64,000 bases of DNA from an uncultured Methanosarcinales archaeon (GTDB lineage Archaea > Nanobdellota > Nanobdellia > Woesearchaeales > ARS49). Shown here one piece after another: positions 1 through 64,000 of the stretch (the first letter of the stretch is position 1; the number at the start of each line of letters is the position of its first letter). The position numbers and the translations under genes were made by a program. The stretch lies in the NCBI GenBank assembly GCA_964445485.1, contig CAYUPS010000001.1, forward strand, positions 76,941 through 140,940. Reading direction: 5' to 3'. The notes under the pieces are model-generated. The model saw nothing but the letters and a program-made list of their open reading frames with translations, was not told where the DNA came from and made no database searches.

Positions 1-199
1 CCGCATCGAGCGCACGGCGGAACTCCGCGAGCGCTTTCGCGTTCTCCTCCCGAGCCATGGCCGCAGCGTGCAGCCTCGTCTCGAACGAACCCATCTTCTC
101 CGAGACAGCGTCGAAGCGCTCGCGCAGCCCCGCGATCTGCTTGCCGAGACCGTCGACGGCCTCGCGCATCGAGAGGAGCGATTTGAGATTGTCGAGCAT
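1..199 (-). CDS. hypothetical alpha-helical/coiled-coil protein, C-terminus outside window (N-term MLDNLKSLLSMREAVDGLGKQIAGLRERFDAVSEKMGSFETRL...)
   Basis: Minus-strand frame open from ATG (199) to window edge with no stop; alternative ATG at 214; TATA-like TTTTATAG (minus orientation, 222-229) ~26 nt upstream of 199. Absent from ORF track because no in-window stop. Confidence 0.4.
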   Translation of the reverse strand, partial: MLDNLKSLLSMREAVDGLGKQIAGLRERFDAVSEKMGSFETRLHAAAMAREENAKALAEFRRALDA

Positions 200-237
200 G
201 CCGCGCAGGAACATCCCGCGCTATAAAACGCTTGCGC

Positions 238-378
238 CTACCCTTTGACGCCGAGGCACTTGAGGTCCTTGAATGAGCAGTTCTCGCATGTGAACTCCAT
301 GTATTTCACGTTACCGCTGATGGTCATGCCCGAGTGTTTCAGGTCATCGCCGCATTTTGGGCATTTGCGATCGCTCAT
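238..378 (-). CDS. small zinc-ribbon protein (CPKCG...CENC)
   Basis: ORF-track frame 238..420 begins with GTG; internal ATG at 378 gives 46-aa protein MSDRKCPKCGDDLKHSGMTISGNVKYMEFTCENCSF...; CTTAAATAA (minus orientation, 401-410) ~27 nt upstream of 378; CxxC-x21-CxxC ribbon. Confidence 0.45.
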   Translation of the reverse strand: MSDRKCPKCGDDLKHSGMTISGNVKYMEFTCENCSFKDLKCLGVKG

Positions 379-432
379 GCATCCGACCTGTGCCTCAGAA
401 TTATTTAAGGATTGCGGCACGCGCTCGCGAAG

Positions 433-441
433 CTATAAAAG
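433..441 (+). promoter_or_regulatory. TATA box CTATAAAAG (serves + gene at 463; near-palindromic)
   Basis: ~26 nt upstream of ATG 463; archaeal leaderless spacing. Confidence 0.5.
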
Positions 442-444
442 CGG

Positions 445-915
445 ATGCGGATTCGCGCGCACATGCGGGAGAAGACACACGACGCGTGGCGTGACGAGAT
501 GCACGGCGCGCTCTCCCGCCTCGGCCGGAAACTCGGCTTCTCCGTCACCATGCCCTACCGGCAGGATGTGTGGCTCGATGAGCGGTCGACGCGCGTGAGA
601 GTCCCATTCCACTTCGACATGCTCTGGCAGCGGCCGCGCGGCGCTCCCATCGCGATCTCCGTCGCCAAATCACGCGACGCCGCAGCGGCGCTCGGGCAGT
701 ACGCGCAGGGCGCGTGCCAGGCCAGCGCGAGCTGGCGGTTCGTGATGCTCGTGCCGGAAGAGCGCATGGTGCTGCGCATCCTGGCGCATGACCTGTTCCG
801 ATCGCGCGGCGGCACGCAGCAGCGGAAGCCGACTGCGGCGGTCCTCGCGCCCGCGAGCAGGTCTGCCGCGGCGCTCGAGGCGGAGCTTGGCGCCCGCCTG
901 CGCCGCCTCCTCTGA
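445..915 (+). CDS. hypothetical protein (likely start at second ATG 463)
   Basis: 156-aa ORF; CTATAAAAG TATA box at 433-441 is centred ~26 nt upstream of ATG 463 (leaderless), too close to ATG 445; no recognisable domain. Confidence 0.5.
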   Translation: MRIRAHMREKTHDAWRDEMHGALSRLGRKLGFSVTMPYRQDVWLDERSTRVRVPFHFDMLWQRPRGAPIAISVAKSRDAAAALGQYAQGACQASASWRFVMLVPEERMVLRILAHDLFRSRGGTQQRKPTAAVLAPASRSAAALEAELGARLRRLL

Positions 916-927
916 AGCCGCGCAAGG

Positions 928-935
928 ATTAAATA
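928..935 (+). promoter_or_regulatory. TATA box ATTAAATA
   Basis: 27 nt upstream of ATG 959, immediately after upstream stop 913-915. Confidence 0.5.
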
Positions 936-958
936 GGCCATCGGCGCACTGGGAAGCG

Positions 959-1501
959 ATGCATGCGCTTCTTGAGCGGATGGAGCGATGGGTCGACCGG
1001 AGCCTGCCAGTCGTCTTCCTCCTGCTCACAGTCCTGCTGGTCGCGGAATTCTTCGTCGACATCCATGACTACGAGCCGTACGTCACGCTCGCGGATTACC
1101 TGATAGTCGCGGTGTTCGTCGCGGATCTCGCGTTCAAATGGACACACGTGCGCATGCTCAAGCCGTTCGTGCGCCTCTACTGGGTCGACATCATCGCGGT
1201 GTTCCCCTTCTACAGCATCTTCCGCGCCTACCTGTTCTTCTTCGAGATACTGCCGCTCGGCGAGGAGGCTCAGAAACTGCTGCACGAAGCGGTGCTGCTG
1301 CGCGAGACCCGCATCGTCGAGGAGATCAGGCTCATCCGCGAAGCGGAGTTCGCGGCCAAGGAAGCAGGATTCGCCGGACGCATGATCCGCTTCCTGCAGC
1401 GCAGCTGGCGCCTGATCGCCATCCGCTGGCATGAGGCTCATGCGAACCTCCTGCGCGCGCACAAGCGGCAGCGCCACGGCGCCAGGCCCCGCCGCCGATA
1501 G
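959..1501 (+). CDS. small ion-transport-family (voltage-gated-channel S2-S3-like) membrane protein
   Basis: In-frame ATG at 959 inside track ORF 788..1501; ATTAAATA at 928-935 is ~27 nt upstream; two TM helices; segment ADLAFKWTHVRMLKPFVRLYWVDIIAVFPFYSIF resembles the E..LK....Y....WN.lDfvIV signature of ion-transport domains. Confidence 0.45.
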   Translation: MHALLERMERWVDRSLPVVFLLLTVLLVAEFFVDIHDYEPYVTLADYLIVAVFVADLAFKWTHVRMLKPFVRLYWVDIIAVFPFYSIFRAYLFFFEILPLGEEAQKLLHEAVLLRETRIVEEIRLIREAEFAAKEAGFAGRMIRFLQRSWRLIAIRWHEAHANLLRAHKRQRHGARPRRR

Positions 1502-1542
1502 CTTTTTATTGCGCGCACCGCGGCACCGCACCGGGGGATACC

Positions 1543-2886
1543 ATGGCAGGGATTTTCAAAGCGTACGACATCCGCGGGATATACCCGTCGCAGATCAACG
1601 AGGAAGCGGCGTACCAGATCGCCAAGGCGACCATCGCGTCGCTCTGCGGCCCCTCCGGCCCCGCCGAGATCGCGGTCGGCCACGACATGCGCACATCCTC
1701 TCCTTCGCTCTATGAATCATTCATCGCGGGCGCGCGCGATGCGGGCGCAGACGTCTTCGCGCTGGGAGAGTGTTCGACACCGCTGCTGTATTTCGCCGCG
1801 CGCGACCGGCACGGCGCCATGATCACTGCCTCGCACAACCCGAAAGAGTACAACGGGATCAAGCTGCAACGGCACGGGCCCTCGCCCGTGAGCATGGGCT
1901 CAGGGCTGGAGGGCATCGAGACGCGCGTCGCGAACAAATCATCCGTGACGTACCGCGCGCCCGGCAGATGCTATGCTGACAGCGTGCTCCACCGCTACAT
2001 GCACGCGTTGTGGAAGCAGAGCGGCGCCATGCGCATCGCGCCCATGTCCGTCGCCATCGACGCGGGCAGCGGGATGGCGGGCATGGTCACTCCGCACATC
2101 TTCGCGGACCTGCCCATCAGGATGACACCGATGAATTTCGAGCCGGATGGCACGTTCCCCGTGCATGAGGCCAATCCGCTCAAGAAGGAGAACACCAAGG
2201 ATCTGTGCGCGCGCGTCAAGGCGCTCGGGTGCGACCTGGGCCTCGCGTACGACGGCGACGCCGACCGCGTCTTCTTCATCGATGAGAGGGGCACCCATGT
2301 GCCGTCCGAGCAGATCATCTGCCTGCTGAGCCAGGAATTCCTGCGCCTCCACCCGGGCAGCACCATCGTCTATTCTGTCAATTGCAGCAAAATAGTGCCC
2401 GAGACCATCGCATCCCTCGGAGGCACTGCCGTGCGCGAGCGTGTCGGCGTCTCTCTCATGAAAGCGCGCATGCGCAAGGAGGACGCCATCTTCGGATCAG
2501 AGGTCTCCGGCCACCACACGTTCCGCGACTTCTACAACATCGACAGCGCTGACTTCGCGGCGCTGACAGTGATGCGCATCATGAGCGAGAAAGGCAAGCG
2601 GCTCTCCGAGCTCATCGCGCCGTACAAGAAGTACGCGAAGACGGACGAGCTGAACTGGCACGATATCAAGGATATCCCCTGCACGCTCGCCCGCATCGAG
2701 AACGCCTATGCCGGCGCGAAGACAGACAGGCTCGATGGCTTGACGGTGGAATTCCCGGACTGGTGGTGCAACATCAGGCCGTCGAACACCGAGCCGATAC
2801 TGCGCGCGGTCGTCGAGGCTCAGGATGACGCCATGCTCGCCGGCAAAGTGGCGGAGCTTGAAGGGCTCATCATGCAGAAGCCCTGA
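1543..2886 (+). CDS. glmM: phosphohexomutase (phosphoglucosamine mutase / phosphomannomutase, alpha-D-phosphohexomutase superfamily)
   Basis: 447 aa; active-site TASHNP(KEYNGIK) motif, Mg-binding DGDADR, sugar-binding GSEVSGH; T-rich stretch/ATG context upstream. Confidence 0.9.
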   Translation: MAGIFKAYDIRGIYPSQINEEAAYQIAKATIASLCGPSGPAEIAVGHDMRTSSPSLYESFIAGARDAGADVFALGECSTPLLYFAARDRHGAMITASHNPKEYNGIKLQRHGPSPVSMGSGLEGIETRVANKSSVTYRAPGRCYADSVLHRYMHALWKQSGAMRIAPMSVAIDAGSGMAGMVTPHIFADLPIRMTPMNFEPDGTFPVHEANPLKKENTKDLCARVKALGCDLGLAYDGDADRVFFIDERGTHVPSEQIICLLSQEFLRLHPGSTIVYSVNCSKIVPETIASLGGTAVRERVGVSLMKARMRKEDAIFGSEVSGHHTFRDFYNIDSADFAALTVMRIMSEKGKRLSELIAPYKKYAKTDELNWHDIKDIPCTLARIENAYAGAKTDRLDGLTVEFPDWWCNIRPSNTEPILRAVVEAQDDAMLAGKVAELEGLIMQKP

Positions 2887-2932
2887 GCAGCCCGCACAAC
2901 CTTTAGAAATGGGCCGCAGCTCTGGCGGCATA

Positions 2933-4258
2933 ATGGCTCCTCGGAAGAAAAAGACAGACACAGACGGCTCTGCGGCACCTGCCGCCGAGAAGAAGCCCGC
3001 CGCGGAGAAAAAAGCAGCCGCTGTCGACACGCACGGCCAGCCGACAGTCAACATCGGCATGATCGGCCATGTCGACCACGGCAAGACCACGCTCGTGCGC
3101 GCGCTCTCCGGCAAGTGGGCTGACACGCATTCTGAGGAGATCAAGCGCGGCATCACCATCAGGCTCGGCTATGCCGACGTCACCATCTACAAGTATCCCG
3201 GCGCAGAGGGGCCCGACTCGCTGGGCCTCACACAGAAGAACAAGGACGGTGTCGAAGGCGTCCCCATGCGCCGCATCTCCCTTGTCGACGCGCCCGGCCA
3301 CGAATCGCTCATGGCGACGATGCTCTGCGGCGCATCCATCATGGACGGCGCGCTGCTCCTCATCGCCGCCAACGAGACATGCCCGCAGCCGCAGACTGTC
3401 GAGCACCTGACTGCGCTCACCATCACCGGCATCGACAAGCTCATCGTGGTCCAGAACAAGGTGGACATCGTGAGCGAAGAGGATGCCAAGAAGAACTACG
3501 GCGAGATCAAGGAGTTCCTCAAGGGGACGAAATACGCCGATGCGCCGATCGTCCCGCTCGCCGCGCTCCACAACGTCAACGTGGACGCGCTCCTCGAGGC
3601 AGTCAACGAATACATCCCCGAGCCGCAGCGCGACCTCGCCAAACCGCCGCGCATGCTCGTCGCGCGCTCCTTTGACATCAACAAGCCAGGAACGCTGCCC
3701 AAGAGCATGGTCGGCGGCGTCATCGGAGGCGCCCTCAAGGAAGGCGAGCTGCGGACGGGCGATGAGATCGAGATCCTGCCCGGCTACGAAGTCGAGGAGC
3801 GCAACGCGAAGGTCTGGAAGCCGCTGCGCACGACCATCAAGAAGATCATGACCGGCGGCACGGACGCAGAGGTCGCGAGACCCGGCGGCACCTTCGCAAT
3901 CCTCACCACGCTCGACCCCAGCGTCGTCAAGTCAGACAAGCTTGTCGGATCGCTCATCGGCCATGTCGGCAAGCTGCCGCCGGTGTGGAACACGCTCACG
4001 CTCGAGGTCACGCTGCTCGACCGCGTCGTCGGCGCCAAGGATCAGCTCGTCGTCTCGCCGGTCAAGCTCGGCGAGATGCTCATGCTGAATGTGAACGCGG
4101 CGGCGACAGTCGGCGTCGTCAAGGACATCAGCAAGGGGCTCGTGAAGGTCGCCCTGCGCCGGCCTGTGTGCGCGGCGATCGGCGCGCACGTGACGCTGGC
4201 GCGCAATGTCGGCCAGCGCTGGCGCCTCATCGGCTATGCCGCGATCAAAGGCGCGTAA
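2933..4258 (+). CDS. eif2g: translation initiation factor aIF2 gamma subunit
   Basis: GTPase G1 motif GHVDHGKTTL, NKVD, zinc knuckle region; N-terminal Lys/Ala/Pro-rich extension (MAPRKKKTDTDGSAAPAAEKKPAAEKK); TTTAGAAA at 2902-2909 ~28 nt upstream of ATG 2933 (alternative in-frame ATG 2909). Confidence 0.92.
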   Translation: MAPRKKKTDTDGSAAPAAEKKPAAEKKAAAVDTHGQPTVNIGMIGHVDHGKTTLVRALSGKWADTHSEEIKRGITIRLGYADVTIYKYPGAEGPDSLGLTQKNKDGVEGVPMRRISLVDAPGHESLMATMLCGASIMDGALLLIAANETCPQPQTVEHLTALTITGIDKLIVVQNKVDIVSEEDAKKNYGEIKEFLKGTKYADAPIVPLAALHNVNVDALLEAVNEYIPEPQRDLAKPPRMLVARSFDINKPGTLPKSMVGGVIGGALKEGELRTGDEIEILPGYEVEERNAKVWKPLRTTIKKIMTGGTDAEVARPGGTFAILTTLDPSVVKSDKLVGSLIGHVGKLPPVWNTLTLEVTLLDRVVGAKDQLVVSPVKLGEMLMLNVNAAATVGVVKDISKGLVKVALRRPVCAAIGAHVTLARNVGQRWRLIGYAAIKGA

Positions 4259-4283
4259 TCCGCAAGTAAAAGAAACAAATTCT

Positions 4284-5024
4284 TTAGTGGCGCCGCGCGA
4301 GCGCGAATCCGCCGACGAGCAGCGCGAGCGCGCCGGCGATCATGCCTGCGAACGCGAAGGTCTCGGTGCGCTTGATGGTCTCTGCCTGGTCGGCGATCGA
4401 GTCCATCATCAATTGGTGGTGCTCGGGCGTGAGCATCGGGTCGACGCCGTGCGCCATGGCTGCGCCCGCAGCAGGGAATTCCACTTCTTCGCGCGGTGTG
4501 GGGCAGCCGAATGCGCCTGCTTTGAATGTGCGGATGACTCCCTCGCCTTCGGCAGCGAGGGGTTCGTTGGCGATCATGCCGCTCATGTGGTGGCCTTCGC
4601 CGCTGCAGGGGAAGAGGAGGTCGATGGGCGTCTCACCGATGCGGCCGACGAGGCGGTAGGTGATCTGGTGGCCCGTTGGGATGAAGTAGGCGCGGTACGC
4701 GCCGGGGTCTTTGTAGGCTGCTTCGAGAGCAGACATGCGGCGCTCATCGCCTGCGATGAGTTCCACTTCAAGCGTCTCTTCGAGTCCCGTGACGGGTATG
4801 GAGCCGGCTGCGGAGGAGTTCGTGGGGTCTGCGGGATCTGCGAGTTTGATGCGCAGGTCGAGGCTGGTCTTCTCGCCGGTGAGGATGGGCTCGCCGACGG
4901 ATCCGACGATGATGAGGTAGTGCGTGCCGCCGATATCGTAGACGCGGCGCTCGTGCGCGCCGGCTGTCGCGGCGAGCAGCGCTGTGGCGATGAGCAGTGT
5001 GGCGATGAGTGTCTGTGCGTTCAT
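4284..5024 (-). CDS. secreted hypothetical protein with N-terminal signal peptide and C-terminal TM anchor plus basic tail (ARRH)
   Basis: 246 aa; N-term MNAQTLIATLLIATALLAATAGA signal; C-term FAFAGMIAGALALLVGGFALARRH; His-rich patches; no domain recognised. Confidence 0.6.
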   Translation of the reverse strand: MNAQTLIATLLIATALLAATAGAHERRVYDIGGTHYLIIVGSVGEPILTGEKTSLDLRIKLADPADPTNSSAAGSIPVTGLEETLEVELIAGDERRMSALEAAYKDPGAYRAYFIPTGHQITYRLVGRIGETPIDLLFPCSGEGHHMSGMIANEPLAAEGEGVIRTFKAGAFGCPTPREEVEFPAAGAAMAHGVDPMLTPEHHQLMMDSIADQAETIKRTETFAFAGMIAGALALLVGGFALARRH

Positions 5025-5042
5025 GGTGGGTCTGTGCCTCAG

Positions 5043-5102
5043 TTACGTTACAATCTCCGTAAGTTTACATCCGTTGTAAATAACTTCCTTATATATCTTA
5101 CG
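5043..5102. promoter_or_regulatory. divergent AT-rich promoter region with inverted repeats (GTTACGTTACAA / TTGTAAATAAC; CCGTAAG ... CTTACG) around TTATATAT
   Basis: Lies between divergent genes 5024(-) and 5189(+); second TATA ACATATAAAG ~5141-5151 upstream of ALDH. Confidence 0.45.
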
Positions 5103-5188
5103 CCTGCGCCGCGCAAGCACGGGCGCAGACAGCACAACACATATAAAGCTGACCGACTCCGGCAGAAACAGGGGAAAAAGAGGAGACA

Positions 5189-6685
5189 ATGGCCACCACC
5201 TACAACCACTGGATCGGCGGCAAATGGGTCAAACCGTCGAGCAAGGAATACTTCGACGTCACCAACCCCGCGAACGGGAAGACCATCGCGAAGTGCGCCG
5301 CGGGCAACGCTGACGACGCCAACGCCGCAGTCACCGCCGCCCGCAAAGGATACGAGACCTGGAAGGCACTGCCCCCCTCCGAGCGATCGGCCGCGCTGCT
5401 GCGCCTCGCCGCCGTGTGCGAGAAAGAAATCCCGCGCCTCGCGCGGCTCGAGACCACCTGCCAAGGCAAACCAATCAAGCTCGCACGCGACTCCGACCTG
5501 CCCTTCGGCATCGACAACCTGCGCTTCTTCGCCGGCGCCGCCCGCATCCTCGAAGGCAAGGCAGCCGCGGAATACACCGGCATCGGCACCAGCATGATCC
5601 GGCGCGAGCCCTACGGCGTCGTCGTCGGCATCGTCCCCTGGAACTACCCCTGGATGCTCGGCATGTGGAAGCTCGGACCCGCACTCGCCGCAGGCAACAG
5701 CATCATCCTCAAACCATCATCCAACACGCCGCTCACCCTCCTCGAAATGGGACCGCTGTGCAAGAAAGCAGGCATCCCCGACGGCGTCGTCAACATCGTC
5801 ACCGGCCCGAGCGAGACACTCGGCGACGCCCTCCTCATCCATCCCGACGTCGACATGGTCTCCTTCACAGGCAGCACAGGCACCGGCAAGAGCATCATGC
5901 AGAAAGCCGGCGGCACGCTCAAGAAAGTCCACCTCGAGCTCGGCGGCAAGGCGCCGCTTATCGTCTTCGACGACGCAGACCTCGACGCAGCGGTCGAAGG
6001 CGCAGTCATCGGCGGGTTCGTCAACGCAGGCCAGGACTGCACGGGAGCCACACGGGCGCTCGTCCACGAAAAGATCTACACCCGTTTCCTCGATAAGCTC
6101 CTCGCGCGCATCAAGGACTTCCGCATCGGCGACCCGCTCAGCGAGAGCACCGACATGGGTCCCCTCGCGAGCGCATCCCACCTGCAGCGCGTCGAAGAGT
6201 ACGTGCGCGCCGCGCGCGACGAGGGAGCCCGGCTCCTGTGCGGCGGCAAGCAGCCGACGGCCAAAGCGCTCCGCACCGGCGCGTACTTCGAACCCACCAT
6301 CCTCGTCGACGTCGAGCAGCAGTCGCGCATCTGCCAGGAAGAGGTCTTCGGGCCAGTCCTGATCGTGCAGAAATTCAAGAGCGACGAGGATGCCCTGCAG
6401 AAGGCCAACGACGTCGCCTACGGCCTCGCGAGCTCTGTCTGGACGAAGGATGTGCAGCGGGCCATGCGCTTCGCGCGCGATCTGCAGTTCGGCGAAGTCT
6501 GGATCAACGACCACCTGCCGCTCGCGAGCGAAGTTCCCCACGGAGGGTACAAGATGAGCGGCAGGGGCAGCAAGGACCTCTCGCTCTACGCGCTTGAGGA
6601 ATTCAGCCAGATCAAGCATGTGTACGTCGACCTGACTGGCGCGACGCGCAAGAGCTGGCACTACACCGTTCTCGGCAAGCGCTGA
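5189..6685 (+). CDS. NAD(P)+-dependent aldehyde dehydrogenase (aminoaldehyde/betaine-aldehyde DH-like)
   Basis: 498 aa; ALDH glutamate motif ELGGKAP and catalytic Cys motif GQDCTG, GSTGTGK NAD fingerprint; SD-like AGGAG 5181-5185. Confidence 0.93.
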   Translation: MATTYNHWIGGKWVKPSSKEYFDVTNPANGKTIAKCAAGNADDANAAVTAARKGYETWKALPPSERSAALLRLAAVCEKEIPRLARLETTCQGKPIKLARDSDLPFGIDNLRFFAGAARILEGKAAAEYTGIGTSMIRREPYGVVVGIVPWNYPWMLGMWKLGPALAAGNSIILKPSSNTPLTLLEMGPLCKKAGIPDGVVNIVTGPSETLGDALLIHPDVDMVSFTGSTGTGKSIMQKAGGTLKKVHLELGGKAPLIVFDDADLDAAVEGAVIGGFVNAGQDCTGATRALVHEKIYTRFLDKLLARIKDFRIGDPLSESTDMGPLASASHLQRVEEYVRAARDEGARLLCGGKQPTAKALRTGAYFEPTILVDVEQQSRICQEEVFGPVLIVQKFKSDEDALQKANDVAYGLASSVWTKDVQRAMRFARDLQFGEVWINDHLPLASEVPHGGYKMSGRGSKDLSLYALEEFSQIKHVYVDLTGATRKSWHYTVLGKR

Positions 6686-7800
6686 TGGCAACCAAGACCT
6701 GCATCGTCCTCGGCGGCACAGGCATGATGGGCCGCATCGTCGTCCAGGATTTGTACGCGACGGCGAAAGCGAGCATCATCATCGCAGACAGGAACGCGCA
6801 GAAGCTCGCGGACGCCAAGAAGCTCTATCGCTCCCCCCGCGTGCAGACCGCGCTCGTCGACGTGACAGACCACCGCGCGCTCGTGAGGGTGCTGCGCAAG
6901 GGCAACATCGTGCTCAACTGCGTCAATTACGAGCATAACCTGCGCGTGATGGAAGCCGCGCTCGAGGCCGACACGCACTATCTCGATCTCGGCGGGCTGT
7001 ATCACATGACCAACCGCCAGAAGCACCTGCACGAGGCGTTCGAGGGCGAGCGGCTCACGGCCATCCTCGGCTGCGGCAGCACGCCCGGCATCACCAATGT
7101 CCTGGCGGGGTTCGGGGCTGAGCTGCTCGATCGCGTTACCGCAATCGACGTCAAGGTGGGCGGGCGGACGCTCGGCAAGAGCCACGGCGGGTTCGCGGTG
7201 CCGTATGCCATCCAGACGATCGTCGATGAGTTCACCAAGCGGCCTGCGGTCTACCGCGCGGGCAGGATGCGTTTTGTCCGGCCGCTCTCGGGCAGGATTG
7301 TCGCGCGCTTCCCGCGCCCGATCGGCGGCGTGCCGATGTTCTACTCCCTGCACAGTGAACTGGCGAGCTTCCCCGAATCGTTCGGGCATCGGGGGCTGCG
7401 CGCGGCGTCCTTCAGGGTCGGGTTCGATCCGGCGTTCGTGCGGCGTTTGCGCGCGCTCATCCGCGAAGGCCCCGCGGCCATCAGCGCGGCAGCTGCGGCG
7501 AGCGCGCCGCCCAAGAAGGTGCGCGATGTCGAAGTATTGCGTGTCGAACTGCACGGCAGGCGCAAGAAGGCGCGCGGCATCCTGACGGCGGAGTGCCTCG
7601 CGAGGAGCAGGAGGGGCGTGGCGGCGGGGGATATCGATACGGCATCGCCGATCTCGATCATGGCCCAGATGGTTCTCGATGGGCGCATCTGCGCGTGCGG
7701 CGTCGTGCCGCCGGAGCGGTGCGTGCCGCCGCAGGAATTTTTCAGGGAATTGCGCAGGCGCGGGATGCGCGTGTCGTGGCGCTGGCGCGCGAAGAAGTGA
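6685..7800 (+). CDS. saccharopine dehydrogenase family NAD(P)-binding protein
   Basis: 371 aa; N-terminal Rossmann CIVLGGTGMMGRIVVQDL, conserved HYLDLGG and GCGSTPGITN segments of Sacchrp_dh_NADP; start overlaps ALDH stop (TGATG). Confidence 0.8.
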   Translation: MATKTCIVLGGTGMMGRIVVQDLYATAKASIIIADRNAQKLADAKKLYRSPRVQTALVDVTDHRALVRVLRKGNIVLNCVNYEHNLRVMEAALEADTHYLDLGGLYHMTNRQKHLHEAFEGERLTAILGCGSTPGITNVLAGFGAELLDRVTAIDVKVGGRTLGKSHGGFAVPYAIQTIVDEFTKRPAVYRAGRMRFVRPLSGRIVARFPRPIGGVPMFYSLHSELASFPESFGHRGLRAASFRVGFDPAFVRRLRALIREGPAAISAAAAASAPPKKVRDVEVLRVELHGRRKKARGILTAECLARSRRGVAAGDIDTASPISIMAQMVLDGRICACGVVPPERCVPPQEFFRELRRRGMRVSWRWRAKK

Positions 7801-8418
7801 TCAGCGCTTTCTCGCGATGACGCCTGCGGCGCTCGGGAGCCTCTTGACGTCGATGAAACCCGCTTTCTGCAGGCGGCGCAGGACGCCGGTGACGATGTCC
7901 TTTCCCTGCGACCTGCCGGGCGCGCCGGTGTAGTGGTAGAGGCGGCCGCCGCGGCGCAGGACGCGGAACAAGTGCCGGTAGAAGTCTTCGGAGTAGAGGT
8001 CGCCCGCGATGGTAAGCGAGGGAGGGTCGTGGATGATGCGGTCGAATTCTCCCGCGGGCAGGTCCTCGATGATCTCCGTGATGTCGCCGATGACGCGTTC
8101 GATCTTGGCGTTGCAGAAGAGCTCGCGCGAGCTGTCGTTCTTCTTGGCCATGGCGACGACGTTCTCGTCGAGTTCGACGGTCATGACGGCCGTGACTTTC
8201 GCGGCGAGGGCGGCGCCGATGGCGGTGTAGCCGAGGCCCGTGCAGCAGTCGAGGACTTTGCCGAAGATGGGCGCGATGGCTTTGAGCTTGAGCTCCGTGT
8301 CTGTCTTGGGGTCGACGGTCTCGACGCGGTGCATGCGTATGCCAGAAATCTCGATGGTGGGCCAGGTCTCGGTCTCGAGCAGCTTGTAGAACCGCTGCGT
8401 CTGAGCGCTGAACGCCAT
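7801..8418 (-). CDS. class I SAM-dependent methyltransferase (small RsmD/MJ0882-like RNA methylase type)
   Basis: 205 aa; motif I LDCCTGLGYTAIGAA, motif IV IIHDPPS ((D/N)PP(Y/F/S)); TTTATAA (minus orientation) ~25 nt upstream of ATG 8418. Confidence 0.75.
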   Translation of the reverse strand: MAFSAQTQRFYKLLETETWPTIEISGIRMHRVETVDPKTDTELKLKAIAPIFGKVLDCCTGLGYTAIGAALAAKVTAVMTVELDENVVAMAKKNDSSRELFCNAKIERVIGDITEIIEDLPAGEFDRIIHDPPSLTIAGDLYSEDFYRHLFRVLRRGGRLYHYTGAPGRSQGKDIVTGVLRRLQKAGFIDVKRLPSAAGVIARKR

Positions 8419-8509
8419 ATCGACGGGAATGGGCGTTGCGTTATAAAGATGGGCACGCTGGCGCGGTTGAGCGCTTGCGCTGCGTCACGGACGCATGAGA
8501 AACAAAGGC

Positions 8510-8908
8510 TTATTCGCCGTCGTGCTCTTCGACCTTCTTCATCTCCTTGCTGCGGTAGATGGAGGCGAAGGCGGGCGTGACGACGATGTAGTCTTCGCCG
8601 AAGCCTGCGATCTCGCCGTCGAGCGCATCGGTGGTCTTCTTGAGCTTGCTGATGGCGCGCTTGAGCTCGACGAGGTCGCGGTCGCGCAGGGCCTTGATGT
8701 TGACGAGGGCGATGGTATGGCCTTCGCGCAGGGAGTCGATGACGGGTTTGACGTCTTCGAAGTCTTCGAGCATGAAGGGGCGGACGAGCGTCTTGGCCTT
8801 GGTCTCTTGGGATTCGGTGTCGAGCTCGAGGTAGGATTGCTCGGATTCGAGCTCGTCGTAGCTGTCGCCGCCGAATTTCGATTTCAATTGAGCCAGGAAC
8901 TTTCGCAT
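8510..8908 (-). CDS. sepF: cell-division protein SepF (FtsZ membrane anchor, DUF552)
   Basis: C-terminal domain VKPVIDSLREGHTIALVNIKALRDRDLVELKRAISKLKKTTDALDGEIAGFGEDYIVVTP matches SepF core; track start 8923 is TTG, ATG at 8908 preferred. Confidence 0.8.
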   Translation of the reverse strand: MRKFLAQLKSKFGGDSYDELESEQSYLELDTESQETKAKTLVRPFMLEDFEDVKPVIDSLREGHTIALVNIKALRDRDLVELKRAISKLKKTTDALDGEIAGFGEDYIVVTPAFASIYRSKEMKKVEEHDGE

Positions 8909-9055
8909 ATGAATGACCTCCAACGTTCAACCCGAACGCGACCTGTTGCGTACGCTATCGCAAGGATTATATAAATTTTTCGTTGCCGTGCCCACTGCGG
9001 AGTGGCATATCATCCGGCGAAACATTTAAATGCTCGCAACCCGCGAGAGAAACGC

Positions 9056-9343
9056 ATGGCATCGGAGGGAGTCTCTGGCGAGGACCGCGTCGCAGTCATC
9101 GTGCTCGCCCTGATCGTCATCGTGTCCATCTTCGCGCTCGTGATGCTGTTCACCAACGGCAAGGGAGCAGAAGGCAGGTACGTGACATGGGACACGTTCC
9201 GCAAGGCACCCGGCGGCGCCTACGGCGGCACCTCATGGGAAGAGCACACGATCCGCACATACTATCCGACGAGGTCATCGGAGCACGCGATGAACGCCTC
9301 GAGCGCCACGCGCCCGCCGCTCTCCAAAGCGTATTACCGATAG
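9056..9343 (+). CDS. small single-pass membrane protein, paralog 1 of a three-member family
   Basis: ATG 9056 within track ORF 9002 (GTG); ATTTAAAT at 9024-9031 ~28 nt upstream; N-term MASEGVSGEDRVAVIVLALIVIVSIFALVMLF similar to 11120 and 11376 products. Confidence 0.5.
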   Translation: MASEGVSGEDRVAVIVLALIVIVSIFALVMLFTNGKGAEGRYVTWDTFRKAPGGAYGGTSWEEHTIRTYYPTRSSEHAMNASSATRPPLSKAYYR

Positions 9344-9389
9344 TTTCTAGGATAGCTTTTTAAATGGTCGCGGACTTCTCCGGACTCCC

Positions 9390-9680
9390 ATGACTGACCG
9401 CATCGGCGGCGAGCGCCGCAAGACCCGCAGGCTCATGCGCAAGCCCATCCGCAAGCGCGGCAAGCTGAGCCTCACCGCGTTCTTCTCGACGTACAAAGTC
9501 GGCGAGAAGGTCGTGCTGTACTGCGAGCCGGCCTACCAGCGGGGCATGTACCACCTGCGTTTCCACGGCCGCATCGCGACCATCGAAGGCAAGCGCGGCT
9601 CGTGCTACCAAATCTCGGTGCGCGACGGCGGCAAGATGAAGACATGCATCGTGCACCCTGTGCACCTCAAGAAGGCCTGA
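9390..9680 (+). CDS. rpl21e: 50S ribosomal protein L21e
   Basis: 96 aa MTDRIGGERRKTRRLMRKPIRKRGKLSLTAFFSTYKVGEKV... matches L21e; TTTTTAAAT at 9357-9365 ~29 nt upstream. Confidence 0.9.
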   Translation: MTDRIGGERRKTRRLMRKPIRKRGKLSLTAFFSTYKVGEKVVLYCEPAYQRGMYHLRFHGRIATIEGKRGSCYQISVRDGGKMKTCIVHPVHLKKA

Positions 9681-9686
9681 TATCCC

Positions 9687-10028
9687 ATGAAACTCAAGAT
9701 CGTCTCCGAAGCGCCCATCGGCCTCGTCGATGTCAAGGACATCCTCGAGAAGGCGAAGGAGCGCGACACCGCGTTGAATTTCCGCGCGCAGAAGACGCTC
9801 GACTATCTCCAGCAGAACGTGACGATGAGCGCCAAGAAGGTCAAGGAGCTCGCGGACGCGATCGCCAAGCTCGAGATTCCGCGCCTCAAGGACCAGCACA
9901 TCATCAAGGTCTGCGACACGCTCCCGGCGACCGCCGAGGACGTGAAGCTCGCGCTGCAGGGCTACAACGTGACTGTCACGAAGGAGAACCTGCAGAAGAT
10001 CGCGGATGCCGTCAAGGGCGCGCTCTGA
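9687..10028 (+). CDS. rpo4: DNA-directed RNA polymerase subunit Rpo4 (RpoF, Rpb4 homolog)
   Basis: 113 aa helical protein immediately after L21e; conserved archaeal L21e-RpoF-DUF655 gene order. Confidence 0.8.
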   Translation: MKLKIVSEAPIGLVDVKDILEKAKERDTALNFRAQKTLDYLQQNVTMSAKKVKELADAIAKLEIPRLKDQHIIKVCDTLPATAEDVKLALQGYNVTVTKENLQKIADAVKGAL

Positions 10029-10110
10029 TTCTCCGCTGACTTGATTCGCGCATAATTTTATATACTTCCCGCCTCTTGGGAATGACAGAATATGGGAGCC
10101 ATTAGCGGCC

Positions 10111-10698
10111 ATGCAACAGAACGGACCATTGGACCCTCACCCCAAGCTGGTGCGGGAAGAGCACGCGATTGTCCTGGACTTCTTGCCGCACGGCTATCCG
10201 TTTGATCCGACACCGAGCCATCGGAAGAATCCCATCATCCAGGCGATAGGCCGCGACCGCTTCGTGCTGCTTGAGCTCGTCGCCAAGAAGGAGGCGTTCG
10301 TGCAGCCCCTGCAGGAAGTGTATATCGGTGAGGGCAAGCGCGACCAGGTCAATCACGTGGCGGGCAGGATCGCTCTCGAGAAGCTCACGAGCACGGCCAA
10401 GACCGAGCTCGAGTTCGTGATCAAGGATATCATCAAGAAGCGAGAGGCGGATTTCGTGCAGTTCTTCAATACGGCGCACCCGCTGTCGTTGCGCGTGCAC
10501 CAGCTCGAGATGCTGCCGGGCCTCGGCAAGAAGCATCTGTGGGAGATTCTCGATGCGCGGCAGGACAGGCCGTTCGTGAGCTTCGCGGATCTGCGTGAGC
10601 GCGTGAAGCTCATGCCTGATCCTGAGAAGATGCTGCTGCGCCGCATCCTGAATGAGATCGCGGGAAAGGAGAAGCACCCGCTCTTCACGGACGTGTGA
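10111..10698 (+). CDS. DUF655 family RNA-binding protein (OB fold + helix-hairpin-helix)
   Basis: 195 aa; conserved third gene of the L21e-RpoF operon; followed by T-rich stretch 10721-10736. Confidence 0.8.
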   Translation: MQQNGPLDPHPKLVREEHAIVLDFLPHGYPFDPTPSHRKNPIIQAIGRDRFVLLELVAKKEAFVQPLQEVYIGEGKRDQVNHVAGRIALEKLTSTAKTELEFVIKDIIKKREADFVQFFNTAHPLSLRVHQLEMLPGLGKKHLWEILDARQDRPFVSFADLRERVKLMPDPEKMLLRRILNEIAGKEKHPLFTDV

Positions 10699-10720
10699 TT
10701 CTGGCGTCATAGACAGGCAC

Positions 10721-10736
10721 TTAATTCTTTTTGTAT
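10721..10736 (+). terminator. oligo-T terminator after DUF655 gene
   Basis: TTAATTCTTTTTGTAT directly after stop 10696-10698; archaeal termination at T-tracts. Confidence 0.5.
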
Positions 10737-10859
10737 ATAAATTAAAATATATAAAAATAATCGATAGGACAGCCAACACACAAATATTTTTATACACGAA
10801 TAGAGTTCGACGCCCTAAGACAAGGGGGTCTCACAGAACTCTCGCGTCGAGGTGTGAAG

Positions 10860-11003
10860 ATGACAAAGGGACGATGCATGAAGTGCAAAAAGGAAGTCGA
10901 GATGAAGGATGTCAAAGAAGTCACCATGAAGAACGGCATGCGCGCAGCCAAAGGCACGTGCGCCTGCGGCACCAAGGTCTTCCGCATCCTGGGCAAGGCA
11001 TAA
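10860..11003 (+). CDS. 47-aa lysine-rich zinc-ribbon protein (DUF5679-like; CxxC...CxC)
   Basis: ATG 10860 to TAA 11001-11003, translation MTKGRCMKCKKEVEMKDVKEVTMKNGMRAAKGTCACGTKVFRILGKA; below ORF-track size cutoff; T-rich terminator follows. Confidence 0.5.
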   Translation: MTKGRCMKCKKEVEMKDVKEVTMKNGMRAAKGTCACGTKVFRILGKA

Positions 11004-11020
11004 ACACGCCAGCCCCGATC

Positions 11021-11046
11021 CTTTTTCTTTTCTTCTTCTCATTCTC
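11021..11046 (+). terminator. T-rich terminator after 47-aa zinc-ribbon gene
   Basis: CTTTTTCTTTTCTTCTTCTCATTCTC. Confidence 0.5.
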
Positions 11047-11119
11047 ATAAAATTTATATACCCCCAGAGCCACGGCTCCCCCACGCGCCAGACAGCGCGA
11101 AAAAAAGGAGGCAAGACAA

Positions 11120-11383
11120 ATGGAGAACGACAAAGCAATCCTCATCGCCGTTCTCGGTGCCGTCTCCGTGCTCGCCATCATCGGCCTCGTGCTGATGTTC
11201 AACAGCGCAAGAACGGTCGGCATGGCAGGCGTCTACGTAGGAGACTACGGCTCGCCCAACATGCCAGGCATCGGCAGCGAAGTGTACTTCGAAAGAGAAT
11301 GGGAACCGTCATACCTCGAACGCCAAGCCACCGCGGCACAAGGCGGCCGAGACGCAGAACAGAGGGTGGGCAACTATGGATGA
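11120..11383 (+). CDS. small single-pass membrane protein, paralog 2
   Basis: 87 aa; SD AAGGAGG 11105-11111; N-term MENDKAILIAVLGAVSVLAIIGLVLMF; Gly/Tyr-rich C-terminal part. Confidence 0.55.
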   Translation: MENDKAILIAVLGAVSVLAIIGLVLMFNSARTVGMAGVYVGDYGSPNMPGIGSEVYFEREWEPSYLERQATAAQGGRDAEQRVGNYG

Positions 11384-11669
11384 AGCAAAAACAATCGCAC
11401 TCGCCATGCTCGGCATCGTCTCCGTCCTGGCCATCATCGGCCTCGTGCTGATGTTCAGCACCGGCAGCAGCACAGGCGCATACGCATTCAGCTCTGACGT
11501 CGGCGCATCCCACACAGGACCCGGCGAAGGCTACGGCGGCGATCGGCGCTACGGCGGCCTCACCAACCCGTGCGGCGACCAGCCCCGCGGCGGCGCCAGC
11601 GCAGCCCAAGTCCAGGCATGGATCCAGTGCATGCAGGACTACAACAGCAACCGCTACGGCTACAACTAA
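11376..11669 (+). CDS. small single-pass membrane protein, paralog 3
   Basis: 97 aa; ATGGATGA overlap with paralog 2; N-term MDEAKTIALAMLGIVSVLAIIGLVLMF; SD-like GAGGGTGGG upstream; oligo-T terminator 11681-11702. Confidence 0.55.
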   Translation: MDEAKTIALAMLGIVSVLAIIGLVLMFSTGSSTGAYAFSSDVGASHTGPGEGYGGDRRYGGLTNPCGDQPRGGASAAQVQAWIQCMQDYNSNRYGYN

Positions 11670-11680
11670 AGCCAGACGCG

Positions 11681-11702
11681 TTTTTCTTTTTTTCCTTTTT
11701 CT
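11681..11702 (+). terminator. oligo-T terminator after small membrane protein paralog 3
   Basis: TTTTTCTTTTTTTCCTTTTTCT 12 nt after stop. Confidence 0.55.
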
Positions 11703-11741
11703 ATCGCAACAATTTTAAGAGCCGGCCCCAAGACAGACCGC

Positions 11742-12410
11742 ATGGAACTCACCTGGCTCGGCGACTCCAGCATCCTCCTCCAAACACAAGGCACGACCAT
11801 CTACATCGACCCCGTCCCCCCGCTCGAAGGCTGGCCTCGCAGCATGCCCGCCGCAGACCTCATCCTCCTCTCCCACGACCACCCCACCCACTTCTCCCAC
11901 GCAGCCCTGCGGCAGCTGCGCAAAGACGGCACCGCAGTCTGGGGCGCAAAAGAAGTCGCCGCCCAACTCTACGGCTGCCTCCCCCTCAGTGAAGGCAGCC
12001 TCCTCGAATTCCGGCACATCCGCCTCCACGCCACCCCCGCCTACAACCCCACACCGCCCCGCTCAGGACCCCCCGGCATCAAGCTCACGCACGCGCGCGG
12101 CGATGCCATCGGCTTCCTGCTCGAACTCGAAGACAAACGCCTCTACTACGCAGGCGACATCGGCCTCATGCCGGAGCTGCGCCAACTCAGCTGCGACATC
12201 GCACTCCTACCAGTCGGCGGCACACTGACACTCCGCGCCAAAGACGCAGCGGACGCCGTCGAGCGGCTCGGCGCCCGCACCGCCATCCCCCTGCACTGGG
12301 GCGGCATCGAAGGGACACGCGATGACGCAGAGCTCTTCAAAGAGATCGTCGAAGACAAGAAACTCGCCACCGCCATCATCCCCGAGAGAAACCGGCCGAT
12401 CCATCTCTAG
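11742..12410 (+). CDS. metallo-beta-lactamase-fold hydrolase
   Basis: 222 aa; LSHDHPTHF metal-binding motif, later His/Asp ligands; AATTTTAAG ~28 nt upstream. Confidence 0.8.
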   Translation: MELTWLGDSSILLQTQGTTIYIDPVPPLEGWPRSMPAADLILLSHDHPTHFSHAALRQLRKDGTAVWGAKEVAAQLYGCLPLSEGSLLEFRHIRLHATPAYNPTPPRSGPPGIKLTHARGDAIGFLLELEDKRLYYAGDIGLMPELRQLSCDIALLPVGGTLTLRAKDAADAVERLGARTAIPLHWGGIEGTRDDAELFKEIVEDKKLATAIIPERNRPIHL

Positions 12411-15352
12411 GGCGAGATGCCCTGCAGCAGGATCGAGTGCAACGACGAATTCTTTGAAACACCGCTCTTCGCAGGGAAGAGCGACTCAGCGATGGACTCA
12501 TTCAGGACATCCGCCGGCGCACCCGAGCCATTCTTCACCATAGGCGGCAGGGCCACGTTAGCAGGAACGGAATTCTTCGCCGCAGACTGCCAGCCATGCA
12601 CCACTCGGTGCACCGTGATGCGCTGCGGCAGGCGCGCCTCGAACACCTTCTCGAACTGCGGCACGCTCTCCCCAGAGAACAGGCGCACGAGCGTCATGTC
12701 AAGAGCAGCATCATCGACCAGCGCGGACCAGTACGAGCCGTTCACATCCTTTATCACCAGCACGCTGAAATCTGATTTCGCATCAGCGTACTTGCGCACG
12801 CGCCGCACACCACCCTCCACCACCGCAAGCCCTGAGGGACGCAAGCCATTCTGCACCGCATCCATCGACGAGAGATTGACGAGGAAATTCGTGCACGCGA
12901 GAAGACCTGAGCCAGCAGACGAGCAGTACGCGACATTCGAGACATTGATGCCTGCCTCGCGGACGTGCGAATCCGCAAGCGAGAGAAGCTTCAGCCGCGC
13001 ATCAGACTCGCTCAGGTTGAACCTGCTCGAGAGCACACGAGTGGCGTTATCCATGTCCAACCCTGCCGTCGCCTCAATCATCGCGCCATCAACAAGCGAC
13101 CAGGAAGCGAGAGCCATCATCTGCGGCAGCTTCTGGAACGCATCCTCAGTAATCACGAGATACGCAGGCTGTGGCGAGCAGTCAGTCAGGTCTATCGCGC
13201 TCTGCGGCAAACCATTATCCCTCGCCATCGCTACTGCAGAGGAGCGGTTGATCGCCGCGCGCAGCAGCGTCGTCTCATCTCCGAATGCATCGAGCGCGGC
13301 ATGGATGGTGCCGCAATTCTCCATGCGCAGTATCGCCTCGCTCTCAACCAGAGATGTTGAGACCATCGCGCGCGGGAACCAGTAGGAGTGTGCATTGTCG
13401 AACGCAGCATTGTCCCACAGCGTCGCTTTGCCAGCCACCGCCTGCCACACATACCCCTCATCCCACCACGCATCGATGATCGCAGAACCATTGACCTCCC
13501 GTTCAAAGAAGAGTCCGACATCGGTGTGCGCGGCGGTCACCGCAGGCAGCATAGACGTCTGAGCCCAGTACGGAAGGAATGGAGGCAGGAATACCGAGAG
13601 TATGACTACTGCGACGACGCACTGCGTTCCCCAGCGGGGAAGCCTGAAATGCACTGCTGCAGGAATCCTGCAGAGCGCAGGCCACACTGCGTGCAGGCCG
13701 AGAGCGAAGAGGAATAGCGCGGGAGCCGCGAGGTAGAAGCTGAAGCGGCGGGCGAGAAGCGTCGCGATAAAGACAGGCACAAACCAGCATGCGGCCAGGA
13801 GGAGCGCGGGCGGAGGGGAGAGCCTGCGGAGTCCCCGATACGCGAGATACGCCAGCGTCGCCGCGAGAGAGAGCAGCATCACGTAGCCGCCGAGGAAATT
13901 GACAAGGACTGGGAAGGGCGTTCTCTGCAGCTCACTGATTGACCCGATGAGCGAAGGATAGACCGCATTGAGCGTGCGTCCCGTCAAGTACCACTCAGCC
14001 CGCTGAACGAACTGCGTTCCAAGCAGCCAGTACGCTGCGAGAGCGCATGCCGCAACAAAGCCGGCGAGCGTGCCATAACTCCAGCGTTCGCGGCGGAACA
14101 CCACCACGCGGAGTATCCTGAAAAATCCGAACACTGCAGCGAACATGCAGAGGACGATGAGGATATATGGCCACCCCTGCCAGATGTTGCTGAACACCCA
14201 TAGGCTCGCGGCGAACGCGACAGCATACGCCGCTCGCGGGCGCCATGAACACGCCGTGCAAGCACAGACTGCGAAGAGTACGGCAGCAATCGAGAGCATG
14301 ATCGCGGGACTCTGCGTATCGGTGTTACCCGCGAACGTGCCTAAGAAGAACAGCGGGTGTACTGCGAAAAGAACTCCCGCAATGCCCGCGATCGCCAATG
14401 AGCGAGTCAACCTGAGCACGAGCAGCACGAACAGCAGCGCAGCGAGAGTGCCGATGACTGCGGGGAGAAAGAACAGCGATTCGAGCAGAGTGGATGAGCT
14501 GGCCAACGCAACACCGAGCAACCCGTCAGATGCGTACCCCGCGCTTTGCCCGGCGAAACGATTGTTGAAGCGGTGGTAGGCAGCCAGTATCTTCGGCCAC
14601 CAGTTCAAATCGACAGAGACACCATAGGGCGCAATACGCAGCCAGTCATGCTTCCTGCCTGCGCTATCGATTGGCGCCTCCGACCCAGTCTCGACTATAT
14701 TGCGCGCCATGCGGTAGTACAGGTACGTATCCGCTTTGTAGAGGAACGGCTGTAGCGTGTCCGCTGACCCCTGAGCATAGAGCGATTTGAGCGATTCCAC
14801 ATCCTGCGCGACCCTCGCGGCGTACGCGGGCGACGCGCGCAGCTCGGCGAGGCGCGCATTCACCTCCCTCTCCAGACCCGCATCAGAGATGTACGGATAG
14901 GCTGCCTTGGTCTCCGCGATTGCCTGACGGACTGCATCGTTGTCGGCGAGAGCTGCAGCACGGGCATCCAACTGCGGAAGATATGCGGTTCGCGTGAGAG
15001 TCATCCATGCCGCGCCTCCGACAACCAAGAAGACAAGAACCAACGCCCACCACCGGAAGGCAGGACTGTCGCGCGCGCGTTGCTCCGGCGTATCGAGAGG
15101 GACCGTGGTGCTCGTCACCACAACATCAGTATCGTCTTCGCGCTCGCGCAGAATCTTGACAGGGCGAACAGCACGGGACTTGGCGAGATCGGTAGCTTTG
15201 GGCGCGTGACGCGTGACTGGCTTGACAGTCGCCTTATCAGGAGTCTCCCCGCTCGCCGCGCGCTCGGCAGGCGCTTCTTTCTCTTTCTCCTTGCGCTGCG
15301 CATCGAGAGTCTTGCCTATGTCAAGCGATGCGCCGAAGTCGAACTCTCTCAT
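12407..15352 (-). CDS. aglB: archaeal oligosaccharyltransferase AglB (STT3 family)
   Basis: Polytopic N-terminal half plus soluble C-terminal domain with WWDEGY (WWDYG-type) motif; first external loop KADTYLYYRMARN (DxYxYR). Track ORF extends to 15544 but overlaps divergent gene; ATG 15352 preferred, TATATAAA (15390-15397, minus orientation) upstream. Confidence 0.88.
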   Translation of the reverse strand: MREFDFGASLDIGKTLDAQRKEKEKEAPAERAASGETPDKATVKPVTRHAPKATDLAKSRAVRPVKILREREDDTDVVVTSTTVPLDTPEQRARDSPAFRWWALVLVFLVVGGAAWMTLTRTAYLPQLDARAAALADNDAVRQAIAETKAAYPYISDAGLEREVNARLAELRASPAYAARVAQDVESLKSLYAQGSADTLQPFLYKADTYLYYRMARNIVETGSEAPIDSAGRKHDWLRIAPYGVSVDLNWWPKILAAYHRFNNRFAGQSAGYASDGLLGVALASSSTLLESLFFLPAVIGTLAALLFVLLVLRLTRSLAIAGIAGVLFAVHPLFFLGTFAGNTDTQSPAIMLSIAAVLFAVCACTACSWRPRAAYAVAFAASLWVFSNIWQGWPYILIVLCMFAAVFGFFRILRVVVFRRERWSYGTLAGFVAACALAAYWLLGTQFVQRAEWYLTGRTLNAVYPSLIGSISELQRTPFPVLVNFLGGYVMLLSLAATLAYLAYRGLRRLSPPPALLLAACWFVPVFIATLLARRFSFYLAAPALFLFALGLHAVWPALCRIPAAVHFRLPRWGTQCVVAVVILSVFLPPFLPYWAQTSMLPAVTAAHTDVGLFFEREVNGSAIIDAWWDEGYVWQAVAGKATLWDNAAFDNAHSYWFPRAMVSTSLVESEAILRMENCGTIHAALDAFGDETTLLRAAINRSSAVAMARDNGLPQSAIDLTDCSPQPAYLVITEDAFQKLPQMMALASWSLVDGAMIEATAGLDMDNATRVLSSRFNLSESDARLKLLSLADSHVREAGINVSNVAYCSSAGSGLLACTNFLVNLSSMDAVQNGLRPSGLAVVEGGVRRVRKYADAKSDFSVLVIKDVNGSYWSALVDDAALDMTLVRLFSGESVPQFEKVFEARLPQRITVHRVVHGWQSAAKNSVPANVALPPMVKNGSGAPADVLNESIAESLFPAKSGVSKNSSLHSILLQGISP

Positions 15353-15387
15353 GCCCAAAAACCCCTGGCGCGGGCAGACGCCAGCAA

Positions 15388-15422
15388 CTATATAAACATT
15401 AGCAAGGCTAATTTTATATACG
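15388..15422. promoter_or_regulatory. back-to-back TATA boxes (TATATAAA 15390-15397 for aglB, TTTTATATAC 15413-15422 for epimerase)
   Basis: 90-bp divergent intergenic region 15353-15443. Confidence 0.55.
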
Positions 15423-15443
15423 AACCCTCGCAGGAGCATCCGC

Positions 15444-16388
15444 ATGCGATACCTTGTAACCGGCGGCGCCGGCTTCATCGGCAGCCATGTCTGCGAAGCG
15501 CTGCTGGCGCGCGGAGACCATGTGACCTGCGTCGATGATTTCAATGATTATTACGACCCGGCCGCCAAAGAGCGCAACATACAGACTAGCCTGCAGTCCC
15601 CCCGATTCATTGTCTGCCGCGACAGCATCACGGACTTTGGCGCCATGCAGCGGGTATTTCAGCGAGAGACACCCGAGAGAGTCATCCATCTCGCTGCGCG
15701 TGCAGGCGTCAGGCCCTCCATCAGCCAGCCATTGCTGTATTCGCACGTGAACATCACAGGCACGCTGAACCTGCTGGAGCTCGCGGCGCAGCAAGGCATC
15801 CAGAATTTCGTCTTTGCCTCCAGCTCATCGGTCTACGGCGAGCGCAACAGCGTCCCTTTCAAAGAGACCGATCCCGTGGACAACCCTATCAGCCCGTACG
15901 CCGCGACGAAAAAATCTGGCGAGCTGCTCTGCCACGTATATTCGCGCCTGCACAACCTTCCCTGCTCGTGCCTGCGGTTCTTCACAGTGTACGGACCGCG
16001 TGGCAGACCCGACATGGCACCGTACAAGTTCACAAGGGCAGTCATGGAAGGCCAGCAAATCGAGATGTACGGCGATGGATCGACGCTGCGGGACTACACG
16101 TACGTCGATGACATCGTCGCAGGGGTCATCGCCGCCGCGGACAAACCTCACGCATACGAGATATTCAACCTCGGCAATTCCAGCCCAGTCACGCTCAAAG
16201 ACTTCATCGCGACCATCGAGAAAGTCGCAGGAGCGCAGGCACGGATTGTCCAGAAGCCGCTGCAGCAAGGGGACGTATCCAAGACATACGCAGACACGAG
16301 CAAGGCGCAGCGCATGCTCTCCTGGCAGCCAAGCACCCCGCTCGAAGAGGGACTGCGCCGCACGCATGCCTGGCTGCAGCACCCCTAG
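15444..16388 (+). CDS. NAD-dependent nucleotide-sugar epimerase (UDP-glucuronate 4-epimerase-like, extended SDR)
   Basis: 314 aa; VTGGAGFIGSH Rossmann, FNDYYD signature typical of UDP-GlcA 4-epimerases, YAATK catalytic motif; TTTTATATAC 27 nt upstream. Confidence 0.85.
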   Translation: MRYLVTGGAGFIGSHVCEALLARGDHVTCVDDFNDYYDPAAKERNIQTSLQSPRFIVCRDSITDFGAMQRVFQRETPERVIHLAARAGVRPSISQPLLYSHVNITGTLNLLELAAQQGIQNFVFASSSSVYGERNSVPFKETDPVDNPISPYAATKKSGELLCHVYSRLHNLPCSCLRFFTVYGPRGRPDMAPYKFTRAVMEGQQIEMYGDGSTLRDYTYVDDIVAGVIAAADKPHAYEIFNLGNSSPVTLKDFIATIEKVAGAQARIVQKPLQQGDVSKTYADTSKAQRMLSWQPSTPLEEGLRRTHAWLQHP

Positions 16389-16427
16389 TGCATAAGGTAT
16401 TTAAGGGACTGCACAGAGGGAGAACGC

Positions 16428-17366
16428 ATGGCGAAATACCTCGTGACTGGCGGCGCCGGCTTCATCGGCTCGCACATCGTCGATGCTCTCGTGGCACGCG
16501 GCGAAAATGTCGTCGTCTTCGACGACCTCAGCAGCGGCAGCGCCAAAAACGTAGCCCATCACGGCAAGAAGATAACATTCATGCAAGGCGATCTGCGCAA
16601 TCCTGACGCGGTCAAGAAGGCGACCGAGGGATGCGACTTCGTGTTCCACCAAGCCGCCCTCGCCAGCGTCCCGAAATCATTCGAGCGGCCGCATGACTTC
16701 ATCGACGTGAACGTCAAAGGGACCTACAACGTCTTCGCTGCTGCCCAAGAAGCGAGAGTCAAACGGGTGGTCTGGGCCAGCTCGAGCGCGGTCTACGGCG
16801 ACGCCACGAAGATGCCGCAACGAGAGGGCGAAGAGGGCACCTGCATCTCTCCCTATGCGTTCACCAAGAAAGCTGGCGAAGATCTTGCCCGCATGTTCTG
16901 GAAAGCCCACGGCCTCGAGACTGTCTCCCTGAGGTACTTCAACGTCTTCGGTCCGCGCCAGGAACCAGACAGCCCCTATGCTGCAGCGATACCAAAATTC
17001 ATCAAAGCGATCGCCAACGACCAGCCTCCGACCATATTCGGCGACGGGGAGCAGACACGGGATTTCACGTACGTCGCGAATGTCGTCGACGCCAACCTCC
17101 GAGCGATGAGCGCGCCTGCCGCCAGAGTCGCAGGCGAGGTCTTCAACATCGCGCTCGGCAAACCTACCTCAGTCAACCAGCTCATCCGCGAGATCAGCGC
17201 ATTCCTCGGAAAGAAAAACAAGGCGGCCCACCTGCCTCCCCGGCAGGGGGACATCTTGCACAGCTGCGCGGACATCAGCAGAGCGGCAGCAGCCTTCGGC
17301 ATGCGGGAATTCATCCCGCTCAAAGAAGGCATCAAGAACACGATCGAGTGGCACACGCGAACATAG
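16428..17366 (+). CDS. NAD-dependent nucleotide-sugar 4-epimerase/dehydratase (extended SDR)
   Basis: 312 aa; VTGGAGFIGSH, YAFTKK (YxxxK) catalytic motif; SD-like GAGGGAG upstream. Confidence 0.85.
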   Translation: MAKYLVTGGAGFIGSHIVDALVARGENVVVFDDLSSGSAKNVAHHGKKITFMQGDLRNPDAVKKATEGCDFVFHQAALASVPKSFERPHDFIDVNVKGTYNVFAAAQEARVKRVVWASSSAVYGDATKMPQREGEEGTCISPYAFTKKAGEDLARMFWKAHGLETVSLRYFNVFGPRQEPDSPYAAAIPKFIKAIANDQPPTIFGDGEQTRDFTYVANVVDANLRAMSAPAARVAGEVFNIALGKPTSVNQLIREISAFLGKKNKAAHLPPRQGDILHSCADISRAAAAFGMREFIPLKEGIKNTIEWHTRT

Positions 17367-17405
17367 ACCGCCGAGTTCTTATGCGAAGCCACATATGAAG
17401 GCACC

Positions 17406-19298
17406 ATGTGCGGCATCAGCGGCATCTTACGGTTCGACGGCAATCCTCCTGAGCGCAGCATACTCCGCGCCATGACAGACCGCCTCGCGCACCGAGGGCC
17501 GGACGGCAGCGGCATCTTCACCGAAGGGCCCATCGGTCTCGGGCATCGCCGTCTCGCCATCATCGACCTGAGCAAGCGCGGCAAGCAGCCGATGCACAGC
17601 GCGGACGGACGGCTCAGCATCACCTTCAACGGCGAAATCTACAATTTCCGGGAACTGCGCGAGGAACTCGAACACCAAGGCGTCCGCTTCAGCACGGAGA
17701 CAGACACGGAGGTCATACTCCAGCTGTACGCCCGCGAGGGCGCGGAGTGCGTGCGCAGGCTCAGAGGCATGTTCGCCTTCGCCATATGGGACAGCGCGAC
17801 GAAACGGCTGTTCCTCGCGAGGGACAGAGTCGGGAAGAAACCGCTGTATTACACGCGCACTGACAGAGAGTTCATATTCGGCTCCGAACTCAAAGCAGTT
17901 CTCGCACATCCCTCAGTGCGGCGCGAGATCAGCGCGCTCGCGCAGGAGCAATACCTCGCATGGGGCTATGTGCCCGCACCGCATTCCATATTCGCTGCCG
18001 TGAGGAAACTGCGACCTGCGCATACGCTCACTGTTCAAATGGACGGGTCCGCACGCGAAACACAGTACTGGAATCTCGCATACGCGCCGCAAGAGCGAAG
18101 CATCCAGGACTGGCGCAGCCTGATCCTCCAGGAGCTCGAGACTTCGACGAAACTGCGCATGACCAGCGATGTCCCGCTCGGCGCGTTCCTGAGCGGCGGC
18201 ATCGACTCAAGCGCCATCGTCGCGCTCATGAGCAGGAGCAGCGACACGCCAATCAAGACGTTCTCCATAGGATTCGAAGAGCAGACATTCAACGAGCTCC
18301 CCCATGCGAAGATTGTGGCAGACGCATTCGGCACCGAGCACACTGAATTCGTCATCCAGCCCCGCGCAGCGGATATCCTGCCGTCGCTCATCTGGCACTA
18401 CGACGAGCCGTTCGCAGACAGCTCCGCGCTGCCCAGCTACCACCTAGCAAAGCTGACGCGCAGCAAAGTCACTGTCGCGCTCAACGGCGACGGCGGCGAT
18501 GAGAGCTTCGCAGGATACGAGCGCTATGCAGTCGACCGCCTCATCACGGAGTACCGACGGATGCCGCGCATCATTAGGAGCGCGATCGCGACGGGCGTGA
18601 GGCTTCTTCCCGAGCCTGCAACGCAGAAGAACGTGCTCCGCAAGGCGAAGCGGTTCGTCGAAGTCTCAGCGATGCGGCCGGGCGAGCGGTACGAGCGCCT
18701 CATGAGCATCTTCCCCGACAACGAGCTGCTCGAACTGACAGGCACAGGACTGGAACGGCACCTCCTGAGGGATGCGTACAACGCAGGTCCGAGAGACGCT
18801 CTCGCGGCGAAGATGCGCACAGATATCCTCACCTACCTACCCGATGACCTCCTGGTGAAGATGGATCGGGCAACGATGGCGCACTCGCTCGAAGCCCGCA
18901 GCCCGTTCCTGGACCACCGCGTGATGGAGATTGCTGCAAGCATCCCCTCGCACCTGAAGCTGCAAGGATTCAACACCAAGCACATCCTCAAACGGGCTCT
19001 CGCAGGCATACTCCCCAAGAGCATCCTGCAGCGCAAGAAACAGGGCTTCGGCGTCCCTCTCGGCGCATGGTTCCGCGGAGAGCTGCGCAATATCGCGCAC
19101 GATGTGCTCCTTTCGCCGACGACAGCGCGGCGCGGCCTGCTGCGGCAGGAAAAAATGCAGACGATACTGCGCGAGCACTGTTCGAAACGGGCTGATCACA
19201 GCCACCGCATCTGGTCACTGCTGTGGCTCGAGCTGTGGTACCGCATGTATGCCGAAGACGAAGCGGCACCGGCGAGATCAATCAGCGAACTTCTCTAA
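17406..19298 (+). CDS. asnB: asparagine synthetase (glutamine-hydrolysing) family amidotransferase
   Basis: 630 aa; N-terminal MCGI (Cys2 nucleophile) class-II glutaminase domain, SGGIDSS PP-loop ATP pyrophosphatase motif. Confidence 0.9.
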   Translation: MCGISGILRFDGNPPERSILRAMTDRLAHRGPDGSGIFTEGPIGLGHRRLAIIDLSKRGKQPMHSADGRLSITFNGEIYNFRELREELEHQGVRFSTETDTEVILQLYAREGAECVRRLRGMFAFAIWDSATKRLFLARDRVGKKPLYYTRTDREFIFGSELKAVLAHPSVRREISALAQEQYLAWGYVPAPHSIFAAVRKLRPAHTLTVQMDGSARETQYWNLAYAPQERSIQDWRSLILQELETSTKLRMTSDVPLGAFLSGGIDSSAIVALMSRSSDTPIKTFSIGFEEQTFNELPHAKIVADAFGTEHTEFVIQPRAADILPSLIWHYDEPFADSSALPSYHLAKLTRSKVTVALNGDGGDESFAGYERYAVDRLITEYRRMPRIIRSAIATGVRLLPEPATQKNVLRKAKRFVEVSAMRPGERYERLMSIFPDNELLELTGTGLERHLLRDAYNAGPRDALAAKMRTDILTYLPDDLLVKMDRATMAHSLEARSPFLDHRVMEIAASIPSHLKLQGFNTKHILKRALAGILPKSILQRKKQGFGVPLGAWFRGELRNIAHDVLLSPTTARRGLLRQEKMQTILREHCSKRADHSHRIWSLLWLELWYRMYAEDEAAPARSISELL

Positions 19299-20628
19299 TC
19301 GGCCGCTCCAGAAGCCAGAACAATCCGCCTGCCGCGAACACCAACAGAAGCAGGGAAAAAGAAAGCCTGTGCCGCACGAGCGTTCCGAGATTCGCTTCGA
19401 ATACGCTGAAGAGCAGCAGGGAGAGCAGACAGAATACCAGGATAGGCTCTGCCACGGCCCAACGCGAACGAGACCTGACGATGCCGAACACAGCAAGAGC
19501 GATCGACACGTGGAGGACGAACATGTCCGGCAGGAGCGCAAGCCACCGAACTGACGTGAACTGCCAGGGGAACGGCGCGGCGAGCGCGTACGCCATGCCA
19601 AACGGCAGGAACAGGAGAAACCCCCCGAGCGAGGAAAGATCCGCGGATTGCAAATACGCAGCGTCCCCGAATGCGAGGACACTCCGGCGGTAGTCGACTA
19701 TCTCCAAAAGAGACGCAAGAGCGGTCCCGCCAGAGAGTAAATCCTCCGCGAGAGCCACGAGAGTGGCAAAAAAAAGAGCGCCGAGAAGCACCCATATCTT
19801 CGCGCCAAGGATGCGCCGTCCGATGGCGAGAGCAGCGGCCGCGACGAGAAAGAAACCAAAATAGAACCTCACGACGAGCAGCAACGCGACCATGCCCATG
19901 GCGGGCAGCAGCCAGGCAGCAGACCTGCCCGCAGCGAAGCGGCAGATGCACAGCAAGCCTATCGCGGCGAGCAGCAGCGCGAGCGCTTCCTTAAGCACGA
20001 GCGACCCCCATATGAGCGATGACGGCGTGAGCAGCACCGCGGCATACGCGAATACCCCTTCTTTGGGGCCAAATATCTCGCGAGTGATTGCATAGATAGC
20101 GATGGCCAGAAGCAGGACGATGAGGAATGAGAACATCCTGCTCGCGAACATGCTTGTGCCAAAGAGGAGTTTGCCGAGAGCATACACGTAGATCATCCCA
20201 TAATTGGCGCGCTCGATCATGAATCCCTGGAAGCTGAGGGACGGCCCGCCAAGCCATTCCTGCGCTTTCTGCCTGGCGAAGTGGTCATAGAAATCCTCAT
20301 CCGGGAAAGACTGGGATGAGAAAGACGCCGCCCCGCTGATGATGAGATGAAGCATGAGCGCGGCTATTGCCAGCGAGAAAAGGACGGGCGCGTGCCGCTC
20401 GTTTCGGACGCAGCAGATGAGGGCGAATGCAGCGACGAGCACCAACGCAGGGATCCCCGCCATCTCGCGCACAGGCAGGAAGAATCCCAAGATCGCCAGC
20501 GCGGAGAAGAGAGCGGGCAAGCAGAGCCATCGTGCGCTCACCGCGCGCCAAATGATGTCCGCGACGGAGCGGAGACGCAACGCGCAGCTTATGCGCGTTG
20601 CGGCGGCAACGACAAACGAGTCATTCAT
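19282..20628 (-). CDS. polytopic membrane protein (GT-C glycosyltransferase / Wzy-type polymerase-like, unassigned)
   Basis: ~448 aa from ATG 20628 (track ORF extends to 20745 over upstream gene); >=10 predicted TM segments; start 2 nt after stop of 20621..20992. Confidence 0.5.
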   Translation of the reverse strand: MNDSFVVAAATRISCALRLRSVADIIWRAVSARWLCLPALFSALAILGFFLPVREMAGIPALVLVAAFALICCVRNERHAPVLFSLAIAALMLHLIISGAASFSSQSFPDEDFYDHFARQKAQEWLGGPSLSFQGFMIERANYGMIYVYALGKLLFGTSMFASRMFSFLIVLLLAIAIYAITREIFGPKEGVFAYAAVLLTPSSLIWGSLVLKEALALLLAAIGLLCICRFAAGRSAAWLLPAMGMVALLLVVRFYFGFFLVAAAALAIGRRILGAKIWVLLGALFFATLVALAEDLLSGGTALASLLEIVDYRRSVLAFGDAAYLQSADLSSLGGFLLFLPFGMAYALAAPFPWQFTSVRWLALLPDMFVLHVSIALAVFGIVRSRSRWAVAEPILVFCLLSLLLFSVFEANLGTLVRHRLSFSLLLLVFAAGGLFWLLERPIREVR

Positions 20629-20992
20629 GCACACGCACCTCCACGACAGTCGCGGCATATGTCGCCTCATCCAGAACGACTGGCAGAGTGCTGCCAACGG
20701 CAATCGGGTAGCCGCCGATGGTCCCATCCAATCCCGGGCGTACATGCCCCTTGAGAGTCAAGTTCCTGCCGGGGACAAGTATCTGCGGCTCCCAGCGGGA
20801 TATCTCGATAATCCTCGCATCGCCGGCGACGCCGAATGACATCGTCTCAGGGGATATTGCAAAAGGGAACTTCTCAACGCGCACGAAGATATCATAACCA
20901 TCAGGCTCCCCGCGAGGGAGAACAGCATACAACGCGAGCGAGACAAGAGCTATGCCGAGAGCCACGACCGCGATTCTATCAAGAGCGTGCAT
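20621..20992 (-). CDS. small N-terminally anchored hypothetical protein
   Basis: 123 aa; N-term TM MHALDRIAVVALGIALVSLALYAVL; translationally coupled to downstream membrane protein. Confidence 0.45.
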   Translation of the reverse strand: MHALDRIAVVALGIALVSLALYAVLPRGEPDGYDIFVRVEKFPFAISPETMSFGVAGDARIIEISRWEPQILVPGRNLTLKGHVRPGLDGTIGGYPIAVGSTLPVVLDEATYAATVVEVRVHE

Positions 20993-21003
20993 CGCGGAGC
21001 AAT

Positions 21004-21013
21004 CCTTATAAGC
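21004..21013. promoter_or_regulatory. perfectly palindromic TATA CTTATAAG between divergent operons
   Basis: 25 nt upstream of GT4 ATG 21034; 16 nt from minus ATG 20992. Confidence 0.5.
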
Positions 21014-21033
21014 GTCTTAAACCTTTCGAACGC

Positions 21034-22068
21034 ATGCGCATAGCGTTCTTCACCACGGACCTCTCCGGCGGCGGCGGACGGGTCTTAAGCACCCTCATTC
21101 CCTCGATGGCCCGCGAGCACGAGATCACGCTCATCCTGCGGCGCGCTCTTCCCGACCATCCTGCGCCGCACGGATGCGAGACAATCATCCTCAGGTGCAG
21201 CGCTCTCGGCAGGCCCGCACTGATCGCGCACATCCTCCGCAAAAGGCGCATCCATGCAGCAGTCTCACTCATGCCCGGCAATAATATCGCAGCGGCGCTC
21301 TCGCGGGCATATGGCTCCCGCGCGAAAATAATCATGACTGAGCACACGCAGCTCACTGCAGACCTCGCAAGCAGAGGACTATGGGGTCTGATGACGGCAT
21401 GGCTGGTGCGTCTCATTTACCCGATGGCAGACCGCATCGTCGCAGTCTCACCCGGCATCGCCCAGGACCTCCGCGCGCTCGGCGTCAAGAGACGCATCGA
21501 GGTCATACCTAACCCCTTCGATATCAAAGCAATCCGCGCGGCTGCACGGCACGGCCGCAAGAAAAAATCAATGCAAAAACGCATCATCGCGGCCGGACGG
21601 TTAAGCCGCGAAAAGGGGTTTGACGTCCTGCTACGCGCATTCGCCCTTCTCCCCTCAAGAATCAATGCTACCCTCACCATCCTCGGTGACGGTCCAGAGC
21701 GGCAGCGGCTCGCGGATCTCTCTAGAGATCTGCATGTCGACTCCCGCGTAAGTATGCCCGGCCGCACAGGGAATCCGTTCAAGACGATGGCGGGAGCGGA
21801 TGTCATCGTCGTCCCCTCGCGCTGGGAAGGATTCGGCAATGTCATCGTCGAAGCGGCGATCCTCGGCGTGCCGATTATCGCTGCCGACTGCCCCACCGGT
21901 CCGCGGTGGATACTCAAATCGGACGAGCATCTCGTGCCGCCTGAGGATCCGCGCGCGCTCGCCACAGCAATCGAGCGGCAACTGCTCCATCCCTGCCGTC
22001 CGAAAATCGACGTGAGTGAATATGACGTCGAGAGTATCGCGCAGCGCTACGGATCCATTCTTCGCTGA
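21034..22068 (+). CDS. glycosyltransferase family 4 (GT-B)
   Basis: ATG 21034 inside track ORF 20836; palindromic TATA CTTATAAG 21004-21013 ~25 nt upstream; C-terminal GT1/GT4 motif EGFGNVIVEAAILGVPIIA. Confidence 0.8.
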   Translation: MRIAFFTTDLSGGGGRVLSTLIPSMAREHEITLILRRALPDHPAPHGCETIILRCSALGRPALIAHILRKRRIHAAVSLMPGNNIAAALSRAYGSRAKIIMTEHTQLTADLASRGLWGLMTAWLVRLIYPMADRIVAVSPGIAQDLRALGVKRRIEVIPNPFDIKAIRAAARHGRKKKSMQKRIIAAGRLSREKGFDVLLRAFALLPSRINATLTILGDGPERQRLADLSRDLHVDSRVSMPGRTGNPFKTMAGADVIVVPSRWEGFGNVIVEAAILGVPIIAADCPTGPRWILKSDEHLVPPEDPRALATAIERQLLHPCRPKIDVSEYDVESIAQRYGSILR

Positions 22069-22910
22069 GGCTTCACGAAATGCATCTCCATGAGGTTATG
22101 CATTCTGAACAGACCGCCTAAACCGCCGACCAGCCGCCAATACAGCCGCACGAAGAAATTCTTCTCATGGCGGTACTCCTGACCGCTGAAGGTCTTGAAG
22201 AAGACCGGCAACAACCCTTCGCTGATGCCCGCGAGCGAGAGCGTCCACTTGTCAAAGCCGAGCAAGTGGAAGGGGACGAATGTCGGAGATATATGGATTG
22301 TCCTGCCGAACGGGTAGAGCAATGCATCGGTCAGGACGAAGAATATCCCCGCCTCATTCGGCATTTGACAGACGAGCGTGCCGCCCGGCTTGAGCCATTG
22401 CGCGCATCGGCGCACGAGCTCACGGGGGTTCTCAACATGCTCAAGCACATGAGACAGGACAACGACATCAAATGCCCCACGAGGGACACGGGCAGACGCC
22501 CATGTCGCCACCTTGATCGGCAATCCGTATTTGCGGCGTGCGTGTTCGACAAACACGGGAGATGGATCGAATCCCTCCGCATCGAAGCCGCGCGAACGCG
22601 CGAACGCAACTAGATCGCCGCGCCCGCACCCCACATCCAGGAGCTTGCCTGAGACGATGCCCCGACGCGCGAGACTTGAGAAGATGTGCGAGGTCAGACG
22701 CTCTTTGTCTTCGACACTCTTTGGGAAATATGAAATGTCCGAGTACATCCGTGCGATCTCGTCAGCACTCAGGCGAGGCATCGGATCCGCACGGATAAGA
22801 CTGCAGAACGAACACCGAACTATCCTGGTCTCGCGGAAATCACGGCGGCCCTTGCGCACGCCTACGAACTTTTTGCGGGTCGCGCCGCACAGGGGGCAAG
22901 GAGATCGCAT
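22047..22910 (-). CDS. zinc-ribbon + class I SAM-dependent methyltransferase
   Basis: 287 aa; N-term CPLCG...CSFC ribbon; LLDVGCGRGDL motif I, VVVLSHVLEHV motif; 3' end overlaps GT4 convergently. Confidence 0.75.
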   Translation of the reverse strand: MRSPCPLCGATRKKFVGVRKGRRDFRETRIVRCSFCSLIRADPMPRLSADEIARMYSDISYFPKSVEDKERLTSHIFSSLARRGIVSGKLLDVGCGRGDLVAFARSRGFDAEGFDPSPVFVEHARRKYGLPIKVATWASARVPRGAFDVVVLSHVLEHVENPRELVRRCAQWLKPGGTLVCQMPNEAGIFFVLTDALLYPFGRTIHISPTFVPFHLLGFDKWTLSLAGISEGLLPVFFKTFSGQEYRHEKNFFVRLYWRLVGGLGGLFRMHNLMEMHFVKPQRRMDP

Positions 22911-22988
22911 GCCACCCGTCGTGCGCGTGAGAATTTAAAGCTGCCCGTTGCGAAGACTTATAAGTAGCCACGGAGAGGGAAGACATCC

Positions 22989-24275
22989 ATGAAACGCCGC
23001 GCATGGGCAGTTCTTGAACGAGTCCACACCCGTCTCTTCGGGCACCCCCCGGGAGAGAAGACCCGCCAGTTCCTTCAAGACATCATTGCGGTGTACGGCG
23101 GGACACTCATCGCTGGCGGGTTTGGACTCATCGGGTTCCTCCTCACGGCGAGGCTGCTGGGTCCGGAAGAGTACGGGAAGTTCAACCTCATCATCGCAAC
23201 GGCAGGATTCCTCATCATCCCCATGATCTGGGGACACACGACAGCTGCGGCGAAGTACATGCCTGCCGCAAAGAAGCCTGATCAAATAATTGCCTCCGTG
23301 ACAACCCTCGTACTTGGCAGCATCCTCATCTTCGGGGCACTGGCTTACGCATTGGCGCCGAGCATCGCCGCGATCATAGGATTCGACGCGGCGCTCATTC
23401 GCATGGCCACACTCTACGCAGCCATCCTTGCGGCGTACTACCTCGCAGAGGCTCTCCTGCGCGGACTGATGAGGATGGACATCGTCGGCATCGGCAGAGC
23501 GGTCCTTTCAATAGCGAGCCTCGCTGTCACTCTCGCGCTGCTCTTTAGCGCGGGAAATCACCGCGCGAGCACGCCAATTATCGCAGGCATCCTCGGGAAC
23601 GCGGTCTTTGTCTGCCTCGCGCTCCCGTGGATACGGCTACGCATCAACTCAATGACATGGGAATCCCTTCGAAGAATCCTCCATTATGGCCTGTTCACTG
23701 CGATCAGCTTCATCACGGGGACAGTCATGGCATATACCGACCGCGTGATGCTCAATGCGTTCCGCGGCGTGACTGAGGTCGGCATATTCGGCGCGTACCA
23801 GCTCCCCACGCTCTTCGTCAGCGAGAAACTGCTCGCGCCGTTCATCCTCGTCTTCTTCTCGACAGCCGCGGCATACCGGCACAAGCGAGCATTGTGCAAG
23901 AAGATGACGATCGTGCTGCCGCTCGCGGCAGCGGCCATCTTCGCGCTCACCGCAATCAGCGTGACAGCAGGTTTCGCGTTCCTCGGAGCCGCGTACCCCT
24001 TCTCCCTCTTGACTGCGATGGTATTCTGCGCCACAGCTGCGACATATTTCGCGGCGTCCGCGCGTATGTGGTTCATCGCGAGCACGGGCATCGCAGGCGT
24101 GCGCTGGTCCTGCCTCGCAGGCATCATCGGCATGGCAGTCAATATCGGAGGAAACTACCTGCTCATCCCGCTGCTCGGCGTTCTCGGAGCTGCGCTCAGC
24201 ACCTTCGGCGCTGCTGCCGCGCTGATAGCGATATCTATTCCCGCATTGCGCCGCACTATCGGAGGCGAAGATTGA
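22989..24275 (+). CDS. oligosaccharide flippase (Wzx/MOP superfamily, AglR-like)
   Basis: 428 aa, ~12 TM helices, polysaccharide biosynthesis protein architecture. Confidence 0.8.
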   Translation: MKRRAWAVLERVHTRLFGHPPGEKTRQFLQDIIAVYGGTLIAGGFGLIGFLLTARLLGPEEYGKFNLIIATAGFLIIPMIWGHTTAAAKYMPAAKKPDQIIASVTTLVLGSILIFGALAYALAPSIAAIIGFDAALIRMATLYAAILAAYYLAEALLRGLMRMDIVGIGRAVLSIASLAVTLALLFSAGNHRASTPIIAGILGNAVFVCLALPWIRLRINSMTWESLRRILHYGLFTAISFITGTVMAYTDRVMLNAFRGVTEVGIFGAYQLPTLFVSEKLLAPFILVFFSTAAAYRHKRALCKKMTIVLPLAAAAIFALTAISVTAGFAFLGAAYPFSLLTAMVFCATAATYFAASARMWFIASTGIAGVRWSCLAGIIGMAVNIGGNYLLIPLLGVLGAALSTFGAAAALIAISIPALRRTIGGED

Positions 24276-25123
24276 TGAAGTGCGATGTGACTATCGCAGC
24301 ATACAACGCAGAGCATGAACTCCATAGAACTGTTGAGTGCGTGCTACGCGCGATACCTGCTCGCGTCCTTGGCAAGATCGTAATCGTCAACAACAACAGC
24401 ACCGACGGTACTGCGAGAGTTATCAAAGAGCTGCAGAAAGAACACCCTGCGCGCATCAAAGCAGTCATGCACGCAGGGATGCTCGGGAGCGTCAGGTACA
24501 GGCAGGCGCAGGAGTGCTCCACCGAGTACATCATATATGTCGACAGCAATGTCCTCCTCCACCCCACATGGTGGCGCGTGGTGCGGCAGCACATCGCTGA
24601 CGATGTGGGCTGGATATTCGGACACACCAGGACAGTCTATCCGCAACCGTACCATGATTTCTTTGAGTGGACAATAAAGAAATTCGGGGGCGTGGGTTTC
24701 GGCGACACGCTTGTACGGCGGGATATCATCCTTGCCTGCCCCGAGATGAACCTGATCCATCTCGGCGAGGATAATTACGTCCATGACGCATGCAAGAAGA
24801 GAGGGGTGCGGCGCGTGTTCATCCCGACGCAGATTGCGGACCACGGAGTCATTGGCAGGCACGGCCTTTTCCTGCGGCACGTGCGGGCGGGCCAATCGTA
24901 TAGCATCAAGAACGGAATGGCCCGCTCAATCACGCGCTGCATCCGTTTCGCGGCAGGGGACTGCCTCAATGTGATTAGGTATGCGAGAGAGTCACGATGC
25001 AGCATGCACACCGCGCTCGTCTTGGCAAACGAGCTCATCCTCTTGCGGTGGGCATTCCTGGAAGGGATCCTGAGACTGCGGAAGCTCGTGCGCGATCCCG
25101 ACGCGAAGCGACAGCGGCGATAA
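24275..25123 (+). CDS. glycosyltransferase family 2
   Basis: ATG overlaps flippase stop (TGATG) inside track ORF 23894; N-term MKCDVTIAAYNAEHEL, DxD-type YVDSN. Confidence 0.75.
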   Translation: MKCDVTIAAYNAEHELHRTVECVLRAIPARVLGKIVIVNNNSTDGTARVIKELQKEHPARIKAVMHAGMLGSVRYRQAQECSTEYIIYVDSNVLLHPTWWRVVRQHIADDVGWIFGHTRTVYPQPYHDFFEWTIKKFGGVGFGDTLVRRDIILACPEMNLIHLGEDNYVHDACKKRGVRRVFIPTQIADHGVIGRHGLFLRHVRAGQSYSIKNGMARSITRCIRFAAGDCLNVIRYARESRCSMHTALVLANELILLRWAFLEGILRLRKLVRDPDAKRQRR

Positions 25124-26249
25124 GGGCCTCATAGCGCGGGAGAAGCGCAGGAATGTCGAGCGCAACGATGGACCGAGCTGCCTCGCGCGACAACCGCCTT
25201 CTCAGAGCAGCGTCGCAGAGCATCCTCTGCAGCGCGCGACTGAGAGCGATGGTGTCGGCAGGGGGCACAAGGATGCCGTTCACGCCGTCAGTAACGACGT
25301 CACGGACGCCGCCAGGGCAATCTGATGCGATGACCGGTGCGCCGCACGCCATTGCTTCGAGCAGCGCATTGGGCAGGCCCTCGTAGAGAGACGGGAGAAC
25401 GAATACGGTTGCGCGGCTCATCAGGGCATACGGATTCTCCAGGAAACCTGCGAACTCCACGCGCGACTCAATACTGAGAGCAACCGCTTGCGCATGGAGC
25501 CGCTCACTGAGTTCTCCTTTACCTATGATGATAAGCCTAAGATGCCTGTGCGCTGGCGCGATGGCTGCGAACGCGTCAAGCAGAGAAGAGAATCCTTTCT
25601 GCGCAGTCAGCCGCCCCGCGGCGAGGATGAACGATCCCCGCACAGCCACGTCTGCGGCGACAGCGAGTGAACGTATCCGTCGCAACGGCACCACATTCGG
25701 GATAACTTGCAACACGCGGCGGGAAATACCGAACTGCCGTCTGAGCTCGTCGGCAGTCTGCTGCGCATTGACAAGAACCGCATCCGCCCAAGGATAGAGC
25801 CATCTGGCCACGAAACGCCAGAGCCACGGACGGCGGAGCGTGACATTCGATGAGCTGAGATTCACGGATGGCGCGGCGCGCTCGCTCACTATCAGGCCCC
25901 CCTTCCAGCCCGAGAGCCGCGTGAGGAGCGCTATGAGATTGGGGCCGGGCATGAAGCTGACGAGCACATCCGGCTTCTGCTCGCGCAGCAGCATACGCAG
26001 CCGCCTGACAAGACGGAAGAGCGTCGAGACCCTCTCGAGCAGAGGGCCGCCCGGATCGCCGATGCAGAACACGGAAATTCCGCGAGGCACATCATAATCG
26101 AAGATCCGCTCATAGACTATGAGCAGCGGCTGGAAGCGGGAGGGATTGAGATTGCCGATGATGTTGAGCAACGAACGTTCCGCACCGCCGCCAATGAGGC
26201 ACGGAACGAGGAACGCCACCTTCACCCGACGGGTTGACTCGCTCGACAT
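25035..26249 (-). CDS. glycosyltransferase family 4
   Basis: ATG 26249 (M13 of track ORF); TTTATAAG (minus orientation of 26271-26280) ~26 nt upstream; C-terminal EGLPNALLEAMACGAPVIASD motif. Confidence 0.8.
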   Translation of the reverse strand: MSSESTRRVKVAFLVPCLIGGGAERSLLNIIGNLNPSRFQPLLIVYERIFDYDVPRGISVFCIGDPGGPLLERVSTLFRLVRRLRMLLREQKPDVLVSFMPGPNLIALLTRLSGWKGGLIVSERAAPSVNLSSSNVTLRRPWLWRFVARWLYPWADAVLVNAQQTADELRRQFGISRRVLQVIPNVVPLRRIRSLAVAADVAVRGSFILAAGRLTAQKGFSSLLDAFAAIAPAHRHLRLIIIGKGELSERLHAQAVALSIESRVEFAGFLENPYALMSRATVFVLPSLYEGLPNALLEAMACGAPVIASDCPGGVRDVVTDGVNGILVPPADTIALSRALQRMLCDAALRRRLSREAARSIVALDIPALLPRYEALIAAVASRRDRARASAVSGSLPGMPTARG

Positions 26250-26341
26250 GCACCACGCAGCACGGGACGGCTTATAAACCTGCATCGGCGGTCCGCGCGC
26301 GTTAGCTTATTAACCTCCGGCGGATTGCGCAGCGCACACCC

Positions 26342-27061
26342 ATGAATATAGTCATCGTCATGCCCGCATACCGCGCAGCGAAGACAATCGGCGCAGTGTT
26401 CGAACGTATCCCGCGCCAGTTCTACGACTCGCTCAAGAACATCGTGGTCGTCAATGACGGCAGCACTGACGACACGGCGGAAGTCCTCAAGGCGCTCGAG
26501 AAGAGATATCCGAAGATCAGCGTCATCGCCCACGAGAAAAACAGGGGCTATGGCGCCGCGCAAAAGACCGGATTCGCGGAGGCCGTACGGCTCGATGCGG
26601 ATATCGCCATTCTGCTCCACTCAGACGGCCAGTACCCTCCAGAGATGCTTCCTAAAATGATAGCCCCGATCAGTGACGGCAACGCAGATGTCGTGATAGG
26701 CTCTCGCATCCTCGGAGGCGAGGCCCTCAAAGGAGGCATGCCGCTCTACAAATATCTCGGCAACAGGTTCCTCACCGCCCTCGAGAACATCGCATACGGG
26801 ATGGATATCTCTGAGTACCACACAGGGTACTGTATCTACAGCCGCAAAGCGCTGCAGCGCATACCGTTCGATCGCCTGAGCGACACGTTCCACTTCGATG
26901 GAGAGATGATCATGATGTCCGGCAAGAAGGGCTTGAGACTGAGAGAGATCGGCATACCGACGAGATATGCGGACGAGAAATCCCATCTCAACCCGTTCAT
27001 CTACGGACTGGATGTGCTCCGCATCATCCTCCGCCACAAGATGGGAAAATATGACTTCTAG
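26342..27061 (+). CDS. GT2 dolichyl/polyprenyl-phosphate mannosyl(glycosyl)transferase (Dpm1-like)
   Basis: 239 aa; IVIVMPAYRAAKTIG, VVNDGSTDDT, HSDGQYPPE motifs typical of Dpm1/AglD-type synthases. Confidence 0.85.
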   Translation: MNIVIVMPAYRAAKTIGAVFERIPRQFYDSLKNIVVVNDGSTDDTAEVLKALEKRYPKISVIAHEKNRGYGAAQKTGFAEAVRLDADIAILLHSDGQYPPEMLPKMIAPISDGNADVVIGSRILGGEALKGGMPLYKYLGNRFLTALENIAYGMDISEYHTGYCIYSRKALQRIPFDRLSDTFHFDGEMIMMSGKKGLRLREIGIPTRYADEKSHLNPFIYGLDVLRIILRHKMGKYDF

Positions 27062-28340
27062 AACAAACGCCCCAAGACTTGCCTCAGCCACGAGAGCTGC
27101 GATCGCGATATTCCTCCTGGCGTTCATGCTGCGCGCTGCGCTCGCGGTTATCGTCACCACCAGCCCATCGAGCTTCGACGAACATATCCTCGGCGGGGAT
27201 TTTGAGAGGTATCACTCAATCGCCACGTCACTCCTGCGCGGCGAGGGATTCTCGGAAGGGCGGGGGCCGACAGCAATCAGCGCACCGCTCTACCCGCTCT
27301 GGCTCGCAGGCGCGTATTGGGCGGGAGGCATAACCCCCGCGCCAATCCTCCTTGCACAGCTGCTCCAGGCAATCGTTGGCGCAGCGACAGCAGTCGTTCT
27401 CTATGCCGCTGCGAGGTCATTCCTTCCCGAGCGTGCCGCCCGCGCCGCAGGCATCATTCTTGCAGTATATCCTCACCACATCATACTGAGCGTGCAGTTG
27501 CTGACAGAGACGCTCTTCCTCTTCTTCCTCGCCCTGTTCCTCTGGGCGTGGATTTCATGTGTTATCAAGCCAACACCCCTATCTGCCGTGCTAACGGGCG
27601 GCGCGTTCAGCGCAGCGGTGCTCACAAGGCCAGTCATCGTGCTATTCCTCCCCTTTGCGCTCGGGTTCATCATCGCCAAGAACGATGAACGAGCTGCGCG
27701 TATGCGCTGTTGTGCGCTCATCTTCTTGATCTCTGCCACGCTCATTCTTCCGTGGTCTATCCGCAACAGTCTCGCCTTCGGCTCGTTCGTTCCCCTCTCG
27801 ACGTGGGGCGGGCACGCGCTCTATCAAGGCAACGCGCCGAACGGAACGGGTGGTCAAGGTGGAGATATCCTGCTTTGGCGCGACTATGCGCCAATTGATT
27901 TCGCGGCAGCATACCCGAACATCACCCTCAACGAGGCAGAAAGAGACACCGCATACAAAAACGCCGCCATCAAGAACATCCTGGCGCACCCATTCGGATT
28001 CCTCATGCGCGCGCCGGCCAAGCTGCGCAATATGCTGCGCATCAATTATGAGGGCGCCTCGCTGAAGAACGGCATCGTGACGACGATGAGCTACGTGCCC
28101 GTGCTCCTCGCAGGCACCTTGGGGATGTGGCTGCTCCGCAGACACCTGCAGACACTCTGTCTGAGCGCGTTCCTCATGTACTACCTCGCGTTCCACGCAA
28201 TATTCTTCGGCATCATCCGGTACAGAATTGTCATAGAAATGGTCCTGGCGGTATTCGCAGCGTATGCAGTCCACCGAGCAGTCGCCTCCCTCACACGGCC
28301 ACATGAAAACTCAGGCAGAACACCTGCAAACGCCCCATGA
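27051..28340 (+). CDS. GT-C fold glycosyltransferase (PMT_2 / ArnT / GT39-like, lipid-phosphate-sugar dependent)
   Basis: ATG 27051 overlaps Dpm1-like stop by 11 nt; ~12 TM helices with extracytoplasmic loop RGEGF near first TMs. Confidence 0.65.
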   Translation: MTSRTNAPRLASATRAAIAIFLLAFMLRAALAVIVTTSPSSFDEHILGGDFERYHSIATSLLRGEGFSEGRGPTAISAPLYPLWLAGAYWAGGITPAPILLAQLLQAIVGAATAVVLYAAARSFLPERAARAAGIILAVYPHHIILSVQLLTETLFLFFLALFLWAWISCVIKPTPLSAVLTGGAFSAAVLTRPVIVLFLPFALGFIIAKNDERAARMRCCALIFLISATLILPWSIRNSLAFGSFVPLSTWGGHALYQGNAPNGTGGQGGDILLWRDYAPIDFAAAYPNITLNEAERDTAYKNAAIKNILAHPFGFLMRAPAKLRNMLRINYEGASLKNGIVTTMSYVPVLLAGTLGMWLLRRHLQTLCLSAFLMYYLAFHAIFFGIIRYRIVIEMVLAVFAAYAVHRAVASLTRPHENSGRTPANAP

Positions 28341-29404
28341 AATCCTCCCTGCTCCGCATCCTTGCCTGCCCCGCCTGCGCTGGTGCGCTCACTCTCCAGA
28401 CGTTTCGCAAGGAAGGGATGGAGATACTCGACGGCAAGCTAGCATGCCGATCCTGCGCAAGCGCGTACCCCCTCATTGCAGGGGTACCGCGCATGCTCGC
28501 GAGAGAATACCTCGGAGAAGTGGAGAGGATGCATCCTTCATTCTTCAAGGAGCATCCGGAATTCAGCACGGGGCGCTCAGCGCAGAAGAAGGGCCTCTCG
28601 CCCAAAGAGAGGACACAGAGGAGCTTCGGATATCAGTGGACTCGCTTCAGCCAGATGCATGAGACATTCCGGCACAACTTCCTCAATTATCTCTACCCCT
28701 CGACAGAACATTCATTCAAAGGCAAGGTTGTACTCGATGCAGGGTGCGGCTTCGGCAGGCATCTTTTCTATGCAGCCACGTTCGGCGCGAAGACGGCGGT
28801 CGGGCTTGATTTCAGCATCGCTGCTGACGTCTCATGGAACAACACCCGGCGGCTCCCCCACGCACATGTCGTCCAAGGAGACATCTATCATCCACCATTC
28901 CGACGAGAGACGTTCGATTTGGTCTATAGCGTCGGCGTGCTGCACCACCTGCCGACACCCGAGAGCGGATTCAGGAGCCTGCTGCCCCTCGTAAGACGCG
29001 GCGGAATCGCGCATGTATGGCTTTACAGCAAGGCGCGCCCGATCAGCAATACCTTGATGGAGGCTATCAGGGTATTGACAAGGAATCTACCCTTCAATGT
29101 GCTCTATTGCTTGTGCTACGCCTGCGCAATCCTCGACTACACAGCGATACGCGCATATACCGCGCTCGCGAGCGACAGAGGAACGAAACCTGTAGCGGAG
29201 GCCATCGCTCCCGCCCGCATCAAACTCTACTCCCGCTATCCCTTCCAGGTCTGCTTCGCGGATTGGTTCGACCGGCTCTCAGCACCCATCAGGTTCTATT
29301 ATGACGAGAAGGAAGTGCGCGCATGGTTCGAACGCGCAGAACTCTCAGATATACACACAAGCCCCACAGGGAGATACGGATGGCGGGGCAGGGGGCGAAC
29401 GTGA
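28337..29404 (+). CDS. Trm112-like zinc-ribbon + class I SAM-dependent methyltransferase
   Basis: ATGA overlap with upstream gene; N-term CPACAG...CRSC; VLDAGCGFGRH motif I. Confidence 0.75.
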   Translation: MKSSLLRILACPACAGALTLQTFRKEGMEILDGKLACRSCASAYPLIAGVPRMLAREYLGEVERMHPSFFKEHPEFSTGRSAQKKGLSPKERTQRSFGYQWTRFSQMHETFRHNFLNYLYPSTEHSFKGKVVLDAGCGFGRHLFYAATFGAKTAVGLDFSIAADVSWNNTRRLPHAHVVQGDIYHPPFRRETFDLVYSVGVLHHLPTPESGFRSLLPLVRRGGIAHVWLYSKARPISNTLMEAIRVLTRNLPFNVLYCLCYACAILDYTAIRAYTALASDRGTKPVAEAIAPARIKLYSRYPFQVCFADWFDRLSAPIRFYYDEKEVRAWFERAELSDIHTSPTGRYGWRGRGRT

Positions 29405-30462
29405 AAGCGCTCGTCATCGTCTCGCACGAAAACGGCCCTGCTGCGAGGTTCCGCATCTATCCGCTTCTCGATCGACTTCGCCAGAGAAGCATCGATGCAA
29501 CAGTCATCCCTTTTGTCGACGCCGCGTTCCACCGAGTATTATACAAAAAAGGGCACAGCGTTGCCAAGGCGTGGCATCTCGCACGGGCGCTCGTCCGTGC
29601 AGCGATACTGCCCATCCGCGCGCTGCGATATGATGTCATCCTCGTGCAACGAGAGGCATGCCTGATCGGCCCCCCGCTTATCGAATGGATGCTTTCGATA
29701 CTCAGACCACTCGTGTATGATTTCGACGATGCGGTTTATCTCGCGCCCAGCGGCCTGCGAGGTCTCCGCAAATGGCTCAGGAATCCTGAGAAGACCTCTC
29801 GGATCATCAAACGCAGCACGATAGTTCTCGCAGGGAACCAGACTTTGGCGAAGTATGCCCTGCTGCACAACCAAGCAGTGCGCATTCTCCCCACAGTTAT
29901 CGACACAGCATACTACCGCCCAGGGAACCGCCGCAATACAGTGCCCGTGATAGGCTGGACGGGCAGCAAGACCACGCTAGAATATATCCGACGGCTCACC
30001 CCCGCGCTAGAGCGTCTCGCCAAACAGCACACATTCGAGCTGCACATCATCGCCAATGATATCGCGCCATGGCAGATCACTGGCGTGAACACGAAATTCA
30101 TGGGATGGGAGCCTGACAAAGAGCTCCAGAGAATACAGAGTTTCGATATCGGACTGATGCCTCTTCCAGATGATGAGTGGACACGGGGCAAATGCGGGCT
30201 CAAGGCATTGCAATACATGGCATGCGGTGTCGCAACAGTCGTTTCGCCCGTCGGGATGAATCGGGAACTCATCGCAAACGGCGACAGCGGCCTGCACGCA
30301 ACGACGGATGAAGAGTGGTGCCGCGCAGTATCCTCCCTGCTAGAAGATGAGGCTCTCCGGGCGAGACTTGGCACGAACGGGCGGCTGACTGTCGCGTCGA
30401 GCTATTCCCTCGACACGGCAGCACCGATACTTGCAGCAGCACTTCTAGACGCAGGTGAATGA
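29380..30462 (+). CDS. glycosyltransferase family 4
   Basis: ATG 29380 within track ORF 29323; C-terminal ...GLKALQYMACGVATVVSPVG motif. Confidence 0.75.
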   Translation: MAGQGANVKALVIVSHENGPAARFRIYPLLDRLRQRSIDATVIPFVDAAFHRVLYKKGHSVAKAWHLARALVRAAILPIRALRYDVILVQREACLIGPPLIEWMLSILRPLVYDFDDAVYLAPSGLRGLRKWLRNPEKTSRIIKRSTIVLAGNQTLAKYALLHNQAVRILPTVIDTAYYRPGNRRNTVPVIGWTGSKTTLEYIRRLTPALERLAKQHTFELHIIANDIAPWQITGVNTKFMGWEPDKELQRIQSFDIGLMPLPDDEWTRGKCGLKALQYMACGVATVVSPVGMNRELIANGDSGLHATTDEEWCRAVSSLLEDEALRARLGTNGRLTVASSYSLDTAAPILAAALLDAGE

Positions 30463-31595
30463 ACATGGCAAAGATAGCGCACCTCATCACTCGTCTCATC
30501 CACGGCGGTGCGGATGAGAACACCATGCTGACTGTCGAGGGCCAGCTGCGCAACGGCCATGAGGTCACGATTGTCGTCGGGGAGGAATATGATGACGCGC
30601 TCGTCCAGAGTATGCGCGAGAAGGGCGCTGCATTTCACAGCGTGCCGCTGCGTCATTTCTCGCTCAAGAGCGCGATGCGCTGTGTCCGCCCGCTCGCGGA
30701 GTACCTGCGAGGGCAGGAGTTCGATATAGTCCACACGCATGAGACTGAGATGGGGATTGTCGGGCGACTCGCCGCGAGACGCGCAGGGGTTCCCTTCATC
30801 GTGCACACGGTGCACGGGGTTCCGTTCTCGCCACACCGCCCGCTATGGCTCAATACCTTCGTGTCGATTCTTGAGAGGTATTGCGCGCGGTTCACTGACG
30901 CGATCATCACTAATTCGGACAGCATCCGGGAAGAATATCTGCGCAGGAGGATCGGCCGCCGACGCCAGTACGTGACGGTGCACAGCGGCATCGACCTTCG
31001 GAAGTACGCGAGGCCTCTGCGGCCCGATGTCACTGCGCGACCGACGATAACAATCATCGCGCGGTTGGCGCAGGGCAAAGGCCATGGCGATCTCCTCAAG
31101 GCTGTCGCACGGCTGCGAGGGAAAATCCGCGGCCTGCGATGCATGATCGTCGGCGACGGAGAGCGGCGCGATGCGATCGCGCTCGCCATCGCGCGGCTGG
31201 GACTCAATAAGACTGCGAGTATCCTGGGCCATCGCGAAGACATTCCCGCCATCCTCGCGCAAACGACCGTCCTCGCGCTGCCCGCGTACTGGGAAGGGAC
31301 GCCCCGGGCCATCACTGAAGCGATGGCTGCCGGTGTTCCCGTTGTTGCGACGCCTGTCGGCGGTATCGCCGAGCAAGTGGAGCATGGTGTGAGCGGCTAT
31401 CTCGTGCCAGTCAAGGACCCGCTCGCGCTCGCGGACGCGATCGAGAAGATACTCCAGGACAGCGAGCTCGCCCACTCGATGGGAGCGGCGGGAAGGCATC
31501 GCGCAAAACAGTTCTCCAAAGAGGCCATGGTCCATGGCATCGAAGATGTCTATGACGCCCTCCTCAGATCGCACGGCGCCCTCCAGAAACCTTAA
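30459..31595 (+). CDS. glycosyltransferase family 4
   Basis: 378 aa; ATGA overlap; EGTPRAITEAMAAGVPVVATPVGG motif. Confidence 0.8.
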   Translation: MNMAKIAHLITRLIHGGADENTMLTVEGQLRNGHEVTIVVGEEYDDALVQSMREKGAAFHSVPLRHFSLKSAMRCVRPLAEYLRGQEFDIVHTHETEMGIVGRLAARRAGVPFIVHTVHGVPFSPHRPLWLNTFVSILERYCARFTDAIITNSDSIREEYLRRRIGRRRQYVTVHSGIDLRKYARPLRPDVTARPTITIIARLAQGKGHGDLLKAVARLRGKIRGLRCMIVGDGERRDAIALAIARLGLNKTASILGHREDIPAILAQTTVLALPAYWEGTPRAITEAMAAGVPVVATPVGGIAEQVEHGVSGYLVPVKDPLALADAIEKILQDSELAHSMGAAGRHRAKQFSKEAMVHGIEDVYDALLRSHGALQKP

Positions 31596-31620
31596 AAACT
31601 CTCTCTGATGAGCGCAGGTC

Positions 31621-32628
31621 ATGCCCGCTCTGCTCACGTACGCGAATATCGCGCTCTCGTTCTTCGCGACGCTCCTCGTGCTGCCGTACTGGATCAGGCG
31701 CGCGAGAGAGCACGGTTTTGTCGGGACTGACATGCAGAAGCTCGACAAGCCGAAAGTCGCGGAGATGGGAGGCATCTGCGCGGTCTTGGGCATCATCGTC
31801 GGTCTGCTCACATATGTCGGCCTGCAGGTCTTCATCTATCATAGCTTCAATCCCGTGCTGTTCCAGCTGGCGGCGACGACGAGCGTGCTCATCGCGTGCA
31901 TGATCGGCCTGATCGACAACCTGCTGGGCTGGAAGATCGGGCTGCGCCAGTACCAGAAGGTGCTGCTGACGCTGCTCATCCCAATCCCGCTCATGGTCGT
32001 GAACGCGGGCGAGCATATCATGACACTGCCGCTCGTCGGGAACATCGATTTCGGCATCATCTATCCTCTTCTTATCATCCCGCTCGGCATCATCGGCGCG
32101 TCGAACGCGTTCAACATGCTCGCAGGCATGAACGGCCTCGAGGCGGGGCAGGGCATGCTGATCCTCGGCACGCTGGGATATATCGCGTGGGGGACGGGGC
32201 ACTCGCCGGCGGCATTGATCGCCGCGTGCGCTGTCGCTGCGCTGCTCGCGTTCTGGCTCTTCAACCGCTATCCTGCAAGGGTGTTCCCTGGCGATCCGCT
32301 CACGTACAGCGTGGGCACCATCATCGCGATTGTCGCCATCTTGGGCAACATGGAGAAGTTCGCGCTCATCCTGTTCATCCCGTACTTCGTCGAGTTCGTG
32401 CTGAAATTGCGCGGGGATTTCAAGAAGGAGAGCTTCGCGCGCGTGCGGCATGACGGGGCTCTGGAGAACCAGCATGCGCAGTGGTACTCGCTGACGCACG
32501 TGGCCGTGTCATTCCTGCGACGCGTCAAGGGGTCGGCGTATGAGCAGCAGGTGGTGTGGGCGATCCATCTCGCGCAGGCATTGCTGTGCATCATCGTGCT
32601 CTTCCTCTACCAACCGCCGATCGCCTGA
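31621..32628 (+). CDS. aglH: UDP-GlcNAc:dolichyl-phosphate GlcNAc-1-phosphate transferase (AglH / GPT, MraY-WecA family)
   Basis: 335 aa polytopic; NAFNMLAGMNGLEAG motif of polyprenyl-phosphate hexose-1-P transferases. Confidence 0.85.
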   Translation: MPALLTYANIALSFFATLLVLPYWIRRAREHGFVGTDMQKLDKPKVAEMGGICAVLGIIVGLLTYVGLQVFIYHSFNPVLFQLAATTSVLIACMIGLIDNLLGWKIGLRQYQKVLLTLLIPIPLMVVNAGEHIMTLPLVGNIDFGIIYPLLIIPLGIIGASNAFNMLAGMNGLEAGQGMLILGTLGYIAWGTGHSPAALIAACAVAALLAFWLFNRYPARVFPGDPLTYSVGTIIAIVAILGNMEKFALILFIPYFVEFVLKLRGDFKKESFARVRHDGALENQHAQWYSLTHVAVSFLRRVKGSAYEQQVVWAIHLAQALLCIIVLFLYQPPIA

Positions 32629-32632
32629 GCAT

Positions 32633-33463
32633 ATGCGCGTCCATGTCTTCGGCAGCGGCATCATCGCCCAGGGATTCTCGCGAGGATTGCTGCGGCGGGA
32701 CCATGTCATGTCTGCATCGGATACGCCAACGCATGATGCGCGGGAGGTGTGGGACGCTCTCGGCGGAGCGCGGCTCGACACCGTGCTCGATTGCTCGGAG
32801 CTGCGCGATGCGTACGCGTGCGAGCGCGGTCCGCAGGAAGCGTTCGCGCGCAACGTCCTCGGCCCGCTGACACTCGCAGAGTACTGCGCAGAGACGGGCA
32901 TATCCCTGACGCGGGTCACGAGCGGGCACATCTATGAGGGAGACGTGTGCGGCTGGCCGCATGGCGAAGCCGCGGTGCCGACGTATTGCAAGAGTGTGCA
33001 CAGCCGCACGGTCGCGATGGCGCAGCAGCTCCTGCCAACGGATGCGCTGCAACTTCGCATCGGATCGATCGTCATGGGCGAGCGCCATCCGGAGAATCTG
33101 CTGACGCATCTCGCGGACTGCGGGTATGGCGGAATCGTGCCGGAGAGCGTGATCACGCTCGATGATCTGGTGCGGACCGGGATCACGCTCATCACGCAGA
33201 GGGCAACGGGCGCGTACAACGTGGCCAATCCCGGCGGGATGTCTGAGAAGGATATCATGCAGGAATACCGCCGCCTGGTCGATCCGGCGGCGCGTTTTGA
33301 GGCGCTCAATCCCGTCGGCATCGGGTATGCGAATCCGCTGCGGACGTATTGCGTGCTGGGGACGGAGAAGCTGGAGGCAGCGCGCATCGTTTTGCCTTGC
33401 GCGCGCGATGCGGTGCGGGAGTGCTGCGAGGATTACTTCTTGGGGCTCCTGTCAGGGACGTAG
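32633..33463 (+). CDS. RmlD-like NAD(P)-dependent sugar-nucleotide reductase/epimerase (tentative)
   Basis: ATG 32633 within track ORF 32540; atypical Rossmann VFGSGIIAQGF; RmlD-like length and position in glycan cluster. Confidence 0.45.
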   Translation: MRVHVFGSGIIAQGFSRGLLRRDHVMSASDTPTHDAREVWDALGGARLDTVLDCSELRDAYACERGPQEAFARNVLGPLTLAEYCAETGISLTRVTSGHIYEGDVCGWPHGEAAVPTYCKSVHSRTVAMAQQLLPTDALQLRIGSIVMGERHPENLLTHLADCGYGGIVPESVITLDDLVRTGITLITQRATGAYNVANPGGMSEKDIMQEYRRLVDPAARFEALNPVGIGYANPLRTYCVLGTEKLEAARIVLPCARDAVRECCEDYFLGLLSGT

Positions 33464-33714
33464 CGGATGCTGACGTCCTCATCGCAGAACGCTTCCTCTT
33501 CGTCCGCGGTGCCTGTGACGATGCGCCAGAGCGCCCTGCCGACGCTCGCGAGGCGCGATGTCTCTTCGGCGTGGTTGCGCATGACCCCTGGCGATAGCAT
33601 ATGGATGACCCCGTATCGTCGGTGGGCAAGGGGATATTTAACCATTCTGTCGAGAAAATCACGGAATCGCTCACGGGCGTAAGCTTTATAATAGGTCTTC
33701 GGATAGCGCGGCGC

Positions 33715-35019
33715 ATGAACTTGGACGAGCGAGTCAAGGGCACAGTCATCGGCAGCCTCGGCCTCGGCTATGTCGGCCTCCCGCTCGCCGTCGCCATGGC
33801 CAAGCACTATCCCGTCATCGGGTATGACATGAACGCCCAGAAGATCGCCATGCTCAAAGCAGGCCAGGACCCCACCAACGAGGTCGGTCCCGATGGCATC
33901 AAGGCGACCACCGCGCAGTTCACCACCGATGCGGCGGAACTCGGCAAGAGCAACTTCATCATCGTCGCCGTACCGACACCTGTCACTGCGGCGAAAGTCC
34001 CTGATCTGACTGCCATCATGAACTCCGCCGACACGATTGGCAAGCACATCAAAAAAGGCACCACGGTCGTGCTCGAGAGCACCGTGTACCCGGGCGTGAC
34101 CGAAGAGGTCTTCGGCCCACGCATCGCCAAAGCGTCAGGCCTCGAGATAGGCAAGGAGTTCTACCTCGGTTACTCTCCTGAGCGCATCAACCCCGGCGAC
34201 ACGGAGCATACCGTCGAGAAGATCAAGAAGATCGTCGCCGGCCAGGACGAGGAGACCCTCAAGTACATCGCCGCAGTCTACGCCAAACCCATCAAAGCGG
34301 GCCTGCACCTCGCCCCCAGCATCAAGGTCGCCGAGATGAGCAAAGTCATCGAGAACACGCAACGAGACATGAATATCGCATTCGTCAACGAACTGAGCCG
34401 CATGTGCCGCGCCGAAGGCATCGACGTCAAGGACGTGCTCGACGCGGCAGGCACGAAATGGAACTTCATCCGCATGCGCCCCGGCATCGTCGGCGGGCAC
34501 TGCCTCCCCGAGGATCCGTGGTACATGCTGCAGCGCGCGCTCGAGCACGGCCACATGAGCGCGCTCATCCAGAGCGCCCGCAGCATCAACGACACCATCC
34601 ACAAGGACGTCAGCAGCATCATCCTCAACGGCTTCAACGAGGCGGAGAAGGTCCCGCGCCGAAGCTCGCTCCTCATCATGGGCCTCACGTTCAAGGAGAA
34701 CGTCAATGACTACCGCCACTCGGGCGCCAAGTACGTCATCGACGCCCTCAAGGAGCAGAAAGTCACGCTCTTCGGCTACGACCCCCACCTCGACGCTGCG
34801 ACAGTCTCGCACGAATTCAAGGTGCCCAGCGTCACGCCGGACGCGCTGCCGCAGAGAGTCGACGGCATCGTCGACCTCGCACCGCACGCCGCATTCAAGC
34901 GCAACGACCTCGCGTACTGGCGTTCGCTCTGCAACAGCACCCCTCTCTTCTTCGACCTCGCCCGCCAGTTCGACAAGAAGGCTGCCAAAGACGCAGGCTT
35001 CCTCTACCTCCACCTGTAA
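33715..35019 (+). CDS. nucleotide-sugar dehydrogenase (UDP-glucose/UDP-ManNAc dehydrogenase family)
   Basis: ATG 33715 within track ORF 33601; TTTATAAT 33685-33692 upstream; VIGSLGLGYVGLPLAVAMAKHYPVIGYD N-terminal NAD-binding motif. Confidence 0.88.
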   Translation: MNLDERVKGTVIGSLGLGYVGLPLAVAMAKHYPVIGYDMNAQKIAMLKAGQDPTNEVGPDGIKATTAQFTTDAAELGKSNFIIVAVPTPVTAAKVPDLTAIMNSADTIGKHIKKGTTVVLESTVYPGVTEEVFGPRIAKASGLEIGKEFYLGYSPERINPGDTEHTVEKIKKIVAGQDEETLKYIAAVYAKPIKAGLHLAPSIKVAEMSKVIENTQRDMNIAFVNELSRMCRAEGIDVKDVLDAAGTKWNFIRMRPGIVGGHCLPEDPWYMLQRALEHGHMSALIQSARSINDTIHKDVSSIILNGFNEAEKVPRRSSLLIMGLTFKENVNDYRHSGAKYVIDALKEQKVTLFGYDPHLDAATVSHEFKVPSVTPDALPQRVDGIVDLAPHAAFKRNDLAYWRSLCNSTPLFFDLARQFDKKAAKDAGFLYLHL

Positions 35020-35053
35020 GGGTTTATAAAGGGCCTTTCTCTGGCATAGAGCG

Positions 35054-36085
35054 ATGAGCTTCCAGACAGTCCCGACGCCCGAGACCGCGCAGAAATACCT
35101 CGACATGGCTGTCAACGAGGCGCGCAGCGCTGCCAACAGGCAGCGCGACGATCTCGAAGGGTCCGGCCTCAACCGCGTGATGCGCTCACGGAGGCTCGAG
35201 AGCACCAAAGTCACAGTCATGGCCCTCGTCCTCGAGCGCAACTTCCTCGCGCTCGTCAAAGGGTTCCCCAGCATCGACAGCATCGACATCTTCTATCGCG
35301 AACTCGCCCGCTGCACCATCGACGTCGACGGATACAAGAAAGCCCTCGGCGCGCTGCAGTGGGCCGCAGGCACCATCGGCAACCTTGCGAGGGAAACTGT
35401 GCGCAAAGTGCGCGGATCCGCCGACCCCGCCGAGATGAACCACATACGCAGCGCCTTCCTCGGCAGAGCATCAAGCGTCGTCAAGAGGGTCGCGCCAGAC
35501 CTCAAACTGCTCAAGCTGTGCGCAGCCGTGATCCGGCGTTTCCCCTCCATCAAGACCAAACAGGGGGCGCTCATCATCTGCGGTTTCCCCAACGTCGGCA
35601 AAAGCACGCTGCTCAACACGTTCACCGGCAGCGCGCCAAAAGCAGCGCCCTACCCGTTCACCACAAAACAGCTCATGATCGGCAATACGACCCTCGGCGA
35701 CGAGACGCTGCAGGTCATCGACACACCAGGACTGCTCGACCGCCCCCTCGAAAAACGCAACAAGATCGAGCGGCAGGCCGCGCTCGCGCTCAAGCACCTC
35801 GCGCGCATCATCCTCTTCATCATCGATCCGACCGATGTCTGCGGTTATCCGCTCTCTGCGCAGATCGCGCTCCTCAAAGACATCCGGGAACATTTCGACG
35901 TTCCCTGCATCGTCGCTCTCAACAAGATGGATCGCGTCAGCGAGCAAGAGCGCGCCGCAGCCGACGCAGCAGTGCCAAAAGGCGTCAAAGCGGTGTGGAT
36001 CAGCGCAGAGCACAGCCAAGGGCTGGACACGCTCCGCGACACGCTCATCGCCGCGCTGCCGCCGAAATCCTCGACGATGCCATAA
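35054..36085 (+). CDS. nog1: NOG1-family GTPase (Nog1/MJ1464-like, Obg-related)
   Basis: 343 aa; NOG1 N-terminal helical domain followed by G1 GFPNVGKSTLLN, G3 DTPGL, NKMD; palindromic TTTATAAA 35023-35030 ~27 nt upstream. Confidence 0.85.
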   Translation: MSFQTVPTPETAQKYLDMAVNEARSAANRQRDDLEGSGLNRVMRSRRLESTKVTVMALVLERNFLALVKGFPSIDSIDIFYRELARCTIDVDGYKKALGALQWAAGTIGNLARETVRKVRGSADPAEMNHIRSAFLGRASSVVKRVAPDLKLLKLCAAVIRRFPSIKTKQGALIICGFPNVGKSTLLNTFTGSAPKAAPYPFTTKQLMIGNTTLGDETLQVIDTPGLLDRPLEKRNKIERQAALALKHLARIILFIIDPTDVCGYPLSAQIALLKDIREHFDVPCIVALNKMDRVSEQERAAADAAVPKGVKAVWISAEHSQGLDTLRDTLIAALPPKSSTMP

Positions 36086-36118
36086 CGCTTAAAAAGGCGC
36101 TTGCCTCCTGCATTCTCG

Positions 36119-37309
36119 ATGGACCCCCTCATCGCCATCCTCGTCTGCCTCCTCTCCGCAGCGATCGCGGGCGAAGTCCTCTCCGCATTGAAAGTGCCGC
36201 GAGTCGTGGGCCAGATCGGCGCAGGCATGCTGCTGGGCATCCCCGGCATCAGGGAGACGGTCTTCACGCAGGCGAGCGCCGATCTCATCGGCCACCTCTC
36301 CAGCATCGGCGTCATCCTCCTGCTCTTCTTCACAGGGCTCGAGATCGACTTCCGCAAGTTCATGCGCAACCTCCGCGTCGGCTCGAACATGAGCCTCTGG
36401 AACACCTCCTTGCCGCTCATAGGCGGCTATCTCGCCTGCAGGTACCTGTTCGGGCTCGATCCCGCGGTCAGTTTCATCGTAGGCATCTGCCTCTCCGTCA
36501 CGGCCACCGCTCTCGCGTTGGACCTCCTCGAGGAATTCGGCATGCTCAAATCGCGGCTCGGCGCGCTGATCGTCAGCGCCGGCGCGGTCGACGATATCTA
36601 TGAGCTCCTCCTCATCACTCTCGCCATCTCGACCATCGAAGCGGTCGCGGCGCAGAGCGCCTTCGCCGCGCTCGCAATCAACGCCGCGCTGTTCGTCATC
36701 GCCGTGCTGCTCTTCCGCGCGCTCATCCTCCCCGCCATCTTCCGCCTCGTCGAGAAGAAGACAGAGTCCAGCTTGCTCATGAGCGGCATGATCGCCACGC
36801 TGCTCCTCGCCGCGCTCTCGAATTATCTCGGCTTCGGGTCACTGATGGGCGCATTGCTCGCAGGCATCATCGTTCGGCACACGCTCCTGCGCGACGCGAC
36901 GCACCACCGCCCATGGGAGACCCATCACATCAGCAAGGCGACGCACACCATCGCCTTCGGCTTCCTCGTCCCCATCTTCTTCGTCCACATCGGCTCGCTC
37001 ACCGACATCACCGCCATCTGGGATAACCTGGGCTTCAGCGCAGTCATCACCGTCATCGCCATCGCAGGGACAGTCACAGGGTGCGCCATCGCATACCGCC
37101 TCTCGGCGGGCAAATGGAAAGACGGCTGGCTTGTCGGATGGGCGCTCAACAGCAAGGGCGACACGGAGATCGTCATCGCCTCGCTCGCCCTCGCCTCAGG
37201 CATCATCGGGCAGGGCATCTTCTCCAGCCTCATCTTCATGGCAGTCGTGAGCACTCTCCTCTCCCCGCTCGTCTTCAGGCACCTGCTCGAAAAAGAACGG
37301 AGGCGGTGA
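36119..37309 (+). CDS. monovalent cation:proton antiporter (CPA2 / KefB-NapA-like)
   Basis: ATG 36119 (M7 of track ORF); CTTAAAAAGG 36087-36097 upstream; ~11 TM helices, GAGMLLGIPG and VILLLFFTGLEID motifs. Confidence 0.8.
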   Translation: MDPLIAILVCLLSAAIAGEVLSALKVPRVVGQIGAGMLLGIPGIRETVFTQASADLIGHLSSIGVILLLFFTGLEIDFRKFMRNLRVGSNMSLWNTSLPLIGGYLACRYLFGLDPAVSFIVGICLSVTATALALDLLEEFGMLKSRLGALIVSAGAVDDIYELLLITLAISTIEAVAAQSAFAALAINAALFVIAVLLFRALILPAIFRLVEKKTESSLLMSGMIATLLLAALSNYLGFGSLMGALLAGIIVRHTLLRDATHHRPWETHHISKATHTIAFGFLVPIFFVHIGSLTDITAIWDNLGFSAVITVIAIAGTVTGCAIAYRLSAGKWKDGWLVGWALNSKGDTEIVIASLALASGIIGQGIFSSLIFMAVVSTLLSPLVFRHLLEKERRR

Positions 37310-38280
37310 GCGTGGCGAGCGTGTGGCCCGCCCTGCCGCTCTTCCTCCTCTTCTGCGCCTGCCTCGTCATCGCAGGCATCATGCTCGTGCGCAGCCTCGT
37401 CGTCATGGCGCGCTACCTGCGCATCAAGGAGTTCGTTCTGGCATTCCTCCTCATGGCCCTGTCGACGACGCTCCCCGAACTGTTCGTCGGCATCTCCGCA
37501 GCCCTCGCCCATAACTCCGCGCTGTCGCTTGGCAACGTGATCGGCAGCAACATCACGGACCTCGCGTTCATCGGCGGCGTCATCCTGCTCCTCACGCGCA
37601 AGATGCGCATCACCGACCGCAGGATGATCCGCGACGCGTACTGGCTCATCCCGCTCGCCCTGCTGCCGATGGCGCTCATGTACGCAGGAGGCGAGCTGTC
37701 GCGGACGGACGGCATCGTCCTGCTGTGCGTGTTCGCCTGGCGCACCATCCTCATGATCCGCGACGGCCGCGAGACAGGCGAAGCGATAGAGCTCAATGAC
37801 GCCTCCCGCGTCAAGACCCTGCTGAGCCCGCTCGTGCTCCTCGCGAGCGTGATACTGCTGATCTGGTCAGCCGACAACGTCGTCACGTACGCGACAGCCC
37901 TCGCGAGCGCATGGAGCCTGCCTCCCATCCTCATCGGCCTGCTCATCCTGGCGCTCGGCACGTCGCTGCCCGAACTCGCGTTCGGCAGCCAGACCGCCAT
38001 CGCCAAGCATCCCGAGATGGGCATCGGCGACATCATGGGCGCCGTCATGTGCAACTCCCTGCTCGTGCTCGGCGTCACTGCGGTCATCTGGCCCATCACG
38101 GCGAACATGTCGTACTTCCTGAGCAGCGCGGCATTCATGATACTCGCCTGCACGCTGTTCGCCACGTTCATGAGCACGAAGAAGATGACGTGGAACTACG
38201 GCATCACGCTGCTCCAGCTGTACAACGTGATCCTAATCACGGAGCTGAGCCTGCGCGGCATCATCGATGCTGTTGCGTGA
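37306..38280 (+). CDS. Na+/Ca2+ exchanger family protein (CaCA, YrbG-like)
   Basis: GTG start overlapping upstream stop (GTGA) with GGAGG 3 nt upstream; alpha-repeat motifs GNVIGSNITDL and GTSLPELAFG. Confidence 0.8.
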   Translation: MSVASVWPALPLFLLFCACLVIAGIMLVRSLVVMARYLRIKEFVLAFLLMALSTTLPELFVGISAALAHNSALSLGNVIGSNITDLAFIGGVILLLTRKMRITDRRMIRDAYWLIPLALLPMALMYAGGELSRTDGIVLLCVFAWRTILMIRDGRETGEAIELNDASRVKTLLSPLVLLASVILLIWSADNVVTYATALASAWSLPPILIGLLILALGTSLPELAFGSQTAIAKHPEMGIGDIMGAVMCNSLLVLGVTAVIWPITANMSYFLSSAAFMILACTLFATFMSTKKMTWNYGITLLQLYNVILITELSLRGIIDAVA

Positions 38281-38755
38281 CCCGCAGGTGCACGCCTGAG
38301 GCGACGAGCAGCACGCCGATGAGCGCGTAGAGGAGGCCGACGAGTGTGACCTGAGGCACTGCGTGCTCGAGATAATTCTGCAGGAGGGGCCCGACGCGCT
38401 CGAAACCCACGAACCGCTCTGCCGCGAGGTTGAAGAGCGTCGCGGGGTTGGTCGCGCTGACGATGATCGCCAGGATGCCGGGCACGAGGGTCATGATGCC
38501 GAGGCTGATGAGCGCGCTGTGCAGGCGCTTCTTGAAGACGAGCAGGACGATAAAGCATGCGAGCATGATGCCGAGCGCGCCGCCAGCCGCCTTGACATAA
38601 GAGAGCGATATCTCGAAGCCCGGCGTGAGGAGCAGCGTGCTGAGGGGAACAAGCGCGGCGAGCGCGAATTCGTACACGATGCTCACGACGCTGCGCACTC
38701 CCAGATTGAGTATGGGCTTGGCGAGCCATTCGGCGAACAGCGACGGGCGCTCCAT
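38261..38755 (-). CDS. hypothetical polytopic membrane protein
   Basis: ATG 38755 (M8 of track ORF 38261..38776); shares the palindromic TATA 38778-38785 with the divergent gene. Confidence 0.5.
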   Translation of the reverse strand: MERPSLFAEWLAKPILNLGVRSVVSIVYEFALAALVPLSTLLLTPGFEISLSYVKAAGGALGIMLACFIVLLVFKKRLHSALISLGIMTLVPGILAIIVSATNPATLFNLAAERFVGFERVGPLLQNYLEHAVPQVTLVGLLYALIGVLLVASGVHLRVTQQHR

Positions 38756-38777
38756 GCACTTCCCGAGCGCCAGCAAG

Positions 38778-38785
38778 TTTATAAA
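38778..38785. promoter_or_regulatory. perfectly palindromic bidirectional TATA TTTATAAA
   Basis: Centre is 27.5 nt from + ATG 38809 and 26.5 nt from - ATG 38755. Confidence 0.6.
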
Positions 38786-38808
38786 TTTGGTGGCGTGTCC
38801 CGACGGGC

Positions 38809-40116
38809 ATGAGAGTCATCGCGGATCTGCAGATCCACAGCAGGCACAGCAGGGCGACGTCCAAGGACCTCACCGTGCCGAATCTGGAGAAGTACGCGCG
38901 GATCAAAGGGGTATCCTTGCTCGGCACAGGCGACTTCCAGCACCCCAAATGGTGGCAGGAACTGTGGGCTGCGCTCGAGGACCGCGACGGCAGCGGCATC
39001 TACTACACCAAGACGGGCTACCCGTTCCTCCTGCAGACGGAAGTATCGCTCATCTACCGCGCGGGCGGCAAGGGCCGACGCGTGCACCATCTCATCTTCG
39101 CGCCGGACAAAGGGGCGGCGGCGCAGGTGCAGGAATGGCTCGGCACGAAAGGGAGATTGGATTATGACGGCCGACCGATCTTCGGCATGAGCTCTCCCGA
39201 GCTGGTCGAAGGCCTGCGGACCATATCCCGAGACATCGAGGTCATCCCCGCCCATGCGTGGACGCCGTGGTTCGGCATCTTCGGCAGCATGTCTGGCTTC
39301 GACTCCCTCAAGCAATGCTTCGAAGACCAGACCAAGCACATCCACGCCATCGAGACAGGCATCTCCTCCGATCCCGCCATGAACTGGCGCCTGAGCCAGC
39401 TCAAGGACATCAGCATCGTATCCTTCTCCGACGCGCACTCATACTGGCCGTGGCGCCTGGGCCGGGAGGCGACCGTCTTCGACCTCAAGGCTCTTTCATA
39501 CAAAGGAATCATCGACGCGATCCGAACCCGCGACGGCCTCTCAGAGACCATCGAGTTCTATCCTGAAGAGGGCAAGTACCACTTCGACGGGCACCGCGCC
39601 TGCGGCATCGTGCAGTCGCCCGCGCAGACGAGCAAGTCGGGAACAGCGTGCCCGAAATGCAGGCAGCCATTGACCATCGGTGTCGCGGCGCGCATCGACC
39701 AGCTCGCAGACCTGCCCGAAGGGCACAAACACGCGAGCAGCAGGCCCTTCCGCTCCCTGATGCCGCTGCATGAGCTGATCGCCATGGCCGTCGGCAAAGC
39801 AGTCAACACGCAAGCGGTCTGGGGCGTCTACAACTCCATCATCAAGCAGTACGGCAGCGAGTTCAACTTCATGCTCGACGCCACGGACGCGCAGATCGCC
39901 GCTCTCGAGACGCCGAAACTCGGCGACTTCATCCTCGCCATGAAACGCGGCGAGGTCCAGTGGAAGCCGGGTTTCGACGGCGTGTACGGCAGGCCGATCA
40001 TCAACGGCGCGGAGCTGAGCGTGCCGGGCAACAAGGATGACGCCCCGAAAGCGGAGAAGAAACCGCGAGGCCGGCCCAAGAGATCGACAGGACAGAAAGG
40101 GCTTGGCGAATTCTGA
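38809..40116 (+). CDS. endoQ: endonuclease Q (EndoQ; PHP-domain nuclease with zinc finger)
   Basis: 435 aa; N-term ADLQIHS, GTGD, RVHHLI, PAHAWTPW, SDAHS PHP metal ligands; CPKC zinc finger; Lys/Arg-rich tail. Confidence 0.75.
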   Translation: MRVIADLQIHSRHSRATSKDLTVPNLEKYARIKGVSLLGTGDFQHPKWWQELWAALEDRDGSGIYYTKTGYPFLLQTEVSLIYRAGGKGRRVHHLIFAPDKGAAAQVQEWLGTKGRLDYDGRPIFGMSSPELVEGLRTISRDIEVIPAHAWTPWFGIFGSMSGFDSLKQCFEDQTKHIHAIETGISSDPAMNWRLSQLKDISIVSFSDAHSYWPWRLGREATVFDLKALSYKGIIDAIRTRDGLSETIEFYPEEGKYHFDGHRACGIVQSPAQTSKSGTACPKCRQPLTIGVAARIDQLADLPEGHKHASSRPFRSLMPLHELIAMAVGKAVNTQAVWGVYNSIIKQYGSEFNFMLDATDAQIAALETPKLGDFILAMKRGEVQWKPGFDGVYGRPIINGAELSVPGNKDDAPKAEKKPRGRPKRSTGQKGLGEF

Positions 40117-40117
40117 A

Positions 40118-41101
40118 TCACATGCCCACTGCCGCCTTGAGTGTCTCGATCGTGCACAGGTTCTTCGCGAACAAAGCGACGTTCTGCGGGCGCTCCGCAA
40201 GCCGCCGCATGAAGTACGGCCACCAGTTGGCGCCATAGGGAACGTAGACGCGGACCGCGTACCCTTCATCGACGAGCCGTCTCTGGACCGACGGGGAGAA
40301 GCCATAGAGCATCTGGAACTCGAAGCGGTGCCGCGGCACGCCTTCCGCCGCAGCCGCGTGCTTGACGAAATCGATGAGGGTCCTGTCATGCGTGGCGAAG
40401 GCAGGACGCAACGCGTTGCATGGATGGATGGCGCTGAGCAGGACGCGAGAGAGCTCCTTGTACGACTCGCGGATCTCAGGCATCGTCTGGTACGCGATGT
40501 CGGCGGGTTCTTTGTAGGCGCCTTTGACGAGCCGTACGCTCGGCAGGTACGGGAGCACAGTATCGAGGTCTGCGCGGGTGCGCCTGAGCATGCTCTGGAG
40601 CACGATGCCGACGTTGGTGCGGCCGTTCTCGCGCACGCGGCGGTAGATGCCGAGCGTGCGGTCGGTGTGCGCGCTCGACTCCATGTCGATGCGGACGAAA
40701 TTGGGGGCGACGACGCTCGCGTGCAGGAGGATGTTCTCCAAGTGGGTGCGGGCCAGACTCTCGTCGATGTCGAGGCCGAGCGCGGTGAGCTTGAGAGAGA
40801 TGTTGCTGTCGGCCTTCTCGCGCATGATGCGGTTGAGCGCCGCGCAGCATCCGTCGTATGCATGCAGCGTCTGGTCTCCAGCCGTGACGCTCTCACCCAG
40901 CAGATCGACCGTCGCTGACCGGCCGGACGCATTGAGCGACTTCACGGCGGCGATGGCGTCATCGAGAGTCTCGCCGGCGACGAATTGGCGCGAGGTCTTG
41001 GAGAAGATGGCGCGCGTGAGCCTGTTGCGCTCGAGAGACTCCTTGTACTCAGGATGGCGGGAGAGGTGGAGGAAGAGATCACGCAGGAGTGCGGTGAGCA
41101 T
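40118..41101 (-). CDS. proline dehydrogenase family protein
   Basis: 327 aa; C-terminal YVPYGANWWPYFMRRLAERPQN signature of PutA-type proline dehydrogenase domain. Confidence 0.85.
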   Translation of the reverse strand: MLTALLRDLFLHLSRHPEYKESLERNRLTRAIFSKTSRQFVAGETLDDAIAAVKSLNASGRSATVDLLGESVTAGDQTLHAYDGCCAALNRIMREKADSNISLKLTALGLDIDESLARTHLENILLHASVVAPNFVRIDMESSAHTDRTLGIYRRVRENGRTNVGIVLQSMLRRTRADLDTVLPYLPSVRLVKGAYKEPADIAYQTMPEIRESYKELSRVLLSAIHPCNALRPAFATHDRTLIDFVKHAAAAEGVPRHRFEFQMLYGFSPSVQRRLVDEGYAVRVYVPYGANWWPYFMRRLAERPQNVALFAKNLCTIETLKAAVGM

Positions 41102-41104
41102 CGC

Positions 41105-41123
41105 GGCTGGCTACGCGAGCCAG
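41105..41123. promoter_or_regulatory. perfect inverted repeat GCTGGCT-ACGCG-AGCCAGC between rpl31e 3' end and proline dehydrogenase start
   Basis: 7-bp arms, 5-nt loop; followed on + strand by ATAAAAAGA (T-rich on minus strand); position -4 to -22 relative to ProDH ATG. Confidence 0.45.
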
Positions 41124-41142
41124 CATAAAAAGATGACGGCCT

Positions 41143-41580
41143 TCACGCCTTCTTGGCTGCAGGCTTAGCTTCTGCCTTTTTCGCAGTCGCAGGCTTCTTC
41201 TCGTCGGCCTTCGGCTCGGCAGGCTTCTTCTCCTCTGCCGCCTTCTTCTCGCCGAGCGCCTTCTTGACCTTCTCGGCCACGCCTTCGGGCTTCTTCTCGT
41301 CGGCCTTCTTGGGCTCCTCGATCTGCTTACCGAAGAGTTCCGCGCGCACGACGCCGTCATCGAACTTCTTGACGACTACCTTGACGCGCGACGGCGGGTT
41401 CTGCATGCCGTGCTTCCACAGCTCGAGATTGAGGAATTTGCCCAGGCGCACATCGTCGCTCTTCATGTGACGCACGAGGAACTTGCGCAGGCCGGCGACC
41501 GCTTTCTTGGCGCGCTTGTAGCGCGAGACCTTGCTCCACTCGCTGCGGAGCGGGACCGTGTACGTTCGTTCGAGTGCCAT
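41143..41580 (-). CDS. rpl31e: 50S ribosomal protein L31e with long Lys/Ala/Glu/Pro-rich C-terminal tail
   Basis: N-term MALERTYTVPLRSEWSKVSRYKRAKKAVAGLRKFLVRHMK matches L31e; C-terminal ~65 aa low-complexity KKAAEEKKPAEPKADEKKPATAKKAEAKPAAKKA. Confidence 0.88.
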   Translation of the reverse strand: MALERTYTVPLRSEWSKVSRYKRAKKAVAGLRKFLVRHMKSDDVRLGKFLNLELWKHGMQNPPSRVKVVVKKFDDGVVRAELFGKQIEEPKKADEKKPEGVAEKVKKALGEKKAAEEKKPAEPKADEKKPATAKKAEAKPAAKKA

Positions 41581-41590
41581 TGTCAGGTAC

Positions 41591-41764
41591 CTATGCCTTG
41601 ATCTTGGTGCGGCGCCAGTTGCGCTTCTTGCGAGTCATGCGGGAGGGGTGCAGCACGCGGCCCTTGCCGTACTTCTTGGGGACGAGCCACACAGGGGCCC
41701 ATCTGGTCTGCTTGCCCGCCTTGGCGAGCCGCTTCTTCCTGCTCTTGTGCTTGAACCGTGCCAT
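41591..41764 (-). CDS. rpl39e: 50S ribosomal protein L39e
   Basis: 57-aa translation MARFKHKSRKKRLAKAGKQTRWAPVWLVPKKYGKGRVLHPSRMTRKKRNWRRTKIKA; below track cutoff; 10 nt upstream of L31e. Confidence 0.88.
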   Translation of the reverse strand: MARFKHKSRKKRLAKAGKQTRWAPVWLVPKKYGKGRVLHPSRMTRKKRNWRRTKIKA

Positions 41765-41769
41765 TGTGC

Positions 41770-42087
41770 TTATACCCTTCGTATCTTCGTCTCTCGCTTG
41801 TGCGGCTCCATCATCACCAGGAGCCTCTTGAAATCCTCGTCGCTGATGCCCGACCGGCCCGTCTGGACCAGCTGGACGACCAGCGCGAGCGCCCGTACTG
41901 CCTTTTCCGGGTGCGCGATCTTGATTGTGGTGTACCGTGCGAACGCCTCAGGAGAGAGGTGGGTGCGGCAGAACGCCTCGAGCCTCGCGAGCTCATCGGC
42001 GACATCTGTCGACTCAGTCTCCTGCGCCTTCTGCTGCAGCGCGGCGAGCTTGCGTCGCCGAACCGCGTCGATATCGTCCATGCTCAC
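41770..42087 (-). CDS. PDCD5/TFAR19-like dsDNA-binding protein
   Basis: 105 aa; IRRRKLAALQQK... LSPEAFARYTTIKIAHPEKA...LVQTGR pattern of archaeal PDCD5-like proteins; ATGA overlap with S19e. Confidence 0.8.
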   Translation of the reverse strand: MSMDDIDAVRRRKLAALQQKAQETESTDVADELARLEAFCRTHLSPEAFARYTTIKIAHPEKAVRALALVVQLVQTGRSGISDEDFKRLLVMMEPHKRETKIRRV

Positions 42088-42812
42088 TGAGCCGCCGGTG
42101 CTTCCGGCGTGTCAGCGGCCGCAGGGGCCGGAGCCTCTGCGCCCTCGGCCTCTTTCTTTTGCGCCGCCTTCTTGCGCGGGGCGCGCGGTTTCTTGGCCTC
42201 GGGAGCGGCACCGTCTGCAGCGGCGGCCTTGGGGGCCGCGGGCTTGCGGGGTGCGCGCGCTTTCTTGGGTTTCTCGACTTCGATGATCTTGAGTTCTGCG
42301 GTGGGGCGGGCGGGGATGGTGACGTTGTGCGTCTTCATCAGTTCGTCCGCCTGCTTGCTCAGGAACGCGACGCCCTTGCCGGTCGCGACGCGGCCCTTGT
42401 TGAGCGCGTTCTTGGACTGCTGGGCGAGGCCTGCCTTCTCGAGCTGCTGGAGGATCTTGCGGAGGATGTTGCCTGAGGACTTGACGAACATGTTGGGCTC
42501 GACGCCGCGGCGCTTCCTGCCGCCGTACTTGTTTCGCAGTTTCGCGACGCCGACGGGGCCGCACTTGGCGAGACGGTAGAGGATGCTCGCGGCGCGCGTG
42601 TACCACCAGTCCGCTTGCGCGGGCGGGCGTTCGCGGCTGATGCCTGTCTTGACGAACGTGGCCCAGGCGGGGGGCTGGATGCTCTTGTCCGCCTTGAGGG
42701 CTTGCGCTGTCTTGTTGATCAGTTCCTGCGGGGGGACGTCGTAGATACCCATTGTGCGTTGTTCCTTCTGTATGCCGCCTTGCGGCGGACGACGGGCGCG
42801 TGCGGCGCCCAT
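42084..42812 (-). CDS. rps19e: 30S ribosomal protein S19e with ~95-aa Lys/Ala/Pro-rich C-terminal extension
   Basis: Core MGIYDVPPQELINKTAQALKADKSIQPPAWATFVKTGISRERPP...WWYTRAASILYRL matches S19e (in-frame alternative ATG at 42752); CTTTTTAAAC TATA (minus orientation ~42840-42850) ~33 nt upstream of 42812. Confidence 0.85.
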   Translation of the reverse strand: MGAARARRPPQGGIQKEQRTMGIYDVPPQELINKTAQALKADKSIQPPAWATFVKTGISRERPPAQADWWYTRAASILYRLAKCGPVGVAKLRNKYGGRKRRGVEPNMFVKSSGNILRKILQQLEKAGLAQQSKNALNKGRVATGKGVAFLSKQADELMKTHNVTIPARPTAELKIIEVEKPKKARAPRKPAAPKAAAADGAAPEAKKPRAPRKKAAQKKEAEGAEAPAPAAADTPEAPAAQ

Positions 42813-42851
42813 AGTGAGTTGTGCGAGGGAGTAGTGAGCTGTTTAAAAAGG

Positions 42852-43286
42852 TTACTGCCTGCGGAGGGAAGCGACCGACGGCACCGTGATCCATGCAGCC
42901 ATCATGCCAAAGCCCCTTTTGTCGATGCGGAACGGCGGGACGCGCTGCGCATCGCGCAGGAAGACGAGGATGCAATACTTCTTCCCCGCGGCCCACCGGA
43001 GATCCTCGCGACTGCCCGGAGACAAACAGATCGCGTCGCCATACGTCTCGATGATGCCGCGCACTTTCGCCTCATCGAGCGCGTCAAAGAAGAGGACGCG
43101 GCTCACTGTCGCACGGGCAGTCACCGGTTCGCCCGCATCCTTGAAATACACGCGCTCACCGGGGGAGATTGAGTTGTACGGCGGCCGGCGCGTCACGTAC
43201 CAGCGCGATTCTATGGTCTTCTCGCCAGAGAGAATCTTGTCGAGCAGCTTGCGCTTCTTGTCGAGGAATGCGATGTGCTCACGCAT
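42852..43286 (-). CDS. ASCH (PUA-like) domain protein
   Basis: 144 aa; MREHIAFLDKKRKLLDKILSGEKTIESRW typical ASCH N-terminus. Confidence 0.75.
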   Translation of the reverse strand: MREHIAFLDKKRKLLDKILSGEKTIESRWYVTRRPPYNSISPGERVYFKDAGEPVTARATVSRVLFFDALDEAKVRGIIETYGDAICLSPGSREDLRWAAGKKYCILVFLRDAQRVPPFRIDKRGFGMMAAWITVPSVASLRRQ

Positions 43287-43319
43287 GTGTCCGTGCGAGA
43301 GGAGAGGGTATAAGAAACT

Positions 43320-43511
43320 TCAGGCGGAGTCTTCTGCGGGAGCGCGCCTGCCCTCGAGGAAGCCGCTGTCGATCCTGCCGCCGCGGCGCAACCGAGCGCG
43401 CTCGAGGCCCACGGCATGCCTGCAGTCGACGCACCATTTGCGCATGCGCGAGAACGACTTGATGGTCATGCCGCAACGGAGGCATTTGGCGCGAGAACGT
43501 GCAGGTACCAT
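43320..43511 (-). CDS. 63-aa CxxC-x13-CxxC zinc-ribbon protein, identity uncertain (weak S27e-like pattern)
   Basis: MVPARSRAKCLRCGMTIKSFSRMRKWCVDCRH...; CTTAATATAC (minus orientation of 43536-43545) ~27 nt upstream of ATG 43511; Arg-rich, could be spurious in GC-rich DNA. Confidence 0.35.
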   Translation of the reverse strand: MVPARSRAKCLRCGMTIKSFSRMRKWCVDCRHAVGLERARLRRGGRIDSGFLEGRRAPAEDSA

Positions 43512-43599
43512 GACGCGCGCCGGAGTGCGCGAGCCGTATATTAAGATGCAGGAGCGCGCGCATCAACATTTTTATACCCTGCGCGGCTCGCACAGCACC

Positions 43600-52139: not shown

Positions 52140-52814
52140 TCAGCCAAGATCGATCGCGACCCGCGCGACGAGCGGTGGCCAATCATCAGCCGCGGCGTCC
52201 TGGACGGCGATGACAAAGGTTGTCTCGCCATAAGGCATGATGTCGATGTCCGCGTCAGGGCGTGCGATGCTTGAGAAATCAAGCAGGTATGTCGTCGCGA
52301 TGCCTTTGGCGACGCTGTCCGCGATGCCCATGATGCGTCCGAACGGGGCGTTGATCGTGGCTGAGGCGGAGCGCAAGGCCTGCGGCACTGCGCCGCCCGT
52401 GACGCTCGCCGTGATACTCACCGTTTCCGCACCCAGCGAGACTGTCGCTTGGGAGGGGGCATAGGCCAGGTCCATCAGGTCCATGCCTGCGACGCTGTCG
52501 ATGCAGGTCTTGAGCGCGGCGCCCGCATACCGTCTCAGTTCCGACTCCATGAACTGCTGCGAGGGCGCGACGCGGGCGCGGTTGCGGTAGTGGAACGCCA
52601 CCGTCGCACGCTCAGCGTAGAGCGCGTCACCGTGGCCGTAGATGAAGCCGCCGTTGCGCGCGAGCGTGTGCACGCCGGCTCGCATGGCATGCGCAAAACA
52701 TGAGGACACTTGATTGGTCGCGCTCGCCTGCGCGATCGCAATCCATGCGACGCTCGCGACAACCGCCGCAACTATTATGATGAGCATGATGAGCTTCATG
52801 GCGGGGGTTTTCAT
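52140..52814 (-). CDS. signal-peptide hypothetical protein translationally coupled to the giant protein
   Basis: ATG 52814 (M19 of track ORF) overlaps giant-gene stop (ATGA); N-term MKTPAMKLIMLIIIVAAVVASVAWIAIAQASA; no domain recognised. Confidence 0.6.
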   Translation of the reverse strand: MKTPAMKLIMLIIIVAAVVASVAWIAIAQASATNQVSSCFAHAMRAGVHTLARNGGFIYGHGDALYAERATVAFHYRNRARVAPSQQFMESELRRYAGAALKTCIDSVAGMDLMDLAYAPSQATVSLGAETVSITASVTGGAVPQALRSASATINAPFGRIMGIADSVAKGIATTYLLDFSSIARPDADIDIMPYGETTFVIAVQDAAADDWPPLVARVAIDLG

Positions 52815-55800
52815 GGTGCGCCTCCGACGGGAACGGGCGGTGCTGCGACGGGCTGTGCCCAGCGCCACGTGACCTCGTAATCATCCCGATACTTCCAGGG
52901 GTTGGCGATGTTGCGCTGGAAGAAACCCTTTCCGTTGGCGCTCTCTCCCGAGAAGTAATCCTTGCCTGCCTTCTCGAGCTCATCGAGGTAGCCGGCGCTG
53001 CCTTGGGCGGCATCCAAGATGTACCTGCGGCCGTTGCGGATGTATTCGGCCCATTGATGGCCTGCCGCATCGACGATCGTGGAGAGGCCCTTGCGCAAGT
53101 AGCCGCGGTTGATCGCTTCCGAAATGATGTGCGCGATAATCGGGGCTTGGTGCCTGCAGACGCCTCCGACGCCGATGCAGGAAGAGCCGATATCGATGAA
53201 TTCTGTCGAAGCCTCGCCGAGATACTTGCCCAGCCCTGAGCTGTACGGAACCCTGCGGGTGACGAGAGCGTTGACACCGCTGAGGATCTCCTCCTCGATC
53301 TGCGCCTGTGTCGCGCCGGACGCTTTCATCTCGCTCGTGAGCTTGCCCATGGCCTCCATGACCTCGTCAGTCAGGGGTTTGAGCGATTTCGGATCGATGA
53401 CCTGCAGTTCGGTCGAAGGATTGACGATGACTTGCAAAGCGCCGCCGATGGGCTTTCCCGGTCTCGTGGCTGGCACGTTGCCTTCCAGGAAGGACTCTTG
53501 GATGTCGGGGCGGGTCACCATCTCGGAGCCGAAGTCCTGCTTGGAGATGCGTTTCGCGCGATCGCGCAGACCCCATCCCATCGGCAGTTCTTCGATGAGC
53601 GAATCCACGTTCTCGCCGCGGGATGCCGCCCGCTCGAGATTGGCGAGATTCTGGAGATCTTCAGCATCCACCGAGCCCGCACCGTAATACCTGTTCAGGT
53701 CGTCGGCGTACATGCGCAATTGGGTATACGTACGGGCATCGGAAACATCCGGGAGTTTCGGCAGGATCTCCACCAGGTCCTCTTCGGCTTCGATGACGGC
53801 CGCGCGTTCTGCTTTGGCGAGAGACGCGGCCGCATCGACTTCGCGCAGTGCGTTCTGCACAACGCCCGAGTCAGCGGTGATGCCTCTCGCCCTGAGCGCC
53901 TCTTCGATCGCGCCGGACGTGTGCGTCTTGATGCCCTTGAGCGCTTCGGAGACCTCGTCGACGCTCTTGCCGAGCTTGCTCGCCAGGTTCTTCGCATACG
54001 CCTCGGCAATGGATGATTTGGTGAACGTGCGCATGGCGCCGGGCAAGCCAGCGCCGGCGAGGATGCCCGTAGCCATAGTGACTGTCGGGTTGTCCGTGCC
54101 GATGCCGCTGAAGGTCAGGATGGCGCCGGTCGCGGCATCGATCATGACTGATTCCGCCATGCCCGCGAGCGCGCCGCCAAAGCCCGTCGCGCCGGTGAAG
54201 CTCATGCCCGCGCCGCCGGTGAGGAGCGCGAGGGCGATCGCGCCGGGGCTCGCAGCGTCGTCGACGAAATCGGCGACTTTGGCCAGGTCACTGATGACTG
54301 AATCGGGGAGCGAGCTCATGGCGATGCTGGAGATCATGTTGCTCGGGAGGAAGGGTGACGGACCGCTCATGCCTGCAAGGTAGCCGAGGAATTTGCGGTC
54401 GCGCTCGGTGCGCAGCGCGTTGACGCTGTCCTCATCAAGCATCTCCTGCATGCCGATGTCGACTTCCCAGAGGACGTCGTTCGACTTGAACTCGCCCGGG
54501 GAGGAGCTGACCGCTTCCTTGCCGATGAGTTTGCGGATGTCTCCGCTGTAGGGACTGTCATAATACGTCTTGCGGGCGTCCTCGCGCGCTTCGGCGAGGA
54601 ACTCCTTGAGCGGGTAGAGCTGTCCGGGATCGAGCTTGTACTGGCCGTCCGTGATCGGGGCCATGTCGCCGATGGGCTTGCTGCCGTCGTTGCCGTGGCC
54701 TGATCTGATGAGCATGTCGCGCGCCATGCGGTCGTCATCCTTGCTGTTGAGCCAGCGCTCTATCTGCTCCGCAGACATGCCCGTCTGCTTGAGGGCCTGG
54801 AGCGCGTACATGCCTCGCGAGTATGCCTTGCCTTCGGCGCTGAGCGTCTCGGCCGCCTTCTTGACCTCCTCGAAACCGCCGGCGACATTGACGGCATCCT
54901 TGAGGAAGCCGCCGTTGAAGAGGCCGTTGAAGATGACCGCGCCGGCTTTCGCGACGCCTGCGGGGATGGTGAGACTCCCGCTGCGGCCTTGGAATGTCAT
55001 GCGGATGTCCTGGTAGTCATCGCCGACCGCTTCGCTCATTCGGTCGGAATAGCCTTCTGTGCTGTCACGCAGCGCATCGAGCCGCTGCTCCTTCGCGTAC
55101 AACTGGCCTTGGAGCTTGCTGAAGCCGCTCGCGCCGATCGCGTCGCGGTCGTTCTTGACCGAGTCTCCTGCCATGCTCAGGAGGCCGAGCTGCTCATCCA
55201 GGGCGTCCGCGCGCTCGAGCAGGCGTTCGCGCTCCTCGATGCTGAGACCGGACGATGCGAGCTGCCTGTCGATATCAGCAAGTTGGCGTTGCAGGGCGTC
55301 GCCCGCCGCCTTGATCTCGCCGATCAGGTTGTCCGTGACCGCGAGAGCATCGCCGACCTTGCCGTGCGAGGCGTACCAGCTCGCGAGCTCGCGTGAGAGC
55401 GTGATCTTCTTGGATGAGATGCCGTTCGCGCTCGCGCCGCCAGTGTACTCGCGCTTGACGGCGACGCCCTCGCCCGTGCGCTCGAGGGTCGTCTCGGCGA
55501 GACGCAGGCGGGCGCGCAGGGAATTCTCGACGATGCTGCGATCAGGCGCGACTTCGCCGGGCGTGTCCGCGTACCTCTGTTTCGCGTTCTCATAATGGAT
55601 GCGGTTGGCGAGCTGGGCGTCGAGCAATGCGGCGGTCCCTGCCGCAGTATTGCCTTGCGCGCCGCCGATCATGCTGGAGAGGCTCTTCTCGAGGCTGTCG
55701 ATGTTGCCTGACTGCCAGAAGCTGCTGAGCAGGGGGTCGTTGTCCATGCGCCGTTTGCTCTCGTCGAATTTCTGCTGGATGAACTTGCGGCGCTCTTCGC

Positions 55801-58800
55801 GCTGGGCCGCGGGCACGCCTTGGCTGCCGTCGGCGGAGACTTCCCAGTCGAGCGGCAGGTTCTCGGCGTTGCGCTGCACGAACGAGTTGCGCAGCGCGTT
55901 GGCCCAGACCCTGTCGATGGAGCCTGCGCCGAATGCGCCGTCGATGAACGCCTCGACCTCAGTCATCGCCTGGATGTGCGCTTCGTAACGCTTGATCGAT
56001 CCGTCGGCGGAGGTGATTGTGTTCTTCTTGGCGATGAGTTCGTAGAGCTTCTGGAGCGCGGCGGCGATGAGTTCGGGGCGATCGTGGTTGCGGATCATCT
56101 GGCGGATCGCTTCCTTGAGCGATTCGATGTCATTGCCGACAAGGGCCTTGGCGTCCGCGGGCGAGGCGACATGGACATCCTTGTTGCCTTCGGCCGGCGA
56201 TGAGTAGGTCTGCGAGAGATCGCTCGCGATTGTCAGCGTCGGGCCTCCTGTGCCGTCCTTGATAGCCTGCGGCTTGTTCTCGACGCGGTCGCTGCCGGTC
56301 TCGCCGGCGATCGCCGCGAGCGAGGTGGCATCCTCCTTGATGCGCTGGCCCGTCGGCGAATTCGTGACGGAGACGGCGAGCTGCGTGCCAACCTGCTTGT
56401 GGGCGAAATTGTCGCTGTCCGAGCGGGCGTCGACACCGATGCTGAACTGCGCAGTGGTGATCTCCGAGGCCGGATTGCCGATGGAGAACACCTCATTGGT
56501 GTCGCCGTCGGGCGATGACGTGCGGTGGAGGAGGGCACCATTGTTGGCGGTGTAGGCGATTGTGTTGGTGACAAGCGATGCAGTCATCGCGTAGAGCACA
56601 AGGTCGTGCGTGATCTTGTCGCCGACCATCTTGATGAATCCTGCGTTCGGCGAGCCGAGCGCGGACACGGACATGCCGAGCGCGCCACCGCCGATGTTCA
56701 GGCTCGTCGTGCCGCTCTCGACCTTCGCGTAGAGGGCGTCATCGGAATAGCCGACAGTGTTGCCGCTCGTTTCGAGGGCGGAGGAGACCGCTTGGCCTTC
56801 CGGGACGAACTTGACAGGCGCGGTAGACGTGAGCTCCAGCTGGTTCTTCTCATCGGTGTAGGCGGCGGCTTGGCCGGGAGCGGGCGTCTTTGGCGCGGGA
56901 GCGGAGCTCTGGGAGTCATCGCTGGAGGCTTTGGGCGGGGAGAGCGTCTTGCCGGCGTCTTCAAAGGATTGCGGCACGTGGCCGCCGCGGCTGCCTGTCA
57001 GTCCTTCGAAGAGTCCGAGGATTCCGTGGAGCATGCGTGTCGGGCTGTTGAGGTTCTCGAGTTCCAACAGGAAGCCTTTCTCGAACCATCCGCGGTTCTT
57101 GTCGTACGTGCTCTTGGCAGGGTTTTCCTTGTTGTTCCACCAGTCGCCCAGCGCGCCCCAACCCGCATCCCACGTGCTCGTTTTGGGCCAGGGGTTCTTG
57201 TCCTGCGCTTCGTATCCCGAGACGCCGACGCTGCCTTTGTCCGTCGTTGCGTCTACCCGTGTTTTCACTCCCTTGGTGCCGTCTTGCGTGAGGGTGAGTG
57301 TCAGGTCCTTGATGCTGTCGGCACTCTTGAATGCAGGGTCGTTGCGCAGGGCTTCCAATGCGTTGCGCAGCACGGTCTTGAGCCATTGCGCTTGTTCAGG
57401 GCTGAGCCCCTTGATGGGGCAGCCCAGCAGCTTGTCGAGCAGGCTCATGTCCAGGGTGTCGATCGCGTGTTTGAGGAGGCGCCTGATCGCATCGCCGCCT
57501 TTCGCATCAGGCGGTATGCCGATGCTGATCTTTGTCTCGCCTTCGCTGCCGTCGATGCGCAACTTGAACGGTTCCTTGAGGATGCTCTTGCCGTCCTTGC
57601 CCTTGAGGCCGATGGACGCTTCAAGCGCATAGGACGGGCCGCTCACGCGGTTCTCGCCCCAGACCGCACCCGGTTCAAAGACGGACGGCTTGGTGAGCGA
57701 CACCTTCAGGTCCTTGACATCAATAGAGATACCGGCGCCCGAAGTAGATTCGCAGGGGTCTTTGGGCTTCGCAGGAGCCTCTGGCGGCGTGGACGGAACG
57801 ATCTTGTCGAGCGCGTCACCTGCGCTCATGCCGCCGTTGTAGACCATGCCGTAGGAGAGTCCGAGGAGGTTGAAGACGTTGCGGACGATGGTGCCCGTGG
57901 TGGGTTTTTGGGACTGCTCTTCGAGCCAGCCGTTCGCGACGCTCTCTATATAGGATTCGGCGGCGCTGCTCGGGTCGCCGTCTGTCTTGATGTCCGCGCC
58001 GGCCGTTCCTTTGCCGGTGAAGGATGCAGGCAAGCCTTTGGGCGTGCGGCCGTTGACGGTGACTGTCACGTCCATCGAGCCGGGCGGCGTGCCGGGCTTG
58101 GGTTCGGGCTGGTCCTTGAGCTCGAGGTGGATGCTGTCGAGCGATTCGAGGCGTTTGAGGTCTGAGCCGAGGAGGGCGCGCAGGGGCTCGGAGAATATCT
58201 CCTTGAGCTTGTCCCGCATCTCGGGCTTCATGCCGGGGATGTCGTTGAGCGCGTCGAGGACGGAGTCGATGTGCGTGCGCAGGCCGTCCATGAGCGCCCG
58301 CTTGAATCCTTCGCTGACGAGGTCGGCGAAACCGGTCTTGTCGAAGTTGGGGAACTTGATGTCGATGGTGAGGACGCCCTTGCAGGACTTGAGCACGATC
58401 TCGATCGGGTGCTTCTCGATCTGCTCGCGGATGGTCTGCTTGCTCAGGAACTTGGCGAGCGGGTGCTCGTAGGGGAGGCGGCGCAGGAGCTCGTGCAGGT
58501 GCACGTTCGCGCGCAGGTTGTAGCAGTCGTCAGGTGTGCTCTCCATCTTCCATTGTATCTTGCGGTCGAATTCGCCCTCGTACTGGTAGTCTTCCTTGCC
58601 GTCGTAGGGTTTCTTGTCGACCTGGAGGTTGCTGCCGATGCGGTAGTCGCGGTGGTTCTCTGTCGGTCCTGCGCGGATGTGCACATCGAAGGGCTCTTCG
58701 CTGGGCGTCGAGCCGTCGCGGGGGATCATCTGCACGACGGTGCCGCCGGCATCGGTGGGGTTGCCGCGGGGGTTGTCCTCATCGGTGATGGTGGGAACGT

Positions 58801-61800
58801 GCCTGAGCTCGATGTCGCGGCCGCCTTTGCTGATCGAGCCCTTGACAAGGCCTCCTTGGCGTCCGATGTAGTTGTCGACGCCGTCTGCGTACACGGTGCG
58901 GTCGCCGCCGGGGCCGTAGTGCGTGCGGATGTATTCTGCGATTGCGGCTTCGAGCTTCTCGAAACGCTCATGCTCTTCGGACGAGGTGCCTTTGCCGGCT
59001 TTCTTGCCGTACTGCTTGGCCATGGTCTCGAGGCCTGCGAGCTGGTATTGCAGGCGGCCTTCGCGCGATTCCGCCTCATTTGACGGCTGCGATGAGGGCC
59101 AGGGGAATCCTTCGGGCGGCAGTGCCTTATTGAAGAGCGGCGTGGTGCTGCCGCCGTCGAAGCCGGGGGTGTAATGCCTGAGGAGGTCCTTCTTGAGATC
59201 CTTGGCGATCTTCTCGAAATCGTCTGAGCGGCTCTGGACGAGTCCCTTGTTGGTCTGCAGTCCCTTGAGCTCTTCCTGGAGCCTCTCGCGCTCGGCGCCC
59301 TGCGCGGTGCGCAACTGATCCTTGATCTTCGCGATGCGCTCGTCGTATTCCTTGACGATCTTGTCGCGCTCGGCCTTCCTCGCGGGGTCGTTCTCCTGCT
59401 CGGCGATGCGTGCGGCATCGGCGACGGCGCGCATCCACACCTGCATGTCGCGGGCGAAGTCCTTCTTGTACGCGCTGAGCGCTTTGTCCCAGCGGCGCTG
59501 TGCCTCATCGTTCGCGACCGACGTCACGGTGTAGTCGGAGTCGCCGTTGATGATGATGGTGGTTCCCGGCATGGCCTTGATCGTGACGTCTTCGCCGTCC
59601 GAGCCCTTGATCGTGACCGATGACGAGCCGTCCGATTCCGTGGTGGTTTTCACGATTTCGGGGTTGTACCCGTCGGCGAGCTTGATGTTCTGGGGCAGGT
59701 CGATGCATTTGCCGTCCTTGCACGCGTCCTTGCACGCAGTCTTCTTGGTCTGCCCGCACCAGAGCGGAGTGATGAGGTTGCGCGTCCCCTTCTCGCAGGA
59801 TGGCGCGGCAGGCTTCTCGCAGCATCTGGCTTCGGTGCTCGTGACCTGCTGGCATCCCCAGGGGCAGGTCTCTTTATAGTAGGTCTCGGGATCGACTGTC
59901 GGTGCTTGCGGCGGCGGGCAACCCGCGTAGAGCCGCTTCTGCCAGATCTCAGGCTCATCTCCGAGGCCGTGGATCTGGCCCGGGCCGTACTTGGTCGGCA
60001 CGAAGAGGTTCTTGCCCGCGTACGGCTCAGTGCCGGTCGGGGTCTTGAGGTCCTGTGTCGGCCTCCAGTTGGATTGCGTGCCCCTTGTTTGCAGCGTGGG
60101 CTGCGTGCAGTACGTGGTGTACTTCTTGCAGTCATCCTGCGAGAGCCTGCACTCGTCGAATGTCATCTTGCAGTCGGAGCCGCAGCCGAGCGGTCCGATG
60201 CTGCCTTTGGTGTTCGGCGGGTTGGGCACGTCCTTGCAGCGCAGGGTCGGGGGGCGGAAGACGGGTTTGCCGTCCTTGGTGTCGCACTCCTCCGTCTCTT
60301 TGTCGTCATTGGGCGCCTGCACGATGCCGTCGCCGCAGTATTCCTTGGGGACGCACTTGTTGGATTGGCATTTCTTGGCAGAATCCGAGCAGTCGGAATC
60401 CTTGACGCACTCGAAGCAGCCGCTCGTGTCGATCGTGCACTGGCCCGCAGCGCCCGCAGGCCTGCAGGTGAGCTCGCCGGCGCCGCGTATCGGTTTTTCC
60501 CCGAACGTCCTGCCGAAGCATGTCTCGCTGCCGAAGTCCTTGCCGTCGCATTCTTCGCCGGACTGTTTCTTGCCGTCGCCGCACACGGATTTCTCTGACG
60601 TGCAGCCGCGCTTGTCGAAGAGGCAGGTGAAGCTGTCGCAGCCGAGCTGGCCTCCCTTGAAGACGGGATCGACGGACGCGCAGTCGTAGCCGTCGAGCAT
60701 CGGCTTGCCGTCCCTGCCGATTTCGCACTCTTCCGTCTTGCCCTGGTCATTGGGTTTCTGTATCACGTAATCGCCGCACTTGGTCTTGGGCACGCACTTC
60801 TCATTGACGCATTTCTCTTCGGCCGAGCAGTCTTCTTCATGGCCGTCGCGGCATTCCTTGCATCCGCTCACATCGAACTGGCACTCCTTCGCGTCACCCT
60901 TGGGGAAGCAGCCGAGGTCTCCGTGGGGTTTGCCGGCAGCGGTGGAGCAAGTCTGACCGCCCAGGTCATTGCCGTCGCAGCTCTCGGGCCGCTCGCGGAC
61001 GCCGTTGCCGCACGTGTGCGTCTCAGACGCAGCCATTTCGCAGTTGATCGTGCTGTAGACGCAGTCAGGACCTATCTTCTTGCACAGGAGCGTTCCCCCC
61101 ACATACAGGGGGTTGACGTCCTTGCATGTCTTGCTGCCGACATTGCTTGGCAGTTCGCATTCCTCCTTGCCGCCATCGTCATTCTTCGCTTGTATGTTCC
61201 CGTCGCCGCAGTAGGTCTTCTTCTTGCACGCGCCGCCGTCGCATTTGCACGTGCCGTCTTCGCAGCCCTCGGAGTAATAGCAGTCTTCCGCGATCTGGCA
61301 CTGGGAGCATCCGGCATCGTCGATGCGGCACTGTGACGCCGAGCCTTTCGGATGGCACTTGAGCGTGCCGAAGGGGCGCAGTTTGCCCGTCTTCTCCGTA
61401 ACAGTCCTGCAGTTCGCGCCGTTGAAGTCCTGGCCGTCGCAGTGCTCTCCGGCGTCGACCTTGAAGTTGCCGCACGCCGCAGGATCCGCGGGGGGCAGCG
61501 TGCAGGCGCTCGTGTCGTAGACGCAGCTCACGCCGACCTTCTTGCACTTGAGCGTGCCGCCGGTGAAGACTGAATCGACTTGGGAGCAGGTCTTGCTGCC
61601 GATCTTGTCCGGCAATTCGCACACTTCTGTCCCTCCTTCGGTGTTCTTCGGCTGGATCTCACCGTCGCCGCAGGAGGTCTTCTTCTCGCACTTGCCATAT
61701 GCCCTGTCGCAGAAGTGCCCGCTGTCGCAGTCTGCGTCAGAATCGCACTCATAGCAGGGGTTGGTGTTGTACTGGCAGGGCGTCGCAGCGGTCTTGTCGT

Positions 61801-64000: not shown

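What the first reader, a model, noticed from the sequence alone, without database searches (positions are those of the whole stretch)
9056..11669. Family of three paralogous small single-pass membrane proteins flanking the L21e-Rpo4-DUF655 operon
Genes at 9056, 11120 and 11376 (the last two overlapping by ATGGATGA) encode 87-97-aa proteins. All share a short acidic N-terminus and one TM helix of near-identical sequence (..D[KR].A[IV].[IL]A[MLV]LG.VSVLAIIGLVLMF), then divergent Gly/Tyr/Ser-rich extracellular tails (GDYGSPNMPGIG; GEGYGGDRRYGGL). The charged-then-hydrophobic N-terminus resembles archaeal class III (type IV pilin-like) signal peptides, although the processing site is not canonical. 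They may be minor pilins/adhesin subunits or a lineage-specific surface family.
Basis: partly seen in the sequence, partly recalled or inferred. Interest (0 to 1): 0.55.

Follow-up and report, generated by a model that had tools for sequence, protein, structure and literature searches.

The report
Woesearchaeal small proteins, invariant signal-anchor helix
The three small genes are real and belong to a large, unannotated family found so far only in Woesearchaeota-type DPANN archaea, whose members share an almost invariant N-terminal membrane helix and carry variable, glycan-avoiding tails that most likely lie outside the cell; they do not look like pilins.

Summary
The three ORFs exist as described: 9056-9343, 11120-11383 and 11376-11669, with an ATGGATGA overlap, flanking L21e-Rpo4-DUF655. 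P2 and P3 are clear paralogues. P1 is a divergent relative (7/21 helix residues identical), linked only by profile and iterative searches.

They belong to a large family with no Pfam or NCBIfam model: 136 clusters at 50% identity and more than 433 clusters at 90%. All named members are "hypothetical protein [Ca. Woesearchaeota]".

The family signature has four parts:
- a short acidic N-terminus ending in K/R
- a 21-residue helix, ..ILGIVAVIAIVGLVLLF, kept by purifying selection
- a [TSAV]-G dyad 6-8 residues later
- paralogue-specific tails

Tails carry even Cys counts (93/98). N-x-S/T sequons are 5-13-fold depleted (11 observed against 59 expected), while neighbouring proteins are normal. That points to exported, unglycosylated ectodomains.

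Evidence for pilins is weak:
- only 49% have a FlaFind-type site
- leaders are acidic
- no pilus genes lie in the window or among the commonest neighbour families in 562 kb of family loci
- the P3 model shows no pilin-type beta-sheet domain

In relatives, one conserved locus places family arrays directly after a bona fide LspA-type signal peptidase. This is suggestive, not proof.

Best reading: N-in/C-out signal-anchored small surface proteins of a new lineage-specific family.

The parts
9056..9343 (+). P1, 95 aa, a divergent family member. Acidic leader MASEGVSGEDR, helix at residues 12-32 (VAVIVLALIVIVSIFALVMLF), spacer TNGKGAEG, a Gly/Tyr-rich tail ending ..KAYYR, and one N-x-S sequon (NAS at residue 80).
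   Evidence: ORF. The same product is called by NCBI. Family HMM gives 16 bits, E 2.5e-4, against 4 bits for the next ORF. phmmer and jackhmmer link it to the family. It lacks both invariant Gly and the [TSAV]-G dyad.
9025..9031 (+). TATA-like box TTTAAAT about 28 nt upstream of the P1 ATG. This would give a leaderless or near-leaderless P1 transcript separate from the L21e operon.
   Evidence: Read directly from the sequence. It is an inference from archaeal promoter geometry and was not tested.
11053..11060 (+). TATA-like box TTTATATA upstream of the P2-P3 pair.
   Evidence: Read directly. Inference.
11107..11111 (+). Shine-Dalgarno-like GGAGG, 8 nt before the P2 ATG.
   Evidence: Read directly.
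11120..11383 (+). P2, 87 aa, a canonical family member. Leader MENDK, helix at residues 6-27 (AILIAVLGAVSVLAIIGLVLMF), spacer NSARTVG (V-G dyad), and a tail with the motif SEVYFEREWEPSYL that is conserved in orthologues.
   Evidence: ORF. Family HMM gives 47.8 bits. Orthologues are P0005 (57% identity) and P0006, with YF[EQ]REW[EQ]PSY conserved. It carries a FlaFind-like KAILIA motif.
11362..11368 (+). Shine-Dalgarno-like GAGGGTG inside the end of P2, 7 nt before the P3 ATG. With the 8-nt ATGGATGA overlap this suggests translational coupling.
   Evidence: Read directly.
11376..11669 (+). P3, 97 aa, a canonical family member. Leader MDEAK, helix at residues 6-27 (TIALAMLGIVSVLAIIGLVLMF), spacer STGSSTG (T-G dyad), a flexible Gly/Ser linker, and a C-terminal module with two Cys (NPCG...IQCMQ) ending ..RYGYN.
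   Evidence: ORF. Family HMM gives 58.5 bits. Orthologues P0011 and P0012 form a tandem pair in L082 with the Cys pair conserved. AF2 gives helix 3-30 (pLDDT 80-92), a disordered stretch at 34-57, and a C-terminal helix 76-94 (pLDDT 72-85).
11681..11702 (+). T-rich tract (tttttctttttttcctttttct) after the P3 stop. It is a likely archaeal terminator of the P2-P3 unit.
   Evidence: Read directly. Inference.

Best explanation
P1, P2 and P3 are real genes. They belong to a large, uncharacterised family of small proteins (about 60-240 aa) found so far only in Woesearchaeota-type DPANN archaea.

Each member has four parts:
- a 5-11 residue, net acidic N-terminus ending in K/R
- a 21-residue hydrophobic helix whose sequence is almost invariant across the family (consensus IALAILGIVAVIAIVGLVLLF), with small residues G-x2-A-x2-A-x2-G
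- a 5-8 residue polar spacer ending in a [TSAV]-G dyad
- a tail that is specific to each paralogue but conserved among its orthologues

Proposed mechanism (inferred, not shown). The helix acts as a Sec/SRP-targeted N-in/C-out signal-anchor. It places the tail on the outer face of the membrane. There the tail folds with disulfides and is kept free of N-glycans. The invariant helix stays in the mature protein as a shared membrane module, used for packing with a common partner, packing with other members, or recognition by a dedicated membrane enzyme. The tails then present different short motifs at the cell surface.

In this window, P1 is a separate, probably leaderless unit between sepF and the L21e operon. 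P2 and P3 form a translationally coupled pair with their own promoter after DUF655/DUF5679.
For: The family is real and large.
- A profile of P2, P0005 and P3 finds 136 clusters at 50% identity with E<=1e-3 among 1.84 billion proteins. Nearly all are 60-190 aa and match from residue 1-3.
- A family profile finds 433 or more clusters at 90% identity. All named ones are Ca. Woesearchaeota hypotheticals, and none has a Pfam domain.

The signature is strongly conserved.
- One helix Gly is present in 135/135 representatives, the second in 132/135, GLVL[LM]F in about 128-132/135, and the T-G dyad G in 127/135.
- The [TSAV]-G dyad lies 6-8 residues after the helix in most of 126/132.

The helix is held by purifying selection, not gene conversion.
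- The L082 pair has 33/36 identical residues with 14 synonymous differences.
- The L085 pair has 26/26 identical residues with 8 synonymous differences.

The tails appear to face outward.
- Cys counts are even in 93 of 98 Cys-containing tails.
- N-x-S/T sequons number 11 observed against 59 expected (z -6.7) in independent representatives, and 7 against 93 in the set. Reverse-motif, N-x-A/G and D-x-S/T controls are normal.
- In the same loci, non-family ORFs have 746 observed against 679 expected. N-anchored non-family ORFs have 115 against 115. Family ORFs have 16 against 73.
- Members with longer N-termini carry strongly basic extensions (for example MARRKVAAKKDNTIS..), which fits an N-in topology.

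Other support.
- A 21-residue hydrophobic span fits a membrane anchor better than a cleaved h-region (general knowledge).
- Tails carry motifs conserved among orthologues: P2 has YFEREWEPSY, and P3 has NPCG..C[LM]Q.
- The AF2 model of P3 shows a confident helix, a flexible linker and a small C-terminal module.
- Many paralogues sit at six or more conserved syntenic positions among housekeeping genes, in tandem arrays of up to 11.
Against: - No experimental or predictor-based (SignalP, DeepTMHMM) evidence for topology or lack of cleavage was available.
- The N-flank is net -0.2 and the C-flank net +0.8. On its own, the positive-inside rule would weakly favour the opposite orientation.
- The [TSAV]-G dyad is also conserved in divergent relatives whose helices differ. 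It therefore looks like a processing site, which favours the cleaved-signal rival.
- Near-invariance of the helix has no demonstrated partner.
- P1 lacks the three most conserved signature residues.
- The function of the tails is unknown.
Confidence: 0.45

Rival explanations
1. Cleaved, dedicated signal peptide. The invariant helix plus the [TSAV]-G dyad would be a specialised export signal. It would be removed on the outer face of the membrane, either by an LspA-type aspartyl signal peptidase acting on a Cys-less, lipobox-like x-[TSAV]-G site, or by signal peptidase I. This would release small, unglycosylated, disulfide-bonded proteins.
For: - The dyad residues match the allowed lipobox -2/-1 sets ([ASTVI][GAS]) and are about 95-98% conserved. 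The lipobox definition is quoted in PMC12462473.
- The dyad persists in divergent relatives with different helices (c10, c12, c20, c91).
- A bona fide LspA homologue lies directly upstream, on the same strand, of family arrays in 11 of 29 loci that have at least 1.5 kb of upstream sequence. It scores up to 3e-41 against Pfam PF01252, scores 1e-18 against S. aureus LspA 6RYO, and keeps the GNxxDR and FNxAD motifs.
- Peptidase_A8 is the commonest Pfam family among 150 neighbour proteins, at 11.
- Position P-3 is A/S/T/V in about 59% of members, which is compatible with signal peptidase I.
Against: - There is no Cys at +1. A Cys lies near the site in only 5 of 132 members, and known LspA enzymes need a lipid-modified Cys (general knowledge).
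- Canonical lipobox precursors exist in Woesearchaeota loci (15 of 1853 ORFs), so LspA probably has ordinary substrates.
- LspA adjacency is one of six or more conserved syntenic positions of the family. It sits inside a wider conserved block with glycogen synthase and enolase, so it may reflect inherited gene order.
- No LspA gene is in the window.
- Cleaved signal peptides are normally poorly conserved, and 21 hydrophobic residues is long for an h-region.
- K occupies P-3 in 15% of members.
Confidence: 0.28
2. Type IV pilin-like subunits. K-[GA] would be a class III cleavage site for a PibD/FlaK-type peptidase, and the conserved helix would form the core of a pilus.
For: - The family consensus ..E-x-K-G|I-A-L-A.. 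fits the FlaFind pattern. P2 has KA|ILIA. K/R occupies -2 in 114/132 members.
- A highly conserved hydrophobic N-terminus with variable C-terminal parts, and tandem paralogues, is the classical pilin pattern (general knowledge).
- No canonical Pilin_N or KGQxSxE-type N-termini were seen by regex in 1.7 Mb of Woesearchaeota DNA. If these organisms make pili, the pilins are unidentified.
Against: - The FlaFind-type site is present in only 65/132 members. Position -1 is G/A in 78/132 and N/S/T/E/Q/D in the rest, while other signature positions are 95-100% conserved.
- P1 and P3 lack the site.
- LspA-adjacent members such as MARRKVAAKKDNTISMIILG have N-T at -2/-1.
- Leaders are acidic.
- No hit to pilin or class III models.
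- No T2SSE-type Walker A motif was found in any ORF examined, and no pilus family is among the top 25 neighbour families.
- No pilus genes were found among the window ORFs that were scanned.
- Sequons are strongly depleted, whereas archaeal pilins and archaellins are typically N-glycosylated (general knowledge).
- The AF2 models show no pilin alpha-beta fold, and Foldseek finds no pilin. The type A model is of low confidence.
Confidence: 0.12
3. N-out/C-in small membrane proteins, inserted like the Pf3 coat protein, with cytoplasmic tails. Even Cys counts would then reflect metal binding.
For: - The N-flank is short and acidic, and K/R follows just after the helix (mean charges -0.2 and +0.8).
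Against: - Sequon depletion is specific to this family and absent from cytoplasmic neighbours, which implies exposure to the oligosaccharyltransferase.
- Members with basic N-terminal extensions exist.
- Cys patterns such as ..C..C..CC are not CxxC zinc knuckles.
- The G/Y/P/Q/S-rich tail composition is typical of exported proteins.
Confidence: 0.08
4. Chance ORFs or annotation artefacts in a GC-rich genome.
For: The ORFs are short, and overlapping alternative ORFs exist in other frames.
Against: - Family HMM scores are 48-58 bits for P2 and P3.
- Orthologues occur in other metagenomes with conserved tail motifs.
- Purifying selection is evident.
- There is a GC3 signature, SD and TATA-like signals, and a T-rich terminator.
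Confidence: 0.02

Closest known systems
Archaeal class III signal peptide proteins / type IV pilins (Pfam PF07790 Pilin_N, PF04021 Class_IIIsignal; small Epd- or Flp-type pilins)
   Same: Both have a short leader ending in K/R-G in about half of the members, followed at once by roughly 21 hydrophobic residues. Both show a strongly conserved N-terminus with variable C-terminal parts, many paralogues per genome, and frequent tandem arrangement.
   Different: - The cleavage-site residue is not conserved.
- The leader is acidic rather than basic.
- There is no similarity to pilin N-terminal models.
- A conserved [TSAV]-G dyad follows the helix.
- Sequons are depleted rather than used.
- No genomic link to pilus machinery was seen.
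- The models show no pilin fold.
Bacterial prolipoproteins processed by LspA (signal peptidase II, Pfam PF01252)
   Same: Both have an N-terminal hydrophobic segment followed by a conserved small-residue pair drawn from the same sets as lipobox positions -2 and -1. One conserved locus encodes family members directly after a true LspA homologue.
   Different: - There is no +1 cysteine and no L at -3.
- The dyad sits 6-8 residues beyond the hydrophobic segment rather than abutting it.
- The hydrophobic segment is TM-length and invariant.
Conserved-signal surface protein families (for example YSIRK-G/S signal peptides of Gram-positive cocci) and ordinary type II signal-anchor proteins
   Same: Both use an N-terminal targeting or anchor segment that carries a family-wide sequence motif, on otherwise unrelated exported passenger regions.
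   Different: Here conservation covers the whole 21-residue helix. The passengers are almost all very small. The lineage is archaeal. No sorting route is known.

Membership tests
Archaeal class III (type IV pilin-like) signal peptide proteins | [KR]-[GA] cleavage site immediately before the hydrophobic stretch (FlaFind pattern [KRDE][GA][ALIFQMVED][ILMVTAS]x3) | tested here: not met
   P2 matches (KAILIA). P1 (R-V) and P3 (K-T) do not. Across the family 65/132 match, and position -1 is G/A in 78/132.
Archaeal class III (type IV pilin-like) signal peptide proteins | Positively charged leader | tested here: not met
   Mean net charge of the N-flank is -0.18. The commonest value is -1, in 73/132. 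The window leaders are MASEGVSGEDR, MENDK and MDEAK.
Archaeal class III (type IV pilin-like) signal peptide proteins | Sequence match to curated pilin, archaellin or class III N-terminal models | tested here: not met
   No such Pfam or NCBIfam hit appeared at E<=0.1 (Pfam, window proteins) or E<=10 (all other scans), for the three window proteins and 10 other members.
Archaeal class III (type IV pilin-like) signal peptide proteins | Prepilin peptidase (A24) and pilus ATPase/platform genes in the genome or neighbourhood | tested here: inconclusive
   None were found among the roughly 30 window ORFs scanned with Pfam. No T2SSE Walker A motif was found in the 1.7 Mb examined. None is among the top 25 Pfam families of 150 neighbours. 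The rest of the genome, beyond the 64 kb window, could not be read.
Woesearchaeal invariant-helix small-protein family (defined here; no curated model) | N-terminal helix signature ..L-G-x2-A-x2-A-x2-G-L-V-L-[LM]-F starting within about 12 residues of Met1 | tested here: met
   P3 scores 58.5 bits and P2 47.8 bits with an HMM built without window sequences. P1 is only partly compliant. It keeps the same register and the ..LVMLF end, but has Ala at both Gly positions, scoring 16 bits at E 2.5e-4. It is linked to the family by jackhmmer.
Woesearchaeal invariant-helix small-protein family (defined here; no curated model) | [TSAV]-G dyad 4-9 residues after the helix | tested here: met
   P2 has V33-G34 and P3 has T33-G34. 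P1 has E39-G40, so the feature is not met for P1.
Woesearchaeal invariant-helix small-protein family (defined here; no curated model) | Small size, with a tail that has an even Cys count and few or no N-x-S/T sequons | tested here: met
   The proteins are 87-97 aa. Cys counts are 0, 0 and 2. Sequons number 1 (P1), 0 and 0.
Bacterial-type lipoproteins (LspA substrates) | Lipobox [LVI][ASTVI][GAS]C with an invariant +1 Cys | tested here: not met
   P1, P2 and P3 have no Cys near the helix. Across the family a Cys lies within helix end -5 to +15 in 5/132 members.
Sec signal peptide cleaved by signal peptidase I | Basic n-region, 7-15 residue h-region, small uncharged residues at -3 and -1 | tested here: inconclusive
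   The n-region is acidic and the h-region is 21 residues. Position -1 is G in 126/126 members that carry the dyad, but -3 is A/S/T/V in only about 59% and K in 15%. No SignalP-type predictor was available.

The most novel reading that the evidence does not exclude
Woesearchaeota may possess a previously unrecognised protein-sorting system. In it, an LspA-type aspartyl signal peptidase would process a dedicated, Cys-less signal. That enzyme class was recently stated to have no identified archaeal homologue (PMC12462473). The signal would be the invariant helix plus x-[TSAV]-G. It would be carried by dozens of small, deliberately unglycosylated, disulfide-bonded exoproteins per genome. P1-P3 would be cargo of that system.
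Probability: 0.15. Interest if true: 0.85.

Novelty: new variant of a known kind. Interest (0 to 1): 0.62.

Why it matters
DPANN archaea live attached to other cells, and their surface biology is almost unknown. This family is one of the most stereotyped sequence signatures seen in these loci, and it occurs in many copies per genome. Yet it is annotated only as 'hypothetical protein' and has no curated model.

Two features are unusual together:
- a helix kept nearly invariant by selection
- tails that specifically avoid N-glycosylation sites

They point to a defined but unknown role at the membrane surface, such as a coat component, a docking module or processed exoproteins.

The work also turns up bona fide LspA homologues on archaeal contigs. 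This bears on the open question of how archaea process lipoproteins. Finally, the helix motif gives a simple handle for finding and counting these genes in any Woesearchaeal genome.

Tried and rejected
- Word-indexed homology search with P3 found only itself. P2 found one orthologue. The exhaustive profile search was what revealed the family.
- The look-up of the window's own contig failed because it is not on record. The rest of the 194 kb NCBI contig could therefore not be scanned for LspA, PibD or pilus genes.
- The genome-contig scan with DUF655 returned 80 Woesearchaeota or Nanoarchaeota loci, with at most 64% identity. Only one clear family member lay near the operon, L001 13574-14026. 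The position next to L21e-Rpo4-DUF655 is thus not a conserved feature.
- Regex scans for T2SSE Walker A motifs and for Pilin_N or KGQxSxE N-termini found nothing. These are crude motifs and do not prove absence.
- The AF2 model of the LspA-adjacent 'type A' member was poor (pLDDT 52), and Foldseek against PDB gave only noise with E>2. No conclusion was drawn beyond 'no pilin hit'.
- Literature searches for the motif, for Woesearchaeota plus signal peptidase II, and for small hypervariable Woesearchaeal proteins found nothing specific.
- I first read the LspA adjacency as a strong functional link and then downgraded it. Gene-order clustering showed the family at several other conserved positions, and showed LspA sitting inside a wider syntenic block. 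Canonical lipobox precursors also exist in these archaea.
- I considered gene conversion as the cause of the identical P2/P3 helix and rejected it as a general explanation. Tandem pairs elsewhere keep the protein sequence through many synonymous changes.

Full report
**1. Observation**

- P1, 9056-9343, 95 aa
- P2, 11120-11383, 87 aa
- P3, 11376-11669, 97 aa

All are on the + strand. Their exact products are proteins called in an NCBI record, each a singleton cluster on one 194,476-bp contig.

P2 and P3 overlap by ATGGATGA. Between P1 and P2 lie four genes:
- L21e (PF01157, 1.2e-25)
- Rpo4 (PF03874, 8.6e-07)
- DUF655 (2.5e-63)

SepF lies upstream on the minus strand. An MBL-fold gene and an AglB/STT3 gene that heads a glycosylation cluster lie downstream.

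Codon-position GC fits coding (GC3 0.71-0.81).

Reading the DNA directly gives the following signals:
- a TATA-like box (TTTATATA, 11053-11060) and a GGAGG 8 nt before the P2 start
- an SD-like GAGGGTG before the P3 start
- a T-rich tract after P3
- a TTTAAAT box about 28 nt before the P1 ATG, suggesting a leaderless transcript

These signals are inferences.

**2. Are the three paralogous?**

P2 and P3 clearly are. They match at E 2.5e-8 among 1037 window ORFs and share 13 consecutive identical residues.

It shares 7/21 helix residues, and direct E values are 0.003-0.1.

Homology is nevertheless supported:
- A family HMM built without any window sequence scores P3 at 58.5, P2 at 47.8 and P1 at 16.0 bits (E 2.5e-4). 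The best other window ORF scores 4.0, despite many membrane proteins in the window.
- P1 alone finds 43 family ORFs in unrelated loci.
- jackhmmer from P1 retrieves P2 and P3 (3e-16 and 4e-14). From P3 it retrieves P1 (8.5e-8).
- No other member exists in the window.

**3. What they belong to**

The window comes from a GC-rich (62%) Woesearchaeota-type DPANN archaeon. The closest DUF655 loci are Woesearchaeota or Nanoarchaeota MAGs at 64% identity or less.

Word-based searches nearly failed. An exhaustive profile search then found 136 clusters at 50% identity with E<=1e-3. Nearly all are 60-190 aa and align from their first residues.

A family profile found 433 or more clusters at 90% identity. 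Every named one is 'hypothetical protein [Candidatus Woesearchaeota archaeon]', and none has a Pfam domain. Pfam and NCBIfam scans of 13 members found nothing relevant. Literature searches found no description.

Column statistics give the signature:

M-A-[ED]-E-x-K-G-[IV]-A-L-[AV]-I-L-G-I-V-A-V-[IL]-A-[IV]-V-G-L-V-L-[LM]-F, then 5-8 polar residues ending in [TSAV]-G.

Conservation at key positions:
- first helix Gly, 135/135
- second helix Gly, 132/135
- F, 129/135
- dyad G, 127/135
- K/R before the helix, 114/132
- the following residue is G in only 71/132

The helix is held by purifying selection rather than gene conversion. Tandem pairs keep 33/36 and 26/26 residues through 14 and 8 synonymous changes respectively.

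More divergent relatives exist with different helices but the same TM-x-T-G-[AL]-[VY] layout (c10, c12, c20, c91). P1 resembles these.

P2 has orthologues with a conserved YF[EQ]REW[EQ]PSY tail motif (P0005, P0006). P3 has orthologues with a conserved Cys pair (P0011 and P0012, tandem in L082).

**4. Where the tails are**

Four observations bear on this.
- Cys counts in tails are even in 93 of 98 Cys-containing representatives, mostly 2 or 4. This suggests disulfides.
- N-x-S/T sequons are strikingly depleted. Independent representatives have 11 observed against 59 expected (z -6.7). The set has 7 against 93. The reverse motif, N-x-[AG] and D-x-[ST] behave as expected.
- The depletion is family-specific. 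In the same loci, all other ORFs have 746 against 679, other N-anchored proteins have 115 against 115, and family ORFs have 16 against 73. Selection against sequons only makes sense if the tails meet the oligosaccharyltransferase, that is, outside the cytoplasm.
- Members with longer N-termini have strongly basic extensions, which fits N-in.

AF2 on P3 gives three regions:
- a confident helix at 3-30
- a disordered linker at 34-57
- a small C-terminal module with a helix at 76-94

I therefore infer an N-in/C-out topology with an exposed, unglycosylated tail. The flank charges alone (-0.2 and +0.8) do not favour this. That caveat is noted.

**5. Pilin hypothesis**

Several points speak against it.
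- Only P2 of the three has a FlaFind-type site. Across the family the site is present in 65/132 and the critical -1 residue is G/A in 78/132, while other signature residues are 95-100% conserved.
- Leaders are acidic.
- LspA-adjacent members have N-T at the equivalent positions.
- No pilin model matches.
- No T2SSE-type Walker A motif occurs in the window, in 562 kb of family loci or in 1.1 Mb of DUF655 loci.
- No pilus family is among the 25 commonest Pfam families of 150 neighbouring proteins.
- Sequon avoidance contrasts with the usual N-glycosylation of archaeal pilins and archaellins (general knowledge).

In its favour are the conserved hydrophobic N-terminus with variable tails in tandem paralogues, and the absence of canonical pilin N-termini in the DNA sampled.

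I rate it at about 0.12. The genome-wide presence of a prepilin peptidase could not be tested.

**6. Genomic context in relatives**

I looked up members on long contigs and ran a metagenome scan that returned 58 loci. Together these gave 142 family ORFs in 65 loci, with tandem arrays of up to 11 (L107).

The commonest neighbour family is Peptidase_A8 (LspA), at 11/150 with best E 3e-41. It lies directly upstream on the same strand in 11 of 29 loci with enough upstream sequence. The cluster order is: coiled-coil protein, LspA, family type A, family type B, further members, glycogen synthase.

The enzyme is a true LspA. It matches S. aureus LspA 6RYO at E 1e-18 and keeps the GNxxDR and FNxAD motifs. 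It also sits on contigs carrying eIF-1A, eIF-2alpha, S27e, L44e and GINS.

A 2025 paper states that no archaeal Lsp homologue had been identified (PMC12462473).

The [TSAV]-G dyad uses exactly the residue sets of lipobox positions -2 and -1. This makes an LspA-processed, Cys-less signal an attractive idea.

I nevertheless hold it as a rival (0.28, including signal peptidase I cleavage), for these reasons:
- The family also occupies five or more other conserved positions among housekeeping genes, for example after oapABC-like genes.
- The LspA locus is part of a wider syntenic block.
- Canonical lipobox precursors exist in these archaea.
- There is no +1 Cys.
- The window has no LspA.

**7. Verdict**

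P1's similarity is overstated, but its homology is real.

The pilin interpretation is not supported.

The best explanation is a new Woesearchaeota-specific family of small signal-anchored proteins. They have an invariant membrane helix and exposed, glycan-free, disulfide-stabilised, paralogue-specific tails (confidence 0.45). Whether the helix is retained or removed at the conserved dyad is the key open point.

Novelty: a new, unannotated family that is a variant of known signal-anchor and sorting-signal themes.

Interest: 0.62, for three reasons:
- the size and stereotypy of the family
- the unusual sequon avoidance
- the link to archaeal LspA homologues

Noticed in passing
L085 9492-9932; L087 8916-9386; also L089, L092, L094, L104, L108, L109, L120, L121, L128, L129, L130, L132: Bona fide LspA (signal peptidase II, PF01252) homologues sit on Woesearchaeota contigs that also carry archaeal markers (eIF-1A, eIF-2alpha, S27e, L44e, GINS). 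They keep the catalytic GNxxDR and FNxAD motifs and match S. aureus LspA at E 1e-18. A 2025 Nat Commun paper states that no archaeal Lsp homologue had been identified.
   Followed up: partly
Family tails in P0005-P0254 and L081-L145: N-x-S/T glycosylation sequons are 5-13-fold depleted in the tails of this family. Other proteins of the same loci, including other N-anchored ones, are not depleted. The reason for avoiding glycosylation is unexplained.
   Followed up: yes
window 12407-33463: A large N-glycosylation and surface-polysaccharide cluster starts 1 kb downstream of P3. It includes AglB/STT3 (1045 aa, minus strand), two PMT_2-type glycosyltransferases, a Polysacc_synt flippase, Glycos_transf_4 and a UDP-glucose dehydrogenase.
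   Followed up: partly
window 47668-63985 (minus strand): Four ORFs run in a row on the minus strand: a 3724-aa giant ORF (52811-63985), a 242-aa and a 186-aa N-anchored protein, and a 1009-aa very Cys-rich protein (47668-50697). The 1009-, 242- and 186-aa proteins have no Pfam match; the giant ORF was not scanned. They look like a block of surface proteins. The 186-aa protein has a Tyr/Asn-rich, Cys-rich tail but is not a family member by HMM.
   Followed up: partly
window 10854-11003: A 49-aa DUF5679 zinc-ribbon gene with its own AT-rich upstream region sits between DUF655 and P2.
   Followed up: partly
L003 11110-13239; L016 1777-3903; L011 7731-9878; L013 15679-17811; L006 1921-4041: In many other Woesearchaeota, the gene after DUF655 is a protein of about 710 aa whose N-terminal helix weakly matches the family HMM (E 3e-4 to 5). 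In the window, that position is taken by DUF5679 plus P2/P3.
   Followed up: no
L107 9944-14670: Eleven family members lie in one uninterrupted tandem array. This was the largest expansion seen.
   Followed up: no
Neighbours of family genes in L081-L145 (alignment A5): GGDEF diguanylate-cyclase domains occur in 5 of 150 neighbour proteins on these archaeal contigs (best E 4e-45). This is unusual for archaea. OapB and OapC origin-associated proteins are also recurrent neighbours.
   Followed up: no
whole window: The window is 58-66% GC. Every other family-bearing or DUF655 locus examined from Woesearchaeota is 29-56% GC, and the closest DUF655 relative is only 64% identical. The source is an atypical, deep-branching, GC-rich lineage.
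   Followed up: partly
L001 13224-14029: The closest relative's locus has a tandem pair of small N-anchored ORFs between eIF-2gamma and phosphomannomutase. The second ORF (called gene 13622-14029; HMM hit on the stop-to-stop ORF 13574-14026) is a family member at E about 1e-7. In the window those two flanking genes are adjacent (1543-4258), with no family gene between them.
   Followed up: partly

What the first reader, a model, noticed from the sequence alone, without database searches (positions are those of the whole stretch)
12407..35019. ~22.6 kb N-glycosylation / surface glycan island with AglB, AglH, flippase, 7-8 glycosyltransferases, nucleotide-sugar tailoring enzymes and two zinc-ribbon methyltransferases
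The stretch is contiguous and very tightly packed, with many ATGA/TGATG overlaps and convergent 3' overlaps. It encodes:
- the oligosaccharyltransferase AglB (WWDEGY motif)
- AglH-like GlcNAc-1-P transferase
- a Wzx-like flippase
- four or five GT4, two GT2 and one or two GT-C enzymes
- two extended-SDR epimerases (one with the UDP-GlcA 4-epimerase FNDYYD signature)
- a UDP-sugar dehydrogenase
- AsnB
- an RmlD-like reductase
- two methyltransferases fused to CxxC ribbons.

The size and enzyme variety predict a long, modified (uronic acid, amidated, methylated) glycan. In a genome also encoding giant surface proteins, this is the likely decoration machinery for them.
Basis: partly seen in the sequence, partly recalled or inferred. 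Interest (0 to 1): 0.6.

Follow-up and report, generated by a model that had tools for sequence, protein, structure and literature searches.

The report
DPANN archaeal N-glycosylation gene island
This 22.6 kb stretch of an uncultured DPANN (Woesearchaeota-like) archaeon is a real but fairly ordinary protein N-glycosylation gene cluster built around a very divergent oligosaccharyltransferase, and the giant surface protein encoded nearby has no acceptor site for it at all, so it is not the cluster's target.

Summary
Window 12407-35019 holds 18 tightly packed genes (about 97% coding), and every one has a glycan-related domain:
- AglB/STT3
- an AglH/DPAGT1-type initiating transferase
- a Wzx-type flippase
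- four GT4, two GT2 and two PMT_2-type GT-C enzymes
- three SDR-type proteins
- a TviB/WbpO-like UDP-HexNAc 6-dehydrogenase
- an AsnB-type amidotransferase
- two methyltransferases fused to zinc ribbons

The host is a high-GC DPANN archaeon. Its eIF2-gamma is at most 66% identical to Woesearchaeota/Nanoarchaeia MAGs.

AglB is extremely divergent: at most 31% identical to any of 1.8 billion representative proteins, with WWDEG in place of WWDYG. It still keeps the catalytic acidic residues, and its model matches only PglB/AglB/STT3 structures.

Relatives share the backbone GT4-GT4-AglH-NOG1-L31e-S19e but carry other glycan genes upstream. This is therefore the lineage's variable glycosylation locus.

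The giant neighbour (5237 aa, one N-terminal membrane helix) has 216 Asn and no N-X(not P)-S/T sequon, against 28 expected. Its only four N-x-S/T are N-P-S/T. A second Cys-rich 970-aa protein also has none. AglB's own external domain has 10 against 2.6 expected. An NxS/T-specific transferase therefore seems active, and the giant proteins appear selected to escape it.

Verdict: new member of a known kind.

The parts
12407..15352 (-). AglB, the oligosaccharyltransferase (981 aa; WWDEGY at residues 629-634, window 13451-13468)
   Evidence: Pfam STT3 scores 45.8 bits against a cutoff of 24.5. D208, D345, E474 and W630/G633/Y634 are invariant or near-invariant in alignments with homologues. The AlphaFold model has pLDDT 81.8 and pTM 0.79. 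Its top 19 Foldseek PDB hits are all PglB/AglB/STT3. The external C-terminal domain carries 10 sequons against 2.6 expected.
15444..16388 (+). Extended SDR, UDP-glucuronate/galacturonate 4-epimerase-like (FNDYYD motif)
   Evidence: Pfam Epimerase/GDP_Man_Dehyd. Best PDB matches are 5u4q, 6zl6 (an entry set I recall as B. cereus UDP-GlcA 4-epimerase; the PDB table names it only 'Epimerase domain-containing protein') and MoeE5. The motif is visible in the sequence.
16428..17366 (+). Extended SDR, UDP-HexNAc / UDP-HexNAcA 4-epimerase-like (WbpP/TviC/WbgU type)
   Evidence: Best NCBIfam hit is TviC at 206.7 bits, below the equivalog cutoff of 760. Best PDB matches are 6dnt, WbpP and WbgU. A 51% identical orthologue sits in the syntenic locus L086.
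17406..19298 (+). AsnB-family glutamine-dependent amidotransferase, inferred to amidate a uronic-acid carboxyl group
   Evidence: Pfam Asn_synthase plus GATase_7. Best NCBIfam hit is TIGR03108, the XrtA/PEP-CTERM EPS amidotransferase, at 643.9 bits (cutoff 816.9); asn_synth_AEB passes its cutoff. The best PDB match is hydroxyamidotransferase 7ylz, ahead of AsnB.
19282..20745 (-). Polytopic GT-C glycosyltransferase (PMT_2 family), copy 1
   Evidence: Pfam PMT_2 scores 42.2 bits against a cutoff of 26.1. No NCBIfam hit and no meaningful PDB sequence match (one chance-level hit to an unrelated reductase, E 0.026). It is not a recent paralogue of copy 2.
21034..22068 (+). GT4 (GT-B) glycosyltransferase a
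   Evidence: Pfam Glyco_transf_4 plus Glycos_transf_1. A TATA-like box lies about 25-30 nt upstream of ATG 21034.
22047..22910 (-). SAM methyltransferase with an N-terminal 4-Cys zinc ribbon
   Evidence: Pfam Methyltransf_23/11/12/25. CxxC pairs at residues 5-8 and 33-36.
22989..24275 (+). Wzx/AglR-type polysaccharide flippase
   Evidence: Pfam Polysacc_synt, E 8.9e-15.
24275..25123 (+). GT2 glycosyltransferase a
   Evidence: Pfam Glycos_transf_2. Its ATG at 24275 overlaps the Wzx stop codon as TGATG.
25035..26285 (-). GT4 glycosyltransferase b (PglJ/PglH-like)
   Evidence: Pfam GT4 domains. Best NCBIfam hit is PglJ at 176 bits, below its cutoff.
26342..27061 (+). GT2 dolichyl-phosphate-hexose synthase-like enzyme (AglJ/DPM1 type)
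   Evidence: Best NCBIfam hits are AglJ and the haloarchaeal Dol-P-hexose transferase, both below cutoff. The only PDB hit is P. furiosus Dol-P-Man synthase 5mlz, E 1.1e-16.
27051..28340 (+). Polytopic GT-C glycosyltransferase (PMT_2 family), copy 2, translationally coupled to the Dol-P-hexose synthase
   Evidence: Pfam PMT_2 scores 41.2 bits against a cutoff of 26.1. It overlaps the upstream gene by 11 nt.
28337..29404 (+). SAM methyltransferase fused to a Trm112-like zinc ribbon
   Evidence: Pfam Trm112p at 32.4 bits plus Methyltransf_11/25. NCBIfam Trm112_arch at 60.1 bits, below the cutoff of 77. CxxC pairs at residues 11-14 and 37-40.
29380..30462 (+). GT4-type glycosyltransferase c
   Evidence: Only the C-terminal Glycos_transf_1 half is matched. 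A 33% identical orthologue occupies the same position in L086.
30459..31595 (+). GT4 glycosyltransferase d
   Evidence: Pfam GT4 domains. A 31% identical orthologue lies directly upstream of AglH in L086.
31621..32628 (+). AglH/Alg7 (DPAGT1)-type UDP-HexNAc:dolichyl-phosphate HexNAc-1-P transferase
   Evidence: Pfam Glycos_transf_4 (PF00953), E 1.1e-31. The best PDB match is human DPAGT1, ahead of MraY. Orthologues 50-64% identical are found across Woesearchaeota/Nanoarchaeia.
32633..33463 (+).
   Evidence: Only a weak, partial RmlD_sub_bind hit at 32.8 bits. NCBIfam rmlD scores 27.7 bits against a cutoff of 224.
33601..35019 (+). Nucleotide-sugar 6-dehydrogenase, UDP-N-acetylhexosamine type (TviB/WbpO/Cap5O-like)
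   Evidence: All three UDPG_MGDP_dh Pfam domains are present. NCBIfam NDP-sugDHase passes its cutoff. The best equivalog is TviB at 314 bits, below its cutoff of 592. Best PDB matches are Cap5O, 4r16 and 3g79. AglH-TviB adjacency recurs in L087 and L088.
52811..64000 (-). Not part of the machinery. C-terminal 3729 aa of a 5237-aa N-terminally anchored, Cys-rich giant protein with no N-glycosylation sequon
   Evidence: No sequons against 17.5 expected for the window part and 28.1 for the full length. The four N-x-[ST] are all NP[ST], and the mirror motif occurs 35 times.
47668..50580 (-). Not part of the machinery. A 970-aa protein with 7.7% Cys, also free of sequons
   Evidence: No sequons against 4.0 expected, P = 0.011.

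Best explanation
The region is the protein N-glycosylation (agl) locus of an uncultured, high-GC DPANN archaeon of the Woesearchaeota/Nanoarchaeia group.

Proposed mechanism (family assignments are shown; the order of steps and the substrates are inferred):
1. The AglH/DPAGT1-type enzyme primes dolichyl phosphate with HexNAc-1-P on the cytoplasmic face.
2. Nucleotide sugars are supplied by three enzymes. The TviB/WbpO-like dehydrogenase makes UDP-HexNAc uronic acid from UDP-HexNAc. The WbpP/TviC-like enzyme epimerises at C4. The FNDYYD-type SDR interconverts UDP-GlcA and UDP-GalA. The AsnB-type amidotransferase probably converts a uronate carboxyl group to an amide.
3. Four GT4 enzymes and one GT2 extend the lipid-linked glycan. 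Two zinc-ribbon methyltransferases methylate it.
4. The Wzx-type protein flips the glycan across the membrane.
5. On the outer face, the DPM1/AglJ-like GT2 and its translationally coupled PMT_2-type GT-C, plus a second GT-C, add one or two sugars from Dol-P-hexose. This parallels AglD/AglS in Haloferax or the lumenal ALG enzymes.
6. AglB, a very divergent but catalytically intact oligosaccharyltransferase, transfers the glycan to Asn in N-X-S/T of exported proteins, including its own external domain.

The locus sits at a conserved chromosomal position (GT4-GT4-AglH-NOG1...L31e-S19e), and its upstream gene content varies between relatives. The giant Cys-rich surface proteins encoded nearby are not substrates, because they have been purged of sequons.
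For: - Domain content: all 18 genes carry glycan-related domains.
- AglB: Pfam STT3 scores above its gathering cutoff. Full HMMER search finds 908 homologues whose WWDxG motif has a variable fourth residue, so WWDEG is in-clade variation. D208, D345 and E474 are invariant and W630, G633 and Y634 are invariant or near-invariant. The model has pLDDT 81.8, and its top 19 PDB fold matches are exclusively PglB/AglB/STT3, E 1e-18 to 6e-10.
- AglH: best solved relative is human DPAGT1.
- GT2b: only solved relative is Pyrococcus Dol-P-Man synthase, and it overlaps the GT-C gene by 11 nt.
- Dehydrogenase and epimerases: closest to TviB/Cap5O, WbpP/WbgU and UDP-GlcA 4-epimerases.
- Comparative context: AglB of this clade lies beside AglH and a flippase in L001. 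In an Aenigmarchaeota MAG it lies beside a flippase, methyltransferase, GT2 and SDR. L086 shares TviC-like, GT4c, GT4d, AglH, NOG1, hyp435, L31e and S19e with a different upstream cassette. AglH-TviB(-TviC) adjacency recurs in L087 and L088.
- Indirect evidence that an NxS/T-specific transferase is active: the AglB external domain has 10 sequons against 2.6 expected. Two large exported Cys-rich proteins have 0 against 28.1 and 4.0 expected, and only N-P-S/T is tolerated.
Against: - No glycan, lipid carrier or glycoprotein has been observed. Every substrate assignment is by family resemblance.
- No enzyme reaches an NCBIfam equivalog cutoff apart from the generic asn_synth_AEB and NDP-sugar dehydrogenase models.
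- AglB gets no NCBIfam hit, and its sequence matches solved STT3 proteins only around the WWD motif.
- The DK/MI motif is only approximately recognisable.
- UDP-GlcA, the presumed substrate of the FNDYYD epimerase, has no dedicated UDP-glucose dehydrogenase in the window.
- The PMT_2-type GT-C enzymes could serve a different glycoconjugate.
- Nothing in the window shows how a DPANN cell would obtain dolichol.
- A second aglB elsewhere in the genome cannot be excluded.
Confidence: 0.72

Rival explanations
1. Composite locus. Only the AglB and AglH (plus GT4c/GT4d) core serves N-glycosylation. Most of the intervening genes (Wzx, GT2, GT4a/b, the two PMT_2 GT-C enzymes with the Dol-P-hexose synthase, the methyltransferases, the amidotransferase) build a different surface glycoconjugate: an O-linked glycan, a lipoglycan or an exopolysaccharide.
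For: In L001 the AglB-AglH-flippase core is compact and lacks the extra genes. Genes from 12407 to 31595 have lower GC3 (0.64-0.77) than the backbone and AglH/TviB (0.81-0.86). PMT_2 is the family of protein O-mannosyltransferase and ArnT-like enzymes. The best-scoring subfamily for the amidotransferase is EPS-associated. One relative's locus (L085) contains a Wzy_C polymerase/ligase-like gene and a PMT_2 gene.
Against: The window has no Wzy polymerase, chain-length regulator or export component. There is only one flippase and one initiating transferase for the whole locus. GT4c and GT4d also have low GC3 yet are ancestral, syntenic partners of AglH, so low GC3 does not mark a foreign module. 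Known archaeal agl clusters likewise mix GT2/GT4, methyltransferases and Dol-P-sugar-dependent external steps (established knowledge of Haloferax AglD/AglS/AglP).
Confidence: 0.2
2. One reading: the island is the machinery that decorates the giant surface proteins of this genome.
For: A giant protein of more than 5000 aa and a 970-aa Cys-rich exported protein are encoded 13-18 kb away. PMT_2-type enzymes could in principle O-glycosylate Ser/Thr.
Against: The giant protein has 216 Asn and no usable sequon against 28.1 +/- 4.6 expected. Its only N-x-S/T are N-P-S/T, and the mirror control [ST]xN gives 35. Distant bacterial homologues of about 2180 aa have normal sequon counts of 24-32. The 970-aa protein also has none. 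In the cultivated DPANN Nanobdella aerobiophila, predicted surface proteins carry 13-52 predicted N-glycosylation sites each (bioRxiv 10.1101/2023.10.27.564410, read), so a sequon-free giant is the opposite of a typical N-glycan carrier.
Confidence: 0.05
3. The STT3-like protein is a degenerate or neofunctionalised paralogue, not the working N-oligosaccharyltransferase. The functional AglB is encoded elsewhere.
For: The motif is WWDEG rather than canonical WWDYG. There is no NCBIfam hit. The protein is at most 31% identical to any homologue. It has a clade-specific N-terminal 'SLDIGK' peptide and a long helical insertion in external loop 1.
Against: The catalytic acidic residues and the WWD triad are invariant or near-invariant across the clade, whose members show every kind of residue at the fourth motif position, including Y. 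The fold is a full-length OST. The gene sits in glycosylation clusters in three lineages. Sequon statistics in the window indicate that an NxS/T-reading enzyme is active.
Confidence: 0.05

Closest known systems
Archaeal agl N-glycosylation gene clusters (Haloferax volcanii aglB-centred cluster; Methanococcus agl genes; Sulfolobus AglH/AglB pathway)
   Same: An AglB oligosaccharyltransferase is clustered with GT2/GT4 glycosyltransferases, a Polysacc_synt-type flippase, sugar-nucleotide tailoring enzymes and a sugar methyltransferase. A Dol-P-hexose synthase is paired with a GT-C enzyme for an external step, as with AglD/AglS. Cluster content varies between relatives.
   Different: Initiation here is by a DPAGT1/AglH-type phosphosugar transferase, as in Crenarchaeota, methanogens and eukaryotes, rather than the haloarchaeal AglJ route. 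The host is a DPANN archaeon, a group with no experimentally defined N-glycan (none turned up in my literature searches). AglB belongs to a very divergent clade with WWDxG, an N-terminal SLDIGK peptide and a long EL1 insertion. No enzyme reaches an Agl equivalog score.
STT3/AglB/PglB oligosaccharyltransferase catalytic subunits (PDB 6gxc, 7e9s, 8age, 6s7t)
   Same: GT-C fold with a C-terminal external domain. It has a WWD motif, acidic residues in EL1 and TM-loop motifs, and a TIXE/SVSE-like 'SISELQ'.
   Different: Only 9-17% identity over structural alignments. The fourth motif residue is Glu rather than Tyr. There are about 100 extra cytoplasmic N-terminal residues and an insertion of about 85 residues in EL1. 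The DK motif reads 'DAFQK...MM'.
WbpO/WbpP/WbpS (Pseudomonas aeruginosa O6) and TviB/TviC (Salmonella Vi antigen) UDP-GalNAcA(N) pathway
   Same: The same trio of enzyme families is present: a UDP-HexNAc 6-dehydrogenase, a UDP-HexNAc(A) 4-epimerase and an AsnB-type amidotransferase.
   Different: Scores are well below equivalog cutoffs (314 against 592; 207 against 760). The product would be built on dolichol and transferred to protein, not into LPS or capsule. Substrates are untested.
Polyprenyl-phosphate-sugar synthase plus GT-C pairs (DPM1/PMT, ArnC/ArnT, GtrB/GtrC, AglD/AglS)
   Same: A small GT2 of the Dol-P-Man synthase type lies directly upstream of, and overlaps, a polytopic PMT_2-family GT-C.
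   Different: The GT-C proteins have no MIR domains and no detectable sequence similarity to solved PMT or ArnT structures. The acceptor (glycan, protein Ser/Thr or lipid) is unknown.

Membership tests
STT3/AglB/PglB oligosaccharyltransferase (GT66) | Polytopic GT-C membrane domain followed by an external C-terminal domain | tested here: met
   The AlphaFold model has pLDDT 81.8 and pTM 0.79. Foldseek against the PDB gives PglB/AglB/STT3 as all of the top 19 hits, E 1e-18 to 6e-10. Pfam STT3 scores 45.8 bits against a cutoff of 24.5.
STT3/AglB/PglB oligosaccharyltransferase (GT66) | WWDYG motif, which binds the +2 Ser/Thr of the sequon | tested here: met
   The motif is WWDEG at residues 629-633, so the WWD triad is kept. 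Among the 150 closest homologues the fourth residue is F, Y, K, L, R, N, S, T, E, W or M.
STT3/AglB/PglB oligosaccharyltransferase (GT66) | Catalytic acidic residues in EL1 (DxD-type), a second acidic motif, and the TIXE/SVSE motif in EL5 | tested here: met
   D208 ('ADTYLYYR'), D345 ('GNTDT') and E474 ('SISELQ') are invariant in the 31-sequence alignment.
STT3/AglB/PglB oligosaccharyltransferase (GT66) | DK or MI motif in the C-terminal domain | tested here: inconclusive
   'EDAFQKLPQMM' aligns with the clade consensus 'DMLxK'. The spacing is one residue off the canonical DxxK.
STT3/AglB/PglB oligosaccharyltransferase (GT66) | Transfers a lipid-linked glycan to Asn of N-X-S/T | not testable with these tools
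   Support is indirect only: sequon enrichment in its own external domain and sequon purging in neighbouring exported giants.
Archaeal agl N-glycosylation cluster | An initiating dolichyl-phosphate glycosyl or phosphoglycosyl transferase encoded with AglB | tested here: met
   PF00953 scores E 1.1e-31. The best solved relative is human DPAGT1. The same gene is adjacent to AglB in L001.
Archaeal agl N-glycosylation cluster | A flippase candidate and soluble GTs for cytoplasmic assembly | tested here: met
   Polysacc_synt, four GT4 and GT2. The assignment is at family level only.
Archaeal agl N-glycosylation cluster | Membership of named Agl equivalogs (AglJ, AglM, Agl16 and others) | tested here: not met
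   AglJ 88.7 against 325, AglM 143.7 against 670, Agl16 39-52 against 575 bits. The genes are analogues, not orthologues, of the named Agl proteins.
TviB/WbpO UDP-GlcNAc 6-dehydrogenase | NCBIfam equivalog score | tested here: not met
   314.4 bits against a cutoff of 592. The generic NDP-sugar dehydrogenase subfamily passes at 361 against 190. Best PDB matches are Cap5O and 4r16.
TviC/WbpP UDP-HexNAc(A) 4-epimerase | NCBIfam equivalog score and closest solved relatives | tested here: inconclusive
   206.7 bits against a cutoff of 760. The best PDB relatives are nonetheless 6dnt, WbpP and WbgU.
UDP-glucuronate 4-epimerase | FNDYYD-type motif and closest solved relatives | tested here: inconclusive
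   The motif 'VDDFNDYYDP' is present. Best PDB matches are 5u4q, 6zl6 and MoeE5. No dedicated HMM was available.
RmlD dTDP-4-dehydrorhamnose reductase | NCBIfam equivalog score | tested here: not met
   27.7 bits against a cutoff of 224. Only about 105 residues match the Pfam model.
Protein O-mannosyltransferase (PMT, GT39) | PMT N-terminal GT-C domain plus MIR domains, and similarity to Pmt1/2/4 | tested here: not met
   Only the generic PMT_2 domain is matched. There is no MIR domain and no sequence match to solved PMT or ArnT structures.
XrtA/PEP-CTERM EPS amidotransferase (TIGR03108) | NCBIfam cutoff | tested here: not met
   643.9 bits against a cutoff of 816.9. The generic glutamine-hydrolysing Asn synthase model passes at 519.9 against 267.

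The most novel reading that the evidence does not exclude
Sequon purging. In this DPANN archaeon an active NxS/T-specific oligosaccharyltransferase exerts such strong selection that the largest exported proteins have been cleared of every usable acceptor site, leaving only N-P-S/T. These are a 5237-aa N-terminally anchored Cys-rich giant and a 970-aa Cys-rich neighbour.

Other surface domains, for example AglB's own, are sequon-rich. The surface would then be deliberately divided into glycan-coated proteins and glycan-free giant proteins, the latter presumably for host contact or adhesion.

The giants may have been acquired from bacteria, whose distant homologues carry normal sequon numbers, and 'de-sequoned' afterwards. 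If this is general, sequon censuses could identify the functional contact proteins of uncultured episymbionts from sequence alone.
Probability: 0.4. Interest if true: 0.7.

Novelty: new member of a known kind. Interest (0 to 1): 0.45.

Why it matters
N-glycosylation in DPANN archaea is essentially uncharacterised experimentally. This locus gives a complete and testable parts list: an initiating DPAGT1-type enzyme, a HexNAc-uronic acid/amide supply, methylation, an external Dol-P-hexose step, and a highly divergent AglB clade.

It also shows that the lineage keeps a variable glycan cassette at a fixed chromosomal site. That fits the idea that archaeal N-glycans act as strain-specific surface identity markers.

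The more unexpected point is the complete absence of acceptor sequons from a 5237-residue exported protein next to this machinery. This is indirect genomic evidence that the oligosaccharyltransferase is active. It also suggests that these giant proteins, thought to mediate symbiont-host contact in DPANN, must stay unglycosylated. That idea can be tested by proteome-wide sequon statistics and by glycoproteomics.

Tried and rejected
- **Word-indexed AglB search.** The search of 5.8 billion proteins found nothing. This was a sensitivity limit, not absence: full HMMER found 908 homologues.
- **Back-translated pattern scans with AglB.** Scans of genome contigs and metagenome contigs found no relative. 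AglB alignments A1 and A2 were too divergent to yield search patterns.
- **Exact-sequence look-ups.** Look-ups of the window's AsnB-like protein and of the giant protein's contig returned nothing. The rest of the source genome, including any second aglB, could therefore not be inspected.
- **Haloarchaeal origin.** I first considered this because of the GC content and the roughly 1000-aa AglB. I rejected it because the proteins are basic (pI 9-11) and eIF2-gamma is closest to Woesearchaeota/Nanoarchaeia.
- **Mobile-element insertion.** I found no tRNA gene or flanking direct or inverted repeats at the island edges. GT4c and GT4d have low GC3 yet are syntenic with a distant relative, so low GC3 is not proof of recent transfer.
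- **Synteny around eIF2-gamma.** PGM-eIF2g-DUF655-MBL is conserved in relatives, but none has AglB or island genes there.
- **GT-C proteins.** PDB sequence searches for the two proteins gave no meaningful hit, and they are not recent paralogues of each other. I did not model them, because no homologue alignment was available and single-sequence models are unreliable.
- **Giant protein domains.** Pfam gave no hit on the window part of the giant protein.
- **Literature.** Searches found no description of DPANN AglB clades or of sequon-free giant proteins. The library is limited, so this is not proof that none exists.

Full report
**1. The observation**

Six-frame ORF listing with codon-position GC and domain searches against Pfam and NCBIfam show 18 consecutive genes between 12407 and 35019. 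All 18 have glycan-related domains.

In map order they are:
1. AglB/STT3, 12407-15352(-)
2. Extended SDR with the FNDYYD motif, 15444-16388
3. Second extended SDR, 16428-17366
4. AsnB-type amidotransferase, 17406-19298
5. PMT_2-type GT-C, 19282-20745(-)
6. GT4, 21034-22068
7. Methyltransferase with two N-terminal CxxC pairs, 22047-22910(-)
8. Polysacc_synt (Wzx-type) flippase, 22989-24275
9. GT2, 24275-25123
10. GT4, 25035-26285(-)
11. Short GT2 of the Dol-P-hexose synthase type, 26342-27061
12. Second PMT_2-type GT-C, 27051-28340
13. Trm112-ribbon methyltransferase, 28337-29404
14. GT4, 29380-30462
15. GT4, 30459-31595
16. AglH/DPAGT1-type transferase, 31621-32628
17. Weak SDR-like protein, 32633-33463
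18. Nucleotide-sugar dehydrogenase, 33601-35019

The flanks are housekeeping genes: a metallo-beta-lactamase-fold hydrolase on the left, and NOG1 GTPase and cation exchangers on the right.

Only about 757 bp of the 22.6 kb is intergenic. There are ATGA/TGATG start-stop overlaps and four convergent 3' overlaps. Many genes have a TATA-like box 25-30 nt upstream of the start codon, which suggests short or absent leaders.

**2. The organism**

The window encodes archaeal markers: eIF2-gamma, L31e, S19e, NOG1 and DUF655. The proteins are basic, with pI mostly 9-11, so this is not a haloarchaeon despite about 61% GC.

A scan of 185,579 species genomes with eIF2-gamma returned 79 loci. The best, at 60-66% identity, are from Woesearchaeota / Nanoarchaeia MAGs. 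The organism is thus a high-GC DPANN archaeon with no close sequenced species representative. PGM-eIF2g-DUF655-MBL synteny is shared with those relatives.

**3. AglB**

The protein is very divergent:
- The word-indexed search of 5.8 billion proteins found nothing.
- phmmer against the PDB matched STT3A/B only around the WWD motif, at E about 0.2.
- A full HMMER pass over 1.8 billion representatives found 908 homologues. The best is only 31% identical.

Within the 150 best homologues the WWDxG motif carries F, Y, K, L, R, N, S, T, E, W or M at the fourth position, so WWDEG is in-clade variation.

Alignments show D208 (EL1, 'ADTYLYYR'), D345 ('GNTDT'), E474 ('SISELQ', equivalent to TIXE/SVSE), W630, G633 and Y634 as invariant or nearly so. 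They also show two clade-specific features: a conserved cytoplasmic N-terminal peptide 'SLDIGK', and a helical insertion of about 85 residues in external loop 1.

An AlphaFold2 model built on that alignment is confident (pLDDT 81.8, pTM 0.79). Its top 19 Foldseek hits in the PDB are all oligosaccharyltransferase catalytic subunits: PglB, A. fulgidus AglB, and yeast and human STT3. I conclude that it is a bona fide OST of a divergent clade found in DPANN MAGs. One member comes from an Aenigmarchaeota MAG.

**4. The other enzymes**

- **AglH-like protein.** Its best solved relative is human DPAGT1, ahead of MraY. It has 50-64% identical orthologues throughout Woesearchaeota/Nanoarchaeia.
- **Dehydrogenase.** It is closest to TviB/WbpO and Cap5O-type UDP-N-acetylhexosamine dehydrogenases.
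- **Second SDR.** It is closest to WbpP, WbgU and TviC.
- **First SDR.** It is closest to 5u4q, 6zl6 and MoeE5, which I recall as UDP-glucuronate 4-epimerases, and it carries FNDYYD.
- **Amidotransferase.** It scores best against the EPS-associated TIGR03108 subfamily, below cutoff. It is closer to a hydroxyamidotransferase structure than to AsnB.
- **GT2b.** Its only solved relative is Pyrococcus Dol-P-Man synthase. It overlaps the downstream PMT_2 GT-C gene by 11 nt, which is the classic pairing of a polyprenyl-P-sugar synthase with a GT-C.

None of these reaches a named equivalog cutoff. The sugar identities are therefore inferences from family resemblance.

**5. Comparative context**

- In L001, a JGI contig that also carries NaCa-exchanger and hyp435 orthologues of the window, AglB (28% identical) lies directly beside AglH (51%) and a flippase.
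- In an Aenigmarchaeota MAG, the clade's AglB is flanked by a deacetylase, methyltransferase, flippase, GT2, radical-SAM enzyme and SDR epimerase.
- In L086, a Woesearchaeote with 35% GC, the order TviC-like (51%), GT4c (33%), GT4d (31%), AglH (55%), NOG1 (40%), hyp435 (56%), L31e and S19e matches the window. Upstream, however, lies a different cassette: a CMP-sugar synthetase, an aminotransferase, a methyltransferase and further SDRs and GT4s.
- AglH-TviB(-TviC) adjacency recurs in L087 and L088.

The locus is therefore the lineage's glycosylation locus at a conserved chromosomal position, with variable content.

Genes from 12407 to 31595 have lower GC3 (0.64-0.77) than the backbone (0.81-0.87). 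No tRNA gene or repeat marks the edges. The ancestral GT4c and GT4d share the low GC3, so I do not read the dip as proof of recent transfer.

**6. The link to giant surface proteins**

The ORF that runs off the window at 52811-64000(-) is the C-terminal 3729 residues of a 5237-aa protein (P0151, 100% identical). It has a single N-terminal hydrophobic helix and 6.1% Cys, so it is predicted to be extracellular.

Its sequon statistics are as follows:

| Measure | Value |
|---|---|
| Asn residues | 216 |
| N-X(not P)-S/T sequons observed | 0 |
| Sequons expected from 500 shuffles | 28.1 +/- 4.6 |
| N-x-[ST] occurrences in total | 4, all N-P-[ST] |
| Mirror motif [ST]-x-N | 35 |
| S+T at offsets -3 to +3 other than +2 (window part) | 13-20 |
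| S+T at offset +2 (window part) | 4 |
| Repeated 6-mers (window part) | none, so internal repeats do not explain the result |

Other proteins give the following comparison:
- The Cys-poor C-terminal 2200 residues of the giant are equally free of sequons.
- The neighbouring 970-aa protein with 7.7% Cys has 0 against 4.0 expected.
- Cytoplasmic proteins of the window are near expectation.
- AglB's external domain has 10 against 2.6 expected.
- Distant bacterial homologues of the giant (about 2180 aa, 10% Cys) have 24-32 sequons, as expected by chance.
- In the cultivated DPANN Nanobdella, predicted surface proteins carry 13-52 predicted sites each (bioRxiv 10.1101/2023.10.27.564410).
- In the loci fetched from relatives, some large ORFs are strongly sequon-enriched and none is comparably depleted.

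The simplest reading has two parts. An OST that reads N-X-S/T with Pro excluded is active in this organism. The giant Cys-rich proteins are under selection not to be N-glycosylated.

**7. Mechanism, rivals and verdict**

My best explanation (confidence about 0.7) is a complete AglB-dependent pathway. It initiates on dolichyl phosphate with AglH and extends the glycan in the cytoplasm with GT4/GT2 enzymes, using HexNAc, HexNAc-uronic and uronic acid donors. Amidation and methylation follow, then Wzx-type flipping, one or two external additions from Dol-P-hexose by the GT-C enzymes, and transfer by AglB.

The main rival (about 0.2) is that the variable middle part builds a second glycoconjugate, either O-linked or polysaccharide. 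The 'decorates the giants' reading and the 'inactive AglB paralogue' reading are each unlikely (about 0.05).

In kind, this is a new member of the known class of archaeal agl clusters. The divergent DPANN AglB clade and the sequon-free giant proteins are the parts worth following up.

Noticed in passing
window 52811-64000 (-); full protein P0151 (5237 aa): A giant, N-terminally anchored, Cys-rich protein has no N-X(not P)-S/T sequon among 216 Asn, against 28.1 +/- 4.6 expected. All four N-x-S/T are N-P-S/T, and the mirror motif occurs 35 times. Pfam finds nothing in the window part (C-terminal 3724 aa); the N-terminal ~1500 aa were not scanned. Distant homologues are bacterial proteins of about 2180 aa with 10% Cys and normal sequon counts, which hints at interdomain transfer followed by loss of sequons.
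   Followed up: partly
window 47668-50580 (-): A 970-aa protein with 7.7% Cys and an N-terminal hydrophobic segment is also free of sequons (0 against 4.0 expected, P = 0.011). Its only family hit is a weak one to DUF4215, a Cys-rich repeat. The longer ORF call overlaps tRNA-Arg at 50615-50688, so the start at 50580 is more likely.
   Followed up: partly
window 12407-15352 (-), AglB residues 1-205: This AglB clade has two specific features. One is a conserved cytoplasmic N-terminal peptide (F/Y-x-x-SLDIGK-D/E-L) followed by a charged linker of variable length. The other is a helical insertion of about 85 residues in external loop 1, modelled with pLDDT about 90. The function of both is unknown.
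   Followed up: partly
window 12407-31595 versus flanks: GC3 is 0.64-0.77 for AglB through GT4d, against 0.81-0.87 for the flanking housekeeping genes and for AglH and TviB. The dip includes GT4c and GT4d, which are syntenic with a distant relative. It may therefore reflect expression level or relaxed codon bias rather than recent transfer.
   Followed up: partly
window 11120-11383 (+) and 11376-11669 (+): Two tandem paralogous small genes (87 and 97 aa) are 78% identical over their first 88 nt. They encode a conserved N-terminal hydrophobic helix (M-E/D-x-x-K-x-I-x-x-A-x-LG-x-VSVLAIIGLVLMF), possibly small membrane or pilin-like proteins. Neither has a sequon.
   Followed up: no
window 15353-15443 and upstream of most island genes: TATA-like boxes (TTTATATA, TTATAAG, TTTAAAT and similar) lie about 25-30 nt upstream of many start codons. 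This implies leaderless or short-leader transcripts and at least nine transcription units in the island.
   Followed up: no
window 50615-50688 (-) and 51455-51525 (+): tRNA-Arg(TCG) and tRNA-Pro(TGG) lie between the two sequon-free Cys-rich genes, next to small Cys-rich or hydrophobic ORFs (51537-52097 and 52140-52814).
   Followed up: no
window 42904-45273 (+): The arginyl-tRNA synthetase ORF has about 230 residues ahead of the Arg_tRNA_synt_N domain. This is either an N-terminal extension or a start codon called too early.
   Followed up: no
loci L003, L004, L007-L009 and others: Many MAG records titled 'uncultured Methanosarcinales archaeon' carry eIF2-gamma and neighbouring genes most similar to this window, and they rank alongside records titled Woesearchaeota or Nanoarchaeia. 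The record titles look unreliable for taxonomy.
   Followed up: no
L001 versus window: Between the same pair of genomes AglB is only 28% identical, whereas AglH is 51%, the NaCa exchanger 46% and hyp435 63%. The oligosaccharyltransferase therefore evolves much faster than its neighbours.
   Followed up: no

What the first reader, a model, noticed from the sequence alone, without database searches (positions are those of the whole stretch)
26342..29404. Dpm1-like Dol-P-sugar synthase, overlapping GT-C (PMT/ArnT-like) transferase and Trm112-type zinc-ribbon methyltransferase form a three-gene overlapping module
The GT2 gene (26342..27061) has the motifs of Dol-P-Man/Glc synthases. The next gene starts 11 nt before its stop and encodes a ~12-TM GT-C enzyme of the type that uses lipid-phosphate sugars on the outer face. 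The third gene overlaps by ATGA and fuses a CPAC...CRSC ribbon to a SAM methyltransferase. Together they suggest synthesis of Dol-P-hexose, its extracytoplasmic transfer to a protein or glycan acceptor (O-mannosylation-like or terminal N-glycan hexose, as AglD/AglS do in haloarchaea), and methylation.
Basis: inference. Interest (0 to 1): 0.5.

Follow-up and report, generated by a model that had tools for sequence, protein, structure and literature searches.

The report
Archaeal lipid-sugar glycosylation operon segment
These three overlapping genes lie inside a longer operon in an archaeal surface-glycan gene cluster: a lipid-phosphate-sugar synthase and the membrane transferase that probably uses its product, next to a methyltransferase whose conserved partner is the following gene; it is a fairly ordinary new example of a known kind of pathway.

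Summary
All three ORFs, the 11-nt and ATGA overlaps and the CPAC...CRSC ribbon are present.

The gene assignments also hold:
- The 239-aa GT2 most resembles polyprenyl-phosphate glycosyltransferases (P. furiosus DPMS, ArnC, GtrB) but has no transmembrane helix.
- The third protein is a Trm112-ribbon/class I methyltransferase fusion.

The unit is not a closed three-gene module. Overlapping genes continue downstream (GTGA, then ATGA), inside a 23-kb agl-type cluster that includes AglB.

Comparative data resolve two conserved pairs:
- **GT2 + GT-C.** The same 11-nt junction occurs in DPANN archaea, a large multi-TM protein is adjacent in 22 of 33 metagenome loci, and one homologue is a GT-C–GT2 fusion.
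- **Methyltransferase + downstream GT-B.** They are adjacent in 14 of 83 loci and fused in one MAG.

A GT-C also flanks the methyltransferase in 13 of 83 loci. The methyltransferase has no predicted TM helix and needs SAM, so it probably acts in the cytoplasm. The sugar and the acceptor remain unknown. This is a new member of a known kind.

The parts
26342..27061 (+). GT2: soluble polyprenyl/dolichyl-phosphate glycosyltransferase-like enzyme (239 aa, no TM helix; C-terminal amphipathic helix 218-233)
   Evidence: Pfam PF00535 at 2e-32. The top NCBIfam hits AglJ, Dol-P hexose transferase and PpgS are full-length but below their cutoffs. Best PDB sequence hit is P. furiosus DPMS 5mlz at 1e-16. 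The model has pLDDT 92, and the top 18 Foldseek PDB hits are all DPMS, ArnC or GtrB. Zero TM helices by hydropathy.
27051..28340 (+). Compact GT-C glycosyltransferase (429 aa, about 10-11 membrane helices, no large outer domain); invariant D50 in the first outer loop
28337..29404 (+). Trm112-type zinc-ribbon (residues 1-57) fused to a class I SAM methyltransferase with a conserved C-terminal extension (YPFQV..ADWFDRL..PIRFYY)
   Evidence: Pfam Trm112p and Methyltransf_11/25/12. NCBIfam Trm112_arch scores 60 bits against a cutoff of 77. PDB hit 6zxw_H at 6.5e-9 over residues 1-54. More than 1,200 full-length homologues at about 45-50% identity. Invariant C11, C14, C40 and the LDxGCGFGR motif.
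29401..30462 (+). GTx: GT-B glycosyltransferase, the conserved partner of the methyltransferase (start GTG 29401 or ATG 29380)
   Evidence: Pfam Glyco_trans_1_4 and Glycos_transf_1. Homologues of 205-279 bits lie directly next to the methyltransferase in 14 of 83 loci. A single-ORF methyltransferase–GTx fusion occurs in L023. GTGA overlap.
30459..31595 (+). GT4 glycosyltransferase, overlapping GTx by ATGA
   Evidence: Pfam Glycos_transf_1 at 4e-39 and Glyco_trans_4_4. It is 42% identical to the gene in the same position in L001.
31621..32628 (+). AglH/WecA/MraY-type polyprenyl-phosphate HexNAc-1-P transferase (candidate initiating enzyme)
   Evidence: Pfam Glycos_transf_4 at 1e-31. It is 56% identical to the L001 counterpart downstream of the same methyltransferase–GTx–GT4 block.
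32540..33463 (+). RmlD-substrate-binding-like reductase/epimerase gene (likely real start near 32636)
   Evidence: Pfam RmlD_sub_bind at 5e-8. No NCBIfam hit.
33601..35019 (+). NDP-sugar 6-dehydrogenase (TviB-like)
   Evidence: NCBIfam TIGR03026 at 5e-108; TviB model 314 bits, below its cutoff.
22989..24275 (+). Wzx/AglR-type flippase candidate (the only flippase-like gene found in the cluster)
   Evidence: Pfam Polysacc_synt at 9e-15. 11 hydropathy TM segments. No GtrA-like small membrane ORF was found in the cluster.
19282..20745 (-). Second, unrelated PMT_2-type GT-C (487 aa)
   Evidence: Pfam PMT_2 at 1e-10. No significant similarity to the 27051-28340 GT-C.
22047..22910 (-). Second methyltransferase with an N-terminal Cys4 ribbon (CPLCG...CSFCS), Methyltransf_23/MetW type
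   Evidence: Pfam. Homologues sit next to PMT_2 GT-C genes in DPANN loci L084 and L087.
12407..15544 (-). AglB/STT3 oligosaccharyltransferase (1045 aa), marking the cluster as N-glycosylation-related
   Evidence: Pfam STT3 at 8e-12.
15444..19298 (+). Two SDR sugar epimerases/dehydratases (GalE- and TviC-like) and an AsnB-type amidotransferase
   Evidence: Pfam and NCBIfam. AsnB homologues of up to 716 bits occur in 26 of 83 methyltransferase-family loci.
20836..22068 (+). GT4 glycosyltransferase (real start probably near 21061)
   Evidence: Pfam Glyco_trans_1_4 and Glyco_transf_4.
24275..26285 (.). GT2 (24275-25123, +; start overlaps the Wzx stop) and GT4 (25035-26285, -; PglJ/PglH-like)
   Evidence: Pfam and NCBIfam.

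Best explanation
The window comes from an archaeon. The finding is the front part of a translationally coupled operon of at least 5-7 genes (GT2, GT-C, methyltransferase, GT-B 'GTx', GT4, then an AglH-type phosphotransferase and an RmlD-like gene). This operon lies inside a roughly 23-kb agl-type surface-glycan cluster that also encodes AglB, a Wzx-type flippase, a second GT-C, a second methyltransferase, sugar epimerases, an AsnB-type amidotransferase and an NDP-sugar dehydrogenase.

Proposed mechanism:
1. [quoted passage not shown] There it transfers one sugar from a nucleotide sugar to dolichyl phosphate. This is inferred from fold and family.
2. The Dol-P-sugar is flipped. The Wzx-like protein is the only candidate found, and this step is inferred.
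3. The compact GT-C uses the flipped donor on the outer face, with D50 in its first outer loop, to add that sugar to a glycan or protein acceptor. The pairing is shown by conserved synteny and a natural fusion. The acceptor is unknown.
4. The Trm112-ribbon methyltransferase probably works in the cytoplasm, together with the downstream GT-B. Together they add and methylate a sugar on the lipid-linked glycan before flipping. The partnership is shown by synteny and a fusion. The chemistry is inferred.

The 'three-gene module' is therefore two conserved two-gene units placed side by side. A weaker but recurrent link also exists between the methyltransferase family and GT-C genes.
For: Archaeal origin and cluster content: eIF2-gamma, a NOG1-type GTPase and STT3/AglB are present, and Pfam/NCBIfam assign the neighbouring genes.

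GT2:
- Its best NCBIfam, PDB-sequence and fold matches are all polyprenyl-phosphate glycosyltransferases.
- The family is 57-72% identical from DPANN archaea to rhizobia.
- In DPANN loci L084 and L087 the next gene starts at the same ATG inside K-Y-D-F-stop and encodes a 601-aa GT-C.
- In Sinorhizobium a PMT_2 GT-C lies directly upstream, with a formyltransferase and a GtrA-like gene nearby.
- In 33 metagenome loci with room on both sides, 22 have an adjacent ORF with 7 or more TM helices. Five of 10 sampled hit GT-C-clan Pfam families.
- Homologue P0160 is a GT-C fused to a GT2 that is 30% identical to this one.

GT-C:
- Pfam PMT_2 and a high-confidence model.
- D50 is invariant in the family alignment.

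Methyltransferase:
- Its homologues sit in glycan clusters.
- A GTx homologue is directly adjacent in 14 of 83 loci, and the two are fused in L023.
- The block methyltransferase–GTx–GT4–...–GPT is syntenic with L001 at 41-56% identity.
- A GT-C is adjacent to the methyltransferase in 13 of 83 loci, including the archaeal locus L024.
- GT-C homologues P0144, P0153 and P0158 carry C-terminal methyltransferase domains.

Precedents: the Hfx. volcanii AglD/AglR/AglS route and the AglP methyltransferase (PMC3871713); bacterial three-component systems (PMC11127046); mycobacterial PpgS/Rv3632/Rv3779 (PMC3485146).
Against: - No biochemical data exist. The sugar, the lipid and the acceptor are all unknown.
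- The GT2 lacks the TM helices of DPMS, GtrB and ArnC. No GtrA- or DPM2/3-like partner was found in the cluster.
- The first Asp of the DxD motif is His.
- The GT2's most constant neighbour elsewhere is an SDR epimerase (27 of 33 loci), not a GT-C. Half of the sampled multi-TM neighbours have no Pfam assignment.
- The GT2 could instead be an AglJ-like initiator.
- The methyltransferase domains fused to GT-C homologues belong to a different subfamily from this methyltransferase.
- The locus counts include related MAGs and have no formal null model.
Confidence: 0.6

Rival explanations
1. The three genes form one pathway: the GT2 makes a Dol-P-sugar, and the methyltransferase methylates that same sugar. 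Because the methyltransferase is probably cytoplasmic, methylation would have to happen on the Dol-P-monosaccharide (or its nucleotide precursor) before flipping. The GT-C would then transfer a methylated sugar on the outer face.
For: - The gene order GT2–GT-C–methyltransferase is tightly overlapped here.
- A GT-C lies directly next to a family member of this methyltransferase in 13 of 83 loci.
- The order GT2, multi-TM/GT-C, methyltransferase, GTx recurs in acidobacterial loci L022 and L030, with near variants in L020, L031, L021, L029 and L023.
- The three closest GT-C relatives carry a C-terminal methyltransferase domain.
- DPANN loci pair PMT_2 genes with methyltransferases.
Against: - The Dpm1-like GT2 is never directly adjacent to the methyltransferase family (0 of 83).
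- The acidobacterial GT2s are of a different, ordinary GT2 type, and their GT-Cs are not orthologous to this one.
- The fused methyltransferase domains are of another subfamily.
- The methyltransferase's clearest partner is GTx, through adjacency and fusion.
- To my knowledge, no methylated polyprenyl-phosphate monosaccharide donor has been described.
Confidence: 0.15
2. The GT2 is an AglJ-like initiating enzyme. It puts the first hexose on dolichyl phosphate, and the oligosaccharide is then built on that hexose, as in Haloferax. The GT-C has an unrelated role.
For: - The best NCBIfam hit is AglJ (4e-25, full length).
- Euryarchaeal N-glycans can be assembled on Dol-P (PMC3871713).
Against: - The AglJ score of 89 bits is far below the equivalog cutoff of 325.
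- The cluster already has an AglH-type initiating phosphotransferase.
- The GT2 family is 57-61% identical in bacteria and sits beside GT-C genes there too.
- A GT-C–GT2 fusion exists.
Confidence: 0.1
3. The GT2/GT-C pair performs protein O-glycosylation, like the PMT/Ppm1 pair in actinobacteria and eukaryotes, rather than decorating an N-glycan or polysaccharide.
For: - The Pfam family is PMT_2.
- The pair occurs in both archaea and bacteria.
Against: - The protein lacks the MIR/outer domains of PMTs.
- The dedicated PMT model PF02366 is not hit.
- AglB, ArnT and ALG12 score equally well.
- The gene sits within an AglB-containing glycan-assembly cluster.
- As of the 2016 review PMC4973528, O-mannosylation had not been described in archaea.
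Confidence: 0.1
4. The Trm112-ribbon methyltransferase modifies a translation component (tRNA, rRNA or a release factor), as canonical Trm112 holoenzymes do. It would lie in the operon only by chance.
For: - Trm112-like N-terminal domain.
- Weak CmoB and PRMT hits for the catalytic domain.
Against: - The CmoB score of 40 bits is far below its cutoff of 209.
- Family members sit in glycan clusters across many phyla and are fused to a glycosyltransferase in L023.
- The literature notes Trm112–methyltransferase fusions with heterogeneous methyltransferase families and unknown function (PMC5372719).
Confidence: 0.03

Closest known systems
Haloferax volcanii AglD / AglR / AglS (with AglP methyltransferase)
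   Same: This is an archaeal agl cluster in which one sugar is charged on its own Dol-P carrier by a GT2, flipped with the help of a Wzx-like protein, and added outside by a PMT-related multi-TM transferase. A cytoplasmic SAM methyltransferase modifies a glycan sugar (PMC3871713; PMC4973528).
   Different: - No orthology was shown.
- From my own knowledge (not tested here), AglD carries membrane-spanning segments, whereas this GT2 has none by hydropathy.
- In Hfx. volcanii aglD lies outside the cluster, whereas here GT2 and GT-C overlap by 11 nt.
- The methyltransferase here is a Trm112-ribbon fusion paired with a GT-B.
- The sugar is unknown.
Bacterial three-component extracytoplasmic glycosylation systems (GtrA/GtrB/GtrC; ArnC/ArnE-F/ArnT; the PPPRS/MATE/GT136 system of Kelly et al. 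2024)
   Same: A polyprenyl-phosphate sugar synthase is paired with a GT-C transferase, and the synthase is conserved while the GT-C partner varies (429 aa here, 601 aa in DPANN, 542 aa in Sinorhizobium). ArnC and GtrB are top structural matches. The paradigm is described in PMC11127046.
   Different: - The synthase here lacks the two C-terminal TM helices.
- No GtrA-, SMR- or MATE-type flippase lies next to it.
- The host is an archaeon, so the carrier is presumably dolichyl phosphate.
Mycobacterium tuberculosis PpgS (Rv3631) / Rv3632 / Rv3779
   Same: A GT-2 polyprenyl-P-GalNAc synthase works with a GT-C (Rv3779) that uses the lipid-linked donor (PMC3485146). The PpgS NCBIfam model (226 positions) aligns over the full length of this GT2.
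   Different: - The score is only 69 bits against a cutoff of 370, so it is not an orthologue.
- No Rv3632-like small membrane partner was found in the window.
Trm112–methyltransferase fusions noted in bacteria and archaea (Bourgeois et al. 2017)
   Same: An N-terminal Trm112-like zinc knuckle is fused to a class I SAM methyltransferase. The review records such fusions, with heterogeneous methyltransferase domains and unknown roles (PMC5372719).
   Different: This family (more than 1,200 members) is tied to glycan clusters and to a specific GT-B partner rather than to translation. I found no description of such a link in the papers I read.

Membership tests
Polyprenyl/dolichyl-phosphate glycosyltransferases (GT2: DPMS, GtrB, ArnC, PpgS type) | GT-A fold GT2 catalytic domain | tested here: met
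   PF00535 at 2e-32. The model has pLDDT 92 with a Rossmann-like beta/alpha pattern.
Polyprenyl/dolichyl-phosphate glycosyltransferases (GT2: DPMS, GtrB, ArnC, PpgS type) | Closest characterised relatives are lipid-phosphate sugar synthases rather than other GT2 enzymes | tested here: met
   The top three NCBIfam hits are AglJ, Dol-P hexose transferase and PpgS, full-length but below their cutoffs. Best PDB sequence hit is DPMS 5mlz. Foldseek ranks 1-18 are all DPMS, ArnC or GtrB, with TM-score 0.62-0.75.
Polyprenyl/dolichyl-phosphate glycosyltransferases (GT2: DPMS, GtrB, ArnC, PpgS type) | DxD...Q metal/nucleotide motif (DAD-L-Q-x-PPE in DPMS) | tested here: inconclusive
   The aligned segment is H93-S-D95-G-Q97-Y-PPE. 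The second Asp, the Gln and PPE are kept and invariant in the family, but the first Asp is His (A4 invariants).
Polyprenyl/dolichyl-phosphate glycosyltransferases (GT2: DPMS, GtrB, ArnC, PpgS type) | Membrane anchoring by own TM helices or a small membrane partner | tested here: not met
   Zero hydropathy TM segments in the 239 aa. No GtrA-like small membrane ORF in the cluster. Only a C-terminal amphipathic helix at 218-233. Soluble members with separate partners do exist, such as PpgS with Rv3632.
Polyprenyl/dolichyl-phosphate glycosyltransferases (GT2: DPMS, GtrB, ArnC, PpgS type) | Genomic pairing with a GT-C that consumes the product | tested here: met
   The window shows an 11-nt overlap. 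The same junction occurs in L084 and L087. Sinorhizobium L085 has a GT-C directly upstream. In metagenome loci 22 of 33 have an adjacent multi-TM ORF. P0160 is a fusion protein.
Polyprenyl/dolichyl-phosphate glycosyltransferases (GT2: DPMS, GtrB, ArnC, PpgS type) | Formation of a lipid-phosphate monosaccharide from a nucleotide sugar | not testable with these tools
   This needs an enzyme assay.
GT-C glycosyltransferases (GT-C_A: STT3/AglB, ArnT, PMT, ALG mannosyltransferases) | Polytopic membrane protein with the GT-C fold | tested here: met
GT-C glycosyltransferases (GT-C_A: STT3/AglB, ArnT, PMT, ALG mannosyltransferases) | Conserved acidic residue in the first extracytoplasmic loop | tested here: met
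   D50 is invariant in 41 family sequences and Y54 is at least 90% conserved. It lies after TM1 at the start of the loop-1 helix at 49-62. Equivalence to the catalytic Asp of ArnT, PglB or AglB is inferred by position only.
GT-C glycosyltransferases (GT-C_A: STT3/AglB, ArnT, PMT, ALG mannosyltransferases) | Assignment to a specific CAZy family (GT39 PMT, GT83 ArnT) or to AglS | tested here: inconclusive
GT-C glycosyltransferases (GT-C_A: STT3/AglB, ArnT, PMT, ALG mannosyltransferases) | Large soluble outer domain for acceptor binding (as in STT3, ArnT, PMT) | tested here: not met
   The protein is 429 aa and almost entirely membrane helices, with one loop of about 90 residues at 244-337. Its relatives are mostly 390-440 aa.
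Trm112–methyltransferase architecture | Cys4 zinc-knuckle Trm112-like domain | tested here: met
   C11, C14, C37 and C40 are present. PF03966 scores 32 bits against a cutoff of 22. Archaeal Trm112 chain 6zxw_H matches at 6.5e-9. NCBIfam Trm112_arch scores 60 against a cutoff of 77.
Trm112–methyltransferase architecture | Class I SAM methyltransferase domain with motif I | tested here: met
   Methyltransf_11 at 8e-16. LDAGCGFGR is invariant in the family.
Trm112–methyltransferase architecture | Catalytic domain orthologous to a known Trm112 client (Trm9, Trm11, Mtq2, Bud23) | tested here: not met
   The best named hits are CmoB at 40 bits (cutoff 209) and BioC at 35 bits (cutoff 185). The gene context is glycan biosynthesis.
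Haloferax AglD/AglS/AglP pathway | Orthology of GT2 to AglD, GT-C to AglS and the methyltransferase to AglP | not tested
   Reference sequences could not be retrieved with these tools, and the AglS paper is not held. Only a functional analogy is claimed.

The most novel reading that the evidence does not exclude
The repeated physical link between GT-C transferases and cytoplasmic methyltransferases may reflect a real biochemical step. That link shows up as adjacency to this Trm112–methyltransferase family in 13 of 83 loci, as GT-C–methyltransferase fusion proteins among the closest relatives of this GT-C, and as PMT_2/methyltransferase pairs in DPANN clusters. The proposed step is methylation of the dolichyl/polyprenyl-phosphate monosaccharide donor before it is flipped, so that a GT-C installs an O-methylated sugar on the outer face. 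A milder version is that the Trm112–methyltransferase plus GT-B cassette, sometimes fused, is an undescribed and widespread 'add and methylate' capping unit for surface glycans.
Probability: 0.15. Interest if true: 0.6.

Novelty: new member of a known kind. Interest (0 to 1): 0.3.

Why it matters
If the reading is right, this archaeon decorates a surface glycan or protein outside the cell with a sugar delivered on its own dolichyl-phosphate carrier. Among archaea, the literature I read documents such a route experimentally only for Haloferax.

The GT2 is unusually conserved: 57-72% identity from DPANN archaea to rhizobia among its best 120 hits. It is almost always flanked by an SDR epimerase and usually by a large multi-TM protein. 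It is therefore a good handle for finding such systems and for working out which lipid-linked sugar they make.

The Trm112-ribbon methyltransferase family (more than 1,200 members) has a fixed GT-B partner, and no function has been assigned to it. It gives a non-translational role to a Trm112-type domain. None of this changes current concepts. It extends them.

Tried and rejected
The single scan was therefore spent on the methyltransferase alignment.
- The source genome was not recovered in that scan, and exact look-up of the GT-C protein found no record. The organism is identified only as an archaeon.
- The word-index search made the GT-C look like an orphan, with 22 hits at 29% identity or less. 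The exhaustive search corrected this to 16,833 relatives.
- The A1 profile alone found a GT-C next to the GT2 in only 7 of 60 loci. It is too narrow, so I switched to hydropathy plus Pfam sampling.
- The afdb50 fold library was unavailable, and the AglS paper is not held, so no direct AglS comparison was made.
- NCBIfam typing of the epimerases did not identify the sugar.
- I considered and rejected a translation-related role for the methyltransferase, and the idea that the two GT-Cs in the window are paralogues (no similarity).
- Pfam gave nothing for the 184-aa four-TM ORF at 38264-38815, which I had checked as a possible GtrA-like partner.

Full report
**1. Observation**

The three ORFs are present exactly as described.
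- The GT2 gene (26342-27061) ends ...AAA TAT GAC TTC TAG.
- The ATG at 27051, formed by the Tyr-Asp codons, opens the next gene (27051-28340). This gives the stated 11-nt overlap.
- The second and third genes share ATGA at 28337-28340.
- The third protein begins MKSSLLRILACPACAG...GKLACRSCASAYP.
- Pfam assigns Glycos_transf_2 (2e-32), PMT_2 (2e-10, above the gathering score), and Trm112p plus several class I methyltransferase models.

The overlaps continue beyond the third gene.
- The methyltransferase stop (TGA 29402-29404) overlaps a GTG at 29401. This GTG, or an ATG at 29380, opens a GT-B glycosyltransferase gene that I call GTx.
- GTx overlaps a GT4 gene by ATGA at 30459-30462.
- An AglH/WecA-type phosphotransferase gene follows after 25 nt, then an RmlD-like gene.

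**2. Context**

The window is archaeal: it encodes eIF2-gamma, a NOG1-type GTPase and a 1045-aa STT3/AglB. From about 12.4 to 35 kb it holds a glycan cluster containing:
- AglB;
- two SDR epimerases (GalE- and TviC-like);
- an AsnB-type amidotransferase;
- a second PMT_2 GT-C;
- GT4 genes;
- a second Cys4-ribbon methyltransferase;
- a Wzx-type flippase;
- another GT2;
- the operon in question;
- a TviB-like NDP-sugar dehydrogenase.

I could not identify the organism further.

**3. The GT2**

Family and fold:
- The three best NCBIfam hits are AglJ, a haloarchaeal Dol-P hexose transferase and mycobacterial PpgS. All align full-length but score far below the equivalog cutoffs.
- The best solved relative by sequence is P. 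furiosus Dol-P-Man synthase (1e-16), followed by ArnC.
- A confident model (pLDDT 92) finds DPMS, ArnC and GtrB as its 18 best PDB matches.

Differences from those enzymes:
- It has no transmembrane helix. It ends in an amphipathic helix (residues 218-233).
- The DAD of DPMS reads H-S-D here, while the following Q..PPE is kept.

Conservation:
- The family is strikingly conserved. It is 70-72% identical in Woese-, Nano- and Altiarchaeota MAGs and about 57-61% identical in Sinorhizobium, Mesorhizobium and Terriglobales.

**4. The GT-C**

- The word-index search suggested an orphan. The exhaustive search found 16,833 relatives, the best at 37% identity and mostly 390-440 aa.
- An alignment of 41 members has invariant R28, D50, P79, G183, W235, R238, N239 and R390.
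- The model is confident (pLDDT 93.5, pTM 0.92) with 10-11 membrane helices.
- D50 sits just after TM1, in the position where GT-C enzymes carry their catalytic acidic residue. This equivalence is an inference from position.
- The N-terminus has three Arg residues before TM1, which suggests that it is cytoplasmic.
- Homologues carry C-terminal GT2, GT4 or methyltransferase domains, which need cytoplasmic substrates. This suggests that the C-terminus is cytoplasmic too.
- No finer assignment (GT39, GT83 or AglS-like) could be made.

**5. Is GT2–GT-C a unit?**

Yes, on several lines of evidence.
- In DPANN loci L084 and L087/88 the GT2 orthologue is followed, with the identical K-Y-D-F-stop/ATG 11-nt junction, by a 601-aa GT-C of a different subfamily.
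- In Sinorhizobium a 542-aa PMT_2 protein lies directly upstream. A formyltransferase, two SDR enzymes and a GtrA-like gene are nearby, an Arn-like set.
- Among 33 metagenome loci with at least 1.5 kb on both sides, 22 have an adjacent ORF with 7 or more TM helices and 27 have an adjacent SDR epimerase.
- Of ten such membrane neighbours, five hit GT-C-clan Pfam families (PMT_2 or PTPS_related), four hit nothing and one was something else.
- Homologue P0160 is a single protein with this GT-C family at its N-terminus and, at its C-terminus, a GT2 that is 30% identical (2e-25) to the window's GT2.

The pattern of a conserved synthase with variable GT-C partners is that of the Gtr, Arn and related three-component systems (PMC11127046). 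It also matches PpgS/Rv3779 (PMC3485146).

**6. The methyltransferase**

- It belongs to a large family (more than 1,200 hits, about 45-50% identity, full length). The family has an invariant zinc ribbon, the LDxGCGFGR motif and a distinctive C-terminal block.
- Members occur mainly in uncultured Acidobacteriota, Omnitrophota, Chloroflexota and Planctomycetota, and in DPANN and Bathyarchaeia archaea.
- Every context inspected in detail (L001-L003) lies in a glycan cluster. Most of the closer scan loci also carry glycosyltransferase or AsnB-type neighbours, but the most distant members (L073-L083, about 32% identity) show none.

I scored 83 loci with the window's proteins.
- A strong GTx homologue (205-279 bits) is directly adjacent in 14 loci.
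- A GT-C is directly adjacent in 13, including archaeal L024, where a 599-aa PMT_2 gene precedes the methyltransferase.
- The Dpm1-like GT2 is directly adjacent in none.
- In L023 (a Vicinamibacterales MAG) the methyltransferase and GTx are one 802-codon ORF.
- L001 shares the ordered block methyltransferase–GTx–GT4–...–phosphotransferase with the window, at 47, 41, 42 and 56% identity. It has no GT2/GT-C upstream.

The orthologous cassette is therefore methyltransferase + GTx.

The GT-C link is still more than nothing.
- In acidobacterial loci the order GT2, multi-TM/GT-C, methyltransferase, GTx recurs: L022 and L030, with near variants in L020, L021, L023, L029 and L031.
- Those GT2s are of an ordinary type, and only some of the membrane proteins hit PMT_2.
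- The three closest relatives of the window's GT-C carry C-terminal methyltransferase domains, but of another subfamily.

**7. Mechanism**

Shown:
- the folds and families;
- the two conserved pairings;
- the operon structure.

Inferred:
- the GT2 charges Dol-P with a monosaccharide in the cytoplasm;
- the donor is flipped, the Wzx-type protein being the only candidate (no GtrA-like ORF);
- the GT-C adds the sugar outside;
- the methyltransferase, which has no predicted TM helix and needs SAM, acts inside the cell with GTx on the lipid-linked glycan. AglP in Haloferax is likewise a SAM-dependent methyltransferase of the agl pathway (PMC3871713).

If the methyltransferase does serve the GT2/GT-C branch, it would have to act on the Dol-P-sugar itself. 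I keep that as the novel, low-probability reading.

**8. Comparison and novelty**

- The system works like AglD/AglR/AglS plus AglP, and like bacterial three-component systems. Membership in those specific families was not shown.
- The GT2 fails the own-TM-anchor feature and has a variant DxD.
- The GT-C lacks an outer domain.
- Trm112–methyltransferase fusions are already noted in the literature, with unknown function (PMC5372719).

Overall this is a new member of a known kind. Two modestly interesting by-products are a highly conserved soluble lipid-sugar synthase family and an uncharacterised Trm112-ribbon methyltransferase/GT-B cassette.

**9. Limits**

- Locus counts include related MAGs and duplicate contigs, and they have no null model.
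- ORFs were taken stop-to-stop.
- TM counts come from simple hydropathy.
- Sugar identity, acceptor, lipid and enzyme activities are all untested.

Noticed in passing
window 52811-63985 (-) and 58166-64000 (+): There is an uninterrupted 3724-aa ORF with no Pfam hit. Several 220-580-aa ORFs with 4-6 predicted TM segments lie on the opposite strand over the same DNA. Which strand codes is unclear.
   Followed up: partly
window 47668-50697 (-): A 1009-aa ORF has no Pfam hit. It abuts or overlaps tRNA-Arg(TCG) at 50615-50688.
   Followed up: no
L023 9908-12313 (Vicinamibacterales MAG JBFWOG010000003.1): This is a natural single-ORF fusion of the Trm112-ribbon methyltransferase with the GTx-type GT-B glycosyltransferase, joined by a Pro/Thr/Ala-rich linker of about 30 residues.
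   Followed up: yes
window 27048-27061; L084 and L087 5707-5720: The conserved C-terminus K-Y-D-F-stop of the GT2 family carries the start codon of the downstream GT-C gene (TAT GAC gives ATG). The 11-nt overlap is therefore preserved between this archaeon and DPANN archaea although the GT-C partners differ.
   Followed up: yes
proteins P0167, P0169 (also P0176, P0223, P0225, P0251 by length): Relatives of this GT-C of 1300-1480 aa exist. The two scanned (P0167, P0169) carry YhdP/DUF748 (AsmA-like lipid-transport) regions. Others are fused to GT4 (P0207) or are tandem PMT_2 duplications (P0163, P0265).
   Followed up: partly
loci L089-L168 (metagenome) and L085: The most constant neighbour of the GT2 family is a 380-390-aa GalE-like SDR with an insertion of about 40 residues that splits the match in two. 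It is adjacent in 27 of 33 loci, and no NCBIfam model reaches its cutoff. It may define the sugar carried. No copy lies next to the GT2 in the window.
   Followed up: partly
window 17406-19298 (+): The AsnB-type amidotransferase is very conserved (up to 716 bits, 52% identity) in 26 of 83 loci that hold the methyltransferase family. Together with the TviB/TviC-like genes, this hints at an amidated HexNAc-uronic acid in the glycan.
   Followed up: no
window 22047-22910 (-) and 19282-20745 (-); L084 1-2091; L087 279-2788: A second Cys4-ribbon methyltransferase (Methyltransf_23/MetW) and a second PMT_2 GT-C lie in the cluster. In DPANN loci, homologues of this methyltransferase type sit directly beside PMT_2 genes. 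In L087 the order is a partial GT2 ORF at the locus edge, then the methyltransferase, then the GT-C, all overlapping.
   Followed up: partly
L123 6830-9091: A 754-aa protein with 12 TM helices lies next to a GT2 family member. It carries a spermine/spermidine-synthase-like domain rather than a recognisable GT-C domain.
   Followed up: no
window 26000-30000: GC content is slightly lower here (0.58) than the window mean of about 0.62. The closest methyltransferase relatives are bacterial (47-53% identity) rather than archaeal (36-43%). This is compatible with lateral acquisition of part of the operon.
   Followed up: no

What the first reader, a model, noticed from the sequence alone, without database searches (positions are those of the whole stretch)
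41143..42812. Ribosomal proteins S19e and L31e carry long Lys/Ala/Pro/Glu-rich low-complexity C-terminal tails
S19e has a normal core followed by ~95 extra residues (KPKKARAPRKPAAPKAAAADGAAPEAKKPRAPRKKAAQKKEAEGAEAPAPAAADTPEAPAAQ). L31e ends with ~65 residues of KKAAEEKKPAEPKADEKKPATAKKAEAKPAAKKA. aIF2-gamma (2933-3040) has an N-terminal KKK/AEKK extension, and AglB has a K/E/A/P-rich N-terminal ~115 aa. Lys codons are AT-rich, so in this GC-rich genome these tails are unlikely to be compositional drift. They resemble histone-H1/HU-like nucleic-acid-binding tails known mainly from high-GC bacteria. This is unusual for archaeal r-proteins and possibly lineage-defining.
Basis: seen in the sequence. 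Interest (0 to 1): 0.55.

Follow-up and report, generated by a model that had tools for sequence, protein, structure and literature searches.

The report
Lysine-rich disordered tails on Woesearchaeota ribosomal proteins
Two ribosomal proteins of this GC-rich Woesearchaeota-type archaeon really do carry 60-75-residue lysine/alanine/proline/glutamate-rich disordered tails; these are inherited across the lineage and contain short conserved motifs, and they are a new example of a known phenomenon, not a new kind of system.

Summary
S19e (42084-42752, minus strand, 222 aa) has a normal 147-aa core plus a 75-aa tail. L31e (41143-41580, 145 aa) has an 84-aa core plus a 61-aa tail. All solved archaeal homologues end where these cores end.

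The tails are not artefacts. Of the 120 closest database relatives, 105 S19e and 117 L31e proteins have tails of at least 40 aa. So do 137 of 147 more distant L31e cluster representatives. Among species-representative genomes, 61 of 62 Woesearchaeota-type L31e genes have tails and six Archaeoglobi have none. S19e tails are patchy: 50 present, 19 absent.

Tail composition follows genomic GC, so the histone-H1-like Ala/Pro look here is the high-GC version of a Lys/Glu-rich tail. Net positive charge and length do not follow GC.

The tails hold conserved motifs. S19e carries KK-x-RAPRKKK, twice here through a 72-nt internal duplication. L31e carries a short predicted helix, GVAEKVKKALG. The APRKKK word also opens a conserved N-terminal extension of aIF2-gamma.

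AlphaFold predicts both tails to be disordered, and neither matches any Pfam family or solved chain.

Most likely they are ribosome-retained, electrostatic rRNA-binding tethers. That function is inferred, not shown. Verdict: new member of a known kind, moderate interest.

The parts
42084..42752 (-). S19e (eS19) coding sequence, 222 aa plus stop; start at ATG 42752
   Evidence: Pfam PF01090, E=8.4e-47. It is 100% identical to public protein P0001 of 222 aa. Relatives all begin MGIYD/MGIHD.
42312..42752 (-). S19e globular core, residues 1-147
   Evidence: Aligns with residues 4-145 of the 150-aa Pyrococcus S19e. AlphaFold pLDDT is mostly above 90.
42087..42311 (-). S19e C-terminal tail, residues 148-222 (75 aa): K/A/P/E-rich, net charge +7, predicted disordered
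   Evidence: pLDDT 57-69 with no secondary structure. No Pfam or PDB match. Tails of at least 40 aa occur in 105 of 120 relatives.
42243..42272 (-). S19e tail basic motif, copy 1 (KPKKARAPRK, residues 161-170)
   Evidence: APRKK occurs in 51 of 115 relatives' tails against a shuffle mean of 0.4. This copy lies in one arm of a 41-nt direct repeat (D4).
42168..42194 (-). S19e tail basic motif, copy 2 (KKPRAPRKK, residues 187-195)
   Evidence: Fits the family consensus P-K-K-[KP]-R-A-P-R-K-K-K. It is the second arm of repeat D4, 72 nt (24 codons) from copy 1 and 78% identical.
41770..42087 (-). PDCD5-like dsDNA_bind protein gene (context). Its start overlaps or abuts the S19e stop codon.
   Evidence: Pfam PF01984; sequence read.
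41591..41764 (-). L39e gene, 57 aa, no tail (context)
   Evidence: Pfam PF00832.
41143..41580 (-). L31e (eL31) coding sequence, 145 aa plus stop
   Evidence: Pfam PF01198, E=3.1e-14. It is 100% identical to public protein P0121.
41329..41580 (-). L31e globular core, residues 1-84
   Evidence: Aligns with residues 6-87 of an 89-aa solved eL31. pLDDT 84-97.
41146..41328 (-). L31e C-terminal tail, residues 85-145 (61 aa): 33% Lys, net charge +7, predicted disordered, with a degenerate 15-nt (5-codon) periodicity
   Evidence: Tails of at least 40 aa occur in 117 of 120 relatives and in 137 of 147 cluster representatives.
41251..41283 (-). Conserved helix-forming element in the L31e tail (GVAEKVKKALG, residues 100-110)
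   Evidence: AlphaFold predicts a helix at 101-111. The aligned element G-[IV]-x-x-K-[IV]-x-E-K-V-x-G is visible in alignment A2. The pattern occurs in 28 of 120 relatives' tails and in 0 of 120 S19e tails.
2933..3037 (+). N-terminal extension of aIF2-gamma, beginning MAPRKKK (related feature; shares the APRKKK word with the S19e tail)
   Evidence: 91 of 118 relatives begin M-x(0-3)-[RK]KK against a shuffle mean of 5.7.

Best explanation
The tails are genuine, translated, intrinsically disordered C-terminal extensions of ribosomal proteins eS19 and eL31. They are inherited within the Woesearchaeota (GTDB Nanoarchaeota) lineage to which this unusually GC-rich genome belongs.

They lengthen and shorten by in-frame tandem duplication. 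Their bulk composition drifts with genomic GC. Selection keeps three things: a high lysine content, a modest net positive charge, and short embedded motifs. The motifs are KK-x-RAPRKKK in eS19 and a short amphipathic helix in eL31.

The most likely mechanism is inferred, not shown. The tails stay on the mature ribosome as flexible electrostatic tethers. The basic motifs dock on the rRNA backbone or another nearby polyanion at the small-subunit head (eS19) and near the exit-tunnel side of the large subunit (eL31). The Ala/Pro/Glu-rich stretches act as spacers. This would stabilise or help assemble the ribosome of these small-genome archaea.
For: Shown here:
- The cores are standard and the tails lie beyond the ends of all solved homologues.
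- Tails recur in 105 of 120 S19e relatives and 117 of 120 L31e relatives, in 137 of 147 L31e representatives at 50% clustering, and in 61 of 62 L31e and 50 of 73 S19e ingroup loci from species-representative genomes. None occurs in six Archaeoglobi loci.
- Tails stay open for 60-110 codons in relatives of 27-35% GC. By my own arithmetic a stop-free run of 80 codons has a chance of about 0.001 there, so the frame is maintained.
- Composition tracks GC, but net charge per residue and length do not (rho 0.06-0.19). 88% of representative L31e tails are net positive.
- APRKK is found in 51 of 115 S19e tails (shuffle mean 0.4, maximum 5), in 0 of 120 L31e tails, and 0 times in 145,149 residues of neighbouring ORFs.
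- The motif window is 75-79% identical between relatives, against 30-35% for the rest of the tail.
- Only 2 other ORFs in the 80 related loci carry comparable segments, so this is not a proteome-wide habit.
- AlphaFold: confident cores; tails have low confidence and no structure except the conserved L31e helix.
- Internal DNA repeats show growth by duplication.

From the literature:
- Lys-rich low-complexity regions of prokaryotic ribosomal proteins are read as nucleic-acid-binding (PMC6821194).
- The mosquito RPS6 H1-like tail is retained on ribosomal subunits (PMC548281).
Against: - No experiment or structure shows that the tails are retained, or what they touch.
- S19e tails have been lost or never gained in 19 of 73 ingroup species, and lengths range from 0 to about 158 aa. 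The tails are therefore dispensable in some relatives.
- The APRKK motif is confined to a subclade: 9 of 73 species-representative loci, against about half of the closest 120 proteins.
- The motif counts are not corrected for shared ancestry.
- The identity figure for the motif window is inflated, because four of its ten positions were fixed by the selection pattern.
- The positions of eS19 and eL31 on the ribosome are taken from general knowledge, not tested here.
Confidence: 0.55

Rival explanations
1. Neutral baggage. The tails are functionless low-complexity expansions produced by replication slippage at solvent-exposed C-termini. They are tolerated because they do no harm, and they drift with genome composition.
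For: - Length is very variable (0-158 aa) and S19e tails are repeatedly absent.
- Composition follows GC closely.
- Both tails contain DNA-level repeats.
- Outside the motifs, tails are only 30-35% identical between relatives.
Against: - L31e tails persist in 61 of 62 ingroup species and 137 of 147 cluster representatives, across 27-62% GC.
- Frames stay open in AT-rich genomes, where stop codons arise easily.
- Net positive charge is held while composition shifts.
- Motifs are far more frequent than in shuffled tails.
- Neighbouring genes do not accumulate such tails.
Confidence: 0.25
2. Extraribosomal role. The tails give eS19 and eL31 a second job as histone-H1-like DNA or polyanion binders, for example in chromatin compaction or condensate formation, away from the ribosome.
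For: - In this genome the composition resembles H1, AlgP and HU-type Lys/Ala/Pro tails.
- Lys-rich low-complexity regions bind DNA non-specifically in many systems (PMC6821194).
- S19e sits next to a PDCD5-like dsDNA-binding gene, but that gene order is a conserved archaeal arrangement.
Against: - No homology to H1 or HU.
- The H1-like composition is specific to high-GC members.
- The same APRKKK word is on aIF2-gamma, a small-subunit-bound factor, which points to the translation machinery.
- Ribosomal proteins are mostly sequestered in ribosomes.
Confidence: 0.1
3. Removable extension. The tails are translated but cleaved off before or during ribosome assembly, like the ubiquitin moiety of eukaryotic S27a fusions. 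They would act only as assembly chaperones or solubility tags.
For: There is no direct evidence. The tails are disordered and therefore accessible to proteases, and a built-in chaperone role is conceivable.
Against: - No conserved cleavage-site-like junction is seen between core and tail (alignment A2; tail lists).
- The closest documented analogue, the mosquito RPS6 tail, is retained on ribosomes (PMC548281).
Confidence: 0.07
4. Artefact. A frameshift, a missing stop codon or a mis-assembly created the tails in this contig.
For: At 62% GC, a stop-free run of 61-75 codons arises by chance in roughly 11-17% of cases (own arithmetic). The +1 frame of both tails also lacks stops.
Against: - Independent assemblies from many samples carry homologous tails with the same motifs in the same frame.
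- Codon-position GC in the tails fits coding sequence.
- The S19e stop codon abuts the next gene's start, as expected in an intact operon.
Confidence: 0.01

Closest known systems
Low-complexity regions of prokaryotic ribosomal proteins (Ntountoumi et al. 2019, PMC6821194)
   Same: These are Ala/Glu/Lys-rich low-complexity stretches on ribosomal proteins. They recur across genera and are read as nucleic-acid-binding when Lys-rich. 15% of archaeal ribosomal low-complexity regions have at least 30% Lys.
   Different: That survey lists archaeal S3, S24e, L10 and L12, not S19e or L31e, and it sampled few DPANN genomes. The tails here are longer (61-75 aa against a mean of 36 aa) and contain conserved motifs.
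Alanine/lysine-rich C-terminal region of uS19 in Parcubacteria, candidate phyla radiation bacteria (Tsurumaki et al. 2022, PMC9297842)
   Same: A lineage-specific Ala/Lys-rich C-terminal extension on a small-subunit head protein, in an ultra-small, reduced-genome, uncultured lineage. Its function is also unknown.
   Different: It occurs in bacteria, on a different and unrelated protein (uS19, not eS19), and is about 25 aa long. No embedded motif is reported.
Histone-H1-like C-terminal extensions of mosquito RPS6 and RpL23a (Zhai & Fallon 2005, PMC548281)
   Same: Lys/Ala/Glu-rich tails of 100-170 aa on ribosomal proteins. They diverge fast relative to the core, evolved independently of true H1, and are shown to stay on ribosomal subunits.
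   Different: They are eukaryotic, on different proteins, and have no shared ancestry with the tails here.
Lys/Ala/Pro-rich tails of bacterial nucleoid proteins (mycobacterial HupB, Pseudomonas AlgP; AlgP in PMC9239181; the rest recalled from my own knowledge)
   Same: Similar composition in this high-GC genome; disordered and polycationic.
   Different: These tails are attached to DNA-binding folds, not ribosomal proteins. There is no sequence homology. In low-GC relatives of this archaeon the tails are K/E-rich and do not look like them at all.
NLS-type basic motifs of archaeal ribosomal proteins (Melnikov et al., bioRxiv 10.1101/671966), plus SPKK and AT-hook minor-groove motifs (recalled)
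   Same: KKPRAPRKKK is a short basic patch with a Pro-centred turn, like monopartite nuclear localisation signals (NLS), SPKK/SPRK units and AT-hooks. The published NLS-type motifs bind rRNA.
   Different: The published motifs are in uL3, uL15, uL18 and uS12 and lie within conserved, structured extensions. eS19 and eL31 are not among them. The motif here has Ala where SPKK has Ser/Thr, and RAPR where an AT-hook has RGRP.

Membership tests
Ribosomal protein S19e / eS19 (PF01090) | Full-length match to the S19e domain | tested here: met
   Residues 23-160 of the 242-aa ORF match profile positions 2-136 of 137, E=8.4e-47. Aligns with residues 4-145 of Pyrococcus S19e, E=5.6e-40.
Ribosomal protein S19e / eS19 (PF01090) | Conserved archaeal gene neighbourhood (S19e, PDCD5-like, L39e, L31e) | tested here: met
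   All four genes lie in a row on the minus strand. L31e was found within 4 kb of S19e in 62 of 74 related ingroup loci.
Ribosomal protein L31e / eL31 (PF01198) | Match to the L31e domain | tested here: met
   Residues 5-71 match the profile, E=3.1e-14. Aligns with solved eL31 chains of 89-95 aa.
Ribosomal protein L31e / eL31 (PF01198) | Single domain without extensions, as described for characterised ribosomes (PMC9932298) | tested here: not met
   There is a 61-aa tail beyond the domain. The protein is still an eL31. This feature describes known members and does not define the family.
Linker histone H1/H5 or HU-type nucleoid proteins | Globular winged-helix (H1) or HU fold | tested here: not met
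   The only domains found are S19e and L31e. The tails alone give no Pfam hit even at E up to 10 and no meaningful PDB hit.
Linker histone H1/H5 or HU-type nucleoid proteins | Lys/Ala/Pro-rich disordered tail | tested here: met
   The match is compositional only: the S19e tail is K 16%, A 35%, P 16%. The likeness fades in low-GC relatives.
AT-hook | R-G-R-P core flanked by basic residues | tested here: not met
   The S19e motif is R-A-P-R-K. No RGRP occurs in either tail. A true RGRP core is present at the C-terminus of the neighbouring ORF 38809-40116.
SPKK-type minor-groove motif | Ser/Thr-Pro-[KR]-[KR] unit | tested here: not met
   The position before Pro is Ala in 88 of 91 motif instances. 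The definition of the SPKK unit is recalled from my own knowledge.
Low-complexity-region-bearing prokaryotic ribosomal proteins (PMC6821194) | Ala/Glu/Lys-dominated low-complexity region on a ribosomal protein, recurring in orthologues of many taxa | tested here: met
   K+A+P+E make up 77% and 84% of the tails. Tails recur in relatives.
Ribosome-retained r-protein extension that binds rRNA | Tail present on the mature ribosome and contacting rRNA | not testable with these tools
   This needs proteomics or a structure of a Woesearchaeota ribosome. No such structure appears among the PDB matches.

The most novel reading that the evidence does not exclude
The APRKKK word may be a shared short linear docking motif. 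It is embedded in the eS19 tail (twice here) and sits at the very N-terminus of aIF2-gamma in the same lineage. If so, the head protein's tail and the initiation factor would recognise or compete for the same site on the small subunit, either an rRNA helix or a protein. That would give these reduced archaea a lineage-specific way to recruit or gate the initiator-tRNA ternary complex. It might also fill space left by r-proteins such as eS25 and eS30, which are listed as absent from Nanoarchaeota (PMC9932298).
Probability: 0.08. Interest if true: 0.7.

Novelty: new member of a known kind. Interest (0 to 1): 0.35.

Why it matters
- **Annotation.** Tail-bearing S19e and L31e from Woesearchaeota genomes should not be treated as gene-calling errors or trimmed. 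The L31e tail could serve as a simple lineage marker.
- **Composition versus function.** This is a clean natural example of a disordered tail whose amino-acid make-up is rewritten by genomic GC, from K/E-rich to A/P-rich, while charge and short motifs are kept. That separates what selection sees from what mutation bias does.
- **DPANN ribosomes.** No DPANN-type ribosome appeared among the solved S19e and L31e chains matched here. These tails, together with the conserved aIF2-gamma N-terminus, are specific features to look for in density and in metaproteomes.
- **Limits.** This does not reveal a new kind of system. Lys-rich low-complexity extensions on ribosomal proteins are already known in bacteria, archaea and eukaryotes.

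Tried and rejected
1. **Frameshift or assembly artefact.** Rejected. Homologous tails with the same motifs occur in many independent assemblies.
2. **Proteome-wide habit of Lys-rich tails.** Rejected for the sampled neighbourhoods. Only 2 other ORFs in the 80 related loci, and no other segment in the window under the strict filter, show it. L21e and L39e in the window have no tails.
3. **Homology of the tails to H1, HU or any domain.** No Pfam or PDB match even at E up to 10.
4. **Finding the window's own genome or very close relatives for dN/dS.** The best S19e relative is 56% identical. The genome is not among the species representatives scanned. The exact-sequence clusters have one member each. 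No selection test on close pairs was possible.
5. **Checking other ribosomal proteins of the lineage.** The main r-protein operons are not in the window. A 21-kb neighbourhood of aIF2-gamma in an 875-kb relative contig held only L21e. This question stays open.
6. **Literature on these particular tails.** Five full-text searches found none. This covers the held open-access library only and does not prove absence.
7. **AglB as a member of the set.** Set aside. Its N-terminal region is a generic charged cytoplasmic segment.
8. **Rfam and tRNA scans of the window.** They gave only two tRNAs, far from the finding.
Full report
**What is there.** The region 41143-42812 lies in a 62% GC window. Its minus strand carries a compact run of four genes: S19e (PF01090, E=8e-47), a PDCD5-like dsDNA-binding protein (PF01984), L39e (PF00832) and L31e (PF01198, E=3e-14).

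The longest S19e ORF starts at 42812. All relatives begin at the residues encoded from the ATG at 42752 (MGIYDVP...), and the identical public protein is 222 aa. The gene is therefore 42084-42752. Its TGA stop abuts or overlaps the start of the next gene.

**Where core ends and tail begins.** I compared both proteins with every solved structure.
- S19e residues 3-147 align with residues 4-145 of the 150-aa Pyrococcus protein. All solved archaeal S19e chains are 144-158 aa.
- L31e residues 2-82 align with residues 6-87 of an 89-aa chain. Archaeal L31e chains are 82-95 aa.

The extensions are therefore 75 aa for S19e (not about 95) and 61 aa for L31e.

| Tail | K | R | A | P | E | Net charge | Hydrophobic residues |
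|---|---|---|---|---|---|---|---|
| S19e | 16% | 7% | 35% | 16% | 11% | +7 | 5% |
| L31e | 33% | 0% | 23% | 10% | 18% | +7 | 7% |

A six-frame scan of the whole window finds only these two segments under a strict filter. A looser filter adds the aIF2-gamma N-terminus and one 30-aa stretch of AglB.

**Real or artefact.** An open frame is weak evidence at 62% GC. By my arithmetic about one random 75-codon stretch in nine lacks a stop, and the +1 frame of both tails is also open. The decisive evidence is comparative.
- Of the 120 closest S19e proteins in a 5.8-billion-protein collection, 105 have tails of at least 40 aa. Of the 120 closest L31e proteins, 117 do.
- Searching the L31e core alone against 1.84 billion cluster representatives, 137 of the 147 best-matching representatives analysed have tails of at least 40 aa, with a median of 86.
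- Among loci from species-representative genomes, most of them labelled Woesearchaeota or Nanoarchaeia, 61 of 62 L31e genes have tails of 23-158 aa. Six Archaeoglobi loci have none.
- S19e tails of at least 20 aa occur in 50 of 73 ingroup loci and are absent in 19.

These relatives range from 27% to 56% GC. In the AT-rich ones a stop-free run of 80 codons would be very improbable by chance, so the frames are maintained. Frameshift and mis-assembly are excluded for practical purposes.

**Which organism.** Named relatives are Candidatus Woesearchaeota. An 875-kb Woesearchaeota-type contig shares local gene order with the window: phosphomannomutase next to aIF2-gamma, and DUF655, RpoF, L21e, SepF. 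The window is more GC-rich than any of the 80 related loci.

**Composition against constraint.** Across relatives, tail composition follows locus GC.

| Quantity vs locus GC (Spearman rho) | S19e tails | L31e tails |
|---|---|---|
| A+P+G+R | +0.77 | +0.69 |
| K | -0.69 | -0.46 |
| Net charge per residue | 0.06 | 0.19 |
| Length | 0.17 | -0.06 |

Net charge and length do not follow GC, and 88% of representative L31e tails are net positive.

Low-GC relatives have K/E-rich tails. This genome has the A/P-rich version, which is why it looks like histone H1 or mycobacterial HU tails. Lysine is retained against mutation pressure, and 27 of the 32 tail Lys codons are AAG. The rest of the composition is largely mutation bias.

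The tails alone match no Pfam family and no solved chain. The H1/HU likeness is therefore compositional, not homology.

**Motifs inside the tails.** The tails are not featureless.

*S19e.* The tail holds a basic patch with consensus P-K-K-[KP]-R-A-P-R-K-K-K.
- APRKK occurs in 51 of 115 relatives' tails, against a mean of 0.4 and a maximum of 5 in shuffled tails.
- It never occurs in 120 L31e tails, nor in 145,149 residues of neighbouring ORFs.
- Between relatives, the 10-aa motif window is 75-79% identical while the rest of the tail is 30-35% identical. Four of the ten positions were fixed by the selection pattern, so the true contrast is smaller.
- The window has two copies, residues 161-170 and 187-195. 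They lie in a 41-nt direct repeat 72 nt apart and 78% identical, which is an internal 24-codon duplication.
- The motif is a subclade trait. It is seen in only 9 of 73 species-representative loci.

*L31e.* Just after the core there is an element G-[IV]-x-x-K-[IV]-x-E-K-V-x-G, which here reads GVAEKVKKALG. It aligns across many relatives and is the only part of the tail that AlphaFold folds, as a helix at 101-111. Other Woesearchaeota subclades end their L31e tails with different conserved words, HPTAPRSV in 17 of 62 loci and GQIIR in 3. The L31e tail DNA has a degenerate 15-nt period.

**Structure prediction.** Both cores are confident (pLDDT mostly above 90). The S19e tail has pLDDT 57-69 and no secondary structure. 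The L31e tail has pLDDT 42-58 apart from the short helix. Both behave as intrinsically disordered regions.

**Is it a general habit of the proteome?** No, as far as sampled. Among the other ORFs of at least 110 aa in the 80 related loci, only two carry comparable segments. L21e and L39e in the window are of ordinary length. Other ribosomal proteins of the lineage could not be examined, because the main operons are outside the window and outside the fetched loci.

**The aIF2-gamma link.** The protein starts MAPRKKK and has about 35 residues before the GTPase domain. Among 118 relatives, 91 begin M-x(0-3)-[RK]KK (shuffle mean 5.7) and 14 contain APRKK (shuffle mean 0.0). The same word, often followed by Glu, thus marks the eS19 tail and the N-terminus of a factor that binds the small subunit. 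This may be convergence on a generic basic patch. A shared docking site is the most novel reading left open.

**How it probably works.** Shown:
- The tails are coding sequence and are conserved in the lineage.
- They are predicted to be disordered and are net positive.
- They carry motifs and grew by duplication.

Inferred: the tails remain on the ribosome and act as flexible electrostatic tethers. Their basic motifs would dock on rRNA at the small-subunit head (eS19) and on the exit-tunnel side of the large subunit (eL31). Those positions come from general knowledge of archaeal and eukaryotic ribosomes, not from a test here.

Support by analogy:
- Lys-rich low-complexity regions of prokaryotic r-proteins are read as nucleic-acid binding (PMC6821194).
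- The mosquito RPS6 H1-like tail stays on subunits (PMC548281).
- eL31 in characterised ribosomes has no extension and no protein partner (PMC9932298). A tail here would therefore be a new contact-maker.

Rivals are neutral slippage-driven baggage, an extraribosomal H1-like role, a cleaved pro-region, and artefact.

**Comparison with what is known.** The kind is known.
- Low-complexity A/E/K regions are frequent in bacterial and archaeal r-proteins. S3, S24e, L10 and L12 are the listed archaeal cases, not S19e or L31e (PMC6821194).
- Parcubacteria of the candidate phyla radiation carry an Ala/Lys-rich C-terminus of about 25 aa on uS19 (PMC9297842).
- Mosquitoes carry H1-like tails on RPS6 and RpL23a (PMC548281, PMC11764897).
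- NLS-type basic motifs in archaeal r-proteins are described for uL3, uL15, uL18 and uS12 only (bioRxiv 10.1101/671966).

I found no paper on these particular tails in five full-text searches of the held library. That does not prove none exists.

**Verdict.** This is a new member of a known kind: lineage-conserved, motif-bearing, Lys-rich disordered tails on eS19 and eL31 of Woesearchaeota. Interest is moderate to low (0.35). The shared APRKKK word with aIF2-gamma is the one lead worth an experiment.

Noticed in passing
window 2933-3037 (+), start of aIF2-gamma (2933-4258): aIF2-gamma begins MAPRKKK and has an N-terminal extension of about 35 aa. 91 of 118 relatives begin M-x(0-3)-[RK]KK. The APRKKK word is the same as in the S19e tail motif.
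   Followed up: partly
window 38809-40116 (+): A 435-aa ORF with no Pfam match ends in ...KAEKKPRGRPKRSTGQKGLGEF. This is a short basic tail with a true AT-hook-like RGRP core.
   Followed up: no
window 52811-63985 (-): A giant ORF of 3724 aa with coding-like codon-position GC and no Pfam family match.
   Followed up: no
whole window, compared with loci L001-L080: At about 62% GC the window is more GC-rich than all 80 related loci from species-representative genomes (25.5-56.4%). The genome itself is not among those representatives: the best S19e match is 49% identical.
   Followed up: partly
L31e genes in loci such as L013, L019, L025, L030, L038, L041: In another Woesearchaeota subclade the L31e tail ends in a conserved ...HP-x-HAPKMP...HPTAPRSV segment (17 of 62 loci). 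Three loci end in GQIIR. Different subclades seem to carry different terminal motifs.
   Followed up: partly
window 40118-41101 (-): A proline dehydrogenase gene (PF01619) follows L31e directly on the same strand. That is an unusual neighbour at the end of this ribosomal gene run.
   Followed up: no
window 1543-4258 and 8510-10698; locus L081: Local gene order is shared with an 875-kb Woesearchaeota-type contig: phosphomannomutase next to aIF2-gamma, and SepF, L21e, RpoF, DUF655. This supports the lineage assignment.
   Followed up: partly
window 42753-42812 (-): An in-frame ATG 60 nt upstream would add 20 residues (MGAARARRPPQGGIQKEQRT) to S19e. Relatives and the public annotation do not use it.
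   Followed up: yes
window 50615-50688 (-) and 51455-51525 (+): Two tRNA genes, tRNA-Arg(TCG) and tRNA-Pro(TGG). These are the only Rfam matches in the window.
   Followed up: yes
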